A stretch of 45,328 bases of DNA from Rhodospirillaceae bacterium. GTDB taxonomy: Bacteria > Pseudomonadota > Gammaproteobacteria > Steroidobacterales > Rariloculaceae. The stretch is taken from positions 1-45,328 of the forward strand of contig JAHEEN010000004.1 in the NCBI GenBank assembly GCA_024640685.1, in the 5' to 3' direction. Positions within the stretch are counted from its first letter, which is position 1; each line of letters begins with the position of its first letter. Under the pieces are notes generated by a model. The model was not told the origin of the DNA and ran no database searches. It saw nothing but the letters and a program-made list of their open reading frames with translations. A program made the translations under genes and the position numbers. Below are positions 1 through 45,328 of this stretch, piece after piece.

Positions 1-396
1 CTCGCCGGTGGCGCGCTGATTGGCGCTGCGAGCGCAATGATGTTGCTGCTGCTCGGGCGGATCACCGGCATCTCGGGCATTCTCGGTGGCGTCGTCGTCT
101 GGATGCGCTCGCACGAGCTTCGCTGGCGGGCGATGTTCATCGGCGGGCTCGTGCTGGGCGCGGCGGTTTTTCGCGTTGCGACCGGCGGGCTCGAGATCGA
201 GATGCAGGCTTCGGGGTGGCCGCTAGTCGCAGCTGGTGTGCTCGTCGGCGCCGGCACTCGATTGGGTTCGGGGTGCACGTCCGGGCACGGCGTCTGTGGC
301 ATGGCGCGGCGCTCGAAGCGATCGTTCACGGCGACCGCGACGTTCATCGGGGTGGCCTGCTTGACCGTGTTCGTCATCCGCCACGTGTTGTCATGA
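1..396 (+). CDS. YeeE/YedE family sulfur-compound transporter subunit (5' truncated by window edge)
   Basis: Frame is open from base 1 (LAGGALIGAASAMMLLLLGRITGISG). Contains the GTRLGSGCTSGHGVCGMAR signature of small YeeE/YedE proteins. Confidence 0.9.
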   Translation, partial: LAGGALIGAASAMMLLLLGRITGISGILGGVVVWMRSHELRWRAMFIGGLVLGAAVFRVATGGLEIEMQASGWPLVAAGVLVGAGTRLGSGCTSGHGVCGMARRSKRSFTATATFIGVACLTVFVIRHVLS

Positions 397-800
397 TCCG
401 GCTGCTCGCAGCGCTCGGTTGTGGCACCGTGTTCGGCGTCGGCTTGTGCGTCTCGGAAATGGTCAATCCAGCCCGCGTGGTTGGCTTCCTGGACGTCTTC
501 GGCGCTTGGGATGCGACGCTCGTGTTCGTCATGGGCGCCGCGCTCGGCGTAACGGCAATAGCGTTCCCGTTGATCACGCGCCGCCGCAAGCCCTTGCTCG
601 AGGAGCAGTTCTTTCTGCCGCAGAAGACCGCAGTCGATGCACCGCTTCTGACAGGCAGCATCCTGTTTGGCATCGGTTGGGGTGTCGCGGGCTTATGTCC
701 GGGGCCGGCAATCGCCGGCCTCGCGTCGCTGTCGCCGTCGGTGGCGGTATTCGTCGCCTCGATGATTGCGGGACAGTGGCTCGTCTCCCGATTCGAGTAG
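393..800 (+). CDS. YeeE/YedE family partner protein (DUF6691-like)
   Basis: ATGA overlap with the upstream stop. MIRLLAAL...SEMVNPARVVGFLD..G.WD and FGIGWGVAGLCPGPA motifs. Confidence 0.9.
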   Translation: MIRLLAALGCGTVFGVGLCVSEMVNPARVVGFLDVFGAWDATLVFVMGAALGVTAIAFPLITRRRKPLLEEQFFLPQKTAVDAPLLTGSILFGIGWGVAGLCPGPAIAGLASLSPSVAVFVASMIAGQWLVSRFE

Positions 801-858
801 CGATCGCGTCTTGCAAGGGCGGGGTGGCCGACGCACAATGCTACCGAGGTGAAAAACT

Positions 859-1206
859 ATGCATTCGATTAGATTAATCACGCTGTCGTTGCTGCTCGTC
901 TCGGCCGTTGCATCGGCGCACACGCGGCTTTCGGGTTCGGTGCCCGCCGACAATGCGGCGGTCGCTACGTCTCCCGAGATGATCGAGCTCGCGTTCTCGA
1001 CGGACGTTCGCTTGACGGCGCTATCGCTGCAAGATGCGTCCGGCGCAACGTTCGATCTCGGCGCACTGCCGACCGATGCGAGCAGCGCGTTTGCGATTGC
1101 TGCACCTGCACTGCCGCCCGGCCAGTACACGCTCGGCTGGCGCGCTGTCGGTGCCGACACGCACGTCGTCTCCGGCGAAGTGCATTTCACGATCGCAGTC
1201 AGCTAA
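859..1206 (+). CDS. copC: Periplasmic copper-binding protein CopC
   Basis: Signal peptide ending ASA-H gives an N-terminal His. S.PAD, L.F and Y...WRAVGADTHVVSG.V.F motifs. Confidence 0.9.
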   Translation: MHSIRLITLSLLLVSAVASAHTRLSGSVPADNAAVATSPEMIELAFSTDVRLTALSLQDASGATFDLGALPTDASSAFAIAAPALPPGQYTLGWRAVGADTHVVSGEVHFTIAVS

Positions 1207-1245
1207 CTCTATCGCCGGGCCGCAGCCGGCTCGCGCGCCGCGACG

Positions 1246-2106
1246 ATGGGGGGCTCGATCGACGTTGCGGTCGCCGCCGCGCGCGCTATCGTCTTCGTCG
1301 TTGCGCTTCAGGCGGCTGGTGCGGCATTGTTTCGCATCGCGTTCGGCCCGCTGCCGGCTCGCATAGCGCCGCGTGTCGATCGCATCGTCGTTCTCGCATC
1401 TTTGTTGACGATCCTCGCCGTGATCGTTCGCGTCGTGCTCGAGCCTGCGCGTATGGCAGGCGGGTTCTCGGGCGTTGCCGACTCCTTTCTGTGGTCGCTC
1501 TTCTGGCAGTCCGACGTCGCTCTCGCGCAATCGTTTCGGCTTGTCGGCGCCGGACTCCTGGTCATCGTCTCGCTACGCGGCACTCAGCAGGCCCGATACG
1601 TAGCGTGGCTCGGAATCGCGCTGATCGTCGTGTCGTTTGCGACGATGGGGCACACACGCGCACATGCCGGCGCAGCTTTACTCGGCACATTGTTGATCGC
1701 TCACGTCGGTGTCGCAGCGTTTTGGTTCGGCGCCCTCGCGCCGCTGCTGCTCGTGCTGCGTCATGCATCATCCGCTGACGCAGCCCGTTTGCTCGGCGCA
1801 TTCTCGAAGGTTGCCGTGCGCGCCGTACCGATACTGTTCGTTGCCGGGCTCGCGCTTGCGACGTTGCTGATAGGCAACCTCGGCGGTCTCGTGACGCCGT
1901 ACGGCCGTTTGGTGACGCTGAAGCTCGCGCTGTTTGTGCTGCTGCTCGGATTGGCAGCCGCGAACCGCTATCGATGGACGACGCGCTTCGCGCTCGACGG
2001 CAACGCTTACCGTCTGCGGCGATCGATCGTCGCCGAATCGCTCGTCATGCTCGTGCTGCTCGGTGCGACGGCCGTCATGACGGCGTACTACTCGCCCGAC
2101 GCCTGA
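1246..2106 (+). CDS. copD: Copper resistance inner-membrane protein CopD
   Basis: Multi-TM protein with GHT, H......FWFG and TPYGRLVTLKL..ANRY motifs. Directly follows copC. Confidence 0.88.
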   Translation: MGGSIDVAVAAARAIVFVVALQAAGAALFRIAFGPLPARIAPRVDRIVVLASLLTILAVIVRVVLEPARMAGGFSGVADSFLWSLFWQSDVALAQSFRLVGAGLLVIVSLRGTQQARYVAWLGIALIVVSFATMGHTRAHAGAALLGTLLIAHVGVAAFWFGALAPLLLVLRHASSADAARLLGAFSKVAVRAVPILFVAGLALATLLIGNLGGLVTPYGRLVTLKLALFVLLLGLAAANRYRWTTRFALDGNAYRLRRSIVAESLVMLVLLGATAVMTAYYSPDA

Positions 2107-2225
2107 GTCACAGGTCGGGCCGACTGCGCGCGTTCGTAGTCGATACTCCCCACGGCCATGCGGCAACCCCCGCAGACGGGTATGATCCGGCTCATCGCCC
2201 GCCTATTGAATCTGGGGAGCAGACT

Positions 2226-3746
2226 TTGGACGACACGACAAAAAACGACAAACGTTCGAACCCACTCGATGATGCAGCGACGACACTGTCGCGCCGTCAC
2301 GTATTGAAGTCCGCGAGTGGCTCGCTGGCCGCTGCCGCGCTAATGCCGGTTGCTCAGAGCCATGCGCAGCCGCGTGGTCCGAGGCTGCCGCGCGGCGCCG
2401 ACGTGACCGGGCGTCTCGCTGCCTACATGGCGCAGGCACGCGACATGGCGCTGCCCGCGTCTGTTGCGCTGGCCGCCAAGCACCGGACCCTCGATTCAGT
2501 CAGTGCGATCGTCTCGGGCGCGAAGCTACTGCCTGGCGAAGTTGCGATCGACTATGCGCGCGAGCAGGGCGGTCGGCCCGAGGCCAGTGTCGCGACGACG
2601 GATATCGTTACCAGCGCCGTCAATGCGGCATTGGCCAATGCGATGTTCGGGCATGCCGACGAGACCGACGACTTTCATCCGTATACAAAGGCGCACCCGG
2701 GCTGCTCGGTCGTGCCGGCAGCGTTCGCGATGGGTGAGCGCCAAGGCAGCTCCGGCCGTGACGTGCTGCGCGCGGTCGTGCTCGGTTACGATCTTTGTTG
2801 CCGAATTCTCATGGCGCTCGTGCCGGCGCTGGTGCGCGGCAACGGCCGCGCGGCCGAAGGCTATAGCGCGACGTTTGGCGCGGCCGCCGCCGCTGCATCG
2901 CTGGCCGAGTTCGACGAGACGCGGATGCGCTACGCGATCTCCTACGCCGTGCAGCAAACGAGCGGCGTCTGGAGCTGGGTGCGCGATGTCGAGCATATCG
3001 AGAAGGCGTTCGACTTCAGCGGCATGGGGGCGCGCAACGGCGTCGCGGGCGCGACGATGATCCAGGCAGGCTTCACCGGCGTGCTCGATGCGCTCGACGG
3101 GCAGCGCAACTTCATCGACGCGCAATCGACCGAGCCCTCACCCGAGGAGATGGTTGCCGACCTCGGCGAGCGTTTCTACGTCGAGGAAACCGCGATCAAG
3201 ACGTTCCCGGTCGGCTACCCAATTCAGTCGCCGTTGGCGGCGTTCTTCACGCTGCGTGAGGAGCACAATCTTACAGCCGACAGCGTTTCTCGAATGGTCA
3301 TCCGCCTGCCGGCGGACGGTGCGCGCATCGTCGACAATCGCTCGATGCCCGACGTCAACGTGCAGCACATCATGGCCGTCGCGCTCGTCGACGGTTACAT
3401 CGATTTCGAGAACAGCCATTCGTTCGAGCGGATGAACGACCCGGCCGTGCTCGCCGTCAAGGAGCGCATCGAGTTGATCGCCGACGAGGCGCTCGCGGTC
3501 GTCGAGGCACCGCGCAGTGGCCTCGTGACTGTGACGACGACAGCCGGTGAGACCGCCGAGCTATTCGTCAGCCATGCGCCGGGAACGCCCGAGAATCCGC
3601 TCGACACGGCAGGCGTCAATGCGAAAGCGCAGAGCCTGATGGCACCGGTGCTCGGCGCCGATCGCACCGAGCAGCTGATCGCGCGTATCAACGATATCGA
3701 AGACGTCGACGATATCCGTGATCTGCGCCCGCTGTGGAGCGCGTAA
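2226..3746 (+). CDS. MmgE/PrpD family protein with Tat signal peptide
   Basis: TTG start after GGAG. SRRHVLK twin-arginine motif. NAMFGHADETDDFH..HPGCSVVPAA and K.FPVGYPIQ motifs. Confidence 0.88.
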   Translation: MDDTTKNDKRSNPLDDAATTLSRRHVLKSASGSLAAAALMPVAQSHAQPRGPRLPRGADVTGRLAAYMAQARDMALPASVALAAKHRTLDSVSAIVSGAKLLPGEVAIDYAREQGGRPEASVATTDIVTSAVNAALANAMFGHADETDDFHPYTKAHPGCSVVPAAFAMGERQGSSGRDVLRAVVLGYDLCCRILMALVPALVRGNGRAAEGYSATFGAAAAAASLAEFDETRMRYAISYAVQQTSGVWSWVRDVEHIEKAFDFSGMGARNGVAGATMIQAGFTGVLDALDGQRNFIDAQSTEPSPEEMVADLGERFYVEETAIKTFPVGYPIQSPLAAFFTLREEHNLTADSVSRMVIRLPADGARIVDNRSMPDVNVQHIMAVALVDGYIDFENSHSFERMNDPAVLAVKERIELIADEALAVVEAPRSGLVTVTTTAGETAELFVSHAPGTPENPLDTAGVNAKAQSLMAPVLGADRTEQLIARINDIEDVDDIRDLRPLWSA

Positions 3747-3748
3747 CG

Positions 3749-4750
3749 CTACTGGAGAAATCGCGAGGCGTTCTCCGGATCGCAGTTGTAGCCGTGCAGC
3801 GTCAGGTGCGGTGAGTACTGCCACTGCAGGCTGCCGCTGAACGGCTCGGCCAAATAAACCGGGTCTTCTACGAAGACGTCGATCGTCATGCGATTGCCGT
3901 CGCCGGTCAATGCGTAACGCTCGATGGTGTGCTTTTGGTTGCTCGACGGCACGCCTTGCCCCGTGACCGACTGCTGCTCGGCGAACGCGACAGTGTCGAC
4001 GACGAGGGCATTGTCTTCCCAGCGGCCGATCGAATGGCCTTGCGGCGTCGGTTCGATATCGTCCGGATGTCCTCGGCCGTCCATATAGACGGTTCGTACG
4101 GCATCGAAGAACTCGCTGCGGATCGTCACGACATCGTCACCGAGCTCGATCCCGCTGAGGTAGAGCACGTTCGACATGACGATTCGCGGCGACTGCGGCG
4201 CAACGCACTCGACCGGACGCATGTCGGTCAAGTAGCTGTAGTCGGCTTTTGCGCGCTGGCCGGCGGGCGTCAGCGCCGTCGCGTTCAAAGCATCGGAGAA
4301 CGCCGAGATCGACTCCGGCACGCCTCGCCAGACGCCCGCGATCGTATCGGTCGTTGCGTCGCGCTGCTCGGGTGCGCTGTGGACCTGCGCTAGAACCGTG
4401 CCGTCCTGCTTCGTCAACGACAGCAAGATGACGCCGTAGTATCCGGCGCGTTTGTCCGGGTGGCCGCGCACAGCGACGATATCTCCCGGTTCCAGCGAGT
4501 CCGGCGTCCAGCCGCTGCGCGCCATGATCGGCGTCGCGCCGGTCTCGACGAGCCATTCGACGGTTTCGCCGGCCGCGTTGACCGACTCGACCGTGACGTA
4601 GACGTGCGGGTTACGCCAGCCGTACTCGGTCACGACACCTTCGAACGCCGCCACTGAGTTGGCGTCGTAGCCGGCCTCACTGTGATGGGCCGTGGCGGGC
4701 AGACTGGCGAGCGCGCCTGCGAGGGCGCCGAGAATACATCTATAATTCAT
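3749..4750 (-). CDS. Secreted DUF6152-domain protein fused to a C-terminal beta-rich domain
   Basis: Signal + AHHS, W.NPH and GW...SL.PGD.V motifs. C-terminal part has GHSIGRWE..LVVDT and ends in CDPE. Confidence 0.8.
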   Translation of the reverse strand: MNYRCILGALAGALASLPATAHHSEAGYDANSVAAFEGVVTEYGWRNPHVYVTVESVNAAGETVEWLVETGATPIMARSGWTPDSLEPGDIVAVRGHPDKRAGYYGVILLSLTKQDGTVLAQVHSAPEQRDATTDTIAGVWRGVPESISAFSDALNATALTPAGQRAKADYSYLTDMRPVECVAPQSPRIVMSNVLYLSGIELGDDVVTIRSEFFDAVRTVYMDGRGHPDDIEPTPQGHSIGRWEDNALVVDTVAFAEQQSVTGQGVPSSNQKHTIERYALTGDGNRMTIDVFVEDPVYLAEPFSGSLQWQYSPHLTLHGYNCDPENASRFLQ

Positions 4751-4832
4751 GCTGTTACGTGTCCAGCGTGCGTCGAACGGTACGAGATTCTAGCGGGTAT
4801 CGGTGGGCTTGGCAGCACTCTACTGAGCGGGG

Positions 4833-5693
4833 CTAGTACCACAGCGCCGGCTGCGCGCGATTTTCGAGCACGAGCAGGCCGGCAGCCGTGTTCGAGACCG
4901 GAATGTGGTAGCTGCCGTGAATTTTATCGACGCGGTCGCCGAGCGCGCCGCGCGCCGCGAGCCACATGATGATCTCGGTGCCCTGCGTGCCGCCGAGCTT
5001 CACGATGTCGTGGATCGATAGCGCCGTCAGCGCGCCGGGATCGTCGATGATTTTCGCCATGCACATCTCGTCGAATTCTTTGTTGATGAAGCCGGCACGC
5101 TGCCCGTCGAGCTGATGCGAGAGGCCGCCGGTGCCGACGATCAGGACCCGCAGTTCATCGTCGAAGCTTTCGAGCGCTTGTCCGATCGCCCGCCCAAACG
5201 CAAGACAGCGCGATGTTTTCGGCAGCGGATGCTGCACGGTATTGATGTGGATCGGCAGCGTCGCGACCGGCGGCGGCGTGCGGTCGGGCCATAGCAGCCG
5301 CATCGGGTTGACGAACGCGTGGTCGACGCGCATCTCTTGGCACGTCGCAACGTCGAAGTCTTGCTCGACGAGCGTTTCGATGACGTGCCACGAAAGCTCC
5401 GGGATACCTCGGTAGGGTGGAAATGTCGGCAGCCCCCAGCCCTCGTCCTCGACCGAGTATTCCGGTGCCGCGCCAACCGCAAATGTCGGCAGGTTGTCGA
5501 GGAAGAAATTGAGCCCGTGATCGTTGTAGATCACGACAGCGACGTCCGGTCGCGCAGTGGCTAGCCACTCCCGCGCCCGCTCGTAGCCATCGAAAAATGG
5601 CGCCCAGTAAGGCTCGTGCTGCAGACCGTTCGCCATCGCGTTTCCGATCGCCGGAATGTGCGAGGTCGTCACGGCGCCGACGATCGTCGCCAT
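4833..5693 (-). CDS. ligB: Protocatechuate 4,5-dioxygenase beta subunit (class III extradiol dioxygenase)
   Basis: True start MATIVGAVTTSHIPAIG at 5693. YNDHGLNFFLD, DHA, GTGGLSHQLDGQRAGFIN and EIIMWL motifs. Confidence 0.9.
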   Translation of the reverse strand: MATIVGAVTTSHIPAIGNAMANGLQHEPYWAPFFDGYERAREWLATARPDVAVVIYNDHGLNFFLDNLPTFAVGAAPEYSVEDEGWGLPTFPPYRGIPELSWHVIETLVEQDFDVATCQEMRVDHAFVNPMRLLWPDRTPPPVATLPIHINTVQHPLPKTSRCLAFGRAIGQALESFDDELRVLIVGTGGLSHQLDGQRAGFINKEFDEMCMAKIIDDPGALTALSIHDIVKLGGTQGTEIIMWLAARGALGDRVDKIHGSYHIPVSNTAAGLLVLENRAQPALWY

Positions 5694-6031
5694 CAGCGGC
5701 CTTGCTCGGCGAGCATCGCCTTGAAATCGTCGACGGACATGCCGGTCTGCTGGGCGCCGATATCCTGAACGCTGAGGCCGAAGATGCCTGCGAACTTGGC
5801 GAGGTAGTAGATATTGCCGCCGGCCTCGATCAATGCGAGCACGTTGCGGCGGCGAATGGCATCGCGTTGTACGTCGGTGAGCTCGAATCGAGCGCAGTAC
5901 GCATCCTCGTCTGCAAGGAACGCATCGCGATTCTCCTTGCTGTTGAACGAGTAGCACATCTTGTTCAGGCGATAGCCCTTCATCGCTTCGTGGCCATCGA
6001 AAATCGTCGTCCCCGGAATGTCCTGAACCAT
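5693..6031 (-). CDS. ligA: Protocatechuate 4,5-dioxygenase alpha subunit
   Basis: IPGTTIFDG..AMKGYRLNKMCYSFN...NR.AF and GGNIYYLAK motifs. Stop overlaps the ligB start. Confidence 0.9.
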   Translation of the reverse strand: MVQDIPGTTIFDGHEAMKGYRLNKMCYSFNSKENRDAFLADEDAYCARFELTDVQRDAIRRRNVLALIEAGGNIYYLAKFAGIFGLSVQDIGAQQTGMSVDDFKAMLAEQGR

Positions 6032-6249
6032 GCTTGACACCTTCGAGCGGGCGAGTCGGCCTGTGTACGAGGCACGATGCCCGCCGGTCGCGGCGAGCTG
6101 ATTCGACGCTAGCGGTGGGCCTAGCCGCCAGCAATAAGTGGTTGCCGAAACCGCGCGCAGCTTTGCGCTGCGCAGCCTGGCACGCATTCAGCAACGGTTA
6201 AGCCACGAAGCCCTAACCTGAACACGATTCAGTGAAGCGGGAAGCCGAG

Positions 6250-6483
6250 ATGAACGCGATGACGAAGCCGCACTGCCAGGCTGCAATCGATTCGAACGAG
6301 TGCCGTTGGCTCGAGCGCAAGGCCGTCGAGCTTGCGCGCGAGCTGAACTGCCCGCTGCCGGATGCGCTCGTTGCGGCGCGCTGCGAGTTCGAGAGTCTGA
6401 AATCGCGTCCGAAGGCGCCGGTCGTTGCGCTTCTCGATTGGCAGGCCCGGCGCTCGCTCAGTTCTCGGGAAGCGAGCAGTTGA
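6250..6483 (+). CDS. Small hypothetical protein
   Basis: Protein-like helical ORF (WLERKAVELARELNCPL) divergent from ligA. Its 3' end overlaps the next gene by 26 bp. Confidence 0.45.
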   Translation: MNAMTKPHCQAAIDSNECRWLERKAVELARELNCPLPDALVAARCEFESLKSRPKAPVVALLDWQARRSLSSREASS

Positions 6484-7462
6484 ACGGCTTGATCTGCTCG
6501 CCCGGAATCCAGACGAAAGCCTCTCGCATCGTCGCGGTGCCGTCGAAAATACGCGGGTCGACGACCTCGGTCTGGTAGTTCAGGCGGCGACCGTCTTCGC
6601 TGACTGTGAAGCGTTCGACGATCTCTGCCGTGGGGCTGAACGGCGTGCCGAGATCGTCGAAATACTCGGCGCTGACGCGGCTCGTGCGCACGACGAGCGT
6701 GTTGCCCTCCCATTGTCCCGTCGAGTAGCCGTAGTGGCTCGTGGGTTGGCCCGCGGGGTTCGCAGCGCCCTGCATGTGAATCGTCCGCCGGCCGTCCCAT
6801 TCCTCGAGCCTGAGCTCTATCGTGTCGCCTTGATCGGCGAACTGGATCGGATACGGGCTGAACATCATCGCCGGCATGCCGGGCGGCTCGCAGCGCAGCG
6901 CCGGATCGTCGACGAGCGGATCCCAGCCACCGCGCGCGTTCAATGCAAACTCCGTAAACGGCAGATGCGGCTCCTCACGCACTTGCTCGGCGCTCCAGAC
7001 ACGAAAGATGCCACTGGCCTCACGCTCGCCCTCGGCGACCGCCGCATTCGAGAACGGCGCCGGCGGCACGTTGCGGCCAATCGCAAGCGCACGCTGCGGC
7101 CATAACGGGACCTCGGTGCCGTCGGCCAGCGTCATCGTGTACGCAGCCATCGCTGGTAGGCCGGTGCGCGACAGCGCGCCGAGCAATGTCACGCGGTCGC
7201 CGACCGAGACGATGTCGGCGCTGTAGCCGGCGCGAGCGAGGCTGTTCGGCGAGCCGGACTCGGCAGTCCAAGTCTCGGTGACGCCGCTCGCCGAGACGCG
7301 CTGCAATGTCAAAACGACATGCGGATTGCGCCAAAACACGGAGACGACGTCACCCTCGATCGTGCCGAGGTTCTCGGTGTCATAGGCGACCGTCGTCGCA
7401 TGATGGCCGTGCGCCAGCGGTACGATCAGCGTCATTAGGGCAAGCAATGTCGTGCGGATCAT
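6458..7462 (-). CDS. Secreted DUF6152-domain fusion protein
   Basis: Signal + AHGHHA, FWRNPH, CEPPGMP and GYSTGQWEGNTLVV motifs, with a terminal Cys. Confidence 0.8.
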   Translation of the reverse strand: MIRTTLLALMTLIVPLAHGHHATTVAYDTENLGTIEGDVVSVFWRNPHVVLTLQRVSASGVTETWTAESGSPNSLARAGYSADIVSVGDRVTLLGALSRTGLPAMAAYTMTLADGTEVPLWPQRALAIGRNVPPAPFSNAAVAEGEREASGIFRVWSAEQVREEPHLPFTEFALNARGGWDPLVDDPALRCEPPGMPAMMFSPYPIQFADQGDTIELRLEEWDGRRTIHMQGAANPAGQPTSHYGYSTGQWEGNTLVVRTSRVSAEYFDDLGTPFSPTAEIVERFTVSEDGRRLNYQTEVVDPRIFDGTATMREAFVWIPGEQIKPFNCSLPEN

Positions 7463-7483
7463 AGTGAGCTCCTTAGCCGGGAT

Positions 7484-8545
7484 TTAACGCCCAGCTAGCG
7501 GGTTGTCGAGCGCTGCGACACGTACTGGCGACCAAGCCATGCCGTCGGGCGTGTCGTGGTCGGCTGCGAACGTGCTTGGCGGCGCGTGCGGCTGGTCGAG
7601 ATCATATAAAAGAATACGTCCGTCGGCACGCGTGGTGACGAACGCATGTCTGCCGACGCTCAGAAAGCCGAAACCCCCAGCGGCGACGCCTTCTCCGGGC
7701 ACATCGAGCATGGCAATGACGGCGCGGGTTCGCACGTCGTAGATGCGAATGCCTGCGGTCTCGGCGTTGCCGTTGATGATCGCAAGCCGGTCGCCCGGCA
7801 GGTTCGCGAGCCGACGCGGCTGCGTTGCCGCTTCGAACGTCGCAAGAATCGTCAATTCTCGCGGATCGATGACCGAGATCGTATTTGCGTCCTGGTTCAA
7901 CACCCAGACGTCGCCGGTCGATGCGACCGTGATTGCCTCGGCACCTAGCCCGGTCGTGAGCACCGCTGGTGGCGATCCGCCCGCGACATCGACGATCGAC
8001 ACCGTGCCGCGGCCGAGCCGGCCGCCGACGTAGACCTGCGTGCCGTCGGCACTGAGCGTGATCATGTGGCCTTCGCGCGCGCCCGCGCCGATCGGCATTC
8101 GACGCACGACGGTCAGCGCCTCGACGTCCAGCACCGCGAGCTCGTCGGTCGTCTCTAGCGTCACGAGCGCGTGGCGGCCGTCGGGCAGAAACACCGTATC
8201 GTGGGGCTTGGTGTTTGGGCCCGTATCGATATGGCCGATCACGTCGGCGCTGGCAATATCGATGACGACGACGCGCTCGCCCGGTGTTGCTAGCCCGTAT
8301 TCGGCCGTCAGCGCGAGGCGCCCGTCCGGTGATACCGAGACCTCGTGAGGCCAGCCTGGGCCGATCGGGATGCGCGCGATCTCTTTCTCGGTCGGCAGGT
8401 CGAACAGCGACAGGCTGCCGGCAACGTCTTCACGGTTGACGACGAGCAGCGTGCCCGGCAGCGATTGGCCGAGGGCCGCGGCCGCGATACAGCCTGTGGC
8501 TGTCGCGAGGGTCAAATCCCGGGTCAGTCGGAGAACTCTGCTCAT
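7484..8545 (-). CDS. YncE/YVTN-type beta-propeller protein, secreted
   Basis: Repeated PHEVSVSPDGR / PHDTVFLPDGR / GHMITLSADG blades, plus a signal peptide. Confidence 0.8.
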   Translation of the reverse strand: MSRVLRLTRDLTLATATGCIAAAALGQSLPGTLLVVNREDVAGSLSLFDLPTEKEIARIPIGPGWPHEVSVSPDGRLALTAEYGLATPGERVVVIDIASADVIGHIDTGPNTKPHDTVFLPDGRHALVTLETTDELAVLDVEALTVVRRMPIGAGAREGHMITLSADGTQVYVGGRLGRGTVSIVDVAGGSPPAVLTTGLGAEAITVASTGDVWVLNQDANTISVIDPRELTILATFEAATQPRRLANLPGDRLAIINGNAETAGIRIYDVRTRAVIAMLDVPGEGVAAGGFGFLSVGRHAFVTTRADGRILLYDLDQPHAPPSTFAADHDTPDGMAWSPVRVAALDNPLAGR

Positions 8546-8561
8546 GACGTTATGTATCCAA

Positions 8562-8621
8562 TAACGGTTATTCTAACGGTTAGGCGTGTCGAGAGGCCCG
8601 GCTGCAGGCAGTTAACCGTTA
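8562..8621. promoter_or_regulatory. Candidate operator: three TAACGGTTA boxes
   Basis: TAACGGTTA at 8562-8570 and 8574-8582, and its reverse complement at 8613-8621, in a divergent intergenic region. Confidence 0.45.
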
Positions 8622-8698
8622 ATTAACGTGTCGAAGCTTTCGATCGGGCCAATTGAAAGCCATACTGCTATGCACGCCAGCAAGCTGGGAGTCGGATC

Positions 8699-9007
8699 AT
8701 GGTACGAACACTAAGTGCAATGACATTGCTGTTTCTAGCCAGCGCCGCTCACGCCCACACGCCGATCTGCGACTGCTATGACAACGGTGACGATACGATT
8801 ACCTGCGAGGGCGGTTTCAGCGACGGCGGCACCGCACAAGGCATTCCGATGCGGATCGTCGATACGTCCGGCCGCGTGCTGATCGAGGGCGCGATGAGTG
8901 ACAACAGCGATTTCACGTTTGCAAAGCCGAATGTCGACTTCCTCGTCGAGTTCGAGGGCGGCGAGGGGCATGTCATACAGATCGATGGCCGTGACATCGA
9001 GGAGTAG
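8699..9007 (+). CDS. Small periplasmic protein, FpvJ-like
   Basis: Signal + HTPICDC...CEGGFSDG...G.GHVIQID..DI, resembling Pseudomonas FpvJ (recognised from memory). Confidence 0.7.
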   Translation: MVRTLSAMTLLFLASAAHAHTPICDCYDNGDDTITCEGGFSDGGTAQGIPMRIVDTSGRVLIEGAMSDNSDFTFAKPNVDFLVEFEGGEGHVIQIDGRDIEE

Positions 9008-9008
9008 C

Positions 9009-9854
9009 ATGATTCGGCGAGACTCCGCGATGAGCGTGCGGCGCTGGGCGGTGCTGCTAGTCGCGATGTTCTTTTCGTCGGCCGAAGCGCACTTCCAGTT
9101 GCTCTACACGCCCGAGGCTGCGCTGCAGTCGTCGTCGGCCGTACCGCTCGCGCTGGTGTTCTCCCACCCGTTCAACAACGGCTACACGATGGACATGGGC
9201 GCGCCCGAGGAGTTCTATGTCGTCAGCCAGCGCGGTGCCGAAGCGCCTCGTCGAACGACGGACCTGATGGAGTTTCTCGAGCCGGTCACGTGGTCGGGGG
9301 TCGAGACTCAGGCCGCTGCATTCATAGCAAACCCGCCGCGGCGGGTGACCCGGTCATTGGGGGACTACACCTATGTGTTGAGGCCTGCGCCGTACTATGA
9401 GGCCGGGGAAGACAAGTACATTCAGCAGGTCACGAAGACCGTCATTAACGTCGGTGGCTTGCCCGGCGCGTGGGACGAGCCGCTCGGATTGCCGGTGGAG
9501 ATCGTGCCGCTAGACAAGCCTTACGCGAATTGGGTCGGCGGCGTATTCCGAGCGGTCGTGACCGCTGGTGGGCAGCCGGTACCGCACGCGGAGGTCGAGA
9601 TCGAGTATCTGAACCACGAGCCGCAGATCGATGCGCGGCGTTTCGACTCCGACGGGAAAGTCACGGCGCCGCAGGATTCGTTCATCACGTTGAGCATTCG
9701 CGCCGATGCGAACGGCCAGGTCATGATCGGCTTGCCGAAGGCTGGCTGGTGGGGCATCTGCGCGCTCGACCTGGACGACGGACTCGAGCACGACGGCAAA
9801 GAGTTGTCGCTCGATGCCGTGCTTTGGGTCCAGGCCAAGGACATGGTGCGCTGA
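9009..9854 (+). CDS. DUF4198 domain periplasmic metal-uptake protein
   Basis: AHFQLLY, F.HPF, PAPYYE..EDKYIQQ.TK, EIVPL.KPY and GWWG motifs. Alternative start at 9030. Confidence 0.85.
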   Translation: MIRRDSAMSVRRWAVLLVAMFFSSAEAHFQLLYTPEAALQSSSAVPLALVFSHPFNNGYTMDMGAPEEFYVVSQRGAEAPRRTTDLMEFLEPVTWSGVETQAAAFIANPPRRVTRSLGDYTYVLRPAPYYEAGEDKYIQQVTKTVINVGGLPGAWDEPLGLPVEIVPLDKPYANWVGGVFRAVVTAGGQPVPHAEVEIEYLNHEPQIDARRFDSDGKVTAPQDSFITLSIRADANGQVMIGLPKAGWWGICALDLDDGLEHDGKELSLDAVLWVQAKDMVR

Positions 9855-9864
9855 CGGTTCCGAT

Positions 9865-10512
9865 ATGAATGCCGTGACGACGTATGAGGTGCGACCCGCC
9901 GGCAGTCGCTACGAAGGTGCGGTCATATTGCTCGTGACGATCGCGGTCGTCGCAGTGCTGGCCCTCTACGTTCGCGAGCAAGGACGGTCCGATGACGTCG
10001 AGGAGATATTCGAGTGGCAGGTCAGCGCGTTCGCGACGCTGACGGGCGCCGATCAGGCGATCTACAACTCGCTGTACACAGTCGCCGAAGAGATTCCATA
10101 CATCTACGACGACATCAACTTCTCGAATGCACCCGGCGAGAAATTCCGATGGCCGTCGATCGAGGACTTTCAGTATTATCTGCTGCCGCCGTTTTACAAG
10201 GACACGAGTTGGGAGCAGAACGGCTCGCTGCAGTGGTCGCTGTATGAGCCGTTGCCCGAGGGCGAAATGCAGGGCTCGACGCTCTATCTCGGCACTGACG
10301 GGCAGCTACCGGGCCAAGGCTCTTTTCTGCTCGTCATCGGTCACGTCCATGCTGGGTTTACGAACAACAACGCGATCGTGATCTGGTGGAACGAGGCCAA
10401 CCACGTCGAGATGCCGGAGAGCGGGTTCCAGGACGGGCTGATACTGCGTGGCTGGCGCGAAGTCGTGCCGTATAGCGGCGAGCAGGAAGTCGATCGAATT
10501 TATGGGGAGTAG
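9865..10512 (+). CDS. DUF6162 family membrane-anchored protein, FpvK-like
   Basis: VRPAG...E followed by a TM segment. DQAIY..L....EI, WP.I..F...LLPPF.KD and L...GWREV motifs. Confidence 0.7.
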   Translation: MNAVTTYEVRPAGSRYEGAVILLVTIAVVAVLALYVREQGRSDDVEEIFEWQVSAFATLTGADQAIYNSLYTVAEEIPYIYDDINFSNAPGEKFRWPSIEDFQYYLLPPFYKDTSWEQNGSLQWSLYEPLPEGEMQGSTLYLGTDGQLPGQGSFLLVIGHVHAGFTNNNAIVIWWNEANHVEMPESGFQDGLILRGWREVVPYSGEQEVDRIYGE

Positions 10513-10515
10513 GGC

Positions 10516-11439
10516 ATGCGTCTGTCGGATCTAATACAGCGACCGTTGCTTGGTCTTGTAACGATCGTGCTCGCGTTTGCGGCCGGCGCCGCCGACGCGG
10601 CCGGCTTGAAAATCGGCATCACGCTGCATCCGTACTATAGCTTCGTCGCCAATATCGTCGGCGATCGCGCCGAGATCGTCCCGTTGATCGACGCCAACGC
10701 GAATCCCCACGGCTATGCGCCGCAGCCGAACGACATGATCCGGATGACGACGATGGACGTGTTGATCGTCAACGGCATCGGCCACGACGCGTGGGCATTC
10801 GAGATTCTCGATGCGGCCGGCGTCGCTGACACGCTGCAGCTGATCTACGCGAACGATGGCGTTTCTCTGATCCCGATTGCCGGCGATCCGAGCGGCGAGA
10901 AGATCGTCAACCCGCATACGTTCATCTCGACGACTGCGGCGATTCAACAGGTGTACACGATTGCCCGGCAGCTCGGCGAACGCGATCCGGACAACGCGAC
11001 GTATTTCCGTAACAACGCACGCCGTTACGCGCTCGAGATTCGGCGCTTACGCTCGGAGTTCGACGAGAAAGTCGTCGGCGTCAATCTGTCCAACTTCCGT
11101 TGTGCGACGATGCACAGCGGCTACGACTACATTTTGCAGGAGCTGGGCTTGCAAGTGACGGCGGTCATCGAGCCGCGCCACGGCGTCGAGCCGTCGGCGC
11201 GCCAGCTCGCCGATACGATCGATAGAATCGAGGCCGCCGACGTCAACGTGTTGTTCGCCGAGAAGTACTTCGCAAGCCGGCTGTCCGACACGATTCGCGA
11301 GGCGACCGGCGTCAACATGTATTCGATCTCACATATCAGCAGCGGCGAGTACACGGCCGAGAAGTTCGTCTCGGAAATGCGCGAGAACTTGGGGACGTTA
11401 GCCCGTGCGATCACCGACACGGCTGATGCTAGCCGTTGA
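10516..11439 (+). CDS. Metal ABC transporter substrate-binding protein (cluster A-I, FpvC-like)
   Basis: GITLHPYYS, NPHGYAPQP, NGIGHD, NPHTF and MHSGYDY motifs. Confidence 0.9.
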   Translation: MRLSDLIQRPLLGLVTIVLAFAAGAADAAGLKIGITLHPYYSFVANIVGDRAEIVPLIDANANPHGYAPQPNDMIRMTTMDVLIVNGIGHDAWAFEILDAAGVADTLQLIYANDGVSLIPIAGDPSGEKIVNPHTFISTTAAIQQVYTIARQLGERDPDNATYFRNNARRYALEIRRLRSEFDEKVVGVNLSNFRCATMHSGYDYILQELGLQVTAVIEPRHGVEPSARQLADTIDRIEAADVNVLFAEKYFASRLSDTIREATGVNMYSISHISSGEYTAEKFVSEMRENLGTLARAITDTADASR

Positions 11440-11446
11440 GCCACGT

Positions 11447-12178
11447 ATGAACGAACGGCGTATTCACGGTCCGGCGATCGAGCTCGACGGCGTAAGCCTA
11501 ACGCTGGGTGCGACGCGCATCCTCGAGAACGTCAGCTTCTCGGTCGCAGCCGGCAGTATCCACTGCGTCATTGGCGCGAACGGTGGCGGCAAGACGTCGC
11601 TTGTGCGTTCGATGCTCGGCCAGATGCCGCACACCGGACGAATTCAGATTCAGTGGCATGACAATCGTGTCGTTGGCTATGTGCCGCAGGTACTCGACTT
11701 CGACAAGACGTTACCGGTCACAGTCAACGATTTCATGGCGATGGCGTGTCAGCGGCGCCCGGTCTTTCTCGGTGTCTCGAAGTCGAGAAGGCAGGAGATC
11801 GACGAGGTTCTCGAGCGATTGGGTCTGGCAGGGAAGGGCCGTTACAAGCTCGGCACGTTGTCCGGCGGTGAGCGGCAGCGTGTGTTGTTCGCCCAAGCCT
11901 TGATTCCCGAGCCGGCATTGCTCGTGCTCGACGAGCCGATGACTGGACTCGACGTCGCAGGACACGATCTGATCGAACGCTCGATTGTCGAGTTCGCCCA
12001 AGCCGGCGGCACGGTCGTCTGGATCAACCACGACATCGTCCAGGTCAAGGAGATCGCCGATACCGTGACCTACGTCGATCGCGAGGTGCGGCTGCAGGGC
12101 AACGCACGGGAAGTGCTAGCGAGCGGTGTTGCGGCCGGGCTGTTCCCGAGTCTCGCAAACGCCTTGCCGGCGACGTAG
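11447..12178 (+). CDS. Metal ABC transporter ATP-binding protein (FpvD-like)
   Basis: Walker A GANGGGKTS, LSGGERQR signature, LLVLDEP and H-loop INHD. Alternative start at 11426. Confidence 0.92.
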   Translation: MNERRIHGPAIELDGVSLTLGATRILENVSFSVAAGSIHCVIGANGGGKTSLVRSMLGQMPHTGRIQIQWHDNRVVGYVPQVLDFDKTLPVTVNDFMAMACQRRPVFLGVSKSRRQEIDEVLERLGLAGKGRYKLGTLSGGERQRVLFAQALIPEPALLVLDEPMTGLDVAGHDLIERSIVEFAQAGGTVVWINHDIVQVKEIADTVTYVDREVRLQGNAREVLASGVAAGLFPSLANALPAT

Positions 12179-12193
12179 GCGCTAGAGACCGCG

Positions 12194-13099
12194 ATGGATT
12201 GGTTCTACGACATACCGCGTCAGTTCCTGATCGGCTTGGCCGATGAAGGTATTATCCATTACACGTTTTTATATGAGTTCGTCGTCAACGGGTTCCTCTG
12301 TGCGTTCGTCATTGGTCCGCTGCTGGGCGGCATCGGCACGATGGTCGTCGTCAAGCGGATGGCGTTCTTCTCGCAGGCGATCGGCAACGCTGCGCTGACC
12401 GGCGTCGCCGTTGGCGTAATCATCGGCGAATCGTATACGGCGCCGTATATGTCGATGTTCGGCTTCTGCATATTATTCGGGCTGTTGCTGAACTTCTCGA
12501 AGAACCGAACGAAGATGTCGTCGGATACGCTGATCGGCGTGTTCTTGTCGATTTCGCTAGCGATCGGCGCGACGACGCTTCTATGGGTCTCGGCGCGCGT
12601 CAATACGCACATTCTCGACACCGTGATGTTCGGCTCGATATTGACCGTCAATACGACCGACATGAACGTGTTGCTCGTCACGGCCGTATTGACGGCGCTG
12701 GTGGCGCTGCCGCTCTACAACCAGATGCTGCTCGGCAGCCTGAACCCGAGCCTCGCGCACGTGCGTGGCGTACGTGTGCACCTGCTCGAATATGTGTTCG
12801 TCTTGCTCGTGACGATATTGACGGTTGCTTGCGTCAAAATCGTAGGCGCCGTTCTTGTCGAGGCGCTACTGTTGATACCTGCAGCGGCAGCGCGCAATCT
12901 CAATCGCTCGATTCGCGGCTTCGTGCTGTGGAGCATCGCGTTTTCGACGATCAGTTGTTTGGTCGGCATTTACGCACCGATGCGCTGGGATCTGCCGGTG
13001 CCGTCGGGCGGTGCGATTATCCTGTCGGCAGCGACAATATTCTTGATCACGATGGGCATCCGCATGGTCGTGCCGCGGTTTCGCGAGGCGGCGCTTTGA
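12194..13099 (+). CDS. Metal ABC transporter permease (ABC-3 family, FpvE-like)
   Basis: VVVKRMAFFSQAIGNAALTG, FGSIL and KIVGAVLVEALLLIPAAAARN motifs. Confidence 0.92.
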   Translation: MDWFYDIPRQFLIGLADEGIIHYTFLYEFVVNGFLCAFVIGPLLGGIGTMVVVKRMAFFSQAIGNAALTGVAVGVIIGESYTAPYMSMFGFCILFGLLLNFSKNRTKMSSDTLIGVFLSISLAIGATTLLWVSARVNTHILDTVMFGSILTVNTTDMNVLLVTAVLTALVALPLYNQMLLGSLNPSLAHVRGVRVHLLEYVFVLLVTILTVACVKIVGAVLVEALLLIPAAAARNLNRSIRGFVLWSIAFSTISCLVGIYAPMRWDLPVPSGGAIILSAATIFLITMGIRMVVPRFREAAL

Positions 13100-13124
13100 C
13101 GGAGTCGGCAGAGGAGGTCTGAAA

Positions 13125-14102
13125 GTGGCAATGATGAAGCTTTCTGAGATCGTCCGGTTCGGTGTGTTTGCCGGCGCCTTGTTGTCTGCCGGTTGGGTAC
13201 GAGCGGCCGACGAGCCGACTGCGACCGTCGTGACGGGCATGCAGGCGACATACTCGCTGGCCGTCGCGCTGACGGCCGACACGCCTATCGACGTCGTCAA
13301 TGTGCCAGCCGATGGCCGGCAGTTGACGTTGCTCAGGGACTACATCGGTCGACGCATGGACAGGCTCGCTCCGACGTTCGCCGATGCGAGCGCCGTCGTA
13401 TCCGTGACGAATGCATTGCCAGGCGACCCAATCTATCGCTTTGCGCGCGAGGCTAATATCCGAATCGTCAACATCGATGCGGCGATTCCGTGGTCGCTGA
13501 CGTCACCCGGTGTCGCGTTGACGGACGCGCCGGTATCGGACGTTGCCTGGGGCGTCGACACGGACACGCCGGATGCAGCGACGAGTCCGTATTTCTGGCT
13601 CAGCATTTCGAACACGATTCGAATGGCCGACTTGATCGCACATGACTTGGCGGAGATGTTCCCCGACTCTGCGCCCGCGATTGCGCGGAATCTCGACACG
13701 TTGAAGCGCGGCCTGCTCGCGGTCAGAAACGAGTATCAGAACCGCTTGATCGAGATCGGCGATGACACGGTCTTTGCGTTGACCGGAGATTTCGTCTACT
13801 TGACGAACGACATGGGGCTTTTCGTCGATGGTTACTTCATTAAGCAGGACATTCGCTGGACCGAAGACGATCTTGCGGCACTGACACGGCATCTCGAGGA
13901 CAGTGGCATCCGCGTCGTGCTCCACAAATGGCTGCCGAGCGATGAGATTCAACAGGCGATCGCTGCGGCCGGTGCCGAGCTCGTCGTTCTCAATACGGCC
14001 GATCCTGGCCTAGTCGCCGACCGACAACTCGTTGCCGATGGCTTGCAGCAGATTCTCGAGCGCAACCTCGAGGCGTTGTTTTCGGCGCTGGCGGGCGACT
14101 AG
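13125..14102 (+). CDS. Second metal ABC substrate-binding-like protein (FpvF-like)
   Basis: GAGGAGG RBS and signal peptide. DPIYRFAR..NIRIVNIDAA.P and PYFWLS motifs. Lacks the canonical His ligands. Confidence 0.75.
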   Translation: MAMMKLSEIVRFGVFAGALLSAGWVRAADEPTATVVTGMQATYSLAVALTADTPIDVVNVPADGRQLTLLRDYIGRRMDRLAPTFADASAVVSVTNALPGDPIYRFAREANIRIVNIDAAIPWSLTSPGVALTDAPVSDVAWGVDTDTPDAATSPYFWLSISNTIRMADLIAHDLAEMFPDSAPAIARNLDTLKRGLLAVRNEYQNRLIEIGDDTVFALTGDFVYLTNDMGLFVDGYFIKQDIRWTEDDLAALTRHLEDSGIRVVLHKWLPSDEIQQAIAAAGAELVVLNTADPGLVADRQLVADGLQQILERNLEALFSALAGD

Positions 14103-14242
14103 CAGTCTGTCAAAAAAATCTCAGAGGAGTGCAGTTCAAGGCGAAAACGCTCGAGAAAGCGCAGTGTACACGCCAGTACATGAGCATTTTGAGAGCGTTT
14201 TCAACGCCGAAATGTGCCGTCTGAGATTTTTTTGACAGACTG
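14103..14242. mobile_element. 140-bp MITE-like element with perfect terminal inverted repeats and CTAG duplication
   Basis: CTAG|CAGTCTGTCAAAAAAATCTCAGA ... TCTGAGATTTTTTTGACAGACTG|CTAG. Nested internal stem GAAAACGCTC/GAGCGTTTTC. Confidence 0.8.
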
Positions 14243-15220
14243 CTAGAGCCAGCGGCGCCACTTGAAGAGGAGTGCAAGGCCGACGCCGAGCATTGCCATG
14301 ACGACGAGCGACAGGCCGAACGCAGACGAGTCCTCGGTACCCGGTAGGCCTGCGACGTTCATGCCGAGCAGACCTGTGACGAAAGTCAGCGGCAGGAAGA
14401 TTGCCGCTATGATCGACAGCAGGTAGATGCGCGAGTTCTGCTCTTGCGCAATGCGGTTCATGAGCTCCTCCTGCAGCACGATCGCGCGTTCCCTGACGAG
14501 CTCTAAGTCCTCGAGGAAACGGGTGATGCGATCCGCCTGCTCGCGCAGCGCTTCCTCCTCATGACGCGAGAACAGCGGTCCGGGATTGCGATAGAGCCGG
14601 TCTAGCGCGTCGCGTTGCGGCGCGAGGTAGCGGCGGATGGCCGCCGTTCGCCGCCGAATGGCGCCGACTTCGGTGCGCAGCGCGGTTGACTCGGCGTTTG
14701 GCGCATCGTTCTCGGTTGCCTCGACGAGATCTTCGATGCTGTCGACGATGACGCCGATGCGCTCGGCGATGAATTCGACGAGCGTTACGACGAACTCGCC
14801 TACCGTTCGCGGTCCCTGGCCGGCATCGATCGCGTCGCGAACGTCTTGAACCGAAAAGATCCGGCGGCGGCGCACCGAGATGATTCGTCCGGGCTCGATC
14901 CAGAGCCTGACGGCAACCATGTCGTCGGGACGGGCGCCGGGATTCATGTTGACGCCGCGCAGCACGAGCAGCAGGCCGCGGTCGGACGACACGGCACGCG
15001 GCCGCGTCTCGTTTGCGAGCAATGCGTCCTCGATCAGGCTATCGATATCGCTGCGATCTGAAATCCAGGCACGCGCGGCCGGGACGTTGAGATCGAGATG
15101 CAGCCAGACGACGCTATCGCGTCCGAGCGCGGCGTCTAGCGACTCGGGTTCGATAGGCTGTCCGCCGCCTCGACCGTCGAGCTCGACGGCATGCACGAAC
15201 GGTGAGTCGTTGGGCGTCAC
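14243..15220 (-). CDS. zntB: Zinc transporter ZntB (CorA family)
   Basis: WLHLD, ETRPR, LRGVNMNPGARPDDMVAVRLW, RRYLAPQRDAL and FLPLTFVTGLLGMN motifs. Confidence 0.9.
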   Translation of the reverse strand: MTPNDSPFVHAVELDGRGGGQPIEPESLDAALGRDSVVWLHLDLNVPAARAWISDRSDIDSLIEDALLANETRPRAVSSDRGLLLVLRGVNMNPGARPDDMVAVRLWIEPGRIISVRRRRIFSVQDVRDAIDAGQGPRTVGEFVVTLVEFIAERIGVIVDSIEDLVEATENDAPNAESTALRTEVGAIRRRTAAIRRYLAPQRDALDRLYRNPGPLFSRHEEEALREQADRITRFLEDLELVRERAIVLQEELMNRIAQEQNSRIYLLSIIAAIFLPLTFVTGLLGMNVAGLPGTEDSSAFGLSLVVMAMLGVGLALLFKWRRWL

Positions 15221-16116
15221 GCGTCAGTCTCGGACGTTGCCGACGTCGTGCCCAGCATCTCGACCTGTAGTGGCTGCTGCATATCGAAGTGCACGTCGCG
15301 CTGCGGGAACGCGACGACGATGTCGTTCTCCGCGAACAGCTCGGTGATACGGAACCGCAGGTCGCTTCTGATTTTGCGCAGCTCGCGCTCACCGCCAGCG
15401 TTTGCCCAGAAATAGGCGTCGAATACGAGCGCGTTGTCACCGAAGTCGTCGAAGATCACGCTCGGCTTCGGATCCTCATTGACCCCGTCGTGCTCGTCGA
15501 GCGCTTGATAGATTAATCTCTCGACACTGCGCACCGGCGACCCGTAGGCGACGCCGACGCGGACCATTGTGCGTATCTGATCGTCGATAAGCGTCCAGTT
15601 AACGACCGTGTTCTCGAGAATTGCGCTGTTGGGTACGAGCATGTGAACGCCGTCGACGCGCCGAATCTGCGTCGAGCGGACGCCGATCAGCTCGACGGTG
15701 CCTTGCGAGCCGCCGACTTCGACAAAGTCGCCTATGCGTACCGGCCGCTCGGACATCAGGATCCAGCCGCTGATGAAATTATTGATGATGTTCTGTGCGC
15801 CGAAGCCTACGCCGATTGCGACTGCACCGGAGACGAACGCGAACGCCGTCAGCGGGACGTGAAGCAAGCCCAACGCCGTGATCGCGACGATGACGAGCAG
15901 CATGTAAAACAGTACGCGGCGAACCGCGACGATTGCGTCGCGCTCCATCTGCGTTTTCTTGAGCCGTCGGCCCACGGCCCGGTCGATCCACCGGCTTACG
16001 AATATGCCGATCGTGACGAGAACTAGGACCAGCACTAACTGACTTACCGTAATGACTGCGCCGTCGCTGAGCGAGATTAGTGGGTAGTTCCAGACGGCGA
16101 GCACTCGGTCCCACAT
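15217..16116 (-). CDS. Small-conductance mechanosensitive channel (MscS family)
   Basis: GVGFGAQNIINNFISGWILMSERPVRIGD, VPNS and FPQRDVH motifs. Confidence 0.92.
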   Translation of the reverse strand: MWDRVLAVWNYPLISLSDGAVITVSQLVLVLVLVTIGIFVSRWIDRAVGRRLKKTQMERDAIVAVRRVLFYMLLVIVAITALGLLHVPLTAFAFVSGAVAIGVGFGAQNIINNFISGWILMSERPVRIGDFVEVGGSQGTVELIGVRSTQIRRVDGVHMLVPNSAILENTVVNWTLIDDQIRTMVRVGVAYGSPVRSVERLIYQALDEHDGVNEDPKPSVIFDDFGDNALVFDAYFWANAGGERELRKIRSDLRFRITELFAENDIVVAFPQRDVHFDMQQPLQVEMLGTTSATSETDA

Positions 16117-16258
16117 GGATTGACGGCCTCACTAGGCTAGCAAATGGAGGATTGGCCTTACGGCGCGGTTGCTACAATACCACCCGGGCCGTGCACAAGG
16201 CATTCCGCGTGGTTCGGCAGGGAACCACGGTACCTAAGAGCTTGACTAAGCTTTCGCA

Positions 16259-18022
16259 ATGTTTGCATTGAATACTCACCAGCCGTTAGCGCCGCGACTT
16301 GGCGCAGCCAGCGCTCCGGTGCTGGTCGCGGCCGCGTTTGTCGCCCCGATTTTCTCGGCGGATGCAGCTGTCACCATCGAGGGGCTCGAAAGCGTGTTGC
16401 TCGATAACGCGCTCGTGCACGTACGGCTCGACGAGGAACCGTGCGACGCACCGGAGTGGCGCGTTAGAGAGCTGTTCTCGCGCATCGACGAGGACGTGCG
16501 CACGGCGCTCGAAGCCTACGGGTATTACTCGCCGGGAGTGACGGCGGATCTCGAGTTCGCGGAAGCGTGCTGGGAGGTTAATGTGACCGTCGATCCCGGC
16601 GAGCCAGTGCTGTTGCGTGACGTCGAGGTTCGGCTCGAGGGTGGTGCAGTCGATGACGAGGTATTTCGAGCCGTCGTCGACGAGGCGATGCTCGAGCCCG
16701 GTGAGCCGCTCGTCCATGCGATATACGAGCAGCTCAAGCGGCGCTTGCAAACGATGGCGTTTCAGCGCGGCTATCCCGAAGCAGCATACTCTGCCAACCG
16801 CATCGACGTGTATCCGGAGATGCGCGTCGCCGACATCACGCTCGTCTTCGACTCCGGGCCACGTTATACGTTTGGAGCAATCGAGTTCAGCCAAGATGTG
16901 CTCAATCCTACGGTGCTACACGGCTACTACGAGTTTCGACGCGGAGATCCGTTCAGCAGGTTACAGCTAACGCAGCTTCACGGCGTGCTAACGGACAGCG
17001 GTTACTTCAACTCCGTCGACATCCGGCCGCTCGAAGCCGACCGCGAGGCGCGTGAAATCCCAATCTCGGTTGCGTTGACGCCGGTGCGGCGACGCGCGGT
17101 CAACTACGGTCTCGGATTTTCGACAGACACTGGGCCGCGATTCCGGTTCGGGAGTTTGAATCGTCTCGTCGACGAACGCGGCACGCAGGCAAGCATTAAC
17201 GGGCAGCTTTCGCCTGTGATATCGGAGATTTCGTATAACCGGCGTTTGCCGTATGGCGACCCTAGGACCGAGTGGCTCAGCTTTGACGTCGGCATCAAGC
17301 ATGAAGATACCGAGACTGCCCTCAGCGATACGCTCGAGGTTGGCGTTCGGCGCGTTGTCGCTCGAGGTTCCGGGTGGCAGGAAACTCACTTTGTCGATGC
17401 GGTTCTCGAGGATTTCGTCGTCGCCGACACCAAGAGCCGTTCGCGGTTGCTGATGCCGGGTATCAGCTGGCTCAAGATCGTCGCCGACAACTCGTTGCGG
17501 CCTCGAAGCGGCTATCGCCTAGGGCTCCGGCTGACCGGCGCGGACGACAACTTGGGCTCCAACGCGACGTTCGCTCAAGCCGAGGCGTCGGCGAAATGGA
17601 TCACGTCGTTCAGTAACGACACGCGGTTGCTGATGCGCTTGCGCTTAGGGTTTACGTGGCACGATGGGTTTGACATCTTGCCACCGTCGGTGCGGTTTTT
17701 CGCCGGCGGTGATAACAGTGTTCGCGGTTTTGGCTTCGAGTCACTCGGGCCGGTCGACGAAGATGGCGAGGTCATCGGTGGTGACCGTCTTGCCGTTGCG
17801 AGCGTCGAATACGAAGTGCCGTTCTCGGCTAGCTGGTCGGGCGCGATGTTCATCGACAGCGGCAGTGCGTTCGCCGGCTCGGACTTCGATTCACGTACGG
17901 GCGCCGGTTTCGGTTTGCGTTGGCAATCGCCGCTAGGGCCGATTCGATTCGATATCGCCTGGCCGGTCGACGACATCGAGAACGATCCGCGCTTGCACGT
18001 CAGCCTGGGGGCCGACCTGTGA
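16259..18022 (+). CDS. tamA: Autotransporter assembly complex protein TamA
   Basis: POTRA-like N-terminus, RFFAGGDNSVRGF and WQSPLGPIRFDIA..LHVSLGADL motifs. Confidence 0.92.
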   Translation: MFALNTHQPLAPRLGAASAPVLVAAAFVAPIFSADAAVTIEGLESVLLDNALVHVRLDEEPCDAPEWRVRELFSRIDEDVRTALEAYGYYSPGVTADLEFAEACWEVNVTVDPGEPVLLRDVEVRLEGGAVDDEVFRAVVDEAMLEPGEPLVHAIYEQLKRRLQTMAFQRGYPEAAYSANRIDVYPEMRVADITLVFDSGPRYTFGAIEFSQDVLNPTVLHGYYEFRRGDPFSRLQLTQLHGVLTDSGYFNSVDIRPLEADREAREIPISVALTPVRRRAVNYGLGFSTDTGPRFRFGSLNRLVDERGTQASINGQLSPVISEISYNRRLPYGDPRTEWLSFDVGIKHEDTETALSDTLEVGVRRVVARGSGWQETHFVDAVLEDFVVADTKSRSRLLMPGISWLKIVADNSLRPRSGYRLGLRLTGADDNLGSNATFAQAEASAKWITSFSNDTRLLMRLRLGFTWHDGFDILPPSVRFFAGGDNSVRGFGFESLGPVDEDGEVIGGDRLAVASVEYEVPFSASWSGAMFIDSGSAFAGSDFDSRTGAGFGLRWQSPLGPIRFDIAWPVDDIENDPRLHVSLGADL

Positions 18023-21000
18023 AGCCGCTGCGGCTCGGGTTCACGATCGCTGCGTTCGTCGGAGGTGTCGTCGTTCTCGGTATCGGATTTGCCGCGTGGC
18101 TCGCGACGACGGAATCCGGAACGGCCTGGCTCGCCGCGCGGCTCGAGCAGCGTATTCCCGGAGCGGTCGCGTTCGGCTCAGTCGGCGGCACGTTTTGGAA
18201 TGGCATCGAGCTCACTGACGTTACCGTCTCGACCGATGCTACGTCTGTGGTAGTCGATGTTGCCGAGCTCGAGATCTCGCTCGCCGAGTTGCTGCAGCGT
18301 CGAATCATCGTCAACCGGCTCGACGTCGGCACGATTCGCTACGAGCAGCGCGCAGCGACCAGCGACACGCGAGAGCCTATCAACGTGCCGGTGGAGATGG
18401 TCGTCGATGCGGGCACGATCGAGACGTTGACGATCGTGCTCGACGGCGAAGCGCGTACGCTTGGCCCGGTGACATTCGTCGGCCACGTCGGGGGTGACAC
18501 GATCGTCATTACAGAGCTCGAGGGATCGGCGCTCGGTTTCGAGATTCAGGGTGCCGCGACGATCGTGCTCGACGATGAGCTCGAGATCGACACGGCTTTC
18601 GAGTGGTCGACCGTGCGCGACGGTACCGAGTATTCGGGTCGCGGTGGGGTTGTCGGCACGTGGCCAACGCTGAGTGTGAACCAAGATATCGCCGTACCAG
18701 TTGAGCTCGAAGCCATCGGCAGTATCTCCTTCGGCGAAACGCCGAACGCCGAGCTCGAACTGACTTGGGATGACGTACAGTGGCCCTGGGCGGTGGATAT
18801 CCAAAGCGCTGATGGACAACTGCAGGTCGCTGGGTGGCTAGACAGCGTCGCGTTCGAGGGCGATGCAAGTATCGTCGTCGATGACATTGCTGCCGATATT
18901 GCGGTGACAGGGACGGCGACGCTAACAGAGATTGTTTTTGATCGCTTGGCTGCGGTCAGTCAGTTCGGTCGTGCGACGAGTTCGGGTCGCCTCGTTGTCT
19001 CACCGCTTGAATGGACGTTCGACGTAAGCGCCGAAGGCGTCGATCCCTCGGTGCGTCTGCCTGACTGGCCAGGCGCGGTTGATGTCGTCGGACGGCTGTC
19101 GGGGCATGTCGAGCCCGAGCTGGGCATCGCGCTGTCGGATGCGACGGTCTCGGGATCACTCCGTGAGCGGCCGCTCGATGCGACCGGCAGCGTTGCGTAC
19201 ACGGTGCCTGCCGCATGGCAGTTCGACGCATTGGTCGTCGAAACAGGCGGCAATCGTCTGGCGCTCGATGGCACTCTCGACGAAGCGATCGATCTCGAAA
19301 TTGATGTCGATGCGACGGATCTTGCCGGTCTGATCGATTCGGCGTCGGGCGCCTTAACCGTCGACGGCACGCTCACAGGATCGCGTCAGGACCCGGCGTT
19401 TCGCGGTGCGGCTACGGCTGCCGGTGTGACGTACGGCAGTTACGGTGCCGGCTCGGTTACGATCGACGGCGAGGTCATTGCCGATCAAGCGCGAACGATC
19501 GCACTGAATCTCGAAGCAAGCGGCGTGCAAGTCGGCGAGCGCGAGATCGAAACCGTCACGGGTCGCGTGCGCGGTAACGCGGGCGACCACGTCATCGACA
19601 TCGACATGACGGCCGAGTATGGCGATGCGACGTTCCAGGCGCGCGGCGCTTGGGACGATCAGACTTGGTCGGGGGATGTCTCCACGCTTGCGTTGACGGA
19701 GCCGACGCTCGGTCGTTGGCAGCTAGCCGCGCCGACCGCTGTGACGGCGACGCGGGCCATGCTCCTGGTCGAGCGCGCGTGCGTCAACCGAGAGCGAGCG
19801 AGCTTGTGCGCGAGCGCCCGTGTCGGCACAGACGACGACATGCTCGATCTCGTACTGCGTTCGTTCGACCTCGAAGTACTCGCTAGCGTGTTACCCGACG
19901 GTATCTCGATGTCTGGCGTATATGACGCCGACCTCGCGCTCATTGGGCCGCTGCGTCAACCGACCGGGCAGTTTTCGGCCAGCGGCGCGAACAGTGTCGT
20001 CACAATCCGCGAGCCCGATCAGCCGCCGCTGGAGATACAGATCGAGACCCTGCGAGCCGACGCGGAGCTCTCGCCGAGCGGAGACCTGAGCCTCGATATG
20101 GCGTTCGATAGCAGCAGCGGTGGCAGCTTCGACGTAGCCGCGAGCGTCATCGCTCTCTGGTCTGAGGCGCCAACCGTCGCGGGTGAGATCTCCGGACGCT
20201 GGCCGGATCTCGGATTTCTGTCGCTACTGAGTCCTGACGTTGGCGAGGTTGTTGGTAGCGGAAGCGTCAATCTGATGCTCGACGGCCCGCTGCGCGATCC
20301 GCAACTCAGCGGTAGCGCACGTTGGCTTGGCGGACGGCTCGAGGTGCCGCGATTTGGTTTTGTCGTCGACGGTATCGACGCGACTATTTCGAGCACCGGC
20401 GGCACCGAGTTATCCGTCGACGCATCGGGCAACGTAGGCTCGGGCCGTCTGTTGGTTACTGGCACGACCCAGCTCGACTCTGACGCAGGCTGGCCGACCC
20501 GGCTGCAGATCTTTGGCGAGCGGCTCGAAGCGGTGCGTTTGCCTGAGGCGCAGATTCTGCTCACACCGGCGCTTTTGGTTGAGGCGGCGTTGCCGAACAT
20601 CAATGTGTCGGGCGCATTCTTGGTTCCGCAAGCACGACTGATGCTAGACGAGCTGCCGGAACAGGCTGCCGCGCCGTCGCCGGACACGGTCGTCCACGAC
20701 GTTGCGCGCGAGGCGGGACCGCGACCATTGAATGTTCGTGCCGATATTCGCGTCGGTCTCGGAGATGACGTGCGCTACATGGGCGCGGGTCTCGACGTCG
20801 CACTCGCCGGTGCGATGGGGGTGTCGTACCAGTCTGGCGAGGCCGCCATTGCATCCGGTGCCGTCACACTGTCGGGCCAGTATCAAGCCTATGGCCAGAC
20901 GCTAGAGATCGAGGAGGGTCGGTTGCTGTTTGCCGGGCCTATTGCGAATCCGAATCTCGACGTGCGGGCCATTCGTCGGATTGATGAGACGATAGCCGGC

Positions 21001-21429
21001 ATTCAATTGAGCGGCACCGTCGAAGCTCCGGTCAGCCGCGTGTTCTCGGAGCCGGCAATGCCGGAGGCCGACGCCTTAGCATACTTACTGCTCGGTCGTC
21101 CGCTGGCTGGGACTGGCGACGAGGAGACGGCAACGCTCGAGACTGCAGCGTTTGCAATGGGCCTTCAGCAAGCGCTGCCCGCCATTCAGCGCGTCGGTGA
21201 TTCGCTCGGTCTCGACGAGTTCGGCGTGCAGACGACGAGCGCCGACACCGGTGAGCTCATGGCCGGTAAGCGCATCAGCCCACGTGTCTATATTCGCTAC
21301 ACGTACGGGCTCTTCAATCGTATCGGCGGTGTGTTGATGCGGTTCAATCTCAACAACCGAGTCAGTCTCGAAACGCGCTCGGGCGACTATCGGTCGATGG
21401 ATCTTATTTACACTGTTGAGCGTGACTGA
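18019..21429 (+). CDS. tamB: Translocation/assembly module TamB
   Basis: GTGA overlap with tamA and an N-terminal TM segment. C-terminal DUF490 (Y.AYGQ.L.I..GRL.F.GP..NP.LDV.A.R; ALAYLLLGR). Confidence 0.9.
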   Translation: MKPLRLGFTIAAFVGGVVVLGIGFAAWLATTESGTAWLAARLEQRIPGAVAFGSVGGTFWNGIELTDVTVSTDATSVVVDVAELEISLAELLQRRIIVNRLDVGTIRYEQRAATSDTREPINVPVEMVVDAGTIETLTIVLDGEARTLGPVTFVGHVGGDTIVITELEGSALGFEIQGAATIVLDDELEIDTAFEWSTVRDGTEYSGRGGVVGTWPTLSVNQDIAVPVELEAIGSISFGETPNAELELTWDDVQWPWAVDIQSADGQLQVAGWLDSVAFEGDASIVVDDIAADIAVTGTATLTEIVFDRLAAVSQFGRATSSGRLVVSPLEWTFDVSAEGVDPSVRLPDWPGAVDVVGRLSGHVEPELGIALSDATVSGSLRERPLDATGSVAYTVPAAWQFDALVVETGGNRLALDGTLDEAIDLEIDVDATDLAGLIDSASGALTVDGTLTGSRQDPAFRGAATAAGVTYGSYGAGSVTIDGEVIADQARTIALNLEASGVQVGEREIETVTGRVRGNAGDHVIDIDMTAEYGDATFQARGAWDDQTWSGDVSTLALTEPTLGRWQLAAPTAVTATRAMLLVERACVNRERASLCASARVGTDDDMLDLVLRSFDLEVLASVLPDGISMSGVYDADLALIGPLRQPTGQFSASGANSVVTIREPDQPPLEIQIETLRADAELSPSGDLSLDMAFDSSSGGSFDVAASVIALWSEAPTVAGEISGRWPDLGFLSLLSPDVGEVVGSGSVNLMLDGPLRDPQLSGSARWLGGRLEVPRFGFVVDGIDATISSTGGTELSVDASGNVGSGRLLVTGTTQLDSDAGWPTRLQIFGERLEAVRLPEAQILLTPALLVEAALPNINVSGAFLVPQARLMLDELPEQAAAPSPDTVVHDVAREAGPRPLNVRADIRVGLGDDVRYMGAGLDVALAGAMGVSYQSGEAAIASGAVTLSGQYQAYGQTLEIEEGRLLFAGPIANPNLDVRAIRRIDETIAGIQLSGTVEAPVSRVFSEPAMPEADALAYLLLGRPLAGTGDEETATLETAAFAMGLQQALPAIQRVGDSLGLDEFGVQTTSADTGELMAGKRISPRVYIRYTYGLFNRIGGVLMRFNLNNRVSLETRSGDYRSMDLIYTVERD

Positions 21430-21886
21430 CGCGATCCTTCTACCGTGTCAGTTCGGACGCTCAATTAGATGGTCCGGCCGCGGGCGTTCCGCGATCGAAT
21501 GCTTCGAGGTGCTAAGAAATCCTCCCGCGGAAGGATTTTCGAACTCCCGTGCGGCATCGCCGGATGGGAGGACAGAAACGCCGTCCGGATTGATGAAGCA
21601 GCATGAGGTTCTCGAGCGATGTCTCACCGCCCAATGCGCAACGACCGCCTGGCATAGGCTCTAGCTGCCGAATCGAACGATTCTAGCGTTCCCCGTCGCT
21701 GACAACGCGCGCAATGAGCTGCAATTCGGTGTTCGTGCTCGAATCGGCGCGGGGAGGGTCGAGGATTGCGCTCATTGATCGATTCGGCAGGACCTTTTCG
21801 TGACTTCAATCACACTGAATCCGACTTATTCCGTTAACACTTAACATGCTCACCCGTACGCAAGACAGGACAGGGAGCTTCAAGCT

Positions 21887-22312
21887 GTGGACAATGCATT
21901 TACAGACACCGTTCCTAACGTTCTACTAGCCGCGGCTGAGGAAGATACGGCTGACACGGCGGAATTGCCTGTACTGGCGCCTACAGCGTCACAACAGTTT
22001 GAGAAGTATTCGAAAGCCTTCTTACGTTTCTACAGAGCTCGAAGAATCTTATCCGGCAATCGCAACATCAATACCGTAACTCGAGAACGTGCACTCTACG
22101 CCTGGCAGTATCTTGCGACTTTGGCGCCGATCGAGTTACCGCCGACACTTAGAGATCCCTATCGCGAAGTCTCCGAGCTTGCTGGTCAGCTAGATCAGGG
22201 AAGCGCGTCTCAGTCACCCGTCAAGCTGGTTGCGAATGTTTTGAAGCTAACCCTTTCTATCGACGAAACCGTGGACGACCTGCTAGCGGAAACTGAGAAG
22301 CCGTCCACCTAG
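21887..22312 (+). CDS. Hypothetical protein
   Basis: 141-aa ORF with GGAG upstream, in the lower-GC tract. No recognisable motif. Confidence 0.55.
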   Translation: MDNAFTDTVPNVLLAAAEEDTADTAELPVLAPTASQQFEKYSKAFLRFYRARRILSGNRNINTVTRERALYAWQYLATLAPIELPPTLRDPYREVSELAGQLDQGSASQSPVKLVANVLKLTLSIDETVDDLLAETEKPST

Positions 22313-22412
22313 GGTGGAAGAGGCCCCGTCCAAACACGAAAAGAAATCTCTCGAAACCAATGAGCTGCGGTTTTTTTCTAGTGCTTGTATAGAGCTCGAG
22401 TTGCGTCGCTCA

Positions 22413-22784
22413 CTATAGCGCTAGAGTCGAATATCCGTTGCGTCTCTCGAGCACGGCGATGACGTGCCGAATACTGTTAGTTGGAGTTGTGCGCGCGACC
22501 ACGCGGTAGCCATTAATTTCTGGCGGCCCCAACAGACAGTCGCTGAACTCGGAACAGATTTTAGCTACCTGTTCTGCCTTTATATCCGATTGCGCTTCTG
22601 ACTCAACAGCTGAAACCACAATGCTATTTCCTTCGGCATCGATCACGTTCGTGAGTGTCACCATGCCATCCATGCCCATTATTGTCGGCAACAATTCCTG
22701 TGCCTTGGCCTCCGCTTCGGCAATGGATTCCAGCTTCATCGTGTATGTAGATATCCGTGCAAACAGGGGGGCTCTCTCTTTCAC
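22413..22784 (-). CDS. Dimeric alpha-beta barrel (antibiotic-biosynthesis-monooxygenase-like) protein, possibly degenerate
   Basis: FARISTY.MK...E......LLP.I.GM.G pattern. The expected start appears as CTG near 22766. Confidence 0.5.
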   Translation of the reverse strand: MKERAPLFARISTYTMKLESIAEAEAKAQELLPTIMGMDGMVTLTNVIDAEGNSIVVSAVESEAQSDIKAEQVAKICSEFSDCLLGPPEINGYRVVARTTPTNSIRHVIAVLERRNGYSTLAL

Positions 22785-22934
22785 ATCTCTCTTTAAATTA
22801 GCTGGGCGATGCTATCTCGCTGAGCATCACTTCGGTCGCTCTAGGGCGTCCACTCAACGTTGAGAAAATATCGCCCCAATGTCGGCATTTCTCCCGCGAG
22901 TTATCTCTAACCTACGTTAAATCTTCGTTTCTCC

Positions 22935-23025
22935 GGCTACGGCCGCTTCCGAGCGCACTCGAGATATTGGTTCGAGCTACGTTAGCGACCTGCCTAACGG
23001 TGAAGTCCAGCGAGTTGCGGACGTT
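22935..23025 (+). repeat. Paired degenerate palindromic repeat (GTCCGCTT...AGCGGAC family)
   Basis: GGCTACGGCCGCTTCCGAGCGCA matches 23962-23984 at 21/23 positions. A second, degenerate unit ends GCGGACGTT about 57 bp downstream. Confidence 0.6.
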
Positions 23026-23238
23026 TTCGCGAGGACACTGCCGGTTGGCCCTGCTGTCTCGATGTAGAGGCTCTCGGAGGCGCCTCATCGGGCGACATTG
23101 CCAAAACTTCCTCTCCGCGGCATTTCGCCGCGACCGCATTCATGGGCAGAAACTCGGTCTACCGCCGCGCTATTTTGTGAGCTAGTTCACAAGAAAACGA
23201 TGAAGACGCCAGCAGACTTCAACATAACGTAACCAGAA

Positions 23239-23856
23239 GTGAATTCCGCCGCTATGTATTGCCGAATATTTGCAATTGCTCTTACCGCAAACACAGTAAT
23301 GGGCTGCGCAATGATGCAGGATTTCGCCACCCTTCGATCTGTTGATTTTCAGCTTGAAGGAATTGCCCAGGGGCGCCTAGCTGGAATCGATCTCTCCCGC
23401 GCTCGATCGTCATCGGACTTGAGTATAAGCGACGGCGCCCGTGTCGAATCCGCGCTAATGCGCGGCGAACTGCCACTGTCGTTTCAGATCCAGGTACGCG
23501 CTGAGAACCCGATCCGGAACCGCGTTGCCGCACGACTTTTGCGATTGCAATGGACCTTGTTTTTAGACGACACGGAGACGATTTCGGGTCAGACTGCGCC
23601 CGGCTACAGATTACTGCCCGGCGAACCGACGACTGTTCCGATCGAAATTTCGCTCGATCTGCTCGAATTCTACGAGCCAAATAGCCAGGACCTCATCGAA
23701 CTCGCGATTAGCTTAGCCGGAGCTGGTGCAATACCAGAAAAAATTGCGGTCCGTGCGGTGCCAACTATAAATACGCGCCTGGGAGCGATCACGTATCCAG
23801 GGCCGATCAGGATTGCATCTGACTCCGTTGGACGCACATTTGTAGCTCAAAACTAA
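23239..23856 (+). CDS. LEA type 2 (WHy)-like lipoprotein
   Basis: Lipobox VMGC. LPLSF...VRAENP and L.RLQWTLFLDD.ETISG motifs. Confidence 0.7.
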   Translation: MNSAAMYCRIFAIALTANTVMGCAMMQDFATLRSVDFQLEGIAQGRLAGIDLSRARSSSDLSISDGARVESALMRGELPLSFQIQVRAENPIRNRVAARLLRLQWTLFLDDTETISGQTAPGYRLLPGEPTTVPIEISLDLLEFYEPNSQDLIELAISLAGAGAIPEKIAVRAVPTINTRLGAITYPGPIRIASDSVGRTFVAQN

Positions 23857-23961
23857 CGAACGCGACAGGCTAGCCGCGAACTAACCTTCAAGAAGTATTT
23901 CCGACAACGATCTACCGATACAGAAGTTCGCGACTAATGGTTGTCAACTTTTTGTTTCGAA

Positions 23962-24040
23962 GGCTACGTCCGCTTCGGAGCGCAGAGCAGACCGTTCGCT
24001 ATCCTCAACTAGCGTGCTGGCTAGGGACGGCTTGTGGCCG
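23962..24040 (+). repeat. Paired degenerate palindromic repeat
   Basis: GTCCGCTTCGGAGCGCAGAGCAGAC (23968) and GACGGCTTGTGGCCG (24026), 58 bp apart. Confidence 0.6.
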
Positions 24041-24065
24041 TTGAATCAGTATCCAGGAACCATTG

Positions 24066-25130
24066 CTAGTTCAACTCTTGCTCTACTTCACATGCGTAGC
24101 TATTAACGGATATCTCAGGTCTCCATATCCATGCCGTTGTTTGAGTGACCGGGGACTCCAACATGACTGGATCGGTCACTTCGATCTCATAGTCTAGTCT
24201 GCTTCCATCCGCGCTTGGCCTGAAAATCTCGAGCAGCTCAATCTCGGAACTTACCGGCAGCTCATACGTGCTCTCGGTGATATGGTTAGTTCGAATGACT
24301 AAGGCATCGCCATCCCAGCGACCGACCGAATGTCCCATTAGGGTATGCTCCTGCGGCACCTCTGCTTCGTCCGGATTCATATAGATAATCCGCCTAGAAT
24401 CGTTTTCCTCAAAGTGAATCACGATGTTCTCGCCATCTCGGACGAATTCCATCGGTAGCGGATTATTCATGAGTCTGGGCATATTCCAGTCCGTGCAACC
24501 AAGAATAAAATTGGCGGCTGGGTCCCATTCATCACGAACCGCTCGACCTTGAGCAGTAAATGGAAAGCTGTCAATTTCCTCATTGTTAAAGATCCCTCCC
24601 TCGTCAACTCGCAGCCTTTCTCCAATCCGGCTCCAGACCCGAAAGATCCCGTCGGCAGTTCGCCGCGCTATCTCGACGGCCTCCTCGTCGTAAGCGCCTT
24701 CCAGAAGTTCAACATCACCGTTAGCGGAAAAATACTCTCTGGCCCCAAGAGTGAGCAGAACCTCCTCTCCACTCGCCAACAGTATGTTCCTCGCAAACAT
24801 CTCTGGGCGGTTCCGCATCGACTGATCGCCGAGAATCTTGACGTTATCGCCGATGCTGAGGATTTCGCTGGTAATACCCTGGGCCCTAAGAACACCCAGC
24901 GCTCCAGACTCGACATGCCATCGGATCGTCTCGCCTCGTTCATCCTGAACATCAAGTTCAAAGATTGTGTGAGGATTCCTCCACTGAATTGCTCTAATTA
25001 CGCCTTCGATCTCTACTTTCACATCTGGATTGAAGAAAGCACGAGTCGAGTGATGAGCCAAGGATTCCGAAGGAAGGAGTAGAACCACAAATATCGCTAT
25101 GGATGACGCCTCGGCTCGATAGCAAAACAT
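24066..25130 (-). CDS. Secreted DUF6152-domain fusion protein
   Basis: AHHS, WRNPH, GC..WNMP and GHSVGRWDGDALVI motifs, ending YAC. Confidence 0.8.
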   Translation of the reverse strand: MFCYRAEASSIAIFVVLLLPSESLAHHSTRAFFNPDVKVEIEGVIRAIQWRNPHTIFELDVQDERGETIRWHVESGALGVLRAQGITSEILSIGDNVKILGDQSMRNRPEMFARNILLASGEEVLLTLGAREYFSANGDVELLEGAYDEEAVEIARRTADGIFRVWSRIGERLRVDEGGIFNNEEIDSFPFTAQGRAVRDEWDPAANFILGCTDWNMPRLMNNPLPMEFVRDGENIVIHFEENDSRRIIYMNPDEAEVPQEHTLMGHSVGRWDGDALVIRTNHITESTYELPVSSEIELLEIFRPSADGSRLDYEIEVTDPVMLESPVTQTTAWIWRPEISVNSYACEVEQELN

Positions 25131-25151
25131 TAGATTTCTCCCTCTGCGGAA

Positions 25152-25274
25152 GGTCGGCTTTCGGCCAGCTTGAGCTATCCGCTCAATGCTGAGAAGATAT
25201 CATCGGAAGTTCCGCTTTAGAGCGTTTTCTCGCTGTGAACGAAAGTTGACTCTTGGCTTCGGGCGCTTAGCGAT
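25152..25274 (+). repeat. Cluster of degenerate palindromic repeats
   Basis: GTCGGCTTTCGGCC (25153), TTCCGCTTTAGAGCG (25210) and TTGGCTTCGGGCGCTTAGCG (25253). Confidence 0.55.
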
Positions 25275-25279
25275 CTCCG

Positions 25280-26146
25280 TCATCTTTCGAATACTATCGG
25301 CTCAACTTCGACCTGTGTGTCGGCAGAGACGCTGATCGAGTGGTTCAACGGCACTGGCCTCCAATTGCTTCGGTCATCGGTTAACGGCTCGGAGGCAATG
25401 ATTACGGTACTGGCCTGGCTCATATCGCCCAGCATTTGATACTGCCCGTCCCGAACCTCGAATCGCTCACCCTGGGTGATATAGAGTGTCTCGGCGTGAC
25501 TGTCAGAGGCGGTCACGTAGCGGGTCGCGAGCAAACTATTGCCGTCGGTGACACACAGATTCAGTCGTGAAGCCTCGGTAACTCCCCCATCCTCAAGCCA
25601 GGTCTCTAAGAGTCCGATCGTTCGCTCCATGGCTAGCCGCCAGCTCTCGAGTGCACGGGTATCCTCATAGCGGCTGAGCTCATTCAAGAACAACCCGAAA
25701 ACGTGCTCCGAGTCCGTCGTCCCCTGAATCAGATCATAGTACTCGTCGCCTAAATGTTGTCTCAGCCGCCGTCTTATTGTTTTGAAACCCGCGACTCGTC
25801 CGTTGTGCATCCATAGGAAGTCCCCATGCAGAAACGGATGACAGTTCAGCTCAGTGACAGGCATCCCCGGTGACGCAGCACGTACGTGAGCGAATATACA
25901 GGTCGACCGTACTTTATCTGCCAGTCGACGCAGATTGCGATTGGCCCAGGCCGGTTGGATACTGGTAAAGACGCATGGTGTCGAGTCGATCTCTTTTGTA
26001 TACCAACCGACTCCAAAGCCATCACCATTCAGCGGTTCCTCGCGCTCGCGAGCACGGAAACTCTGATGAATCAGCGATTGCTCGGCGCGCGTCAGAAGGT
26101 CCGCTAGGAAGATCGGCTGACCCTTGTAGGCGACGAATCGACACAT
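25280..26146 (-). CDS. Class II glutamine amidotransferase (EgtC/YafJ/DUG3-like)
   Basis: N-terminal MCR nucleophile. NGDGFGVGWY, FAHVRAAS, NCHPF, MHNG, GTTDSE and ASEPL motifs. Confidence 0.9.
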   Translation of the reverse strand: MCRFVAYKGQPIFLADLLTRAEQSLIHQSFRAREREEPLNGDGFGVGWYTKEIDSTPCVFTSIQPAWANRNLRRLADKVRSTCIFAHVRAASPGMPVTELNCHPFLHGDFLWMHNGRVAGFKTIRRRLRQHLGDEYYDLIQGTTDSEHVFGLFLNELSRYEDTRALESWRLAMERTIGLLETWLEDGGVTEASRLNLCVTDGNSLLATRYVTASDSHAETLYITQGERFEVRDGQYQMLGDMSQASTVIIASEPLTDDRSNWRPVPLNHSISVSADTQVEVEPIVFER

Positions 26147-26858
26147 GAGGTCTAGCGCCGCAAGTGCCTAACTCGAACCTTCATGCCTAGAATCTCTTTG
26201 CCCGCCCCGGTTGGCCGGAGCAATTGCCGTCGATCCTGTCCCTATGCCAACAATAGCTCACTATGACGCCGACGTTCGCGAGCGTGTTGACCGTTTGTCC
26301 GCGATCAGTTTCTTCATGTTTCTGTTTGGTTGCCGTTGCTGATCGGCAGCCAACGGTCATTTAAGCCGTCAGCTTGACGCAGAGAATATATCACTACAAC
26401 TTCCGCTTTGAAGCTGCTTTTTGTCCTTATCCGACGCTAACGATACGAGTAGCGCTACGAGATTAGGGATGCTCGGATCGAATTGAAGCGTTAGCGATCA
26501 CAAGCCCTGTAGTGTCACAGAAATGCATCCAGCGTCAGCTGTCGGTCCGCAGAAAGGCGCATAGCTTTCACCCTCCCGGCGTGGCAATCAATCCGTGCAT
26601 AAGGAGTGGAGGGCCTCATTACCTAGCGTCAACTGCCCTAGGCTCGGTCTGAACAACTGCTTCGGGGCAAGTTCGAGACGTCGATTATTGGCGCGTTACT
26701 GATATTCATTACTAGTAATAACGCCCCAAAATGATCAATCGCGGCAACGGACTCAATTTGACAAATTATCGATAGATGCCAGAAACGTGACGGACTTGTA
26801 GTTTTGACGGCTGACAAACACTAGTCTCAAGACCAGCAATATCGAGTAAGGCGTCACT

Positions 26859-27095
26859 ATGAGGCAAGTCCGCCGGAAGGAGGCTACGGCCGCTAGAAAA
26901 CCAGAGCGCGAGCGAGAACGTCGCGATGATGTCCCTGTTTTGGAGGATGATGCTGTACTTGAGGTTCTTGAAGCAGCGCGTGAGATAAATGCTAGGCAGG
27001 AACATGGTGGCGATCCGATTAAGGGAGTAGGCATTGCGGTGATTGTTGGAGCGGCCGTATGGGCTTCCTTGGCCGCTGCCCTCGTATTGTTCTGA
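26859..27095 (+). CDS. Small membrane-anchored hypothetical protein
   Basis: Charged N-terminus followed by a C-terminal TM helix (GDPIKGVGIAVIVGAAVWASL). Confidence 0.5.
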   Translation: MRQVRRKEATAARKPERERERRDDVPVLEDDAVLEVLEAAREINARQEHGGDPIKGVGIAVIVGAAVWASLAAALVLF

Positions 27096-27125
27096 TACCG
27101 AATCCGTAGCCTTGGATCTGCATCG

Positions 27126-28508
27126 TCATGTCAGCCACGGCAGCGCCAGTGTTGCAAGACCCAGGACGAGAAAGAAGCCGCACATGTCAGTGACGGTCGT
27201 CAGCACCGGTCCCGACGCCAGCGCCGGATCTGCGCGCACTGCCTTGAGCAACAGCGGCACTGTGCCGCCTAATGACACAGCGACAAACGTGTTGATCGCG
27301 AGCGCCGCGCCGATCACGACGCCGAGCAACGCGTTGCCTTGCCAGAGATAAGCGGCGACTCCGAGCAGAAACCCGAGCGCTACGCCGTTCATCAGCCCGA
27401 CCGATGCTTCCTGCCACCAGACGCGCAGCGCGTCGCGGGGCTCGATGATCCCGAGCGTGAGCTCGCGCATCGTCACGGCAATCGCCTGGTTGCCCGAGCA
27501 GCCGCTCATGTCCGAGACGATCGGCAGAAACACCGCGAGTACGATCAACGCGCTCAACGTATCTTGAAACATTGCGATGACGCTGGCTGCAATAATGTTC
27601 AGGACAATATTGATGCTGAGCCACGACAATCGCCGCTTCGAGCGCGTGACCACGGGTAAATGTCGGAGCTCCTCACCGCCGACGATACCCTGCGATTTGA
27701 GCTGCTCATCCTGGGCGCGTTCTGCAATCGCATCCATGACGGCGTGTTGCCGCAAGCGCCCGACGAAGTGGCCGTCGCGATCGATGACCGGCGCGCCGAG
27801 CGTCTCGTAGCGCCGGAAGTAATCCTCGAGCTCGGTCAGTCCGGTGTCGACGCCGACGGGCTCGACAGCCTTGCTCAACGACGCGAGCGGCGTTTCGGGC
27901 TCGGCAAGCAGCACGTCGGCAATCTCGACGGCGCCCATCGGCTTGCGATCGACGTCGAGCAGGACCAGTCGTTGCGGCAGTTGCTCGACATCGTCACGTC
28001 GTTTACGAAGATCGACGAGAAAGTCGCCGACTGTTGCTGCGATCGGATAGACATAGAATTCGGTGCTCATCAGACCGCCGGCAACGTCTGCGGCGTAGGT
28101 GATCAAGCTGCGCATGCTGCCGGCGCGATCAGGGGGCATTTTGGCGAGGATCGCCTGGCGCTCGGGTGCTTCGATCTCCGCGAGCAGATCGGCGCCGTGG
28201 TCGCTGTCGAGCTCCTCGAAGATCTCCGCCGCCGCGCTCGCATCGAGCCGCTCGATCAGGTCCGCCGCGTGCACGTCGGGTAGGTCTTCGATGATTTCGG
28301 CGGCGCGATCAGCCGGCAATAACGCGACGAGCTGCTCTTGTTCCTCGCCGCTCAAGCGGAACAGCGCGCGGATTGTGGCGAGCGGCTCGAGGTCCTCGAG
28401 ATACGCAAGCAGTGCCTTGCCGTCTCCAGATGCGGTCAGGGATCTGAGCTTATCCCATGGTACATCCGGCATTACGCTTGCGTTACGGCTATCCGTCTCG
28501 TTGGCCAT
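27126..28508 (-). CDS. mgtE: Magnesium transporter MgtE
   Basis: MgtE N-domain, CBS pair (AGGLMSTE), RRLSWL, PIVSDMSGCSGNQA and DPALASGPVLTTVTDMCGF motifs. Confidence 0.93.
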   Translation of the reverse strand: MANETDSRNASVMPDVPWDKLRSLTASGDGKALLAYLEDLEPLATIRALFRLSGEEQEQLVALLPADRAAEIIEDLPDVHAADLIERLDASAAAEIFEELDSDHGADLLAEIEAPERQAILAKMPPDRAGSMRSLITYAADVAGGLMSTEFYVYPIAATVGDFLVDLRKRRDDVEQLPQRLVLLDVDRKPMGAVEIADVLLAEPETPLASLSKAVEPVGVDTGLTELEDYFRRYETLGAPVIDRDGHFVGRLRQHAVMDAIAERAQDEQLKSQGIVGGEELRHLPVVTRSKRRLSWLSINIVLNIIAASVIAMFQDTLSALIVLAVFLPIVSDMSGCSGNQAIAVTMRELTLGIIEPRDALRVWWQEASVGLMNGVALGFLLGVAAYLWQGNALLGVVIGAALAINTFVAVSLGGTVPLLLKAVRADPALASGPVLTTVTDMCGFFLVLGLATLALPWLT

Positions 28509-28615
28509 CGCCTACCTCTTCGACAACGCACGGTAAGTTTTTCCAGCGGTGAAACTGGTGGCGGCCACGATACTCCTGTCGGTCCGCCGTAGGAACCGAA
28601 GATCGACGGTCGACG

Positions 28616-29995
28616 TCAGCCTGCAAGTTTGCGAACGTCGGCCGAGGCGGTCAGCACGCCTTCGGCGAGGTAACGTTCGTGGTTCTTCTCGATGTCCGCA
28701 AGGTTGTACAGATAGTTGACCATGATGCCGGCTGATCGCTCTAGGCCGGCCGGTGACGGATCGGCAGCCCAATTGATTTGCTGGAGGCTTGCCCCATTGC
28801 TCATATGAAAACGCGTAACAGGGTCGAGCGGCTGGTCGCCGGCCTTGGCGTTCAACAGGTAGTAGCTACAGAGCCGCATCAAGCTTGCGCGTTGCCCGTC
28901 AGGGACGTCGTCGAGGTCCAGCTTAACCGACTGAGCCAGAAATTCGCGGGCGGTCTCGATATCGGCTGCCCGCGCTTCGGGCAACGAATCCAGCTGCACG
29001 CTCTCGAGCCAGCGCCGAAAACCTGGAACCGGCGACAGCGTTACGAACGTCTTGATGTTGTCGAGATCGCGTCGCAGCTCTTCGATGACTTGCTTGAGCA
29101 GGAAGTGGCCGAAGGAAATGCCCTGCAAGCCGTGATGGCAGTTGCTGATCGAGTAGAACACCGCCGTATCGGCATGACGTGGATTCGTAGTCGATCGATC
29201 GGGCGCCAGCAGCGGCCGAATCGCGTTTGCAGTACTGTCTGTCAACGCGACCTCGACGAAGATCAGCGGGTCGTCCGGCATCGCCGGATGAAAAAATGCG
29301 AAGCAGCGACGATCGTCAGCGAGCCGCGCGCGCAGATCGTCCCAGCCGTTGATCTCGTGAACGGCCTCGTACTCAATGATTTTTTCGAGCACGTTGGCCG
29401 ACGACGTCCAGTCGATGCGCTCCATGACGAGGAACCCGCGATTGAACCATGCGATCAACAGATGGCGAAGGTCGGTGTCGAGCGGACGCAGATGCGGACG
29501 CTCGCCAAGGACGTTGAGTAGGTCGCTGCGCAGCCTGACGAGGCGGCCGATTCCGTCAGGCACCATGTTGAGGCGTCGAAAGAGCTTCCGTCGCGGTGCC
29601 TCGACAGCTTTCGCCAACGCCGCTAGCGTCGTGGCGTCCGCAGCGTCCAAGTAGGCCGTTGCAGCATTGGCTATCGTCTCGTGGTCGGCCTCGAACTGCG
29701 CGACCAGCAGCTCGAAGAACTCGAGTCGGTCAGATACCGACAGTTTCTGGTACAGCGACAGAATCTCGTCGGCCAGCGCGAGGCCGGAGGCTTCGCCACG
29801 ATGGTCGAGTAGCTGCCGGCACAACGCGCCCAAGTGCTCGGCTGGACGGTCCTTGGCGCGATCACCGTTCCACGTCCGCGGCAGCAAACCACGGCCGACA
29901 TCGAGAATAGAGGACAGAATCCGCCGAAATGCGTCAGGACGGCGTACCGCGCGAATCGCGCCGGTGTCGTCTAAATGGGGGTTGGGCGTGCTCAT
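28616..29995 (-). CDS. Malonyl-CoA decarboxylase
   Basis: WFNRGFL, EKIIEYEAVHEI, DRRCFAFFHP, FYSISNC, TLSPVPGF and DPVTRFHMSNGA motifs. Confidence 0.93.
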   Translation of the reverse strand: MSTPNPHLDDTGAIRAVRRPDAFRRILSSILDVGRGLLPRTWNGDRAKDRPAEHLGALCRQLLDHRGEASGLALADEILSLYQKLSVSDRLEFFELLVAQFEADHETIANAATAYLDAADATTLAALAKAVEAPRRKLFRRLNMVPDGIGRLVRLRSDLLNVLGERPHLRPLDTDLRHLLIAWFNRGFLVMERIDWTSSANVLEKIIEYEAVHEINGWDDLRARLADDRRCFAFFHPAMPDDPLIFVEVALTDSTANAIRPLLAPDRSTTNPRHADTAVFYSISNCHHGLQGISFGHFLLKQVIEELRRDLDNIKTFVTLSPVPGFRRWLESVQLDSLPEARAADIETAREFLAQSVKLDLDDVPDGQRASLMRLCSYYLLNAKAGDQPLDPVTRFHMSNGASLQQINWAADPSPAGLERSAGIMVNYLYNLADIEKNHERYLAEGVLTASADVRKLAG

Positions 29996-30094
29996 TCCGT
30001 TGCGCCTAGCATGCTCGGTTCCATCCGGCTTACCGCATGGCGCGATATTGTATAACGCCGATTGTGACGGAAGCTCGACCAGTCCCGCATTTTT

Positions 30095-31402
30095 TCAGTC
30101 GGGATCGGCATCGAGTGCGGCTATCTTGCGATACAACGCGCGCTCGCTGATGCCGAGGCGCTGCGCCAGCTCACGGCGCCCGACCTTGGTCGTTGCGAGC
30201 ACTTTTCGCAGATAACGTCGTTCGTGCAGATCGAGCGGCTCGACATCGACGGTCGGTCCGATCGACGCGGTTGCTTCACTGTGCCGTTGAAGCGGAGGTA
30301 GATGAGTGACGTCGATGCAGTCGTCGTCGGCCAGCAACAGCGCACGCTCAATGATGTTTCTGAGCTCACGCACGTTGCCTGGGAAGTCGTGCTGCTCGAG
30401 CGCCGCAAGTGCCTCATCGCTGATACGCATATTGTTTGCGCCGAGACGTCTGAGTATCGACGTCGCTAGTCGCTCGATATCCTCGACGCGCTCGCGCAGT
30501 GGCGGCAGCTCGACCTCCAGCACGTTCAGTCGGTAGTACAGATCCTCGCGAAACGTACCAGCTGCGACCATGTCCCGCAGGGATCGATGGGTCGCACAGA
30601 TCAAGCGAAAGTCGGCTTCCTTCCACTCGGTGCCACCGACGGGTCGGTAGCGACGCGTCTCGAGTAGCCGCAACAGCTTGACCTGCTCGGCCGGCGGCAC
30701 CTCGCCGATCTCATCGAGAAAGAGCGTGCCGCCGTTGGCAGCATCGACGAGGCCGTCGCGTCGGCTCGTCGCTCCGGTGAAGGCGCCTTTCTCGTGCCCG
30801 AATAGCTCACTTTCAAATAATGTCTCGGGCAAGCCGGCGCACTCGACCGGAACGAACGGCTTGTCGCGGCGTTGGCTCAAGCGATGAATAGTTTGCGCGA
30901 CGAGCTCCTTGCCGGTCCCGGTCTCGCCGAGCAGCATCACGGTCGTTTCCGATGGCGCCGCGCGCTCGACGAGCGCGAGCATGTGCTGAAATGCAGGCGA
31001 CTCGCCGACGAGTCGATCGGCCGCGGAGTCGACGCTGCCCGCGTCCGATGGTCGCATCCGCTCTAAGAAATACTTGATCTGACCGCTCGTCGGGTCCTTG
31101 ACGGGCCACATCTCGACGTTGACGTACTCCTTGCCGCGCGGCGTATGGTGAATGTGCAGCACGCGCGAGTTTCTACCCGTTGTCTGACTGTGCTTCAGCG
31201 GGCAAGTTTCACCGGCAAGGTCACACGGTTGCGTATAGCCATGGGATACCTCATAGCAGTGGTGCCGCCCTTGATCGATGTGATCCCCATAGGTATCGCG
31301 ATAGGCGTCGTTGGCGACGAGCACGCGGTAGTCGAGTCCGAGCAGGATCGCCGGCTCATCGAGGCAGTTCAGTAGCCCCTTCAGATCGTCCGAGTCGGTC
31401 AT
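30095..31402 (-). CDS. Sigma54-dependent activator with PAS domain, FisR-like (persulfide-responsive type)
   Basis: PAS domain with C-x10-C-x6-C ([20 protein letters not shown]). [21 protein letters not shown] and Fis-type HTH. Alternative start at 31420. Confidence 0.88.
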
Positions 31403-31405
31403 AGC

Positions 31406-31438
31406 TGCCAATTTTGGCATAGTCTGCCAAATTTGACA
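31406..31438. promoter_or_regulatory. Tandem palindromic enhancer (UAS) sites for the sigma54 activator
   Basis: TGCCAATTTTGGCA (31406-31419) and TGCCAAATTTGACA (31425-31438), ~80-110 bp upstream of the -24 box. Confidence 0.7.
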
Positions 31439-31515
31439 TGCCTGAAACGGCAGAAATGGCTGGCTAGGTGTCAGCTCCTCGATCTAACTTGCTGTTTTTA
31501 ATAGGCACGAGAGAT

Positions 31516-31531
31516 TGGCACGAAACACGCA
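31516..31531 (+). promoter_or_regulatory. Sigma54 (-24/-12) promoter
   Basis: TGGCACGAAACACGCA has exact GG-N10-GC spacing and is divergent from the activator. An IHF-like box lies at 31485-31497. Confidence 0.78.
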
Positions 31532-31604
31532 TTAGACAGCATAGAGGTTAACAGACCGGTCCGGCGATTCCTGCTGCCGGCGGTCACGACGACAGGAGAC
31601 AACG

Positions 31605-31694
31605 ATGTTACAACTCAAGAGCATGATCGGGCTGATGGTCTACACCGCAGTATTGGGCGTCGCCGTGACAGCTGGCGCCATCCTGATGGCCTGA
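31605..31694 (+). CDS. 29-aa hydrophobic small protein MLQLKSMIGLMVYTAVLGVAVTAGAILMA
   Basis: AGGAGA RBS then ATG. Single TM-like stretch. Lies between the sigma54 promoter and a terminator. Confidence 0.7.
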   Translation: MLQLKSMIGLMVYTAVLGVAVTAGAILMA

Positions 31695-31758
31695 GATCGA
31701 GCCCCCGGCCGCTGCCAGCGTGTGGCGGTTTCGATCCCGAATCCAATGATCCCCCATT

Positions 31759-31787
31759 GCCGGCGCATGGAAGCGCCGGTTTTTTTT
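31759..31787 (+). terminator. Rho-independent terminator after the small peptide gene
   Basis: GCCGGCGC-ATGGAA-GCGCCGGT hairpin followed by a T-run. Confidence 0.8.
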
Positions 31788-31810
31788 GAGGGGTAAATCG
31801 CGATCGATCC

Positions 31811-31838
31811 AAAAAAATGCCCGGAGCAAAGTCCGGGC
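31811..31838 (-). terminator. Rho-independent terminator of the dps/Prx-Grx transcript
   Basis: GCCCGGA-N6-TCCGGGC hairpin with A7 on the + strand (U-tract on the - strand). Confidence 0.8.
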
Positions 31839-31867
31839 GAGTAGGGGGAGCTAGGAGAAAGAAGACG

Positions 31868-32611
31868 TCAGGCCGCGCGTCGGTGTCCAAGCCAGTCGGC
31901 GAGTGTGTCGGCGCCGCCAATCCGCTCGCCATCGACGAAAATCTGTGGATAGCTGAGGTCCTGCGAGACCGCACGCAGTGTCCGGTCGCTGAAGTCGCGA
32001 TTGAGCACGAGCTCGTCGAACTCGATACCAGCGTCGCGCAGCATGCCTTTCGCACGGACACAATGCGGGCAACCGTCGCGTGTAAAAACTGCAACGTCGA
32101 GCGGTTTCTGCGCGCTGGGCGCGAGATACTCGAGCATCGTATCGGCGTCGGAGGCGACGAACGGGTCGCCGGGCTCTTGCGGTTCGATGAACATCTTCTC
32201 GATGACGCCGTTTTTGACGAGCATCGAGTAGCGCCACGATCGCTGTCCGAAGCCGAGGTCTTCCTTGCCGACGAGCATGCCCATGCCGCGCGTGAAGTCG
32301 CCGTTGCCGTCAGGCAGGAACGTCACGTTGTCCGCATGTTGAGCGAGCTTCCACTCGTTCATGACGAATGCGTCGTTGACCGAGACGCAGACGATGTCAT
32401 CGACGCCGTGTTGGCGAAACTCGCGTGCGAGCTGATTGTAGCGAGGCACGTGCGATGACGAGCACGTCGGCGTAAATGCGCCCGGTAGCGAGAAAACGAC
32501 GACAGTTTTGCCGCCGAAGATGCCGTCGCTCGTGCGCTCGATCCAGGCGTGGTCATCGCGCGTCTTAAATGTGCAGTCCGGGATGCGGGTCCCTTCGCGG
32601 TTCTCGAACAT
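31868..32611 (-). CDS. pgdx: Hybrid peroxiredoxin (Prx5)-glutaredoxin
   Basis: [18 protein letters not shown] and RSWRYSM motifs. C-terminal Grx domain with CPHC and YPQIF. Confidence 0.93.
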
Positions 32612-32647
32612 TGTGAATCCTCCGAGTTTCAGTCGTTGTAAATCGAG

Positions 32648-33118
32648 TTAGTGGTCGAGCATGCTGCGCAGCATCCACGCGTTCTTCTCGTGGATCTGCA
32701 TGCGTTGCGTTAGAAGGTCCGCGGTTGGCTCGTCGTTGGCGCGCTCCGCGGCTGGAAACGCTTCACGGGCCGTGCGCACGACGGCTTCTTGGCCGGCGAC
32801 GAGCGCGCGAATCATGTCCTCGGCATTCTCGTCGCCGCTGGCCTCGTCGACCGAAGCGAGCTGCGCGAACGCCGCATACGAGCCGGGTGCCTTGACGCCG
32901 AGGGTGCGGATACGTTCGGCGATCTCGTCGACGGCTGTCGCAAGCTCCGTGTACTGCGTCTCGAACATCGTATGCAGTGTGTTGAAGTGCGGACCCGTCA
33001 CGTTCCAGTGATAGTTGTGGGTCTTCAAATACAGCGTGTAGCTATCGGCAAGCAGCCTGGACAGACCGCCTGCTATAGCCTCGCGGTCCATGGTGTCGAT
33101 GCCGATTTCAATATTCAT
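32648..33118 (-). CDS. dps: Dps DNA-protection ferritin-like protein
   Basis: [30 protein letters not shown] and HEK.AWML motifs. Confidence 0.95.
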
Positions 33119-33159
33119 CTGTGCTCCTCCGGGTCGATTCTGTCGATGCGGAGTAGTCT

Positions 33160-33222
33160 AGATTGAGTATAAAAATCTGTAAAACAGAATAAATAGGAAA
33201 TAATATGCTATAAAAACGATCA
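33160..33222. promoter_or_regulatory. AT-rich divergent oxyR/dps promoter, probable OxyR site
   Basis: Sharp AT-rich island containing ATAG/CTAT tetramers, between oxyR and dps. Confidence 0.5.
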
Positions 33223-34128
33223 ATGCGCATCCCGACTGTCAAGCAGATCCAGTATTTCCTCGCGCTCGCCGAGCACGAGCACTTCGGCCGCGCGGCGGCG
33301 GCGTCGTTCGTCTCGCAGTCCGCATTCAGCGCTGCGATCAAGGAGCTCGAAGCGACGTTAGGTGTGCAACTCGTCGATCGGACGAATCGCTCGGTCACGG
33401 TGACTGCGATGGGGCAACGCATTGCGGCGCAGGGCCGCCATTGCGTGGAGGCGCTCGAGGAACTCGTCGAGATCGCTCAAGGGCAGCGCAATCCGCTCGA
33501 AGGGGAGTTGCGGCTCGGCGTCATTCCGACGATTGCGCCATTCCTGCTGCCGACGCTGCTGCCATTGCTGCGGCAACGCTATCCGAAGCTACGGGCACTT
33601 TTGACCGAGGCGCAGACCGTGCCGCTGCACGAGAGCTTGTTGAACGGCGAGCTCGACGTGCTGCTGCTCGCGTTGCCGTTCGAGCTGCGCGGCACGGAAA
33701 CGAAAGCGCTGTTTGACGACAGGTTCTTGCTGGCCTTTCGCGACGGGACGACGCTAATCGATGCCGAGCGCTACCGTCTCGAGTCCGTCCCGGCAGAGTC
33801 CGTGTTGCTGCTGGGCGAAGGGCACTGCTTGCGCGGCCATGCGCTCGAGGCGTGTCGGTTGCGAGGCACAGAGAAACTGAGCCCGGTCTCGGCGACGAGC
33901 CTTTTGACGCTCGTCGAGATGGTCGATGCCGACCTCGGCATCACGTTTTTGCCGGAAATGTCTTTGGGCTCGACGTTGCTAGCGCACACGCAGTTGCGTC
34001 TGCAGCCGATACCAGGTGGGGGCGAGCGAACGATTGGGCTTGCGTGGCGCAAGGGCAGTGCCCGTGCCGCGGAGTTTGCGCTTCTGGGCGAGTTCATCGC
34101 CGCGCACGCCGGGCTAGATTCTACATAA
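33223..34128 (+). CDS. oxyR: H2O2-responsive LysR regulator OxyR
   Basis: HFGRAA HTH, GVIPTIAPFLLP, and the redox Cys pair in EGHCLRGHALEAC. Divergent from dps. Confidence 0.9.
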   Translation: MRIPTVKQIQYFLALAEHEHFGRAAAASFVSQSAFSAAIKELEATLGVQLVDRTNRSVTVTAMGQRIAAQGRHCVEALEELVEIAQGQRNPLEGELRLGVIPTIAPFLLPTLLPLLRQRYPKLRALLTEAQTVPLHESLLNGELDVLLLALPFELRGTETKALFDDRFLLAFRDGTTLIDAERYRLESVPAESVLLLGEGHCLRGHALEACRLRGTEKLSPVSATSLLTLVEMVDADLGITFLPEMSLGSTLLAHTQLRLQPIPGGGERTIGLAWRKGSARAAEFALLGEFIAAHAGLDST

Positions 34129-34214
34129 CGGCCTTCTTCACTATGCTGGCGCCGTCCTGCGGCGTATCGGTCAATGCGCGCTGGACACGGCTGGGTTTCG
34201 CATTCAAGCTCGAT

Positions 34215-34298
34215 GCGCTGATAAATGGCACACCCCTCGAAAGAGGGGGTCGCAAAGCCACCGGTCTAAGGAAGTTTCTAGGACAGCGGGGTTGCCAG
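34215..34298 (+). ncRNA. Cyclic di-GMP-I (GEMM) riboswitch
   Basis: GGCACACCCCTC-GAAA-GAGGGGGTCGCAAAGCCACCGGTCTAAGG...GACAGCGGGGTTGCC follows the GEMM P2 GNRA loop, CGCAAAGC junction and P3 receptor pattern. Confidence 0.88.
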
Positions 34299-34383
34299 CC
34301 ACGAGCCGCCAGGCTCGTTGCCCATCCTTCGTTGCGAAGCCTCTCGCGGCCGGTTGAACCGACGACCGATCGAGGATGGGACG

Positions 34384-34524
34384 ATGGTTTTCAATGAGCT
34401 CATGAGCATTACGCCGTACCCGGCGCAGCTGGATAAAGCCGAGCAGATCATCAACTACACGCTTTCGCGGCTCGAGGGCGAGGAGTCATTCGCGGTTGCG
34501 CGCATCGACACCGGCAGTTTTTAG
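34384..34524 (+). CDS. 46-aa small protein downstream of the riboswitch
   Basis: GAGGA upstream. Sequence MVFNELMSITPYPAQLDKAEQIINYTLSRLEGEESFAVARIDTGSF. Confidence 0.55.
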   Translation: MVFNELMSITPYPAQLDKAEQIINYTLSRLEGEESFAVARIDTGSF

Positions 34525-34630
34525 CGAGCGCGAAGGCGGCTCTTGGCGCGCCATCAACGATTTGGATCGGCTCGAGCGGCTGCTGTGAGTCGGCACGAGT
34601 TATATCCCGATTGATTCAAGGAGAGAAGCA

Positions 34631-35227
34631 ATGCGATGGGTAATGGCTACAGTGGTCTTGCTCGCAAGCGGTACCGTGCTGGCACAGGATGTCTCGGGCG
34701 CTTACATGGGCGCGACAGTCGGCAATCTGACGTACACCGAGCAAGCCGACGGCTTGATCAGCTCGAGCGACTTCGACGACAGCGCATCGGCGTACCGGCT
34801 TTATGGCGGCTACCGCCTCGGCAAGCGGCTCGCGCTAGAGCTTGGCTATGCGACGAGCGACGGCGTCTCCGACACGATTGACATGGACCTGCTGGGCAGT
34901 TTCGTGCCGGTCGAGGTCAGCAACGATTTCACGCTGACGACGGCGCGAGCACTTTTGCATTTTCCAATCAGTGCTGAGCGTCTACCGTTCGTCAGCCTCA
35001 GCGTGTTCGCCGGTCTGGGCGTCTACGATGCCGATATCGAGTCAACCGGAACGATCGCCGGCTTGCCGTTTGCGGTGACCGAGACGACCGACGATGGCTC
35101 GACGGCGTTACTGGGGCTCCAAGTCGACTTTCCGAAGGTCAGCATTCGCGGCGAGTACGAGTGGTTCGATACGCAATCGAGCGTCGATATCTGGTCCGCT
35201 GGTGTCGGCCTGATTTTTCGCTTCTAA
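34631..35227 (+). CDS. Outer membrane beta-barrel protein (OmpA-like transmembrane domain)
   Basis: Signal peptide, G.Y.G and YGGYRL...ALELGY motifs, IRGEYEWFD, terminal Phe. Confidence 0.85.
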   Translation: MRWVMATVVLLASGTVLAQDVSGAYMGATVGNLTYTEQADGLISSSDFDDSASAYRLYGGYRLGKRLALELGYATSDGVSDTIDMDLLGSFVPVEVSNDFTLTTARALLHFPISAERLPFVSLSVFAGLGVYDADIESTGTIAGLPFAVTETTDDGSTALLGLQVDFPKVSIRGEYEWFDTQSSVDIWSAGVGLIFRF

Positions 35228-35236
35228 TCGTTTTGT

Positions 35237-36604
35237 CTACGAGTCGGCGGGTTGGCTTAGGTTGGGCTGACCCGCTGCTTCGCTGTCGATCCAACGATCC
35301 ATGATCTTGCTGGCGACGACATCGCCGGCCACATTGATCGCCGTGCGGCTCATATCGAGTATCCGGTCGACACCGATCAACAACGCGACGCTTTCAGCCG
35401 GAACGCCGATCGAGCTCAATACCGTCGCCAAAATAACAATCCCTACGCCCGGTGTTGCGGGCGAGCCGATCGACGCGCCGACGGCCATTGCGACGACGAG
35501 CGCCATCCCGCCTAGCCCGATCTCTATACCATAGACTTGAGCGAGAAACATCGCTGCGACGCCCTGGTAGAGTGCGGTCCCGTTCATGTTGATCGTCGCT
35601 CCGAGCGGCACGACGAATTGTGCGATCGAGCGGCGGACGCCGAGCCGTTCTTCGGCCGTCTTGATCGACAGAGGCATGACTGCCGCCGAGCTCGACGTCG
35701 AGAACGCGAGTAGCAATAGCTCCCTTGTCTCGCGTAGAAATTCGAGCGCGCCCTGCTTGGCGAGCAGCCGCAGCAGCACGAGATAGAGTGCGAGCAGCAT
35801 CAGCAAGCCCAGCCACACGGTGATGACGTAGTAGGCCATGCCGATGAGCGCCTCGATGCCGAGCTGGCTCGTCAGCCGCGCCATGAGACCGAACACTGCG
35901 ATCGGGGCGAGACGCATTGCCCAGCGAACGACGGTCATGCAAACGTGCTGCAGCGAAGTCAGAAGATCGAGTAACGGCTTGGATTGAGTCGGCGTCAACG
36001 AGACCAATGCGACCCCGACGATGACCGCGAATATCACAACCTGCAGCATCTCCCCTTCGACCATTGAGCCGAGCGGATTGCCGGGCAGCAAGCGAATCAG
36101 CGTTTCGGGTAGTTCCTCGAGACTGGGCGCCGCCATCGGTGCGGGCGGTGCGGTGCCGGATGCCTGCTCGATGAGATTCTCACCTAAGCTACGGCCCGGC
36201 CTGATTAAATCGGCAATCCAAAGGCCGATCGCAGCAGCAATAGCTGTCGTTGCGACGAAGAACAGCACGACGACGACACCGAGTCGCCGCAACTGCTCGA
36301 CGTTCTCGCTCGAGGCGAGACCGAGGATGATCGAGGCGAACACCAGCGGTATGACGATCATCTGCACGGCTGCGAGAAACAGCATGCCAGGCAGTGCAAG
36401 CCAGTTGCCGATTAGCGCCCCGGTGCTCGGCGCCAAGAAACCGGCGCTCGGCCCCAACGCAGCACCGGTCAGAAGCCCGAGAAACATGCCGATCAGGACT
36501 TTGAGCCAGAGCCGTCCGGCCGTGAGTCCGACCAGGTAGTCGGCCAGGTTCGTCAGCGGGCGCGGTTCCAGCACGTCGAGGTATTTGAGAAATCGTGTCG
36601 CCAT
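35237..36604 (-). CDS. Dicarboxylate/amino acid:cation symporter (DAACS)
   Basis: AFSTSSSAAVMP, PLGATINMNGTALY and DRILDMSRTAINVAGD motifs. Confidence 0.93.
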   Translation of the reverse strand: MATRFLKYLDVLEPRPLTNLADYLVGLTAGRLWLKVLIGMFLGLLTGAALGPSAGFLAPSTGALIGNWLALPGMLFLAAVQMIVIPLVFASIILGLASSENVEQLRRLGVVVVLFFVATTAIAAAIGLWIADLIRPGRSLGENLIEQASGTAPPAPMAAPSLEELPETLIRLLPGNPLGSMVEGEMLQVVIFAVIVGVALVSLTPTQSKPLLDLLTSLQHVCMTVVRWAMRLAPIAVFGLMARLTSQLGIEALIGMAYYVITVWLGLLMLLALYLVLLRLLAKQGALEFLRETRELLLLAFSTSSSAAVMPLSIKTAEERLGVRRSIAQFVVPLGATINMNGTALYQGVAAMFLAQVYGIEIGLGGMALVVAMAVGASIGSPATPGVGIVILATVLSSIGVPAESVALLIGVDRILDMSRTAINVAGDVVASKIMDRWIDSEAAGQPNLSQPADS

Positions 36605-36802
36605 CGTTGCTCGATAGAGGCTTTCGGGATCGTCGGGGCCTGGCCGCGGACATACGGCGCGTAGCCGTTCCGTGACGGAAGCCTAGCAAATTCGCGGGAA
36701 TCTCCAGCACAGTAGATTCCGAAACGCGCGAGATTGGCGCCGGAATGTCACGGTTGTATTATCGGCAGCGCGCGTATGCTGGCAGACCAAGGAGTTGGGG
36801 CC

Positions 36803-38437
36803 ATGTATTGTCGAGCTTTTGAGATTGCGCTAGTTCTTGCGCTGTCGCTCGCGACGCTCGGCAGCGCGCTTGCCGAGACACCGGTCGAGGCGCGCCTTCG
36901 CAACCGAATCGAGGCCGCGGTTTTCACCGATAGCCTCAAGGTCGCCGACGAGCGCATTCACGCGCGCGAGACGATGCGTGCGTTCTATCCACTGCGCGAC
37001 TATCGCCCGGTTTGGGTGGGGGAGGCCGGTCTCTCGCCGCGCGGTGATGCGTTGCTCAACTGGATCCACACCGCACCCGCGCGGCACGGACTCAGGCCTG
37101 CCGACTACCATGTCGCCGTACTGGATGAGCTCGAGAGTGCCGACCGGCTCGGTGCTATCGTGGATCTCGAGCTCGCGATGACCGACGCCTTCCTGATGCT
37201 TGGCTCTCACTTCCTGGCGGGCCGACTGAACCCCGAGACGCTCGATTCAGAGTGGATAGCGAATCGCCGCCATCGACCGCTCGCGCCGTTGCTGGAGCGC
37301 GCGGCTGAGTCCGACGCGCCCAGTGCCGTTCTCGAGGAGTTGCTGCCGACCGATCCGGCCTACCACGCGCTAGTGGGGCGTCTTGCGAGCTTTCGGCAAC
37401 GGCGCGACTCGCTTGGGAACTGGCCGGAAGTGCCCGATGGTGCGACGCTTCGTGAGGGCGATTCGGGTGCGCGCGTCGACGCGTTGATCGATCGGTTGAT
37501 CGCTGCTGGAGATCTCGATGGCGATGCGCGCCCGTCGATGTTCGACACGACCGTAGCAGATGCCGCGCGGCGCTTTCAGCTGCGTCACGGTCTCGCCGCC
37601 GACGGCGTTGTCGGTCGGCAGACGCTGCGCGCACTGAACGTGCCGATCCAGGACCGTATCGATCAGCTCATAGTCAATCTCGAGCGCTGGCGGTGGCTTC
37701 CGGAAGACCTCGGAGATCTCTATGTGATCGTCAATATCGCGGGCTTTCGTCTGGACGTCATCGAGAACGACACGTCGATTCTCGACATGCGGGTCGTTGT
37801 TGGACAGCCGTATCGGCGTACGCCCGTCTTCTCGGATCAGATTCGCTATCTCGTGCTGAGCCCGTATTGGGAGGTGCCGCCGAGTATCGCGACCGGCGAC
37901 AAGCTGCCGTTGATTAAACGGGATCCAAGCTATCTTGCGGCCCAGGGTTACGAGCTATTGAGTGGTTGGGGCGATCAGGAGCGCCCGGTCGATCCCGCCG
38001 ACGTCGATTGGAACAGCGTCACTGCGCGGAACTTTCCCTATCGTCTGCGGCAGAAACCGGGTTCATTCAACGCGTTGGGTGCTGTGAAGTTCATGTTTCC
38101 GAACAAGTTCTCGGTGTATCTGCACGATACGCCTGCGCGCGAGCTGTTCGGGCAGAACGCACGGGCGTTTAGCTCCGGATGTATTCGTCTAGATCGGCCG
38201 CTGGATCTCGCGGAGCTGTTGCTCAGCGACCAGGCCGAGTGGACACGACCGGGGATCGAAGCGGCTGCGGGTGGCAACAGCGAGCAGACTGTGCGACTCA
38301 CGCGCCCGGTTCCCGTGCACTTGCTGTACTGGACCGCTTGGATCGATCCGAGCAGTGGCGATCTTCACTTCAGGGACGATATTTATGGACGCGACAATCC
38401 AGTGCTCCGCGAGCTTCGCGAGATGCCGCCGAGCTGA
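36803..38437 (+). CDS. ldtD: L,D-transpeptidase YcbB/LdtD with peptidoglycan-binding domain
   Basis: Scaffold domain, FQLRHGL..DGVVG, NLERWRWLP and YLHDTP...RAFSSGCIRL motifs. Confidence 0.9.
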   Translation: MYCRAFEIALVLALSLATLGSALAETPVEARLRNRIEAAVFTDSLKVADERIHARETMRAFYPLRDYRPVWVGEAGLSPRGDALLNWIHTAPARHGLRPADYHVAVLDELESADRLGAIVDLELAMTDAFLMLGSHFLAGRLNPETLDSEWIANRRHRPLAPLLERAAESDAPSAVLEELLPTDPAYHALVGRLASFRQRRDSLGNWPEVPDGATLREGDSGARVDALIDRLIAAGDLDGDARPSMFDTTVADAARRFQLRHGLAADGVVGRQTLRALNVPIQDRIDQLIVNLERWRWLPEDLGDLYVIVNIAGFRLDVIENDTSILDMRVVVGQPYRRTPVFSDQIRYLVLSPYWEVPPSIATGDKLPLIKRDPSYLAAQGYELLSGWGDQERPVDPADVDWNSVTARNFPYRLRQKPGSFNALGAVKFMFPNKFSVYLHDTPARELFGQNARAFSSGCIRLDRPLDLAELLLSDQAEWTRPGIEAAAGGNSEQTVRLTRPVPVHLLYWTAWIDPSSGDLHFRDDIYGRDNPVLRELREMPPS

Positions 38438-38465
38438 GGCGCCTCGATATACGAGCCGTCTGCTC

Positions 38466-39386
38466 GTGATCATTGCTGTGTCGTGGCTGGCCGTGCAGCC
38501 GACGATTGCAACGTCGTTCGAGTCGGGCCGCGCCGAGTTCGCTGTCACAGTCAACGATCTCGAGATTCCTTATAGCGTCTTTGCGCTGTTCGTCCTGCCG
38601 GGTGAGTTGCTCTCTCTCGAGGCAGATGGATCGGTCGTATCGGCCGATGCATCGCAGTCCGCTCCTGAGCAGTCAGCGTTGGGTTGGCGGTGGCGAGCGC
38701 CGGGTAGTCCGGGCATCTATCGCCTGGACGTTACGCGTGGCGGCCATCGAATCGCGCTCAACGTGTTCGTCCTGGTTCCGCGCGATCGCGTACGGAATGA
38801 ACGATTGAACGACTATCTTATCGGCACTTATCCGAGCGAGCCGCTGAACGGCAATCCGCTCTATGAGCAACCCGACGGCTTTATCGAGCTTACGGAAGCA
38901 AACGCCGACACGCAGCTGTCACCGCATTTCAGGCTAGGCCAGTTTCCATCCAAGCAGTCTGGCGGCTATCCGAAGTACCTCGTATTGAGAGAGCAGCTGC
39001 TACTCAAGCTCGAGCTGCTATTGGAGGCGCTCAATAACGACGGCCGTACGGCGGAAACGTTGACGATCATGAGTGGTTATCGGACACCGTTCTACAATGC
39101 GGCCATTCGTAACGTGCCGTATAGCCGCCACGTTTACGGCGGTGCAGCCGATATCTACGTCGACGAGTCGCCGCGTGATGGAGACATGGATGATCTCAGT
39201 AGAGATGGCCGAATCGACTATCGCGACGCGCAGTATCTGCTGCGTCTAGCAGATACGCTCTTTCGAGACGCCGACTACGTCGAGTTGCGTGGCGGCATGG
39301 GCGTCTACCGGCGCAATGCGGCGCACGGCCCGTTCTTGCACATAGACGCGCGGCAACTGCGGGCGCGCTGGGGAGAGCTGCCCTAA
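38466..39386 (+). CDS. Peptidase M15A family (YcbK/MepK-like) with N-terminal extension
   Basis: LSPHFRL, SGYRTP.YN, SRHVYGGAADI and FLHIDAR motifs. Start codon uncertain. Confidence 0.82.
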   Translation: MIIAVSWLAVQPTIATSFESGRAEFAVTVNDLEIPYSVFALFVLPGELLSLEADGSVVSADASQSAPEQSALGWRWRAPGSPGIYRLDVTRGGHRIALNVFVLVPRDRVRNERLNDYLIGTYPSEPLNGNPLYEQPDGFIELTEANADTQLSPHFRLGQFPSKQSGGYPKYLVLREQLLLKLELLLEALNNDGRTAETLTIMSGYRTPFYNAAIRNVPYSRHVYGGAADIYVDESPRDGDMDDLSRDGRIDYRDAQYLLRLADTLFRDADYVELRGGMGVYRRNAAHGPFLHIDARQLRARWGELP

Positions 39387-39791
39387 CTCGGGCAATGGGT
39401 CTGCTATAGGGCGTTAAAGTCCCGCGGATGACGCGCGCGGGACCGGCCAGCCTGATTCGTGCGATCGAGGTCGCCGGCCCAACGCGCCCGCGTACCTCGA
39501 ACGTCGACGTGGAGATACGCGCCGCGAATCGCTGACGGGTAGCTGTGAAGGTTGCCGCCACGTACCTCGTTCGCCGGGACTCGGACGAAAGCTGTTAGCT
39601 CAACGCTGGGTTCATCGGTACGCGACACGTTGATCGCCGCTCGGCCTGGGGCTCGCGGATGTACATCGAGATCGCGACGAGATCGTTGTCGGACGGGTCC
39701 ATATCGCTGGCGACGACGCCCATGACGGGGTTGCTCTCGAGCTGGTCGAAAATGTCGACCGGTGACGGACCGACCAGCAGACTCGAGTCGA

Positions 39792-40211
39792 CTACTCGTC
39801 TCGTGGCCCCGGAGGCTTCAGGAGATCGGAAAATTTCATATTGAGGACCTGACCCGACGGCGTCGTTAACGTTTGACCCATCACGGACGTCACGGAGCCG
39901 CGGCCCGGGTGACCCATGGCCGTAACGGTATCACCGGGCTTGACCGAGTCATTCGTCCAACCGCCCATCTCTCGCATCTGCCCGGCATAGGCTTGAGCGT
40001 AGACGATCACTTCCGTCGACTCGCCATCGGCGCCCATCACCTCGAGAACGATCTCCGGATGTGGGTTGATGAGACGGAAGAGCTTGACGGTTCCAGTTAC
40101 CTCGACAACTTCATCGAGATGGTAGAAAGGGCCATGGGAATGGTGTGCGTGGACACCGCTCGCAGCCAACAGAATCGAGGCTGTCAGCGTACGCAGTGTG
40201 ACTGATTTCAT
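39792..40211 (-). CDS. Stand-alone DUF6152 family protein
   Basis: Signal + AHHSH, INPH and GW..DSVKPGDTV...GHP motifs. GGAAGG RBS. Confidence 0.85.
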   Translation of the reverse strand: MKSVTLRTLTASILLAASGVHAHHSHGPFYHLDEVVEVTGTVKLFRLINPHPEIVLEVMGADGESTEVIVYAQAYAGQMREMGGWTNDSVKPGDTVTAMGHPGRGSVTSVMGQTLTTPSGQVLNMKFSDLLKPPGPRDE

Positions 40212-40297
40212 GACTTCCTTCCTCGGTCGACGCAGCGGAATCGCCGATCGCCCGGATTGCGTGGGATGAGCGGATCAGGTGCCTGCAGAGGGCCTCG

Positions 40298-41053
40298 TCA
40301 GTCTCCGTATTTGGACACCGGGATTGTAGCCAACTGCCGCCGCGATTGCTCAGGGTCGCACGCACCCCATTCCCCGGGCGGAAACGTCGTGCGTTGAATC
40401 CGGCGTATCCAACTAAACGGCTCGTTGAGGAAGAGTGTGTCCTCATAAGTGATTTCGAGCTCGAGCGAATCGGGGCCGGCTCGTCTGTAACGCTCCGTCA
40501 GCCGTTTACGAGGTGAGCTCGGGAGATGACCGTGGTCGTCCAGCCCGTCCGGATCGAAAGTGAAATTCGTGGTCTCGACGACCAAGACATCATTTTCGTA
40601 ACGACCGATCGAGTGACCGTGATAGAACAATTCACTCGCTGGCGGATGGTCCCGGCCGTCCATCCAGATGGTTCGCCGACCGTCGTCGTGCTCATATGAG
40701 ATGAGTACTCGGTCTGGTCTCTGCACGATTTTCGTTGGGGTGGGGTGGCTCAGGATGCTCGGTAGTGGTGCCGGTGCACAATCCCACATACCTGACATTG
40801 GCTCGTCGAAGTACTGCGGCCACGCACGCAGCCTGGCGTTTGCCGGCGCCTGATCGATGGGGGCTGTGCACTCCTGCCGCACCTGACCGTTGTGATCGAT
40901 GTTCCAATCCCCGCAGGAATAGAACTCCCGAATAACCTGCCAGTTTCCAGCGACGTCGGGCGCGCCGGGCGGTTGAGCGGTAAGCAGCGCGGGCGCGAAG
41001 ATCAGCGCCAATAATAATAATGATGAGAAGCTCTTCGATCTACGCAGAAACAT
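40298..41053 (-). CDS. Secreted protein equivalent to the C-terminal domain of the DUF6152 fusions
   Basis: C.PAPLP, RRTIWMDGRDHP, GHSIGRYE.DVLVVET, ERYRR and CDPE motifs. Confidence 0.8.
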   Translation of the reverse strand: MFLRRSKSFSSLLLLALIFAPALLTAQPPGAPDVAGNWQVIREFYSCGDWNIDHNGQVRQECTAPIDQAPANARLRAWPQYFDEPMSGMWDCAPAPLPSILSHPTPTKIVQRPDRVLISYEHDDGRRTIWMDGRDHPPASELFYHGHSIGRYENDVLVVETTNFTFDPDGLDDHGHLPSSPRKRLTERYRRAGPDSLELEITYEDTLFLNEPFSWIRRIQRTTFPPGEWGACDPEQSRRQLATIPVSKYGD

Positions 41054-41307
41054 TTGAGCCCCCGTTTCGCCAAGCTCTGCAGACGGTGCGTGTTTCCGAC
41101 AAGTAGCACAGCGTAATCTATGCGTCAACGAGACGGCGTTTCCCGCCAATCAAAGCAGTCACTTAGAGTTTCGGGCTGAATCTAGCCCAATCTCGGCGTC
41201 CGGACCATTCTCGCTTCGAACCGGTATTAAATTCTGGTGCCTCGCGCGAAATTCGTTTATCGAAAACTCACCTGGCACCGACTTTGAGCCTTTGGTCTGC
41301 ACGCTGC

Positions 41308-41332
41308 GTCCGCCGGGGCGCACAGCCGACAT
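41308..41332 (+). repeat. Degenerate palindromic repeat copy
   Basis: GTCCGCCGGGGCGCACAGCCGACAT. The GGGGCGCACAGCCGAC part matches 45149-45164 at 15/16 positions. Confidence 0.55.
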
Positions 41333-41397
41333 GCGGTTTCGCGACGTTAATTGCTACCTTAACGAACTACGGCCAATAGCATACGTTCGCATGTGGC

Positions 41398-41871
41398 TCA
41401 CGCCGACTCTCTTTTTACCGAAAGCTGCTCCTCGAGGAAATCCTGAAATGACTCGTCAAATGATTCTTTGAACACATTCCAGGACGCCCGAATAGCCTGC
41501 CGTCGGCTTCCGAGGTTCTGGATTATCCAAAGCAACTCTCGCCAATACTCGTCCGGAAGCAAACGCTTCCTCCGTAGCACATACATATCGTGCCAGTGGA
41601 GAATTGCTCGGCGCTCGAAGAAGACCAGCCGAGTCCTCTCGACTTCACCAAGACTTTCAAAATTCATACCTTGGACCCAAATCTCCGCGAATTCCTGGCT
41701 ATCGCTAACCGACGTCGATAGTTCAGTGTCTCGCTGTACACGCTCGCTCGCGGCGCTCGCGCGCATCATCTCTGTGTTCTGGCCAATCTGTCTGGCAACG
41801 TAGATAAGTGATGCAACCACTGCAATCGCTGCGATGATCTTTCCAATGTAGGCATATTGTTCGAGCGTCAT
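41398..41871 (-). CDS. Hypothetical protein with N-terminal TM helix
   Basis: GAGGGG RBS. N-terminus MTLEQYAYIGKIIAAIAVVASLIYVARQI.QNT followed by a helical body. Confidence 0.75.
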   Translation of the reverse strand: MTLEQYAYIGKIIAAIAVVASLIYVARQIGQNTEMMRASAASERVQRDTELSTSVSDSQEFAEIWVQGMNFESLGEVERTRLVFFERRAILHWHDMYVLRRKRLLPDEYWRELLWIIQNLGSRRQAIRASWNVFKESFDESFQDFLEEQLSVKRESA

Positions 41872-42083
41872 GATTTCCCCTCATTCTTCTTTGTTCGGGG
41901 GGTATTATGCGCCCGGCGCTAGTCGAGGTTGCGTGCGCTACCGGATCTGAAACGCCGCTCGAAAATAAGCTCCCGCCTAGCTTATCTCAGTAAGACTCTT
42001 ATTGTCGGGAGCTATGAAAAAATCACTCGGCTAGGCGAAAATCGTTCGTACGGCGAATTCTCAAAGTAATTGTGAGGTTCGAC

Positions 42084-42599
42084 TTAAATTTTGCAGGAAG
42101 CAGGAAGAAATGCCTGATCGACCGTCGGCGCGAGATAGGCTGCTGCACGCCCTCCCCCTGCTGTGCCGATCGGGCTCAATCCGGCTGGCTCCAACGCTGC
42201 GCCGCAGCGCCATACGACGCCGAGATTCGCCGTCTCGTAAGGGGTAAGGGTTAGAGTACGACCAGCGATGATCGCGTTCGCCCGGTTTCCGAAAGTGACG
42301 ACAATGACACCATCCACGATACCCACAGAGGCCACATAGATACCCGCCGTATCGGCAGCGTTCGGTGTAAGGCTTGCTTGCGCACGATCGGCTGGTGCCT
42401 CACCGTCGATCTGAAACGCTTCTGCAACTTGGGTCTTAACGTTTGCCGTGAGTTGTAGGGCTTCAGAAACCTGAGCGCGGACCGTGTAGCCCTGGTAGGC
42501 GGGAATGCCAATCGCAGCCAGTATTCCGACGATGCCCACGACGATCATGAGCTCGATCAGGGTAAATCCAGTTTGTTTCCGGTCGATCACTAAGAGCAT
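42084..42599 (-). CDS. pilA: Type IVa major pilin
   Basis: Prepilin cleavage site KQTG|[30 protein letters not shown]-terminal disulfide (WRC...PASC). Confidence 0.92.
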
Positions 42600-42941
42600 C
42601 TCTAATTTCGATGTTCACGAAGCCTAACTCATGGTTTCGGCTAAGCCTCAGGATTTCCTTGCTCATTACCTGGATTAATTTGCGCTCGCATTTCATCTAA
42701 ATGTGCAACGGTTGAGTTCAGCAGTCACGAAGTACGCTCAGCCTGTAACGGACTGCGCATTAGATCCTGGGCTTGCATGAGCCAGAAGAGAGGACTAACC
42801 GGGTAAACTTGGGGCTAGCAGTTTGCGGCCGATAGCACTGGGGTGGACTCCTCCTCACCTTACGGCATCACGATGCTCCAGACTGGATTGAGCGTTCTTC
42901 AAAACGAATTATCTCAGTCACAGGAAGACAAGAAATCCGAG

Positions 42942-43464
42942 ATGCAGATTACCCGTGTTGGTGTGGATTTGCCGCAAAACGTCTTTCAGGTACATGGCGT
43001 CGATGCCACAGGTCGGCCAGTGCTTACACGGCAACTCAAGCGTTTCAACTGGCTGAAGGTGCTTAGCCAAATACGACAACCAGGCTGCGACATTGGCATG
43101 GAAGCCTGCGTCGGGTCGCATCACCGGGCGCGGGAGCTTCAATCGCGCGGATTTTAGGTCAAGCTCATCGCGCCACAGTTCGTCAAGCACCTCAAAACAT
43201 CACGGCACCGGCGGTAAGAATCTCATCTACCGCATCACCAAACTTGGCGATCCTTATCTGCGTAGCATCTTGATCCATGGCGCTCGTGCCGTAGTCAGCC
43301 AGGCCAAACGGCGTGATGACCACTTGAGTAGATGGGGCACCGAGCTTGCTCAGAAACGGCACACGAACGTCGCCGCAGTGGCTCTCGCCAACAAGACCGC
43401 GCGTATTGCCTGGGCAATGCTCAGATATGGGACTGATTACAACCCAGAGCTCGTCCGCTGCTAG
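42942..43464 (+). pseudogene. IS110-family recombinase/transposase pseudogene
   Basis: GVDL..NVFQVHG...GMEAC N-terminus with a premature TAG at 43155. After IAPQFVK the sequence jumps to the C-terminal GG....ITK.GD.YLR..LIHGAR / VALANK.ARIAWA block (internal deletion). Confidence 0.88.
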
Positions 43465-43519
43465 GCGATCGAGCTCAATCGCTGAATAACAAAAAGCCTG
43501 TCACTTACGCTTGCAAAGC

Positions 43520-43700
43520 ACAGTGGAAGATGCTGAAACGGTCGATCCGGCGCCAGTCAAACCCGAGAATGTCCGGGTGCGAAAAAGCACGTAAAAGCGA
43601 TTGGGAACTGGCGCGCGCAGACCCAACAAGGCCCCGCATCAACGTATGCCAACTCTCGAGGCGGGATACACGGGCGCAGTCATCCTGCTCCCCACTAACC
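43520..43700 (+). ncRNA. Putative bridge/seek RNA in the IS1111 right-hand non-coding region
   Basis: Stem GCGCCAGT/ACTGGCGC encloses an internal loop (GAATGTCCG / TAAAAGC) and inner hairpin GTGC-GAAAAA-GCAC. A second stem-loop follows. Boundaries approximate. Confidence 0.65.
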
Positions 43701-43771
43701 ACTGGCTTGCAAAACGAGGAGGAGTCCATATGCGGTCATTCACGCATTTATTCGTGAACCTGACCTGTGCT

Positions 43772-44212
43772 CTAGTCTGCGCTAACGAGATTTATCGTGA
43801 TTACCAAGTCCGTCGCGGATAAGACGATTTTTGCGTCTTCGTAGGATGCCGGCCCGAAGCGACCACGCGCGTTGTTGGAAAAACCAATTCTCTCTTTTGG
43901 TATTCGGAACAGCCCCGTGTCTAGTTCGCCATCCATATCTTCATCGTAGATCGCGCTTACAGCGTATTCCCCCGAAACTAGCCCGTGAAAGACTACGGTA
44001 CATCGGCCTTCGTCATTCACCATGCCCGTCTGCTGGGCTGTGGGCGTTTGCAGAAAATTTTCAGAATCGAACAGCGAAACGATAACTTGGCCCAGATTCG
44101 GATGTGCGTCTTCTACAGTCACCGTCAATAACAGCCCGCTATCCTGAGCCCACACCTCACTGACAGAGACTACACACAGCAGGACCACGAAGGGCCTTTT
44201 CATTAGGTTCAT
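43772..44212 (-). CDS. DUF2141 family protein
   Basis: G.V.VSLF, GEYAVS..YDED.DGELDT....IPKE..GFSNNA...FGP motifs. Confidence 0.88.
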   Translation of the reverse strand: MNLMKRPFVVLLCVVSVSEVWAQDSGLLLTVTVEDAHPNLGQVIVSLFDSENFLQTPTAQQTGMVNDEGRCTVVFHGLVSGEYAVSAIYDEDMDGELDTGLFRIPKERIGFSNNARGRFGPASYEDAKIVLSATDLVITINLVSAD

Positions 44213-44248
44213 CGGTCCACGCTATTCAATTCGAGCACAACCTGATGC

Positions 44249-44500
44249 TTAACTGCCGCTGAGTTGGTCTCGGATCTCGCCCAGCCGATCGTAGGTCCTA
44301 AACGCGAGAATTGCGGTCTCAAAAATTACACGAACAGTCAGGGTTCCAAATATGAGCGGAAAGGGCCATGCCCAATGCCCCCGCGAGTAAAGAATGGCGC
44401 TTCCATAAAGCGTTCCACCTATTGCTCCCCAGAAAAGAATCTGAAGAAGCATCGGCGAAATCATCCGACGAAACGTCAGAGTCTCAATTAGCGTCTTCAT
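44249..44500 (-). CDS. DUF4282-like small membrane protein
   Basis: LTF..MISP.LLQILFW ... RV..E..IL.FR....L..I pattern. Confidence 0.7.
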   Translation of the reverse strand: MKTLIETLTFRRMISPMLLQILFWGAIGGTLYGSAILYSRGHWAWPFPLIFGTLTVRVIFETAILAFRTYDRLGEIRDQLSGS

Positions 44501-44957
44501 GCCGCACCTCCCTTACTGCGAACCAATATGCCCAGCCTATCAGGACAACCTGAACCGGGGCGCGCACCAATAGATAGGCAGGGCCCCATTGATGTCCTCC
44601 CATACCGACCGAATGAATTGCTGCGTAGATATTGGCAGGGAAGAATGCCGCCAGAACGACGATGCAGGCCCAACCGGATAGTCTCCGGGTACCGGCATTC
44701 CAGAGGCCGGCCGCTAGTACCCACTCAAGAATCCCCGTTGCATAAATGACCGCAATTCTTCTGGGTGCCCAAGGCGGTAACATCTCCGCCATCGGTTCCG
44801 TCTGCACAAAATGCCCCATACCGAAAAATATGAAAGCCGCGATGAGACCAATGACGCCGCCAATATCGGGATCGATAACAGGTCGCCGCCAGGCGATGAG
44901 ACGTACCGCAGCGAATGGCACCACCAGGATCGCAAGAATAAGGACCGGAGTCGTCAA
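44484..44957 (-). CDS. DoxX-like membrane protein
   Basis: G.GHF....M..MLPPW.P, TGILE, FPANIYAA and LLVR.PVQ motifs. Confidence 0.8.
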   Translation of the reverse strand: MTTPVLILAILVVPFAAVRLIAWRRPVIDPDIGGVIGLIAAFIFFGMGHFVQTEPMAEMLPPWAPRRIAVIYATGILEWVLAAGLWNAGTRRLSGWACIVVLAAFFPANIYAAIHSVGMGGHQWGPAYLLVRAPVQVVLIGWAYWFAVREVRHEDAN

Positions 44958-45075
44958 CCGTCACCCTGTATTTCTGGCACCGTTGTTCCGTTTCTATCGC
45001 GAGTCCTGCGCTTGTGCCAGCGTCTACATCCGGACAGCTTAAGCCGAAAACTCGATTCCGAGAACATACCACGGG

Positions 45076-45165
45076 AACGTCCGCTCTTCGCTCGTATCTC
45101 GCCGTAATTTCTTGTTAATGACTTGGACCCGATCCAACCGGTAGCTTTGGGGCGAACAGCCGACC
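45076..45165 (+). repeat. Paired degenerate palindromic repeat
   Basis: GTCCGCTCTTCGCTC (45079) and GGTAGCTTTGGGGCGAACAGCCGACC (45140), 61 bp apart. Confidence 0.55.
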
Positions 45166-45328
45166 TGCTATTTCGCTATGTTATCGGTTTGTTTAACAAG
45201 TACGGCCATTAGCTACCGTTCCATAACTAGTACCAATGGTAGCCGCCTTGAATCATGAAGACGGGGCCAAACAAACTCCCCGCATTCGATCCCAGTGTTC
45301 CAATAAGCGCGCTAGATTTCTCATCGTT

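Follow-up and report, generated by a model that had tools for sequence, protein, structure and literature searches.

A structured ~205-nt repeat at the junctions of acquired genes in a Rhodospirillaceae bacterium: a candidate MITE-like, promoter-carrying module

The locus and its accessory tracts

The stretch of DNA analysed here (the 'window') comprises 45,328 nt of contig JAHEEN010000004.1 from Rhodospirillaceae bacterium (assembly GCA_024640685.1; GTDB family Rariloculaceae), and contains two accessory tracts with the following genes and features.

17920-21429, + strand: core gene TamB (Pfam)
21430-27125, no strand: low-GC tract 1 (GC 0.51-0.54), inserted between TamB and MgtE, two convergent core genes
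24066-25130, - strand: cargo gene, 354 aa, DUF6152 domain (Pfam, E 2.8e-18)
25280-26146, - strand: cargo gene, 288 aa, class-II glutamine amidotransferase-like (Pfam GATase_4, E 4e-17)
27126-28508, - strand: core gene MgtE (Pfam)
39387-45328, no strand: accessory tract 2, to the contig end (composition; synteny with G004:C286 ends at ~39373)
41398-41871, - strand: cargo gene, 157 aa, no Pfam family (sequence read)
42844-43728, + strand: IS110-family remnant, 885 bp, its frames broken and its ends forming a perfect 13-nt inverted repeat (Pfam Transposase_20, E 4e-5; inverted repeat)

Tract 1 is an insertion, the TamB-MgtE gap measuring 39 nt in a congener (G004:C327) as against 5.7 kb here. From 39.8 to 45 kb, all genes outside the IS remnant are co-oriented, as an earlier note on this DNA had stated. 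On contig C265 of the same genome (G000), two canonical attC sites enclose an ORF to which gene 41398-41871 bears a resemblance, judged by eye and unscored.

A structured repeat beneath the palindromes

The earlier note had described a 28-bp palindrome, often in pairs 56-61 bp apart, and read it as the composite recombination site of an integron-like capture system. As typed (GTCCGCTT-N10-AGCGGAC, with up to 3 mismatches) this palindrome is not enriched, giving 2 matches (one site on both strands) where 100 shuffles average 2.37. Underneath, there is a genuine repeat of ~205 nt with two terminal inverted repeats and two internal hairpins; the 'pairs' are real motifs, but they are sub-motifs of this one unit (left terminus, two internal CCGCT-loop-AGCGG hairpins, right terminus) and not independent 28-bp sites. 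An iterated nhmmer profile (E ≤ 0.01) identifies 28 copies or fragments in the 3.49-Mb genome, spread over 17 contigs and roughly 70-80% alike, 27 of which overlap no confidently called gene. Seven lie in the window, all within the two low-GC tracts and, as had been claimed, all on the same strand, which is the + strand.

22831-23020, + strand: full-length copy (profile 9-198); nhmmer E 9e-36, covariance model R1 147 bits at 22819-23028
23927-23993, + strand: fragment (profile 77-144) with internal hairpins 1 and 2, at the earlier position 23968; nhmmer E 4e-4, sequence read
25153-25262, + strand: first-half copy (profile 2-111); nhmmer E 6.5e-20, R1 64 bits
26344-26444, + strand: first-half copy (profile 1-101), at the earlier positions 26345 and 26401; nhmmer E 7e-20
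26385-26412, - strand: promoter-like site in the element (TTCAAA, 16 nt, TATATT, with TG), facing gene 25280-26146
26615-26723, + strand: second-half copy (profile 80-187), at the earlier position 26655; nhmmer E 2e-17, R1 37 bits
41291-41380, + strand: second-half copy (profile 107-196), at the earlier position 41308; nhmmer E 1e-11
45021-45213, + strand: full-length copy (profile 1-196), at the earlier positions 45079 and 45140, with the contig ending 115 nt beyond it; nhmmer E 2e-40, R1 168 bits

Twelve of the 15 positions listed earlier thus fall inside ~205-nt copies. In the first copy, 22941 is an internal hairpin and 22998 the right terminus; copy 25153-25262 spans 25153, 25210 and 25253, and holds the left terminus, a promoter-like box, the first internal hairpin and the CGTTAACG box region. 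The remaining three (24026, 41132 and 42817) lie outside all copies, and no model confirms a copy at 42817, which adjoins the IS110 remnant. Copy 26615-26723 contains a long hairpin with two CGTTAACG-type boxes, along with internal hairpins, and the window also carries two pairs of longer direct repeats (25170-25223 with 26361-26414, and 41315-41349 with 45149-45183). Confinement to low-GC spacers holds genome-wide, 24 of the 28 copies having 1-kb flanks below the 10th percentile of genomic GC; the placing of the motifs at gene junctions in acquired low-GC DNA was likewise borne out.

The element is structured. The best-folding strand is the one that runs antisense to the genes on either side. 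Its fold combines a stem of 9 bp, an internal loop of 5x7, a second stem of 8 bp (CGTTAACG/CGTTAACG) and two small hairpins that covary, with an outer box of GCCGTTA...TAACGGC. Paired cells reach 85.1%, as against 78.7% in shuffles (0 of 500 attaining the observed level) and 29-47% in slid controls; 20 of 25 pairs show compensatory change with both sides altered, and G-T wobbles number 31 on the + strand versus 6 on the other. The terminal repeats are only 72% complementary within copies and show no covariation (245 of 500 shuffles score as high). First-half copies mostly end near the CGTTAACG box (profile 100-114 in eight G000 copies); these boundaries are not sharp, with first halves in relatives ending anywhere from profile 79 to 150 (109-150 in 6/7) and G000 second halves starting at profile 75 to 116.

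A promoter-like box and the fit to neighbouring genes

The most conserved block of the element is an extended -10 box (TGATATATT) on the gene-sense strand, with a TGnTAnnnT pattern that 34 of 38 copies, drawn from three genera, retain; it points outward from one end of the element, to where the next gene starts. A promoter scan of 21400-27200 returned a single sigma-70-like site (shuffle mean 3.8), on the minus strand inside copy 26344-26444. Fifteen copies have a called gene beyond the promoter end, and in 12 of them it is the gene's start that faces the element, at a distance of 23-277 nt in 11 of those 12; the DUF6152 gene 24066-25130, for instance, starts 23 nt from the left, promoter-bearing end of copy 25153-25262. 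At the opposite end the element abuts a stop codon in 6 of 11 cases, these being all six of the genes within 50 nt, with stops of the preceding genes 6-45 nt away; the stop of gene 41398-41871 and the right end of copy 41291-41380 are 18 nt apart. On contigs read with two or more copies, every copy is on one strand, and the copies are spaced by about one gene (0.3-1.9 kb). Some copies sit between divergent genes (22831-23020 in the window, and others on C173, C76 and C302).

Genes of the DUF6152 family adjoin copies on G000:C7, G000:C173 (two genes), G001:C22 and G055:C26 (two genes), the latter three contigs holding paralogues of gene 24066-25130; this recurrence means that some copies may come from gene duplication. 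Pilin and signal-peptide proteins are also found among element neighbours.

Such paralogues, taken with the status of the box as the most conserved block, could point to a non-mobile regulatory region, that is, a promoter or leader spread by paralogous gene duplication, or else to a repeat of the REP/BIME type with a RAYT transposase acting on it, of which the genome offers one candidate (a Y1-transposase match at C238). We regard both forms of this idea as improbable: the other neighbours are unrelated to one another (GATase, methyltransferase, a globin-like gene and genes without a Pfam family), the element's second half is found downstream of genes rather than upstream, and the element occurs in three genera beside different neighbours. 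Like REP/REPIN-RAYT systems, it consists of extragenic palindromes, often downstream of genes, and 3 of 11 aligned copies start with CGTC; however, the single Y1-transposase contig carries no copy, and the unit is ~205 nt, not 20-40 nt. Four CGTC-tagged REP families with A-T first stem pairs are described in PMC3733652; the element differs from them in stem composition and in having no A-T first stem pairs, as well as in length.

Comparison with integron attC sites

With integron attC sites and CALINs (attC clusters without an integrase) the element has several features in common: one repeat per gene, all on one strand, in low-GC acquired tracts, and a hairpin, imperfect and with an asymmetric internal loop, whose paired boxes contain AAC/GTT and which forms best on the gene-antisense strand. 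The genus, moreover, carries integrons: G002 encodes an IntI (466 bits) adjoining canonical attC sites, G001 retains a 39-aa IntI remnant, and G000:C265 holds two canonical attC sites without intI, in which setting an apparent homologue of gene 41398-41871 seems to sit in a canonical cassette (by eye). One could therefore picture a degenerate attC cluster left behind after loss of the integron integrase.

This reading is most improbable. The earlier note had itself remarked that RYYYAAC/GTTRRRY ends are lacking, and our scan of the window agrees, with just two loose pairs per strand (4-5 of 7 core positions complementary); the outer box GCCGTTA...TAACGGC has the opposite polarity. A local attC model, built from seven local canonical attCs, recovers both held-out sites on C265 (68.9 and 64.1 bits) and matches 0 of the 28 element copies; with filters off, over 83,876 bases, it again matched no copy, its best score (15.9 bits) falling elsewhere. 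IntI was found in 0 of the 10 element-bearing genomes searched, as against 19 of 51 others. The element is also twice the usual attC length, has terminal inverted repeats, is scattered over 17 contigs and not in one array, and devotes ~100 nt per copy to a conserved promoter-bearing module foreign to attC sites. As a degenerate attC the element is largely refuted, and the 'integron-like' part of the earlier proposal is not supported.

A tyrosine recombinase unit with related ends

The prediction that a recombinase would be encoded elsewhere did hold: tyrosine recombinase genes bounded by the element's end motif lie on C209 (1354-1965) and C142 (710-1342), each within ~1.2 kb of an element copy or fragment. 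They belong to a unit of ~740 bp that is widely distributed in Proteobacteria, with about one copy per genome, and has a 208-aa tyrosine recombinase as its sole product; at least 8000 homologues are on record, with no annotation beyond 'tyrosine-type recombinase/integrase'. The unit's 24-bp inverted ends have the 14-nt end motif of the element, GTCCGCTTYYGGCC, as their outer part. These outer 14 nt match the element termini at 12 of 14 positions, and at 14 of 14 beside the lineage's own G055 copy. In two Pseudomonas genomes the 24-mer forms two pairs, with a span of 747 bp apiece; the best inverted repeat scores at least 14/18 in 33 of 74 recombinase loci versus 9 of 74 shuffled controls, spanning 728-751 bp in 19 loci, and a downstream motif is present in 14 of 75 loci versus 1 of 61 background windows. 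No conserved neighbour gene was found at these loci. In contrast to this single-gene unit, the element is geneless, has a different interior and reaches 28 copies.

Both G000 recombinase genes look decayed, judging from their sequences: the C209 copy has Cys at a position conserved as Arg in 6 of 7 aligned homologues and is without a right end, and no left end was found within 218 nt of the C142 gene. Four of the 10 element-bearing genomes have homologues, versus 2 of 51 others; the query found no match in the other six (G001, G003, G004, G044, G050 and G060; completeness 72-96%), and among the matches outside G000 and G055, three of four are fragments, two with stops, the fourth (G034) being 33% identical. 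Of 80 metagenome recombinase loci, only 1 matches the element at all, and that marginally (17.9 bits), and the linkage of recombinase and element is therefore seen in this lineage only.

A small recombinase and a promoter between inverted ends bring to mind invertons such as the fim switch and the promoter invertons of Bacteroides, which are invertible promoter segments. Were the element one of these, a tyrosine invertase would flip the box and render the neighbouring exported-protein genes phase-variable. The ~200-bp size, the many loci, the recombinase of ~200 aa encoded elsewhere (matching a tyrosine-type DNA invertase model weakly, at E 1e-4, far below cut-off), the copies between divergent genes and the pilin and signal-peptide neighbours all fit; we nevertheless hold this to be decidedly improbable, as inversion needs matching crossover regions and the within-copy repeats are poor (72%, no covariation), the promoter end shows one dominant orientation towards gene starts (12/15) and not a mixture, and the large conserved structure would be superfluous.

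Distribution among relatives and signs of movement

A profile and covariance scan of the genome and its relatives, as the earlier note had advised, yielded, beyond the 28 genomic matches, the element in 10 of 61 genomes of the family (3 of 14 genera). No target-site duplication was seen at the seven full-length G000 copies, genome comparisons revealed no insertion bounded exactly by the element termini nor any presence/absence breakpoint mapping exactly to the motif, and no excision, circle, deletion or alternative junction was seen at elements. At the DNA level, no cargo gene was found to be common to genomes in different contexts. One 880-nt insert, on G003:C127, reads first half, one globin-like gene, second half.

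These observations bear on what survives of the earlier proposal of recombination sites, which was right about motifs, strand, location and recombinase, and wrong about independent 28-bp sites and integron kinship. In that version, the ~205-nt elements would be the sites of a cassette system run by the tyrosine recombinase; one element plus one gene would circle out between two direct copies and re-insert at another, along the lines of integron cassettes or IS26 translocatable units, to build co-oriented gene-element arrays. The one-strand, gene-by-gene spacing and the tight fit to stops and starts speak for it, as do the insertion of the tracts between convergent core genes, a recombinase with the same end motif, and a folding strand antisense to the genes (attC, too, folds as the bottom strand). 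The G003 insert looks like a single element split near the CGTTAACG box to enclose one gene, and it is near this box that first-half copies mostly end. We consider such a system unlikely, however. Its circles, deletions and alternative junctions are missing from what we saw, as are shared cargo genes; the half-copy boundaries are blurred; what stands on the left of the G003 insert may be an entire element that has diverged, in which case the neat circular permutation is lost; and with copies only roughly 70-80% alike, no recent exchange is visible.

Interpretation

Synthesising these findings, we favour, at a probability of about 0.5, a reading in which the palindromes are parts of a ~205-bp non-coding, MITE-like element with terminal inverted repeats that serves as a promoter-carrying junction module. 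Its own promoter-like box, the end motif it has in common with the recombinase unit and its position at gene junctions together make it look like a mobile junction module rather than an integron site. A close parallel is with the Correia elements of Neisseria, MITEs with outward promoters, since both are short, non-coding, structured, intergenic and multicopy, with terminal inverted repeats and a putative promoter for the adjacent gene; the present element differs in its strict orientation to both neighbouring genes, in showing no target-site duplication, and in ends that match a tyrosine-recombinase unit and not an IS of the DDE transposase type. Several points sit uneasily with a MITE: insertion alone leaves that strict orientation and the snug stop-codon fit unexplained, neither target-site duplications nor exact-terminus insertions were found, and the termini are only 72% complementary, without covariation.

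We suggest that the element is a non-autonomous relative of the ~740-bp recombinase unit, spread or recombined in trans by the 208-aa enzyme, although that enzyme is missing or broken in many element-bearing genomes. In this genome, it is probably old and no longer moving, given the divergence among copies and the decayed look of both recombinase genes. Having landed at a junction, the element would provide the acquired gene downstream with a promoter of its own, as the predicted box suggests, and it may have been retained because it acts as such a junction module.

A repeat element in the low-GC spacers

Taken as typed in the earlier note, the 28-bp palindrome (GTCCGCTT-N10-AGCGGAC, with up to three mismatches) matches one site in the window, on both strands, against a mean of 2.37 after shuffling, and is not enriched. 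Longer similarity is found between the spacers (25170-25223 resembles 26361-26414, and 41315-41349 resembles 45149-45183), which also resemble sequence elsewhere in the genome, G000. This assembly has 3.49 Mb in 333 contigs, and the window makes up all of its contig C7. A profile scan of the genome, as the note had suggested, using iterated nhmmer seeded with the best copy (contig C72, 2341-2560) and cut off at E<=0.01, returned 28 copies or fragments of a short, non-coding, multi-copy element of about 205 nt. Seven of these lie in the window within 22831-26723 or 41291-45213, all on the + strand, in agreement with the same-strand arrangement first described. Twelve of the fifteen positions originally listed for the palindrome fall inside element copies, with 24026, 41132 and 42817 lying outside them; the 'pairs' 56-61 bp apart, taken at the time for separate paired sites, are sub-motifs of a single ~205-nt unit.

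Parts of the element from left to right, on its + strand, from an alignment of 11 full-length copies
1: left terminus, CGTCCGCTTTCGGCC
2: small CTC...GAG hairpin
3: invariant-looking block, AGAATATATCAC
4: CCGCT-loop-AGCGG hairpin
5: TCGCCGTTA, 5 bases, then CGTTAACG
6: second CCGCT-loop-AGCGG hairpin
7: small hairpin whose GACA loop is conserved
8: CGTTAACG, 7 bases, then TAACGGCGA
9: right terminus, GGCCAAnAGCGGACG

The consensus ends, CGTCCGCTTTCGGCC ... GGCCAAnAGCGGACG, form terminal inverted repeats that are ~72% complementary within copies, and solitary halves also exist: first halves cover profile positions 1 to ~100-114, and second halves ~75-116 to 198. As the copies are only ~70-80% alike, the element is probably old in this genome. 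Contigs C209, C1, C224 and C7 of the assembly end or begin 115-240 nt from a copy, which suggests that assembly breaks near element arrays. No Rfam family is matched at the elements at gathering thresholds; the sole Rfam match in the window is a c-di-GMP-I riboswitch aptamer (34217-34299, + strand), which scores 76.3 bits where the gathering score is 35 and is followed by small ORFs at 34318-34524 and 34631-35227.

Setting, orientation and a promoter-like box

Both the confinement to low-GC DNA and the location in spacers hold genome-wide: the 1-kb flanks fall below the 10th percentile of genomic GC for 24 of the 28 copies (median flank GC 0.55, genome 0.625), and 27 of the 28 are intergenic. 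Orientation was judged with a simple codon-usage gene caller. Of 15 copies with a called gene beside the AGAATATATCAC-block end, 12 have the start of that gene towards the element, with transcription leading away; at the opposite end, a stop codon lies at 6-45 nt in 6 of 11 cases, and a gene start at 126-623 nt in the other five. In those contigs read that hold at least two copies, all copies share one strand. The + strand of the element is the G-rich strand in only 8 of 17 contigs, and there is therefore no replication-strand (GC skew) bias.

Read in the gene-sense direction, the conserved block is GTGATATATTCTC, an extended -10 box; of 38 copies, taken from three genera, 34 retain the pattern TGnTAnnnT. 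A promoter scan of 21400-27200 gave only one sigma-70-like site, in the copy at 26344-26444, on the minus strand. From its sequence, we infer that the box is a promoter, which would start transcription ~7 nt past TGATATATT and direct it into the adjoining gene.

Proteins with a DUF6152 domain (window 24066-25130 and 39792-40211; contig C173 of G000, 2768-3835 and 4029-5087) make up a large paralogous family in this genome, with one relative's copy matching more than 15 of its contigs at 65-75% DNA identity; members of the family recur adjoining the element in two genera. An IS110-family remnant of 885 bp (42844-43728) separates a pilin gene (42084-42599) from a gene for a DUF2141 protein (43772-44212); its transposase frame is broken, and its inverted ends match perfectly over 13 nt.

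A predicted one-strand fold, compared with integron attC sites

In the consensus fold, GCCGTTA/TAACGGC boxes pair, and the two CGTTAACG boxes pair, around a 5x7 internal loop. Across 44 copies, 85.1% of pairing cells are complementary; shuffles give 78.7%, none of 500 reaching the observed value, and sliding the partners gives 29-47%, all in an alignment fitted to our covariance model of the element (R1) that itself favours pairing; changes on both sides are seen in 20 of 25 pairs. The structure is predicted on the + strand, where the non-Watson-Crick cells include 31 G-T pairs, against 6 that are G-T only on the other strand, and this excess of wobbles favours folding of the strand antisense to the genes. 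The termini are 72.1% complementary, against 71.8% in shuffles, so that they are conserved as sequence and not as pairs; with no covariation, a base-paired terminal stem was rejected.

Correia elements, IS26 translocatable units, the fim switch and the attC bottom strand are the systems that invite comparison. An imperfect one-strand hairpin with paired boxes, the 5x7 internal loop and the support from covariation are attC-like; however, an integron attC needs mutually complementary cores, RYYYAAC (R'') and GTTRRRY (R'), one at either end, whereas the paired boxes here are GCCGTTA/TAACGGC and CGTTAACG/CGTTAACG. The absence of attC ends, already remarked upon in the earlier note, is borne out, as the whole window holds only two loose RYYYAAC/GTTRRRY pairs per strand, complementary at 4-5 of 7 positions. 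An attC covariance model built from seven canonical attCs of relatives (R2) recovered both held-out attCs on contig C265 of G000 (68.9 and 64.1 bits) and nothing else in that genome at E<=1, hence no element copy; nor was a copy matched with filters off in the window plus five array contigs (83,876 bases).

An integron normally has its integrase gene, intI, beside the array. TIGR02249 gave no match above its cut-off in G000. Of 61 genomes of the family searched with R1, 10 contain the element (G000 and three of four others in genus g1, five of eight in g4, one of two in g6), and 19 of the 61 contain IntI (E<=1e-40): none of the 10 element-bearing genomes, which are incomplete MAGs (72-96%), against 19 of the 51 others, a non-overlap to be read as a pattern and not as a statistical test because the genomes are related and many are incomplete. 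With no attC ends, no match of the copies to R2 and no IntI in the element-bearing genomes, the integron-like nature first proposed for the system is not upheld.

Integrons do occur in the genus. In G000, contig C265 (~14866-16400) carries two canonical attCs of ~102 nt (15064-15165 and 15819-15920) abutting a core gene; no intI was found at this array, which is thus an integron array that lost its integrase. At the orthologous place, congener G001 (contig C393) retains a 39-aa C-terminal remnant of IntI, and congener G002 (contig C39) an intact IntI (466 bits) adjoining canonical attCs.

Comparison with REP sequences and MITEs

REP/REPIN-RAYT systems consist of 20-40-nt palindromes with a GTAG or CGTC tag flanking a RAYT gene, whereas the element is ~205 nt long. 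Three of 11 copies begin CGTC, and R1 finds no copy on C238, the contig of the genome's single Y1_Tnp match. Identity with CGTC-tagged REPs, as described in PMC3733652, was considered and rejected.

Being short, non-coding and multi-copy with terminal inverted repeats, the element resembles a MITE, although it differs in lacking a target-site duplication: no direct repeat was found in the flanks of full-length copies. A further MITE-like feature is that its ends are common to a unit encoding a recombinase, as described below.

A small tyrosine recombinase and its ~740-bp unit

Tyrosine-recombinase matches in G000 number five: two Xer-like, one fragment and two small paralogues. The latter, each with a copy or fragment of the element no more than ~1.2 kb away, supply the co-occurring tyrosine recombinase that the earlier note had said to look for.

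Small tyrosine-recombinase paralogues in G000
C209, 1354-1965: 203 aa, PF00589 at 69.1 bits
C142, 710-1342: 210 aa, PF00589 at 56.5 bits

Both proteins contain the Phage_integrase catalytic domain (PF00589), a domain marked by conserved Arg, His-x-x-Arg, His and Tyr, the catalytic residues of the family; every conserved position is kept in the C142 protein, and that of C209 has Cys where six of seven aligned sequences have Arg. GTCCGCTTCCGGCCAACTT lies upstream of the C209 gene, and ...GCGGACAT motifs lie downstream of the C142 gene and of the homologue on contig C13 of genome G055. One of these motifs forms a complete palindrome, GTCCGCTTT-N-AAAGCGGACATT, like those first noticed.

The family is large (at least 8000 homologues, typically of 208 aa) and is ~70% identical across Pseudomonas, Paraburkholderia, Halomonas, methanotrophs and MAGs of other phyla. 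Among 80 species-genome loci no conserved neighbour gene was found. The gene is bracketed by inverted ends, with GTCCGCTTCTGGCCGGTTAGCGAC ~115 nt upstream and its reverse complement ~55-70 nt downstream: the best inverted repeat reaches at least 14/18 in 33 of 74 recombinase loci, against 9 of 74 shuffled controls, spans 728-751 bp in 19 loci, and in two Pseudomonas genomes 24-mer pairs span exactly 747 bp. Examples of this ~740-bp unit, which holds the recombinase gene alone and has a hairpin after the stop codon, are loci L098-L177 (e.g. L165 and L167) and 9813-10559 on contig C59 of genome G076; genomes that carry it, from across Proteobacteria and from MAGs of further phyla, have about one copy each. 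In its behaviour the unit resembles a mobile element the size of an insertion sequence, with a tyrosine recombinase as its enzyme. Its 24-bp ends have the element terminus as their outer 14 nt, and we infer that the small recombinase acts on the ends of the element.

Two other candidate associations were rejected. The strict GTCCGC...GCGGAC palindrome occurs at 2 of 80 recombinase loci, only the looser end motif being enriched, and a serine-recombinase trio adjoining the C142 gene recurs at none of 80. The trio (locus L052, contig C142, 1978-4883) comprises ORFs resembling DUF3489 and DUF2924, judged by eye, followed by a scored 627-aa large serine recombinase; lying 0.6-1.7 kb from the small recombinase, these ORFs probably belong to a separate integrative element.

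Recombinase homologues are found in 4 of the 10 element-bearing genomes, against 2 of the 51 others, and are mostly fragments; in the remaining six, the query finds none. The two unit ends are absent as a pair from either recombinase copy in G000, and of 80 metagenome loci of the recombinase only one gives so much as a marginal match to the element, the closest metagenome relatives having none beside them. These absent or broken recombinases, missing ends and element-free metagenome loci count against a simple picture.

Insertions and sequencing runs

The low-GC tracts are read as insertions. The gap between TamB and MgtE, 39 nt in congener G004, is occupied in the window by 21430-27125. In congener G003 (contig C127), an 880-nt insert separates convergent genes that lie ~10 nt apart in G000 (contig C34), and holds an element first half, one truncated-globin-like gene and an element second half; its left part may be a whole, diverged element. 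A MITE would leave filled and empty sites differing by the element alone; both insertions include genes, and their edges, which are approximate because the species share only ~70-80% DNA identity, do not coincide with element termini.

Tract 1 (21430-27125) is partly present in 14 sequencing runs, with no RNA run listed among them. An inverton would exist in both orientations within a population. Run contigs at ~2-6x show joints at 23562/23684 and 27693/27789, neither at an element, and no circle, inversion or deletion joint; such contigs drop rare variants, and so bear neither way on rare forms. Gene-element junctions are bridged by contigs of two other studies (X5 records 21 and 22, 22671-23309; X6 record 27, 26081-26397).

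Interpretation

Synthesising these findings, the best-supported reading is that of a MITE-like, structured, promoter-carrying element whose ends are common to a minimal tyrosine-recombinase unit, and which would be retained as a junction module between acquired genes. Readings as an integron attC, an inverton, a REP/RAYT sequence or a gene-family leader are each weakened by a specific test.

The main rival is the capture system of the earlier note in altered, integron-independent form, in which ~205-nt elements folding on one strand would be the substrate of a minimal tyrosine recombinase of 208 aa, such that one gene and one element are excised or inserted together, the gene gains a promoter, co-oriented arrays grow at many chromosomal sites, and the ~740-bp unit, as a mobile unit no larger than an insertion sequence and run by a tyrosine recombinase, is autonomous. 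Compared with random insertion of a MITE, this would better explain why arrays lie on one strand and why the elements fit so tightly to genes, but no exchange event was observed, and we regard it as unlikely.

In the literature searched, we found no description of a tyrosine-recombinase unit of ~740 bp or of the present ~205-nt element. If the MITE-like reading is true, genes acquired by these sediment bacteria come with, or are fitted with, a portable promoter-supplying piece at their junctions, which would help to explain how foreign low-GC genes are expressed in a high-GC host. Of greater interest is that the element is linked to a recombinase unit both very small and very widespread, of which the elements would be the first recognised non-autonomous relatives; they make testable the question of whether gene arrays are assembled by a tyrosine recombinase other than IntI.

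Follow-up and report, generated by a model that had tools for sequence, protein, structure and literature searches.

To our knowledge, persulfide sensing of the FisR type has been described solely as an enzyme switch (pdo, sqr, tauE). FisR of Cupriavidus pinatubonensis JMP134 was reportedly the subject of work by Li et al. in 2017. Among single-helix membrane peptides, PmrR, YncL, MgtS, MgrB and AcrZ are shorter than 50 aa, have one transmembrane helix, are made under stress regulators and bind a larger membrane protein. CydX, CydH/YnhF and CydS are single-helix accessory subunits of cytochrome bd of ~30-37 aa that are encoded with the cyd genes. According to excerpts of two reports, a tetrasulfide is formed between Cys53 and Cys64 in FisR of C. 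pinatubonensis (PMC9495516; PMC9774590). Excerpts of a third report describe the FisR of Acinetobacter baumannii as a sigma54 activator that is divergent from a sulfide-induced operon and lacks the cysteines of the regulatory domain (PMC7315123).

Here, we analyze a locus in a 45,328-nt stretch of bacterial DNA (the window), in which a FisR-type gene faces a small ORF. What is new is that the first product of a FisR-type switch, and in some loci its only one, is a conserved, predicted small membrane protein.

The FisR-type sensor and its divergent control region

The regulator gene (30095..31402, minus strand) encodes a 435-aa protein that combines a PAS sensor carrying Cys49, Cys60 and Cys67 with a sigma54 AAA+ domain, in whose translation the GAFTGA motif is seen, and a Fis-type HTH. 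An alternative in-frame ATG for this gene lies at 31420. Pfam recognizes Sigma54_activat (1e-68), AAA_lid_14 and HTH_8 in the activator, and PAS_4 as a weak match of 22.6 bits at a cut-off of 23.1. The sensor domain had no match to PDB sequences at E <= 1. In a Foldseek search, the AlphaFold model of the sensor (pLDDT 89.6) matched LOV/PAS domains, and this resemblance of the predicted structure supports a PAS fold. The C-x10-C-x6-C motif that the initial annotation had read in the PAS domain is present as C49-x10-C60-x6-C67. All three cysteines are invariant in the 53 aligned sensors (53/53), as are His54, His83 and His85. The annotation had further equated the cysteine spacing with that of Cys53/64/71 in Cupriavidus FisR, and the spacing is indeed equal in the homologue of C. 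metallidurans CH34, which shares 46% identity in the sensor, has its cysteines at 53, 64 and 71 and lies divergent from pdo. The assignment of the activator to the FisR type is supported at the level of its sequence.

Two palindromes of the type TGCCA-N4-TG(G/A)CA lie divergent from the activator, as initially proposed. The first (31406-31419, TGCCAATTTTGGCA) lies at a distance of 4 nt from the start codon of fisR and the second follows at 31425-31438 (TGCCAAATTTGACA). Across 80 homologous loci, the density of this operator type is 3.28 per kb over the 240 nt that precede the activator start and 0.027 per kb in the remaining parts of these loci, hence a ~120-fold enrichment near the activator start, and at least one site is found in 52 of the 80. 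The remainder of the proposed unit was confirmed by direct reading and by tools. It comprises a sigma54 -24/-12 promoter (31516-31531, plus strand, TGGCACGAAACACGCA) whose spacing places the predicted start site at ~31542, a Shine-Dalgarno element AGGAGA (31594-31599, plus strand) 5 nt ahead of the ATG at 31605, the small ORF of 29 aa (31605..31694, plus strand, MLQLKSMIGLMVYTAVLGVAVTAGAILMA) and a strong intrinsic terminator (31759..31788, plus strand) with an 8-bp GC-rich stem at 31759-31780 followed by T8. The predicted monocistronic transcript measures ~245 nt, with a 3' untranslated part of ~65 nt. An equivalent -24/-12 promoter is found in most homologous loci, a purine-rich SD-like element precedes all 12 homologous small ORFs inspected, and rpoN is present in the genome. 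An IHF-like box that had also been annotated was not recovered, as the stretch from the operators to the promoter contains no sequence within one mismatch of WATCAANNNNTTR, and the IHF consensus count across the whole window is no higher than in shuffles. Assembled RNA contigs from two metatranscriptomes are exact on prx/grx and dps and leave 31343-31897 uncovered, a gap that counts neither way. A DNA contig from another study spans 31438-31654 with one change, at 31469.

The paired operator occurs once in the 3.49-Mb assembly, which is 93% complete. Two single palindromes elsewhere lie within ORFs and have no sigma54-like promoter inside ~350 nt. The initial annotation had envisaged a distal target at yeeE, sqr or pdo, but the scan returned no second operator-plus-sigma54-promoter site in the assembly, and the region upstream of yeeE lies beyond the contig end. 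Neither sqr nor cydA was found in the assembly, and pdo is present on contig C78 without a FisR-type site; in this genome, no sulfide-oxidation gene (pdo, sqr) was found under the control of the site described here. At 93% completeness, the part of the genome missing from the assembly could harbor a second FisR target. Of the YeeE/YedE pair that had been placed at the window start, one half holds as a partial Sulf_transp ORF (37-396), whereas the ORF at 419-877 has no Pfam match at 1e-4.

A conserved family of small proteins

The 29-aa peptide carries a single Lys near its N-terminus (Lys5), and the rest is one hydrophobic helix. It is a member of a conserved, unannotated small-protein family, and the ORF is a real gene. 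Homologous ORFs of 26-32 aa form the first cistron at 14 distinct loci. Members are present in nine of the 80 homologous loci, and an order-wide search of 401 genomes added two more (G390 and G261). A scan of metagenomes with a degenerate DNA pattern returned 80 stretches, three of them true members (two distinct loci) and 77 chance matches, while a 5-row peptide alignment run against metagenome contigs gave 585 pattern matches, none upheld by tblastn. Among 1.84 billion proteins, 17 representatives were found at E <= 0.001, all short. Five family peptides had no match in Pfam and NCBIfam at E <= 10, and a PDB profile search with the peptide gave unrelated proteins, the best at E 0.18. The highest-scoring ESM Atlas matches, at 0.86, are unnamed clusters, and none reached 0.9; the scores for YncL (0.81) and PmrR (0.80) are leads only. 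Literature searches on FisR with cytochrome bd, and on small proteins or small ORFs in connection with sigma-54, persulfide and SQR, listed no paper on such a peptide.

The family falls into two subgroups that have in common mainly the N-terminal motif M-x-x-[LIV]-K-[SN]-M-x-x-[LM]-M. The cydAB/pdo-linked subgroup has an invariant T-A-x-x-C-W-x-x-W, which the window's subgroup lacks. As the subgroups are alike mainly in the N-terminal motif, their function may differ.

Among close relatives within the family, dN/dS ranges from 0.01 to 0.14, the window's own peptide being comparable only at saturated synonymous distance. In five cydAB-linked loci, nucleotide identity is 0.83 in the ORF, 0.54 in the 5' UTR and 0.52 in the spacer, and the differences are distributed over the codon positions as 35:12:109. 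Judged by these codon comparisons, the peptide is under purifying selection. Together with its conservation, this argues against the stump of a deleted longer gene, a case that the initial annotation had raised along with ORF conservation and dN/dS as checks; the homologues beside FisR-type genes and their dN/dS exclude it.

Locus contexts and the putative role of the peptide

A FisR-type gene lies divergently beside the small ORF in 11 of the 14 distinct loci, and neither FisR nor a FisR-type site is nearby in two. The content downstream varies between cydAB-pdo, pdo-sqr, periplasmic proteins and none. Directly downstream are cydAB-pdo or pdo-sqr in six loci, and five of the 14 precede cydAB, with a spacer of 44-62 nt between small ORF and cydA. 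The ORF is solo in three loci (the window, G015 and G390), and a convergent gene follows in G015 and G390. According to the initial annotation, the peptide replaces the usual enzyme operon. It is indeed the only ORF of the unit here, but in other lineages this conserved ORF stands as a cistron of its own at the head of cydAB-pdo or pdo-sqr, and a simple replacement does not describe the case. Upstream of a PepSY_TM homologue on contig C242, no such peptide is encoded.

The divergent strand of the 80 homologous loci carries pdo in 54, cydA in 35 and pdo and/or cydAB in 69, and pdo-sqr-tauE, which we call operon type (a), is found in many of them. FisR-type sensors that face cytochrome bd operons, as in the 35 loci, would directly couple the sensing of persulfide to the selection of an oxidase that tolerates sulfide. 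A family of cytochrome bd small subunits was considered for the peptide and rejected, as only five of the 14 loci precede cydAB, cydA was found in none of the five genomes of the window's subgroup (73-93% complete), and there is no family match. A complex prediction of CydA and CydB with a group B peptide (first row, the 40-aa upstream-extended L059 ORF) scored 0.00 at a partner pLDDT below 50, an outcome that speaks neither for nor against binding.

We propose, at a probability of roughly 55%, that the FisR-type sensor drives, through sigma54, a 29-aa single-pass membrane effector that is induced by sulfane sulfur and acts on a larger membrane protein. The FisR-type protein would sense sulfane sulfur via Cys49, Cys60 and Cys67 of its PAS domain and bind the palindrome pair directly next to its own start codon. 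Together with sigma54 it would then activate the promoter, and the sole product here would be the terminated mRNA, transcribed and translated in the host into the 29-aa protein. As the sensor's sole local output, the peptide is taken to be the effector itself. It might insert into the inner membrane with its N-terminus inside, an orientation predicted from the single Lys5, and during sulfide stress it would most likely bind a larger membrane protein, respiratory/quinone-linked or envelope-facing, whose existence and identity we infer.

The small ORF is always the first cistron, and its place directly ahead of enzyme genes in the six loci named above might instead reflect a cis-acting leader that serves mRNA stability, translational coupling or attenuation. 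Loss of the enzymes would then have left a sensor and a functionless relic here. The Met-rich N-terminus, in which M1, M7 and M11 are nearly invariant, fits a leader, and so does the closest genus-mate (G004), which keeps genes downstream of the small ORF where the window has none. However, solo loci are spread over two genera, and the pair from a single genus differs mostly synonymously (pS 0.86 vs pN 0.16). Conservation covers the entire peptide, beyond any regulatory codon run, and the sensor gene is still intact. The transcription-attenuation leader class was rejected, as L002, L003, L076 and L091 have no terminator or attenuator in the stretch from the ORF to the gene that follows. In the window itself, a convergent gene and no same-strand gene follows the terminator, hence there is nothing to attenuate. 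A leader or its relic is thus rather unlikely.

A peptide of 29 aa that, apart from one basic residue, is purely hydrophobic, and that is made from a monocistronic terminated unit under tight stress-specific control, could also be a stress-induced membrane toxin. While the oxidases are poisoned by sulfide, it would depolarize the membrane and slow both growth and respiration, a reading for which the SOS-induced TisB is the model. Elsewhere, however, the ORF is the first cistron co-transcribed with cydAB-pdo, enzymes needed in quantity, and the locus shows no sign of an antisense RNA or antitoxin. Neither point is decisive; we regard a toxin as quite improbable.

The signal might also be another one, such as peroxide, metal or thiol stress, with the regulator functionally part of the oxyR-dps-prx/grx block. 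The initial annotation had placed this block next to the locus, and Prx/Grx, Dps and an OxyR-like LysR regulator do adjoin the gene. In addition, the three invariant His beside the three Cys could bind metal, and no sqr was found in the assembly. On the other hand, homologues beside pdo, sqr and tauE have the same invariant sensor residues. The Prx/Grx gene (31868-32611) is convergent to the small ORF and has its own terminator (31838-31819), prx and dps being convergent or separate units, and the neighborhood is not kept in G004, G015, G019 and G390. A different signal appears to us to have a low probability. The dual-function sRNA of the initial annotation, or a mainly base-pairing sRNA, is very improbable, because the short, terminated, sigma54-driven transcript has an untranslated 3' sequence of ~65 nt but folds with a z-score of only -0.68 (45 of 200 shuffled sequences reach at least the same stability), the weak matches to Rfam 15 (four within 29000-33500) stay far below the gathering scores and miss the small transcript, and relatives conserve codons and not RNA (ORF 0.83 vs UTR/spacer 0.52-0.54).

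Returning to the sulfane-sulfur-induced membrane effector, a more specific version is tentative and to our minds doubtful. FisR and the peptide might form a minimal self-contained sulfane-sulfur module. The peptide would be the protective output where neither sqr nor cytochrome bd is found, binding and shielding or re-tuning a sulfide-sensitive membrane machine (a haem-copper oxidase or another quinone-linked complex). The same membrane task would explain why it leads cydAB-pdo or pdo-sqr units at other loci. If the module exists in this form, the peptide would found a class of its own among the membrane effectors of sulfide stress. The locus adds an unannotated small-protein family to the putative sulfide-stress response, and sensor, promoter and peptide offer a clean two-gene system for testing the function of a stress-induced microprotein.

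Comparison with described systems

Cupriavidus FisR, compared through the C. metallidurans CH34 homologue, is the closest counterpart of the activator. The PAS-type sensors, with cysteines at 53/64/71 there and at 49/60/67 here, are joined in both to a GAFTGA-containing sigma54 AAA+ domain and a Fis-type HTH, and both genes face a divergent operator with a -24/-12 promoter. They differ in the target, which is pdo-sqr in Cupriavidus and the 29-aa peptide in the window, where no sqr was found. The sensors share only 46% identity, and persulfide sensing here is putative. The A. baumannii FisR is likewise a divergent sigma54 activator, and its pdo-sqr-tauE content corresponds to operon type (a) of the homologous loci. 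In contrast to the window protein, it is described in the excerpts as lacking the regulatory-domain cysteines, and these excerpts do not mention a small leading ORF.

With CydX, CydH and CydS, the family shares the small, single-pass design, and five members lie directly upstream of cydA. No sequence similarity was detected (Pfam and NCBIfam at E <= 10; best PDB match at E 0.18), and the small ORF is located upstream and not downstream of cydAB and also precedes pdo-sqr without cydAB. The peptide resembles PmrR, YncL, MgtS, MgrB and AcrZ as a small single-helix peptide that would be made under one stress regulator. It has no detectable homology to them, and its regulator is a sigma54 enhancer-binding protein.

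Layout of the unit and its regulator

The arrangement proposed in the initial annotation, in which an activator gene is followed divergently by two palindromes, a -24/-12 element, an AGGAGA, a small ORF and a terminator, is borne out on reading positions 29800-32200. The FisR-type activator (435 aa, from sequence reading and the ORF list) occupies 30095..31402 on the minus strand. Read on the plus strand, the operator palindromes TGCCAATTTTGGCA (31406-31419) and TGCCAAATTTGACA (31425-31438) are followed by the sigma54 element TGGCACGAAACACGCA (31516-31531, plus strand), whose GG and GC lie in -24/-12 register and imply a transcription start near 31542. The ribosome site AGGAGA (31594-31599), the small ORF of 29 codons (31605..31694) and a terminator (stem 31759-31780, then T8) follow on the same strand. 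The "IHF-like box" was not recovered, as WATCAANNNNTTR has no match at ≤1 mismatch in the operator-promoter spacer. The convergent Prx/Grx gene (31868-32611) has its own terminator (31838-31819), and beyond it lie Dps and then an OxyR-like LysR regulator. A weak Rfam match to Betaproteobacteria_toxic_sRNA (31811-31860, minus strand; 21.1 bits vs. a gathering score of 50, E 0.58) covers CU-rich boxes and the terminator just 3' of the Prx/Grx gene and possibly represents nothing beyond 3' UTR and terminator.

The first operator starts at a distance of 4 nt from the start codon of fisR, for which no clear Shine-Dalgarno sequence is seen (31403-31440). The related genomes G004, G019, G015 and G390 share this arrangement, which points to autoregulation or else to an atypical translation start of the sensor gene; because the operators abut the start codon, we consider autoregulation likely.

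According to Pfam, the activator contains Sigma54_activat (1e-68), AAA_lid_14 and HTH_8, while PAS_4 falls just below cut-off (22.6 vs. 23.1 bits). In NCBIfam, every match falls under cut-off and concerns just the generic AAA+ core of many enhancer-binding proteins. The translation carries GAFTGA and the sensor motif C49-x10-C60-x6-C67. The genome (G000; 3.49 Mb, 333 contigs, 93% complete) encodes rpoN and eight sigma54-activator paralogues, only one of which has this sensor domain. With the sensor domain as query, GTDB species genomes yielded 176 relatives; the 80 loci retained are mostly from Gammaproteobacteria of sea or sediment. The three cysteines as well as His54, His83 and His85 are invariant across 53 aligned sensors. 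The AlphaFold model of the sensor (pLDDT 89.6, pTM 0.84) resembles LOV and other PAS domains, e.g., the NifL PAS domain (TM 0.6-0.7); sequence search detects no solved structure for the domain.

The 19.2 kb just upstream of the activators contain 63 operators of the class TG(C/T)CA-N3-5-TG(G/A)CA, compared with 16 in the other 583 kb, and 52 of the 80 loci have at least one site. Since the sites concentrate just upstream of activator genes, the palindromes are, judged by these counts, family-specific operators and not chance occurrences. The divergent strand was surveyed by tblastn with Pfam-annotated reference proteins and contains pdo at 54 loci, cydA at 35 and pdo and/or cydA at 69; a DUF2202 lipoprotein and a PepSY_TM protein occur once each, and nine loci have none of the references. 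The cydAB operons faced by FisR-type sensors (L031, L037-L039, L042, L044-L050, L052, L053, L056, L059-L062, L065, L067-L072, L075-L080, L083, L085, L086) often form one unit with pdo. This pairing suggests that persulfide controls the induction of an oxidase tolerant of sulfide.

The peptide family and its genomic contexts

Among 41 related genomes, full-length activator orthologues are found, besides G000, only in G004, G019 and G015, in each of which an operator and promoter of this type precede a small ORF homologous to that of the window. Nine of the 80 GTDB-search loci hold a family member, three of them being these genomes again. Scanning 401 genomes of the order in six frames with the family profile brought in G390 and G261, the other matches being due to chance (E≥0.003, within long frames). 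Three more loci, of which two are distinct, came from metagenome contigs scanned with a degenerate DNA pattern. Among 1.84 billion representative proteins, a profile search gives 17 matches at E≤0.001, all short or upstream-extended calls of the same ORF; the ten checked by name are unnamed or "hypothetical protein". The database peptide P0010 differs from the window's peptide at 5 of 29 positions, all conservatively. The peptide matches no family in Pfam or NCBIfam even at E≤10 and no chain in the PDB.

The cydAB/pdo-linked peptides share an invariant T-A-x-x-C-W-x-x-W helix face (alignment A6: L053, L059, L067, L076, L077, L091, P0002-P0004, P0015, P0016), in place of which the window's subgroup has T-[AG]-x-L-G. 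The two subgroups may be two functional subtypes.

A FisR-type gene is divergent and adjacent in 11 of the 14 distinct peptide loci. L141 has the FisR-type operator and sigma54 promoter and lacks an adjacent activator; L099 and L176/L186 have neither the gene nor operator and promoter. Next in the unit is cydA-cydB-pdo at five loci, a secreted protein without a Pfam family at two, and at one locus each pdo with a BLH-phosphatase-domain gene and sqr (L091), a DUF2202 lipoprotein (G004), a PepSY_TM protein (G019) or DUF6152 (G261). Nothing follows at three loci, namely the window (terminator, then convergent gene), G015 and G390 (convergent genes). Where a gene follows, no terminator or attenuator was found between it and the peptide in L002, L003, L076 or L091. 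In G261 (L099 1601-2200), where FisR is absent, the homologue lies directly 5' of the DUF6152 gene and is preceded by the apparent 3' end of a TetR-type gene; a DUF6152 protein is also encoded in the window (3749-4750, minus strand). In the metagenome loci L141 (2398-3273) and L176 (3595-4551), a secreted protein of ~290-320 aa and then a Methyltrans_SAM gene follow the peptide, and L176 has a terminator-like hairpin after the peptide, like the window.

Pairwise dN/dS of the small ORF is 0.01-0.14 among close relatives, and sequence comparison clearly indicates a conserved gene under coding selection. Nucleotide identity across the five cydAB-linked loci is 83% for the ORF, a value equal to that for the initial 90 nt of cydA, compared with 54% for the 5' UTR and 52% for the spacer; differences by codon position are 35:12:109. 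In the window's subgroup, dN/dS is 0.07 between L003 and L004; the window's own peptide is comparable at saturated synonymous distance only (pS 0.60-0.81, pN 0.34-0.38). Two solo loci of one genus, in which no further gene follows the peptide, differ from each other at pS 0.86 and pN 0.16; hence, the solo state is kept by selection on the protein.

Proposed function and alternatives

The best supported reading is that sulfane sulfur would activate the FisR-type sensor, which would then fire the sigma54 promoter; the resulting monocistronic mRNA would encode a single-pass membrane protein, itself the putative effector. The core idea of the initial annotation, a FisR-type switch driving a small membrane peptide, is strengthened, and the unit is real and well formed. 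A single lysine, Lys5, ahead of 24 uncharged residues suggests an N-in orientation with almost no exposed loop.

A role as cytochrome bd accessory is possible for the Cys-Trp subgroup. It cannot apply in G000 because no cydA was found there; tblastn of the 93%-complete assembly detected no sqr, tauE or cydAB, and the window's subgroup, represented by five genomes that are 73-93% complete, yields no cydA and, as SQR candidates, only two distant SQR-like flavoproteins with 25% identity. A TisB-like toxin is a less probable option, as it is hard to reconcile with a peptide co-translated 5' of abundant enzymes. That the small ORF is a leader or relic is disfavoured because the solo loci are under selection and no attenuator was seen. 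An RNA-only role, raised earlier as a possible sRNA function, is argued against by the ordinary structure of the transcript (fold z -0.68), the lack of an Rfam match and conservation in relatives that tracks codons.

The distal target proposed initially, YeeE/YedE, finds no support, since the assembly has just one copy of the paired operator. The YeeE/YedE fragment with which the window opens sits on the contig edge, and its promoter region would lie beyond the contig. Two further single palindromes in G000 lie inside ORFs without a sigma54-like promoter within ~350 nt. The only close homologue of FisR-linked PDO in G000 (63% identity, tblastn) is encoded on contig C78 (20765-21637; L093 3260-4132, minus strand); its upstream side has a molybdopterin oxidoreductase gene and a terminator and lacks both a FisR operator and a -24/-12 element. 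Several studies have sediment metagenome runs with DNA near-identical to 29900-33200. Contigs in two metatranscriptome runs match prx/grx and dps exactly, which points to transcriptional activity of the organism in situ.

Comparison with known FisR systems

In Cupriavidus pinatubonensis, FisR is reported to sense sulfane sulfur via three conserved cysteines, with a Cys53-Cys64 tetrasulfide (PMC9495516, PMC9774590). The homologue of Cupriavidus metallidurans CH34, found by a plasmid/chromid search, has a 46% identical sensor with cysteines at 53, 64 and 71 from the start codon, compared with 49, 60 and 67 in the window, and its gene faces a pdo-like gene. A literature search, with supplements outside its reach, returned no description of the peptide family as FisR output. 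The appeal of the unit lies in a compact, testable system and an unannotated small-protein family. The window's regulator is FisR-type and belongs to a known kind, and the regulatory logic of operator and sigma54 promoter is textbook; what is new is the family of small proteins and its place as the first, or sole, output of FisR.

Follow-up and report, generated by a model that had tools for sequence, protein, structure and literature searches.

A decayed IS1111-type element with a predicted guide RNA that still matches the palindromic repeat it interrupts

Targeting of palindromic repeats and of attC sites by relatives of IS1111 was established in 2003-2009. One assemblage, the IS1111-attC group, reportedly inserts in a fixed position and orientation near one core of attC sites, and decayed footprints are said to occur in cassette arrays from which the integrase has been lost. 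The attC sites themselves are imperfect palindromes bounded by R'' (RYYYAAC) and R' (GTTRRRY), with a variable centre and unpaired bases in the stem.

In the IS1111 elements with described seekRNAs (ISEc11, ISPa11, ISKpn4, and ISPst6), inverted repeats 12-14 bp long lie subterminally, with a 7-bp extension outside the left one and a 3-bp extension outside the right one; the transposase has ~340 aa, and its gene is followed by a long non-coding region (Siddiquee et al., 2024; PMC11187229). Their two short guides overlap at the insertion point, and foldable, palindromic targets are preferred. In the IS1111-type order of guides, the complement of the top strand lies 5' of the bottom-strand segment (PMC11187229, section 9). 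For the bridge RNA of IS621, an internal loop was described whose two sides read the two target strands, together with a second region that recognises the ends of the element itself (Durrant et al., 2024; PMC11208160). According to the same source, 93.0% of IS1111 elements have a predicted RNA of this kind in their right end, and a multi-loop arrangement is remarked on for them. Insertion into extragenic palindromes and a small RNA gene downstream of the transposase are described for ISPpu9 and ISPa11 (PMC12288879, PMC11187229).

An element of this kind was found near one end of the window, that is, the whole stretch of 45,328 nucleotides analyzed here. Its parts and neighbouring genes are as follows.

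42836-43732, + strand: the complete degenerate IS1111-type element (897 bp), with its ends set by the 7-bp/3-bp terminal-extension convention
42843-42856, + strand: left subterminal inverted repeat, GT GGACTCCTCCTC, which aligns with ATGGACTCCTCCTC of relatives
43716-43729, + strand: right subterminal inverted repeat, GAGGAGGAGTCCAT, the reverse complement of the left repeat
42942-43157, + strand: N-terminal transposase remnant, 71 codons with an in-frame TAG at 43155-43157
43188-43212, + strand: approximate internal-deletion junction, about 495 bp gone, placed by alignment only to within roughly 15 bp on either side
43213-43464, + strand: C-terminal transposase remnant including the stop codon, part of PF02371
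42084-42599, - strand: type IV pilin gene beside the element (Pfam Pilin and N_methyl)
43772-44212, - strand: DUF2141 gene on the other side of the element (Pfam)

The bounds follow the published family convention of 7 bp to the left and 3 bp to the right of the inverted repeats (PMC11187229, introduction), by which the insertion point reads ...GATAG^CGGTCATTC. The first-pass annotation of the window had placed the element at 42837-43731 plus one GC, which describes the same element, and the restored empty site is identical in sequence under both boundary readings. With those earlier bounds, the left flank ...GCGGCCGATAGC has its last base at 42836, the element opens with ACTGGGGTGGACTCC from 42837 and closes with ...GGAGTCCATAT at 43731, and GC GGTCATTC (43732-43741) follows directly 3' of it. 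Every string on which that annotation relied was recovered at its position: GAATGTCCG at 43567-43575, AAAAGC at 43593-43598, the flanks, and the element ends.

The 12-bp core of the inverted repeats, GGACTCCTCCTC (42845-42856) pairing with GAGGAGGAGTCC (43716-43727), lies a few bases inside each end, in line with the subterminal repeats of about 11-13 bp and the 7-bp left and 3-bp right extensions of the family. A single C (or GC) is shared at each junction and there is no target-site duplication, again as in the family. The transposase is represented by two remnants. The N-terminal one by itself falls below every Pfam threshold, and in BLASTP it matches residues 1-71 of the transposase of an intact relative, L065, with 69% identity (E = 1e-34). 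The C-terminal one matches Pfam PF02371 (E = 4e-05) and residues 261-340 of the L065 protein with 76% identity (E = 3e-42). At the DNA level, positions 1-351 of the element align with 1-336 of the intact 1405-bp L065 (71% identity) and positions 336-896 with 832-1404 (70%). The recombinase had been called dead from the letters alone, and so it is: a TAG follows codon 71, only residues 261-340 remain at the other end, and the deletion has taken residues ~83-260, and with them the DEDD domain beyond its N-terminal part, the coiled coil, and the first part of the C-terminal domain. Intact relatives have both PF01548 and PF02371, so that the two domains typical of IS1111/IS110 transposases (the DEDD RuvC-like N-terminal PF01548 and the C-terminal PF02371) are covered by the remnants and relatives together. 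From the stop codon (43462-43464) to the element end there are 268 nt, a long downstream non-coding region that measures 226-357 nt across 71 aligned elements. Because the family ends, both transposase remnants, the internal deletion, and the domains of the relatives are all present, 42836-43732 is a dead IS1111-type member of the IS110 family. All the structural features listed above for the seekRNA elements of PMC11187229 recur here, the transposase of ~340 aa in the relatives.

No second copy of the element was found in the genome by blastn (3.49-Mb, 333-contig assembly), the exact flanks occur nowhere else in that genome and are therefore unique, and no intact sister copy was found in the genome or in 84 genomes of the same family. 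No empty orthologous site was found among these 84 genomes either: the matches were only pilin paralogues and IS relatives, and the DUF2141 gene had zero matches in them.

Removal of the element restores the empty site, and the left flank half aligns with the other repeat copies of the window, which agrees with the first-pass claim of an IS1111 inserted in a repeat.

42817-42835, + strand: left half of the split target, ...TTTGCGGCCGATAG, consisting of the loop GGCCG and the start of the 3' arm
43733-43741, + strand: right half of the split target, CGGTCATTC
41360-41392, - strand: intact repeat copy (a), right after the stop of the minus-strand ORF 41398-41871
45135-45225, - strand: intact repeat copy (b), a 93-nt imperfect palindrome right after the stop of a minus-strand ORF

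The left half aligns with ACTACGGCCAATAGCATACGTTC (41368-41390) and AGTACGGCCATTAGCTACCGTTC (45201-45223) of the intact copies. Copy (a) is bounded by GCGAAC ... GTTCGT. Copy (b) reads ATGGAAC GGTAGCTAATGGCCG ... CGCCCCAAAGCTACC GGTTGGAT, with an outer stem CGGTAGCT/AGCTACCG predicted by folding, and the ORF before it runs past the contig end. The split copy, herein referred to as copy (c), has arms that pair poorly with each other. In total, three clear copies were found in the window, each directly after the stop of a minus-strand ORF, in a stretch with a GC content of 0.535 vs 0.623 for the genome.

The non-coding region at the right end of the element contains the following predicted RNA features.

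43540-43623, + strand: predicted target-binding stem-loop of a seekRNA/bridge RNA, from a single-sequence fold and a consensus fold of 36 relatives
43567-43575, + strand: predicted right-target guide GAAUGUCCG, in the 5' strand of the loop; it complements the right flank (top strand)
43593-43599, + strand: predicted left-target guide AAAAGCG, on the 3' side of the loop, in the top-strand sense of the left flank and running through the crossover

Folded alone, 43540-43630 has a free energy of -34.7 kcal/mol (z = -3.28), and 1 of 200 shuffles was as stable. In the fold, GAATGTCCG and AAAAGCG occupy the 5' and 3' sides, respectively, of one internal loop. This loop has a stem on one side of it (CCGGCGCCAGU / ACUGGCGCG, followed by CCCGA / UUGGG) and an apical hairpin on the other (GUGC-GAAAAA-GCAC). 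The consensus alignment supports the stems: 96.1% of cells are paired vs 83.0% in shuffles, compensatory changes on both sides occur in 15 of 26 pairs, and the covariation score is 0.444 vs 0.173 in shuffles, a value reached in none of 500 shuffles. As a control, partners slid by 1-3 columns reduced the score to 0.03-0.08. Folding of this region had been proposed earlier as a check, and both the z-score and the covariation of the stems bear it out. An Rfam scan of 42000-44500 gave zero matches at E up to 1, and the RNA therefore lies outside every curated family. The non-coding region would accordingly be read as specifying a structured RNA with loop segments able to pair with both target strands.

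The earlier match counts were reproduced, with both strings in one internal loop: 8 of the 9 positions of the right guide agree with the reverse complement of CGGTCATTC, and 4 of the 6 positions of AAAAGC (43593-43598) agree with GATAGC. By guide/flank scoring, the left guide matches its flank at 5/8, a low value within the range seen in the family (4-8). Taken together, the loop reads AAAAGCG / GGACATTC and the real site GATAG^CGGTCATTC, a match of 11/14 with 3/14 positions different. When up to 3 mismatches were allowed, 8 occurrences of the 14-mer AAAAGCGGACATTC were counted in the window vs 3.68 expected. Since a comparable 9-mer (at most 1 mismatch to the flank complement) arose in 777 cases when the 251-nt non-coding region was shuffled 20000 times, the match in the window by itself is modest, suggestive evidence, and the weight rests on the relatives.

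In a comparison of the element DNA with 61 related genomes, partial matches of about 70% identity were found in 8 others (9 of 61 with the window's own), and an intact copy was reached through one of them. When the transposase of that copy was used to scan one genome per species, 80 loci with 51-100% protein identity were obtained, belonging to Pseudomonas, Massilia, Woeseiaceae, Halieaceae, and many uncultured Beta- and Gammaproteobacteria. Element ends were placed via the inverted repeats, and 71 non-coding regions were aligned; the ends align as ...LT / CA ATGGGAT GGAC ... GTCC ATATA / CG RT..., which is the 7-bp/3-bp arrangement. Guide/flank matches were scored for 61 loci with both flanks; L016, whose left end was mis-anchored, was dropped, leaving 60 loci in 32 guide clusters. 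One representative per cluster was used, which limits the effect of shared ancestry; the clusters are still partly dependent because related elements share ancestry.

For these 32 clusters, the mean match of a guide with its cognate flanks was 12.94/16 vs 7.61 (sd 1.64) for non-cognate pairs, and the observed cognate total was reached in 0 of 20000 permutations. The cognate target was ranked first for 28 of the 32 guides. The four exceptions were the window (rank 2, 12/16), L060 (rank 2, 11/16), L045 (rank 3, 9/16), and L039 (rank 17, 7/16). In the alignment, the loop columns under GAATGTCCG and AAAAGCG of the window vary widely among elements and follow the flanks: on its 5' side the loop complements the right flank, and on its 3' side it has the sequence of the left flank, continued through the crossover. 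Examples of guide/flank pairs are given below.

L014: guide CCTCCGCG with flank CGCGGAGG
L050: guide TGCATGCG with flank CGCATGCA
L066: guide GAGGGGCTG with flank CAGCCCCTC
L070: guide TTTTCAACA with flank TGTTGAAAA
Further relatives: AATGAGCG with CACGCTCATT
Further relatives: TTTGCGACA with TGTCGCAAA
Further relatives: GATTCCCG with CGGGAATC
Further relatives, other side of the loop: GTTGACACG with GTGTGACAC, and GCGGGGCCG with GGGGCGGGGCC

Guide-target covariation, a check by which the first-pass annotation could have been refuted, thus came out favourable. The order of the guides in the window and in the relatives agrees with the published IS1111-type order (PMC11187229), and the location of the RNA in the right end agrees with PMC11208160. 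The internal loop whose two sides read the two target strands is likewise shared with IS621, the RNA of which, unlike here, lies in the left end and has the reverse guide order (PMC11208160).

Window-like guides were found at 33 loci including the window, all with a common target, CCAAAAG^CGGACGTTC, in one orientation relative to the GGCC loop. The flank consensus of these loci is gCCaAAAG^CGGACgTTCa and the loop consensus is GAATGTCC / AAAAGCG. The loop of the window equals this loop consensus exactly and therefore spells the preferred site of the clade; the guide can still be read in the dead copy, as had been claimed. The further claim, that the lineage is aimed at this repeat, is supported by the 33 window-like guides at a common target and by the covariation. 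The guide U that faces A or G in the targets may pair with both. At GGTC, L032 has the same guide/site mismatch as the window; at the other GGTC sites (L043, L047, and L055) a compensating A is present in the loop. The rank-2 target of the window reflects either an off-consensus insertion or later sequence drift. In L032, L011, G104, and G105, the 9-mer CGGTCATTC of the right flank likewise lies beside the right end of a relative or what remains of one; right-end remnants beside it occur in three other genomes of the family.

The target AAAAG^CGGACRTTC does not appear in the passages of PMC11187229 cited here, and the figures or supplements of that paper may show it. Relatives in the plasmid collection are annotated as "IS110 family transposase" and nothing more, and no tie of the clade to a named ISfinder element could be made from them; no plasmid relative in a class 1 integron was present among the matches listed. 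Unlike the seekRNA elements described in PMC11187229, the window copy is dead, the nearest relatives found have only about 70% DNA identity to it, and no ISfinder name was found for them.

On the opposite strand, the sites read (G)AAC GTCCG^CTTnTGGCCG..., the arm of an imperfect palindrome. The target family consists of imperfect palindromes, (G)AAC-GTCCGCTTnTGGCCG ... CGACCCAAAGCGGAC-GTT(C), located after gene ends, and it occurs in many Gamma- and Betaproteobacteria. Its length varies: some target sites are short hairpins of ~33 nt (L042, L065, and L117), and in one Oxalobacteraceae genome (G065) a unit of ~110 nt is present in at least 30 copies on one strand over 66 kb. The insertion had earlier been taken as support for a repeat that is real and abundant. 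The first part stood, with three clear copies in the window; the second did not. With the repeat consensus derived within this analysis, a short target profile found about a dozen more degenerate members on other contigs, all with weak scores, and none of the abundant 14-mers of the genome resembles the motif. The idea of a highly abundant REP was dropped because counts of degenerate motifs were near those of reversed controls. The repeat is real, yet not abundant in this assembly.

Two readings of the nature of this target are about equally likely; they concern the identity of the target only and refine the explanation of the element. The first, which is plausible and tentative, is that the target is an integron attC site in a cassette array whose integrase has been lost, with the element belonging to the IS1111-attC group. 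The repeats directly follow the stops of small same-strand ORFs in a low-GC stretch. Copy (b) is a 93-nt imperfect palindrome running from ..GGAAC to GTTGGAT with one unpaired C in the stem, and GTTGGAT fits the GTTRRRY consensus. The same-strand array in G065, with some copies 370-1300 bp apart, points the same way, and the window's clade inserts 5 nt from GTT(C). Integrons are frequent in the lineage: an integron integrase scored above the curated cut-off in 22 of the 61 related genomes, one of them of the same genus. In G008, an intact relative lies in a classical attC site, 6 nt away from its GTT core and a few kb from an integrase, and the guides AACAATGC / TTGCAGCGG of this relative match the attC site; the fixed position and orientation near one attC core are those reported for the IS1111-attC group. 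One of the 22 integrase-bearing genomes, G051, is flagged as unpublished.

Against the attC reading, no integron integrase (TIGR02249) scored over the cut-off in the window's genome, which is 92.95% complete, nor in any of the 5 other genomes in which relatives occupy this target. Sixteen classical attC sites of relatives were used to build a covariance model (R1; narrow, with an effective sequence number of 1.36). It finds the integron sites of the same-genus genome G002 (81.6 and 59.7 bits) but matches nothing in the window between 41 and 45 kb and none of the G065 repeats. Unlike the sites of the IS1111-attC group, the window repeat is thus only a candidate attC. Moreover, several targets are the hairpins of ~33 nt, under the usual attC length, and the arms of copy (c) pair poorly.

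The second reading, to be held just as provisionally, is that the target is a REP-like or terminator-like extragenic palindrome with no link to integrons, comparable to those of ISPa11 and ISPpu9. Many targets are short hairpins with a GGCC loop, single and scattered, in genomes without an integron integrase, and targeting of REPs by IS1111/IS110 elements has been published (PMC11187229, PMC12288879). However, the pattern GTCCGCTTYTGGSC was not enriched over its reversed control in 5 genomes (in G061, 28 occurrences vs 37 in the control), classical REPs are far more numerous, and the long form of 110 nt in same-strand arrays is atypical of REPs. The window element resembles ISPpu9 and ISPa11 as described in the cited sources in its insertion into an extragenic palindrome and in its downstream RNA, and differs from them in that the palindrome belongs to another family, much rarer per genome than the REPs of Pseudomonas.

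It is also conceivable, albeit unlikely, that the palindrome AAC-GTCCGCTTnTGGCCG ... CGACCCAAAGCGGAC-GTT is a distinct kind of cassette-boundary site. This suggestion rests on the sharing of the repeat by Beta- and Gammaproteobacteria, on the integrase-less array of at least 30 units in one genome, and on the lack of recognition by the model built from the lineage's own attC sites. If it were true, some recombinase other than IntI would service the palindrome, and the IS1111 clade would be a dedicated parasite of such arrays and a handy marker for them. As a partner, a tyrosine recombinase with DUF3701, encoded close to where the G065 array ends, was considered and set aside because the family is missing from the window's genome and from 4 of the 5 other target genomes.

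A second domain of the RNA, predicted to read the element's own ends as in IS621 (PMC11208160), lies downstream of the target-binding stem-loop.

43624-43675, + strand: predicted donor-side domain, in which CCCAAC (43622-43627) faces the left end and GAUACACG (43665-43672) the right end

As judged by eye from the alignment, GGAT[A/G][T/C]A[C/T]G in relatives appears to follow CCAT[A/G][T/C]A of the right end; by the same inspection, the donor segments GGATATACG, GGATACACG, and GGATGTAYG appear to track the right ends CCATATA, CCATACA, and CCATGTA, respectively, and YCCAT the left-end ATGGR. Unlike in IS621, the predicted donor-reading segments here flank a stem and do not face each other across one simple internal loop, a layout that fits the multi-loop arrangement of IS1111 elements in PMC11208160. 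In the window, the donor segment GATACACG has 2 mismatches to its own right end CCATATG, and the donor-side helix has 2 broken pairs, each the sole exception among 36 sequences.

That the surviving non-coding region was retained for a function, as a guide RNA acting in trans or as a domesticated small RNA, is very unlikely. The target-side helices have 19 of 19 pairs intact despite the destroyed transposase, and for ISPpu9 a small RNA gene derived from the IS is reported to exist in stand-alone copies as well (PMC12288879), yet the assembled genome has no other copy of the element to serve, and the two unique broken pairs and the mismatched donor guide argue against retention. Hardly credible is a chance resemblance in which the loop does not encode the site: an equally close 9-mer is found in 3.9% of shuffles and the left guide matches only at 4/6 by the earlier scoring, but the same alignment columns match the flanks in relatives of quite different sequence, and the segment sits in the structurally correct loop in the published guide order.

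The locus is thus best explained as a decayed IS1111-type IS, the DEDD recombinase of which was very probably directed by an RNA from the element's 3' non-coding region (seekRNA/bridge RNA), as judged from sequence comparison. An active ancestor, or a helper copy acting in trans, would have excised as a circle. The RNA would have paired with both strands of an arm of the palindromic repeat downstream of a gene, with a few mismatches tolerated, and the recombinase would have inserted the element at G^C. The copy then probably died through the stop codon, the 495-bp deletion, the two right-end changes relative to the donor guide, and the two broken pairs in the donor helix.

The mechanism, published in 2024, and the targeting of palindromic repeats are already established; the window is a clear but ordinary example of them and leaves the published mechanism unchanged. 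Its interest is that the address of an RNA-guided IS is still readable from a dead copy, and that such a guide reading can be checked without experiments, through comparison of relatives. Repeat families parasitised by IS1111 elements can be annotated in this way from the guide loops of IS1111 remnants. In the present case, the family indicated by the loop is one of palindromes marking low-GC stretches of accessory genes in several proteobacterial lineages.

An intact relative of the dead IS1111-type element of the window (IS; 42836-43732, + strand) was found within a classical attC site (..GTCCGCTGCAG^CGCATTGTTAGGC, with ^ marking the insertion point) in genome G008 (contig C1, approximately 1160-1162 kb; locus L114). 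This attC site is part of a chromosomal integron, the integrase being located a few kb away. The loop segments of this relative, i.e., the two guide stretches of the internal loop of its predicted seekRNA (bridge RNA), are AACAATGC and TTGCAGCGG, and they fit its own attC site. Solo right-end remnants of the window's IS clade, approximately 45 nt long, were found at loci L128 and L129 (genomes G104 and G105) and L011 (G020, contig C55), and all retain the junction with CGGTCATTC. The L128 and L129 remnants are located immediately upstream of a gene; at L011, two right ends are present with 114 nt between them.

The palindrome targeted by the IS forms an array in the Oxalobacteraceae genome G065. 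On contig C6, at 22.5-88.5 kb (loci L100 and L130-L134), a palindromic unit of approximately 110 nt is repeated at least 30 times on one strand, interspersed with small genes. No integron integrase over the cut-off was found in this genome. A 622-aa tyrosine recombinase with DUF3701 is encoded at approximately 106-108 kb of the same contig, adjoining the last, partial palindrome copy. Because this protein family was found in none of the other genomes with the palindromic repeat of the array, a connection between the recombinase and the array is doubtful.

Two further repeated elements were found in the window:

14099-14246: 148-bp element at a gene end, with perfect 27-bp inverted repeats at both ends (CTAGCAGTCTGTCAAAAAAATCTCAGA ...)
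45061-45125: repeat of approximately 65 nt, with three copies in the genome (others at C15:650-715 and C72:2400-2450 of G000, the window's own genome)

The first resembles a miniature inverted-repeat element, and its opening bases, CTAGCAGT, occur again at 42815-42822, beside the IS insertion site. The second includes ATTACGGCGAGAnAC ... GAGAGCGGACGTTC and thus contains a near-match to the IS target; folding gave no structural support for this repeat (z of approximately 0.4).

The GC content is low from approximately 41.2 kb through the contig end, and this stretch looks like accessory DNA. The genes flanking the IS are as follows:

42084-42599, - strand: pilin gene
43772-44212, - strand: DUF2141 gene

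In 84 genomes from the bacterial family to which the window belongs, no DNA matches were found for the DUF2141 gene, whereas paralogous matches to the pilin gene are numerous. The IS lies upstream of the pilin gene with its left end towards it, approximately 237 bp from the start codon (spacer 42600-42835), and its insertion may have cut the pilin gene off from upstream signals.
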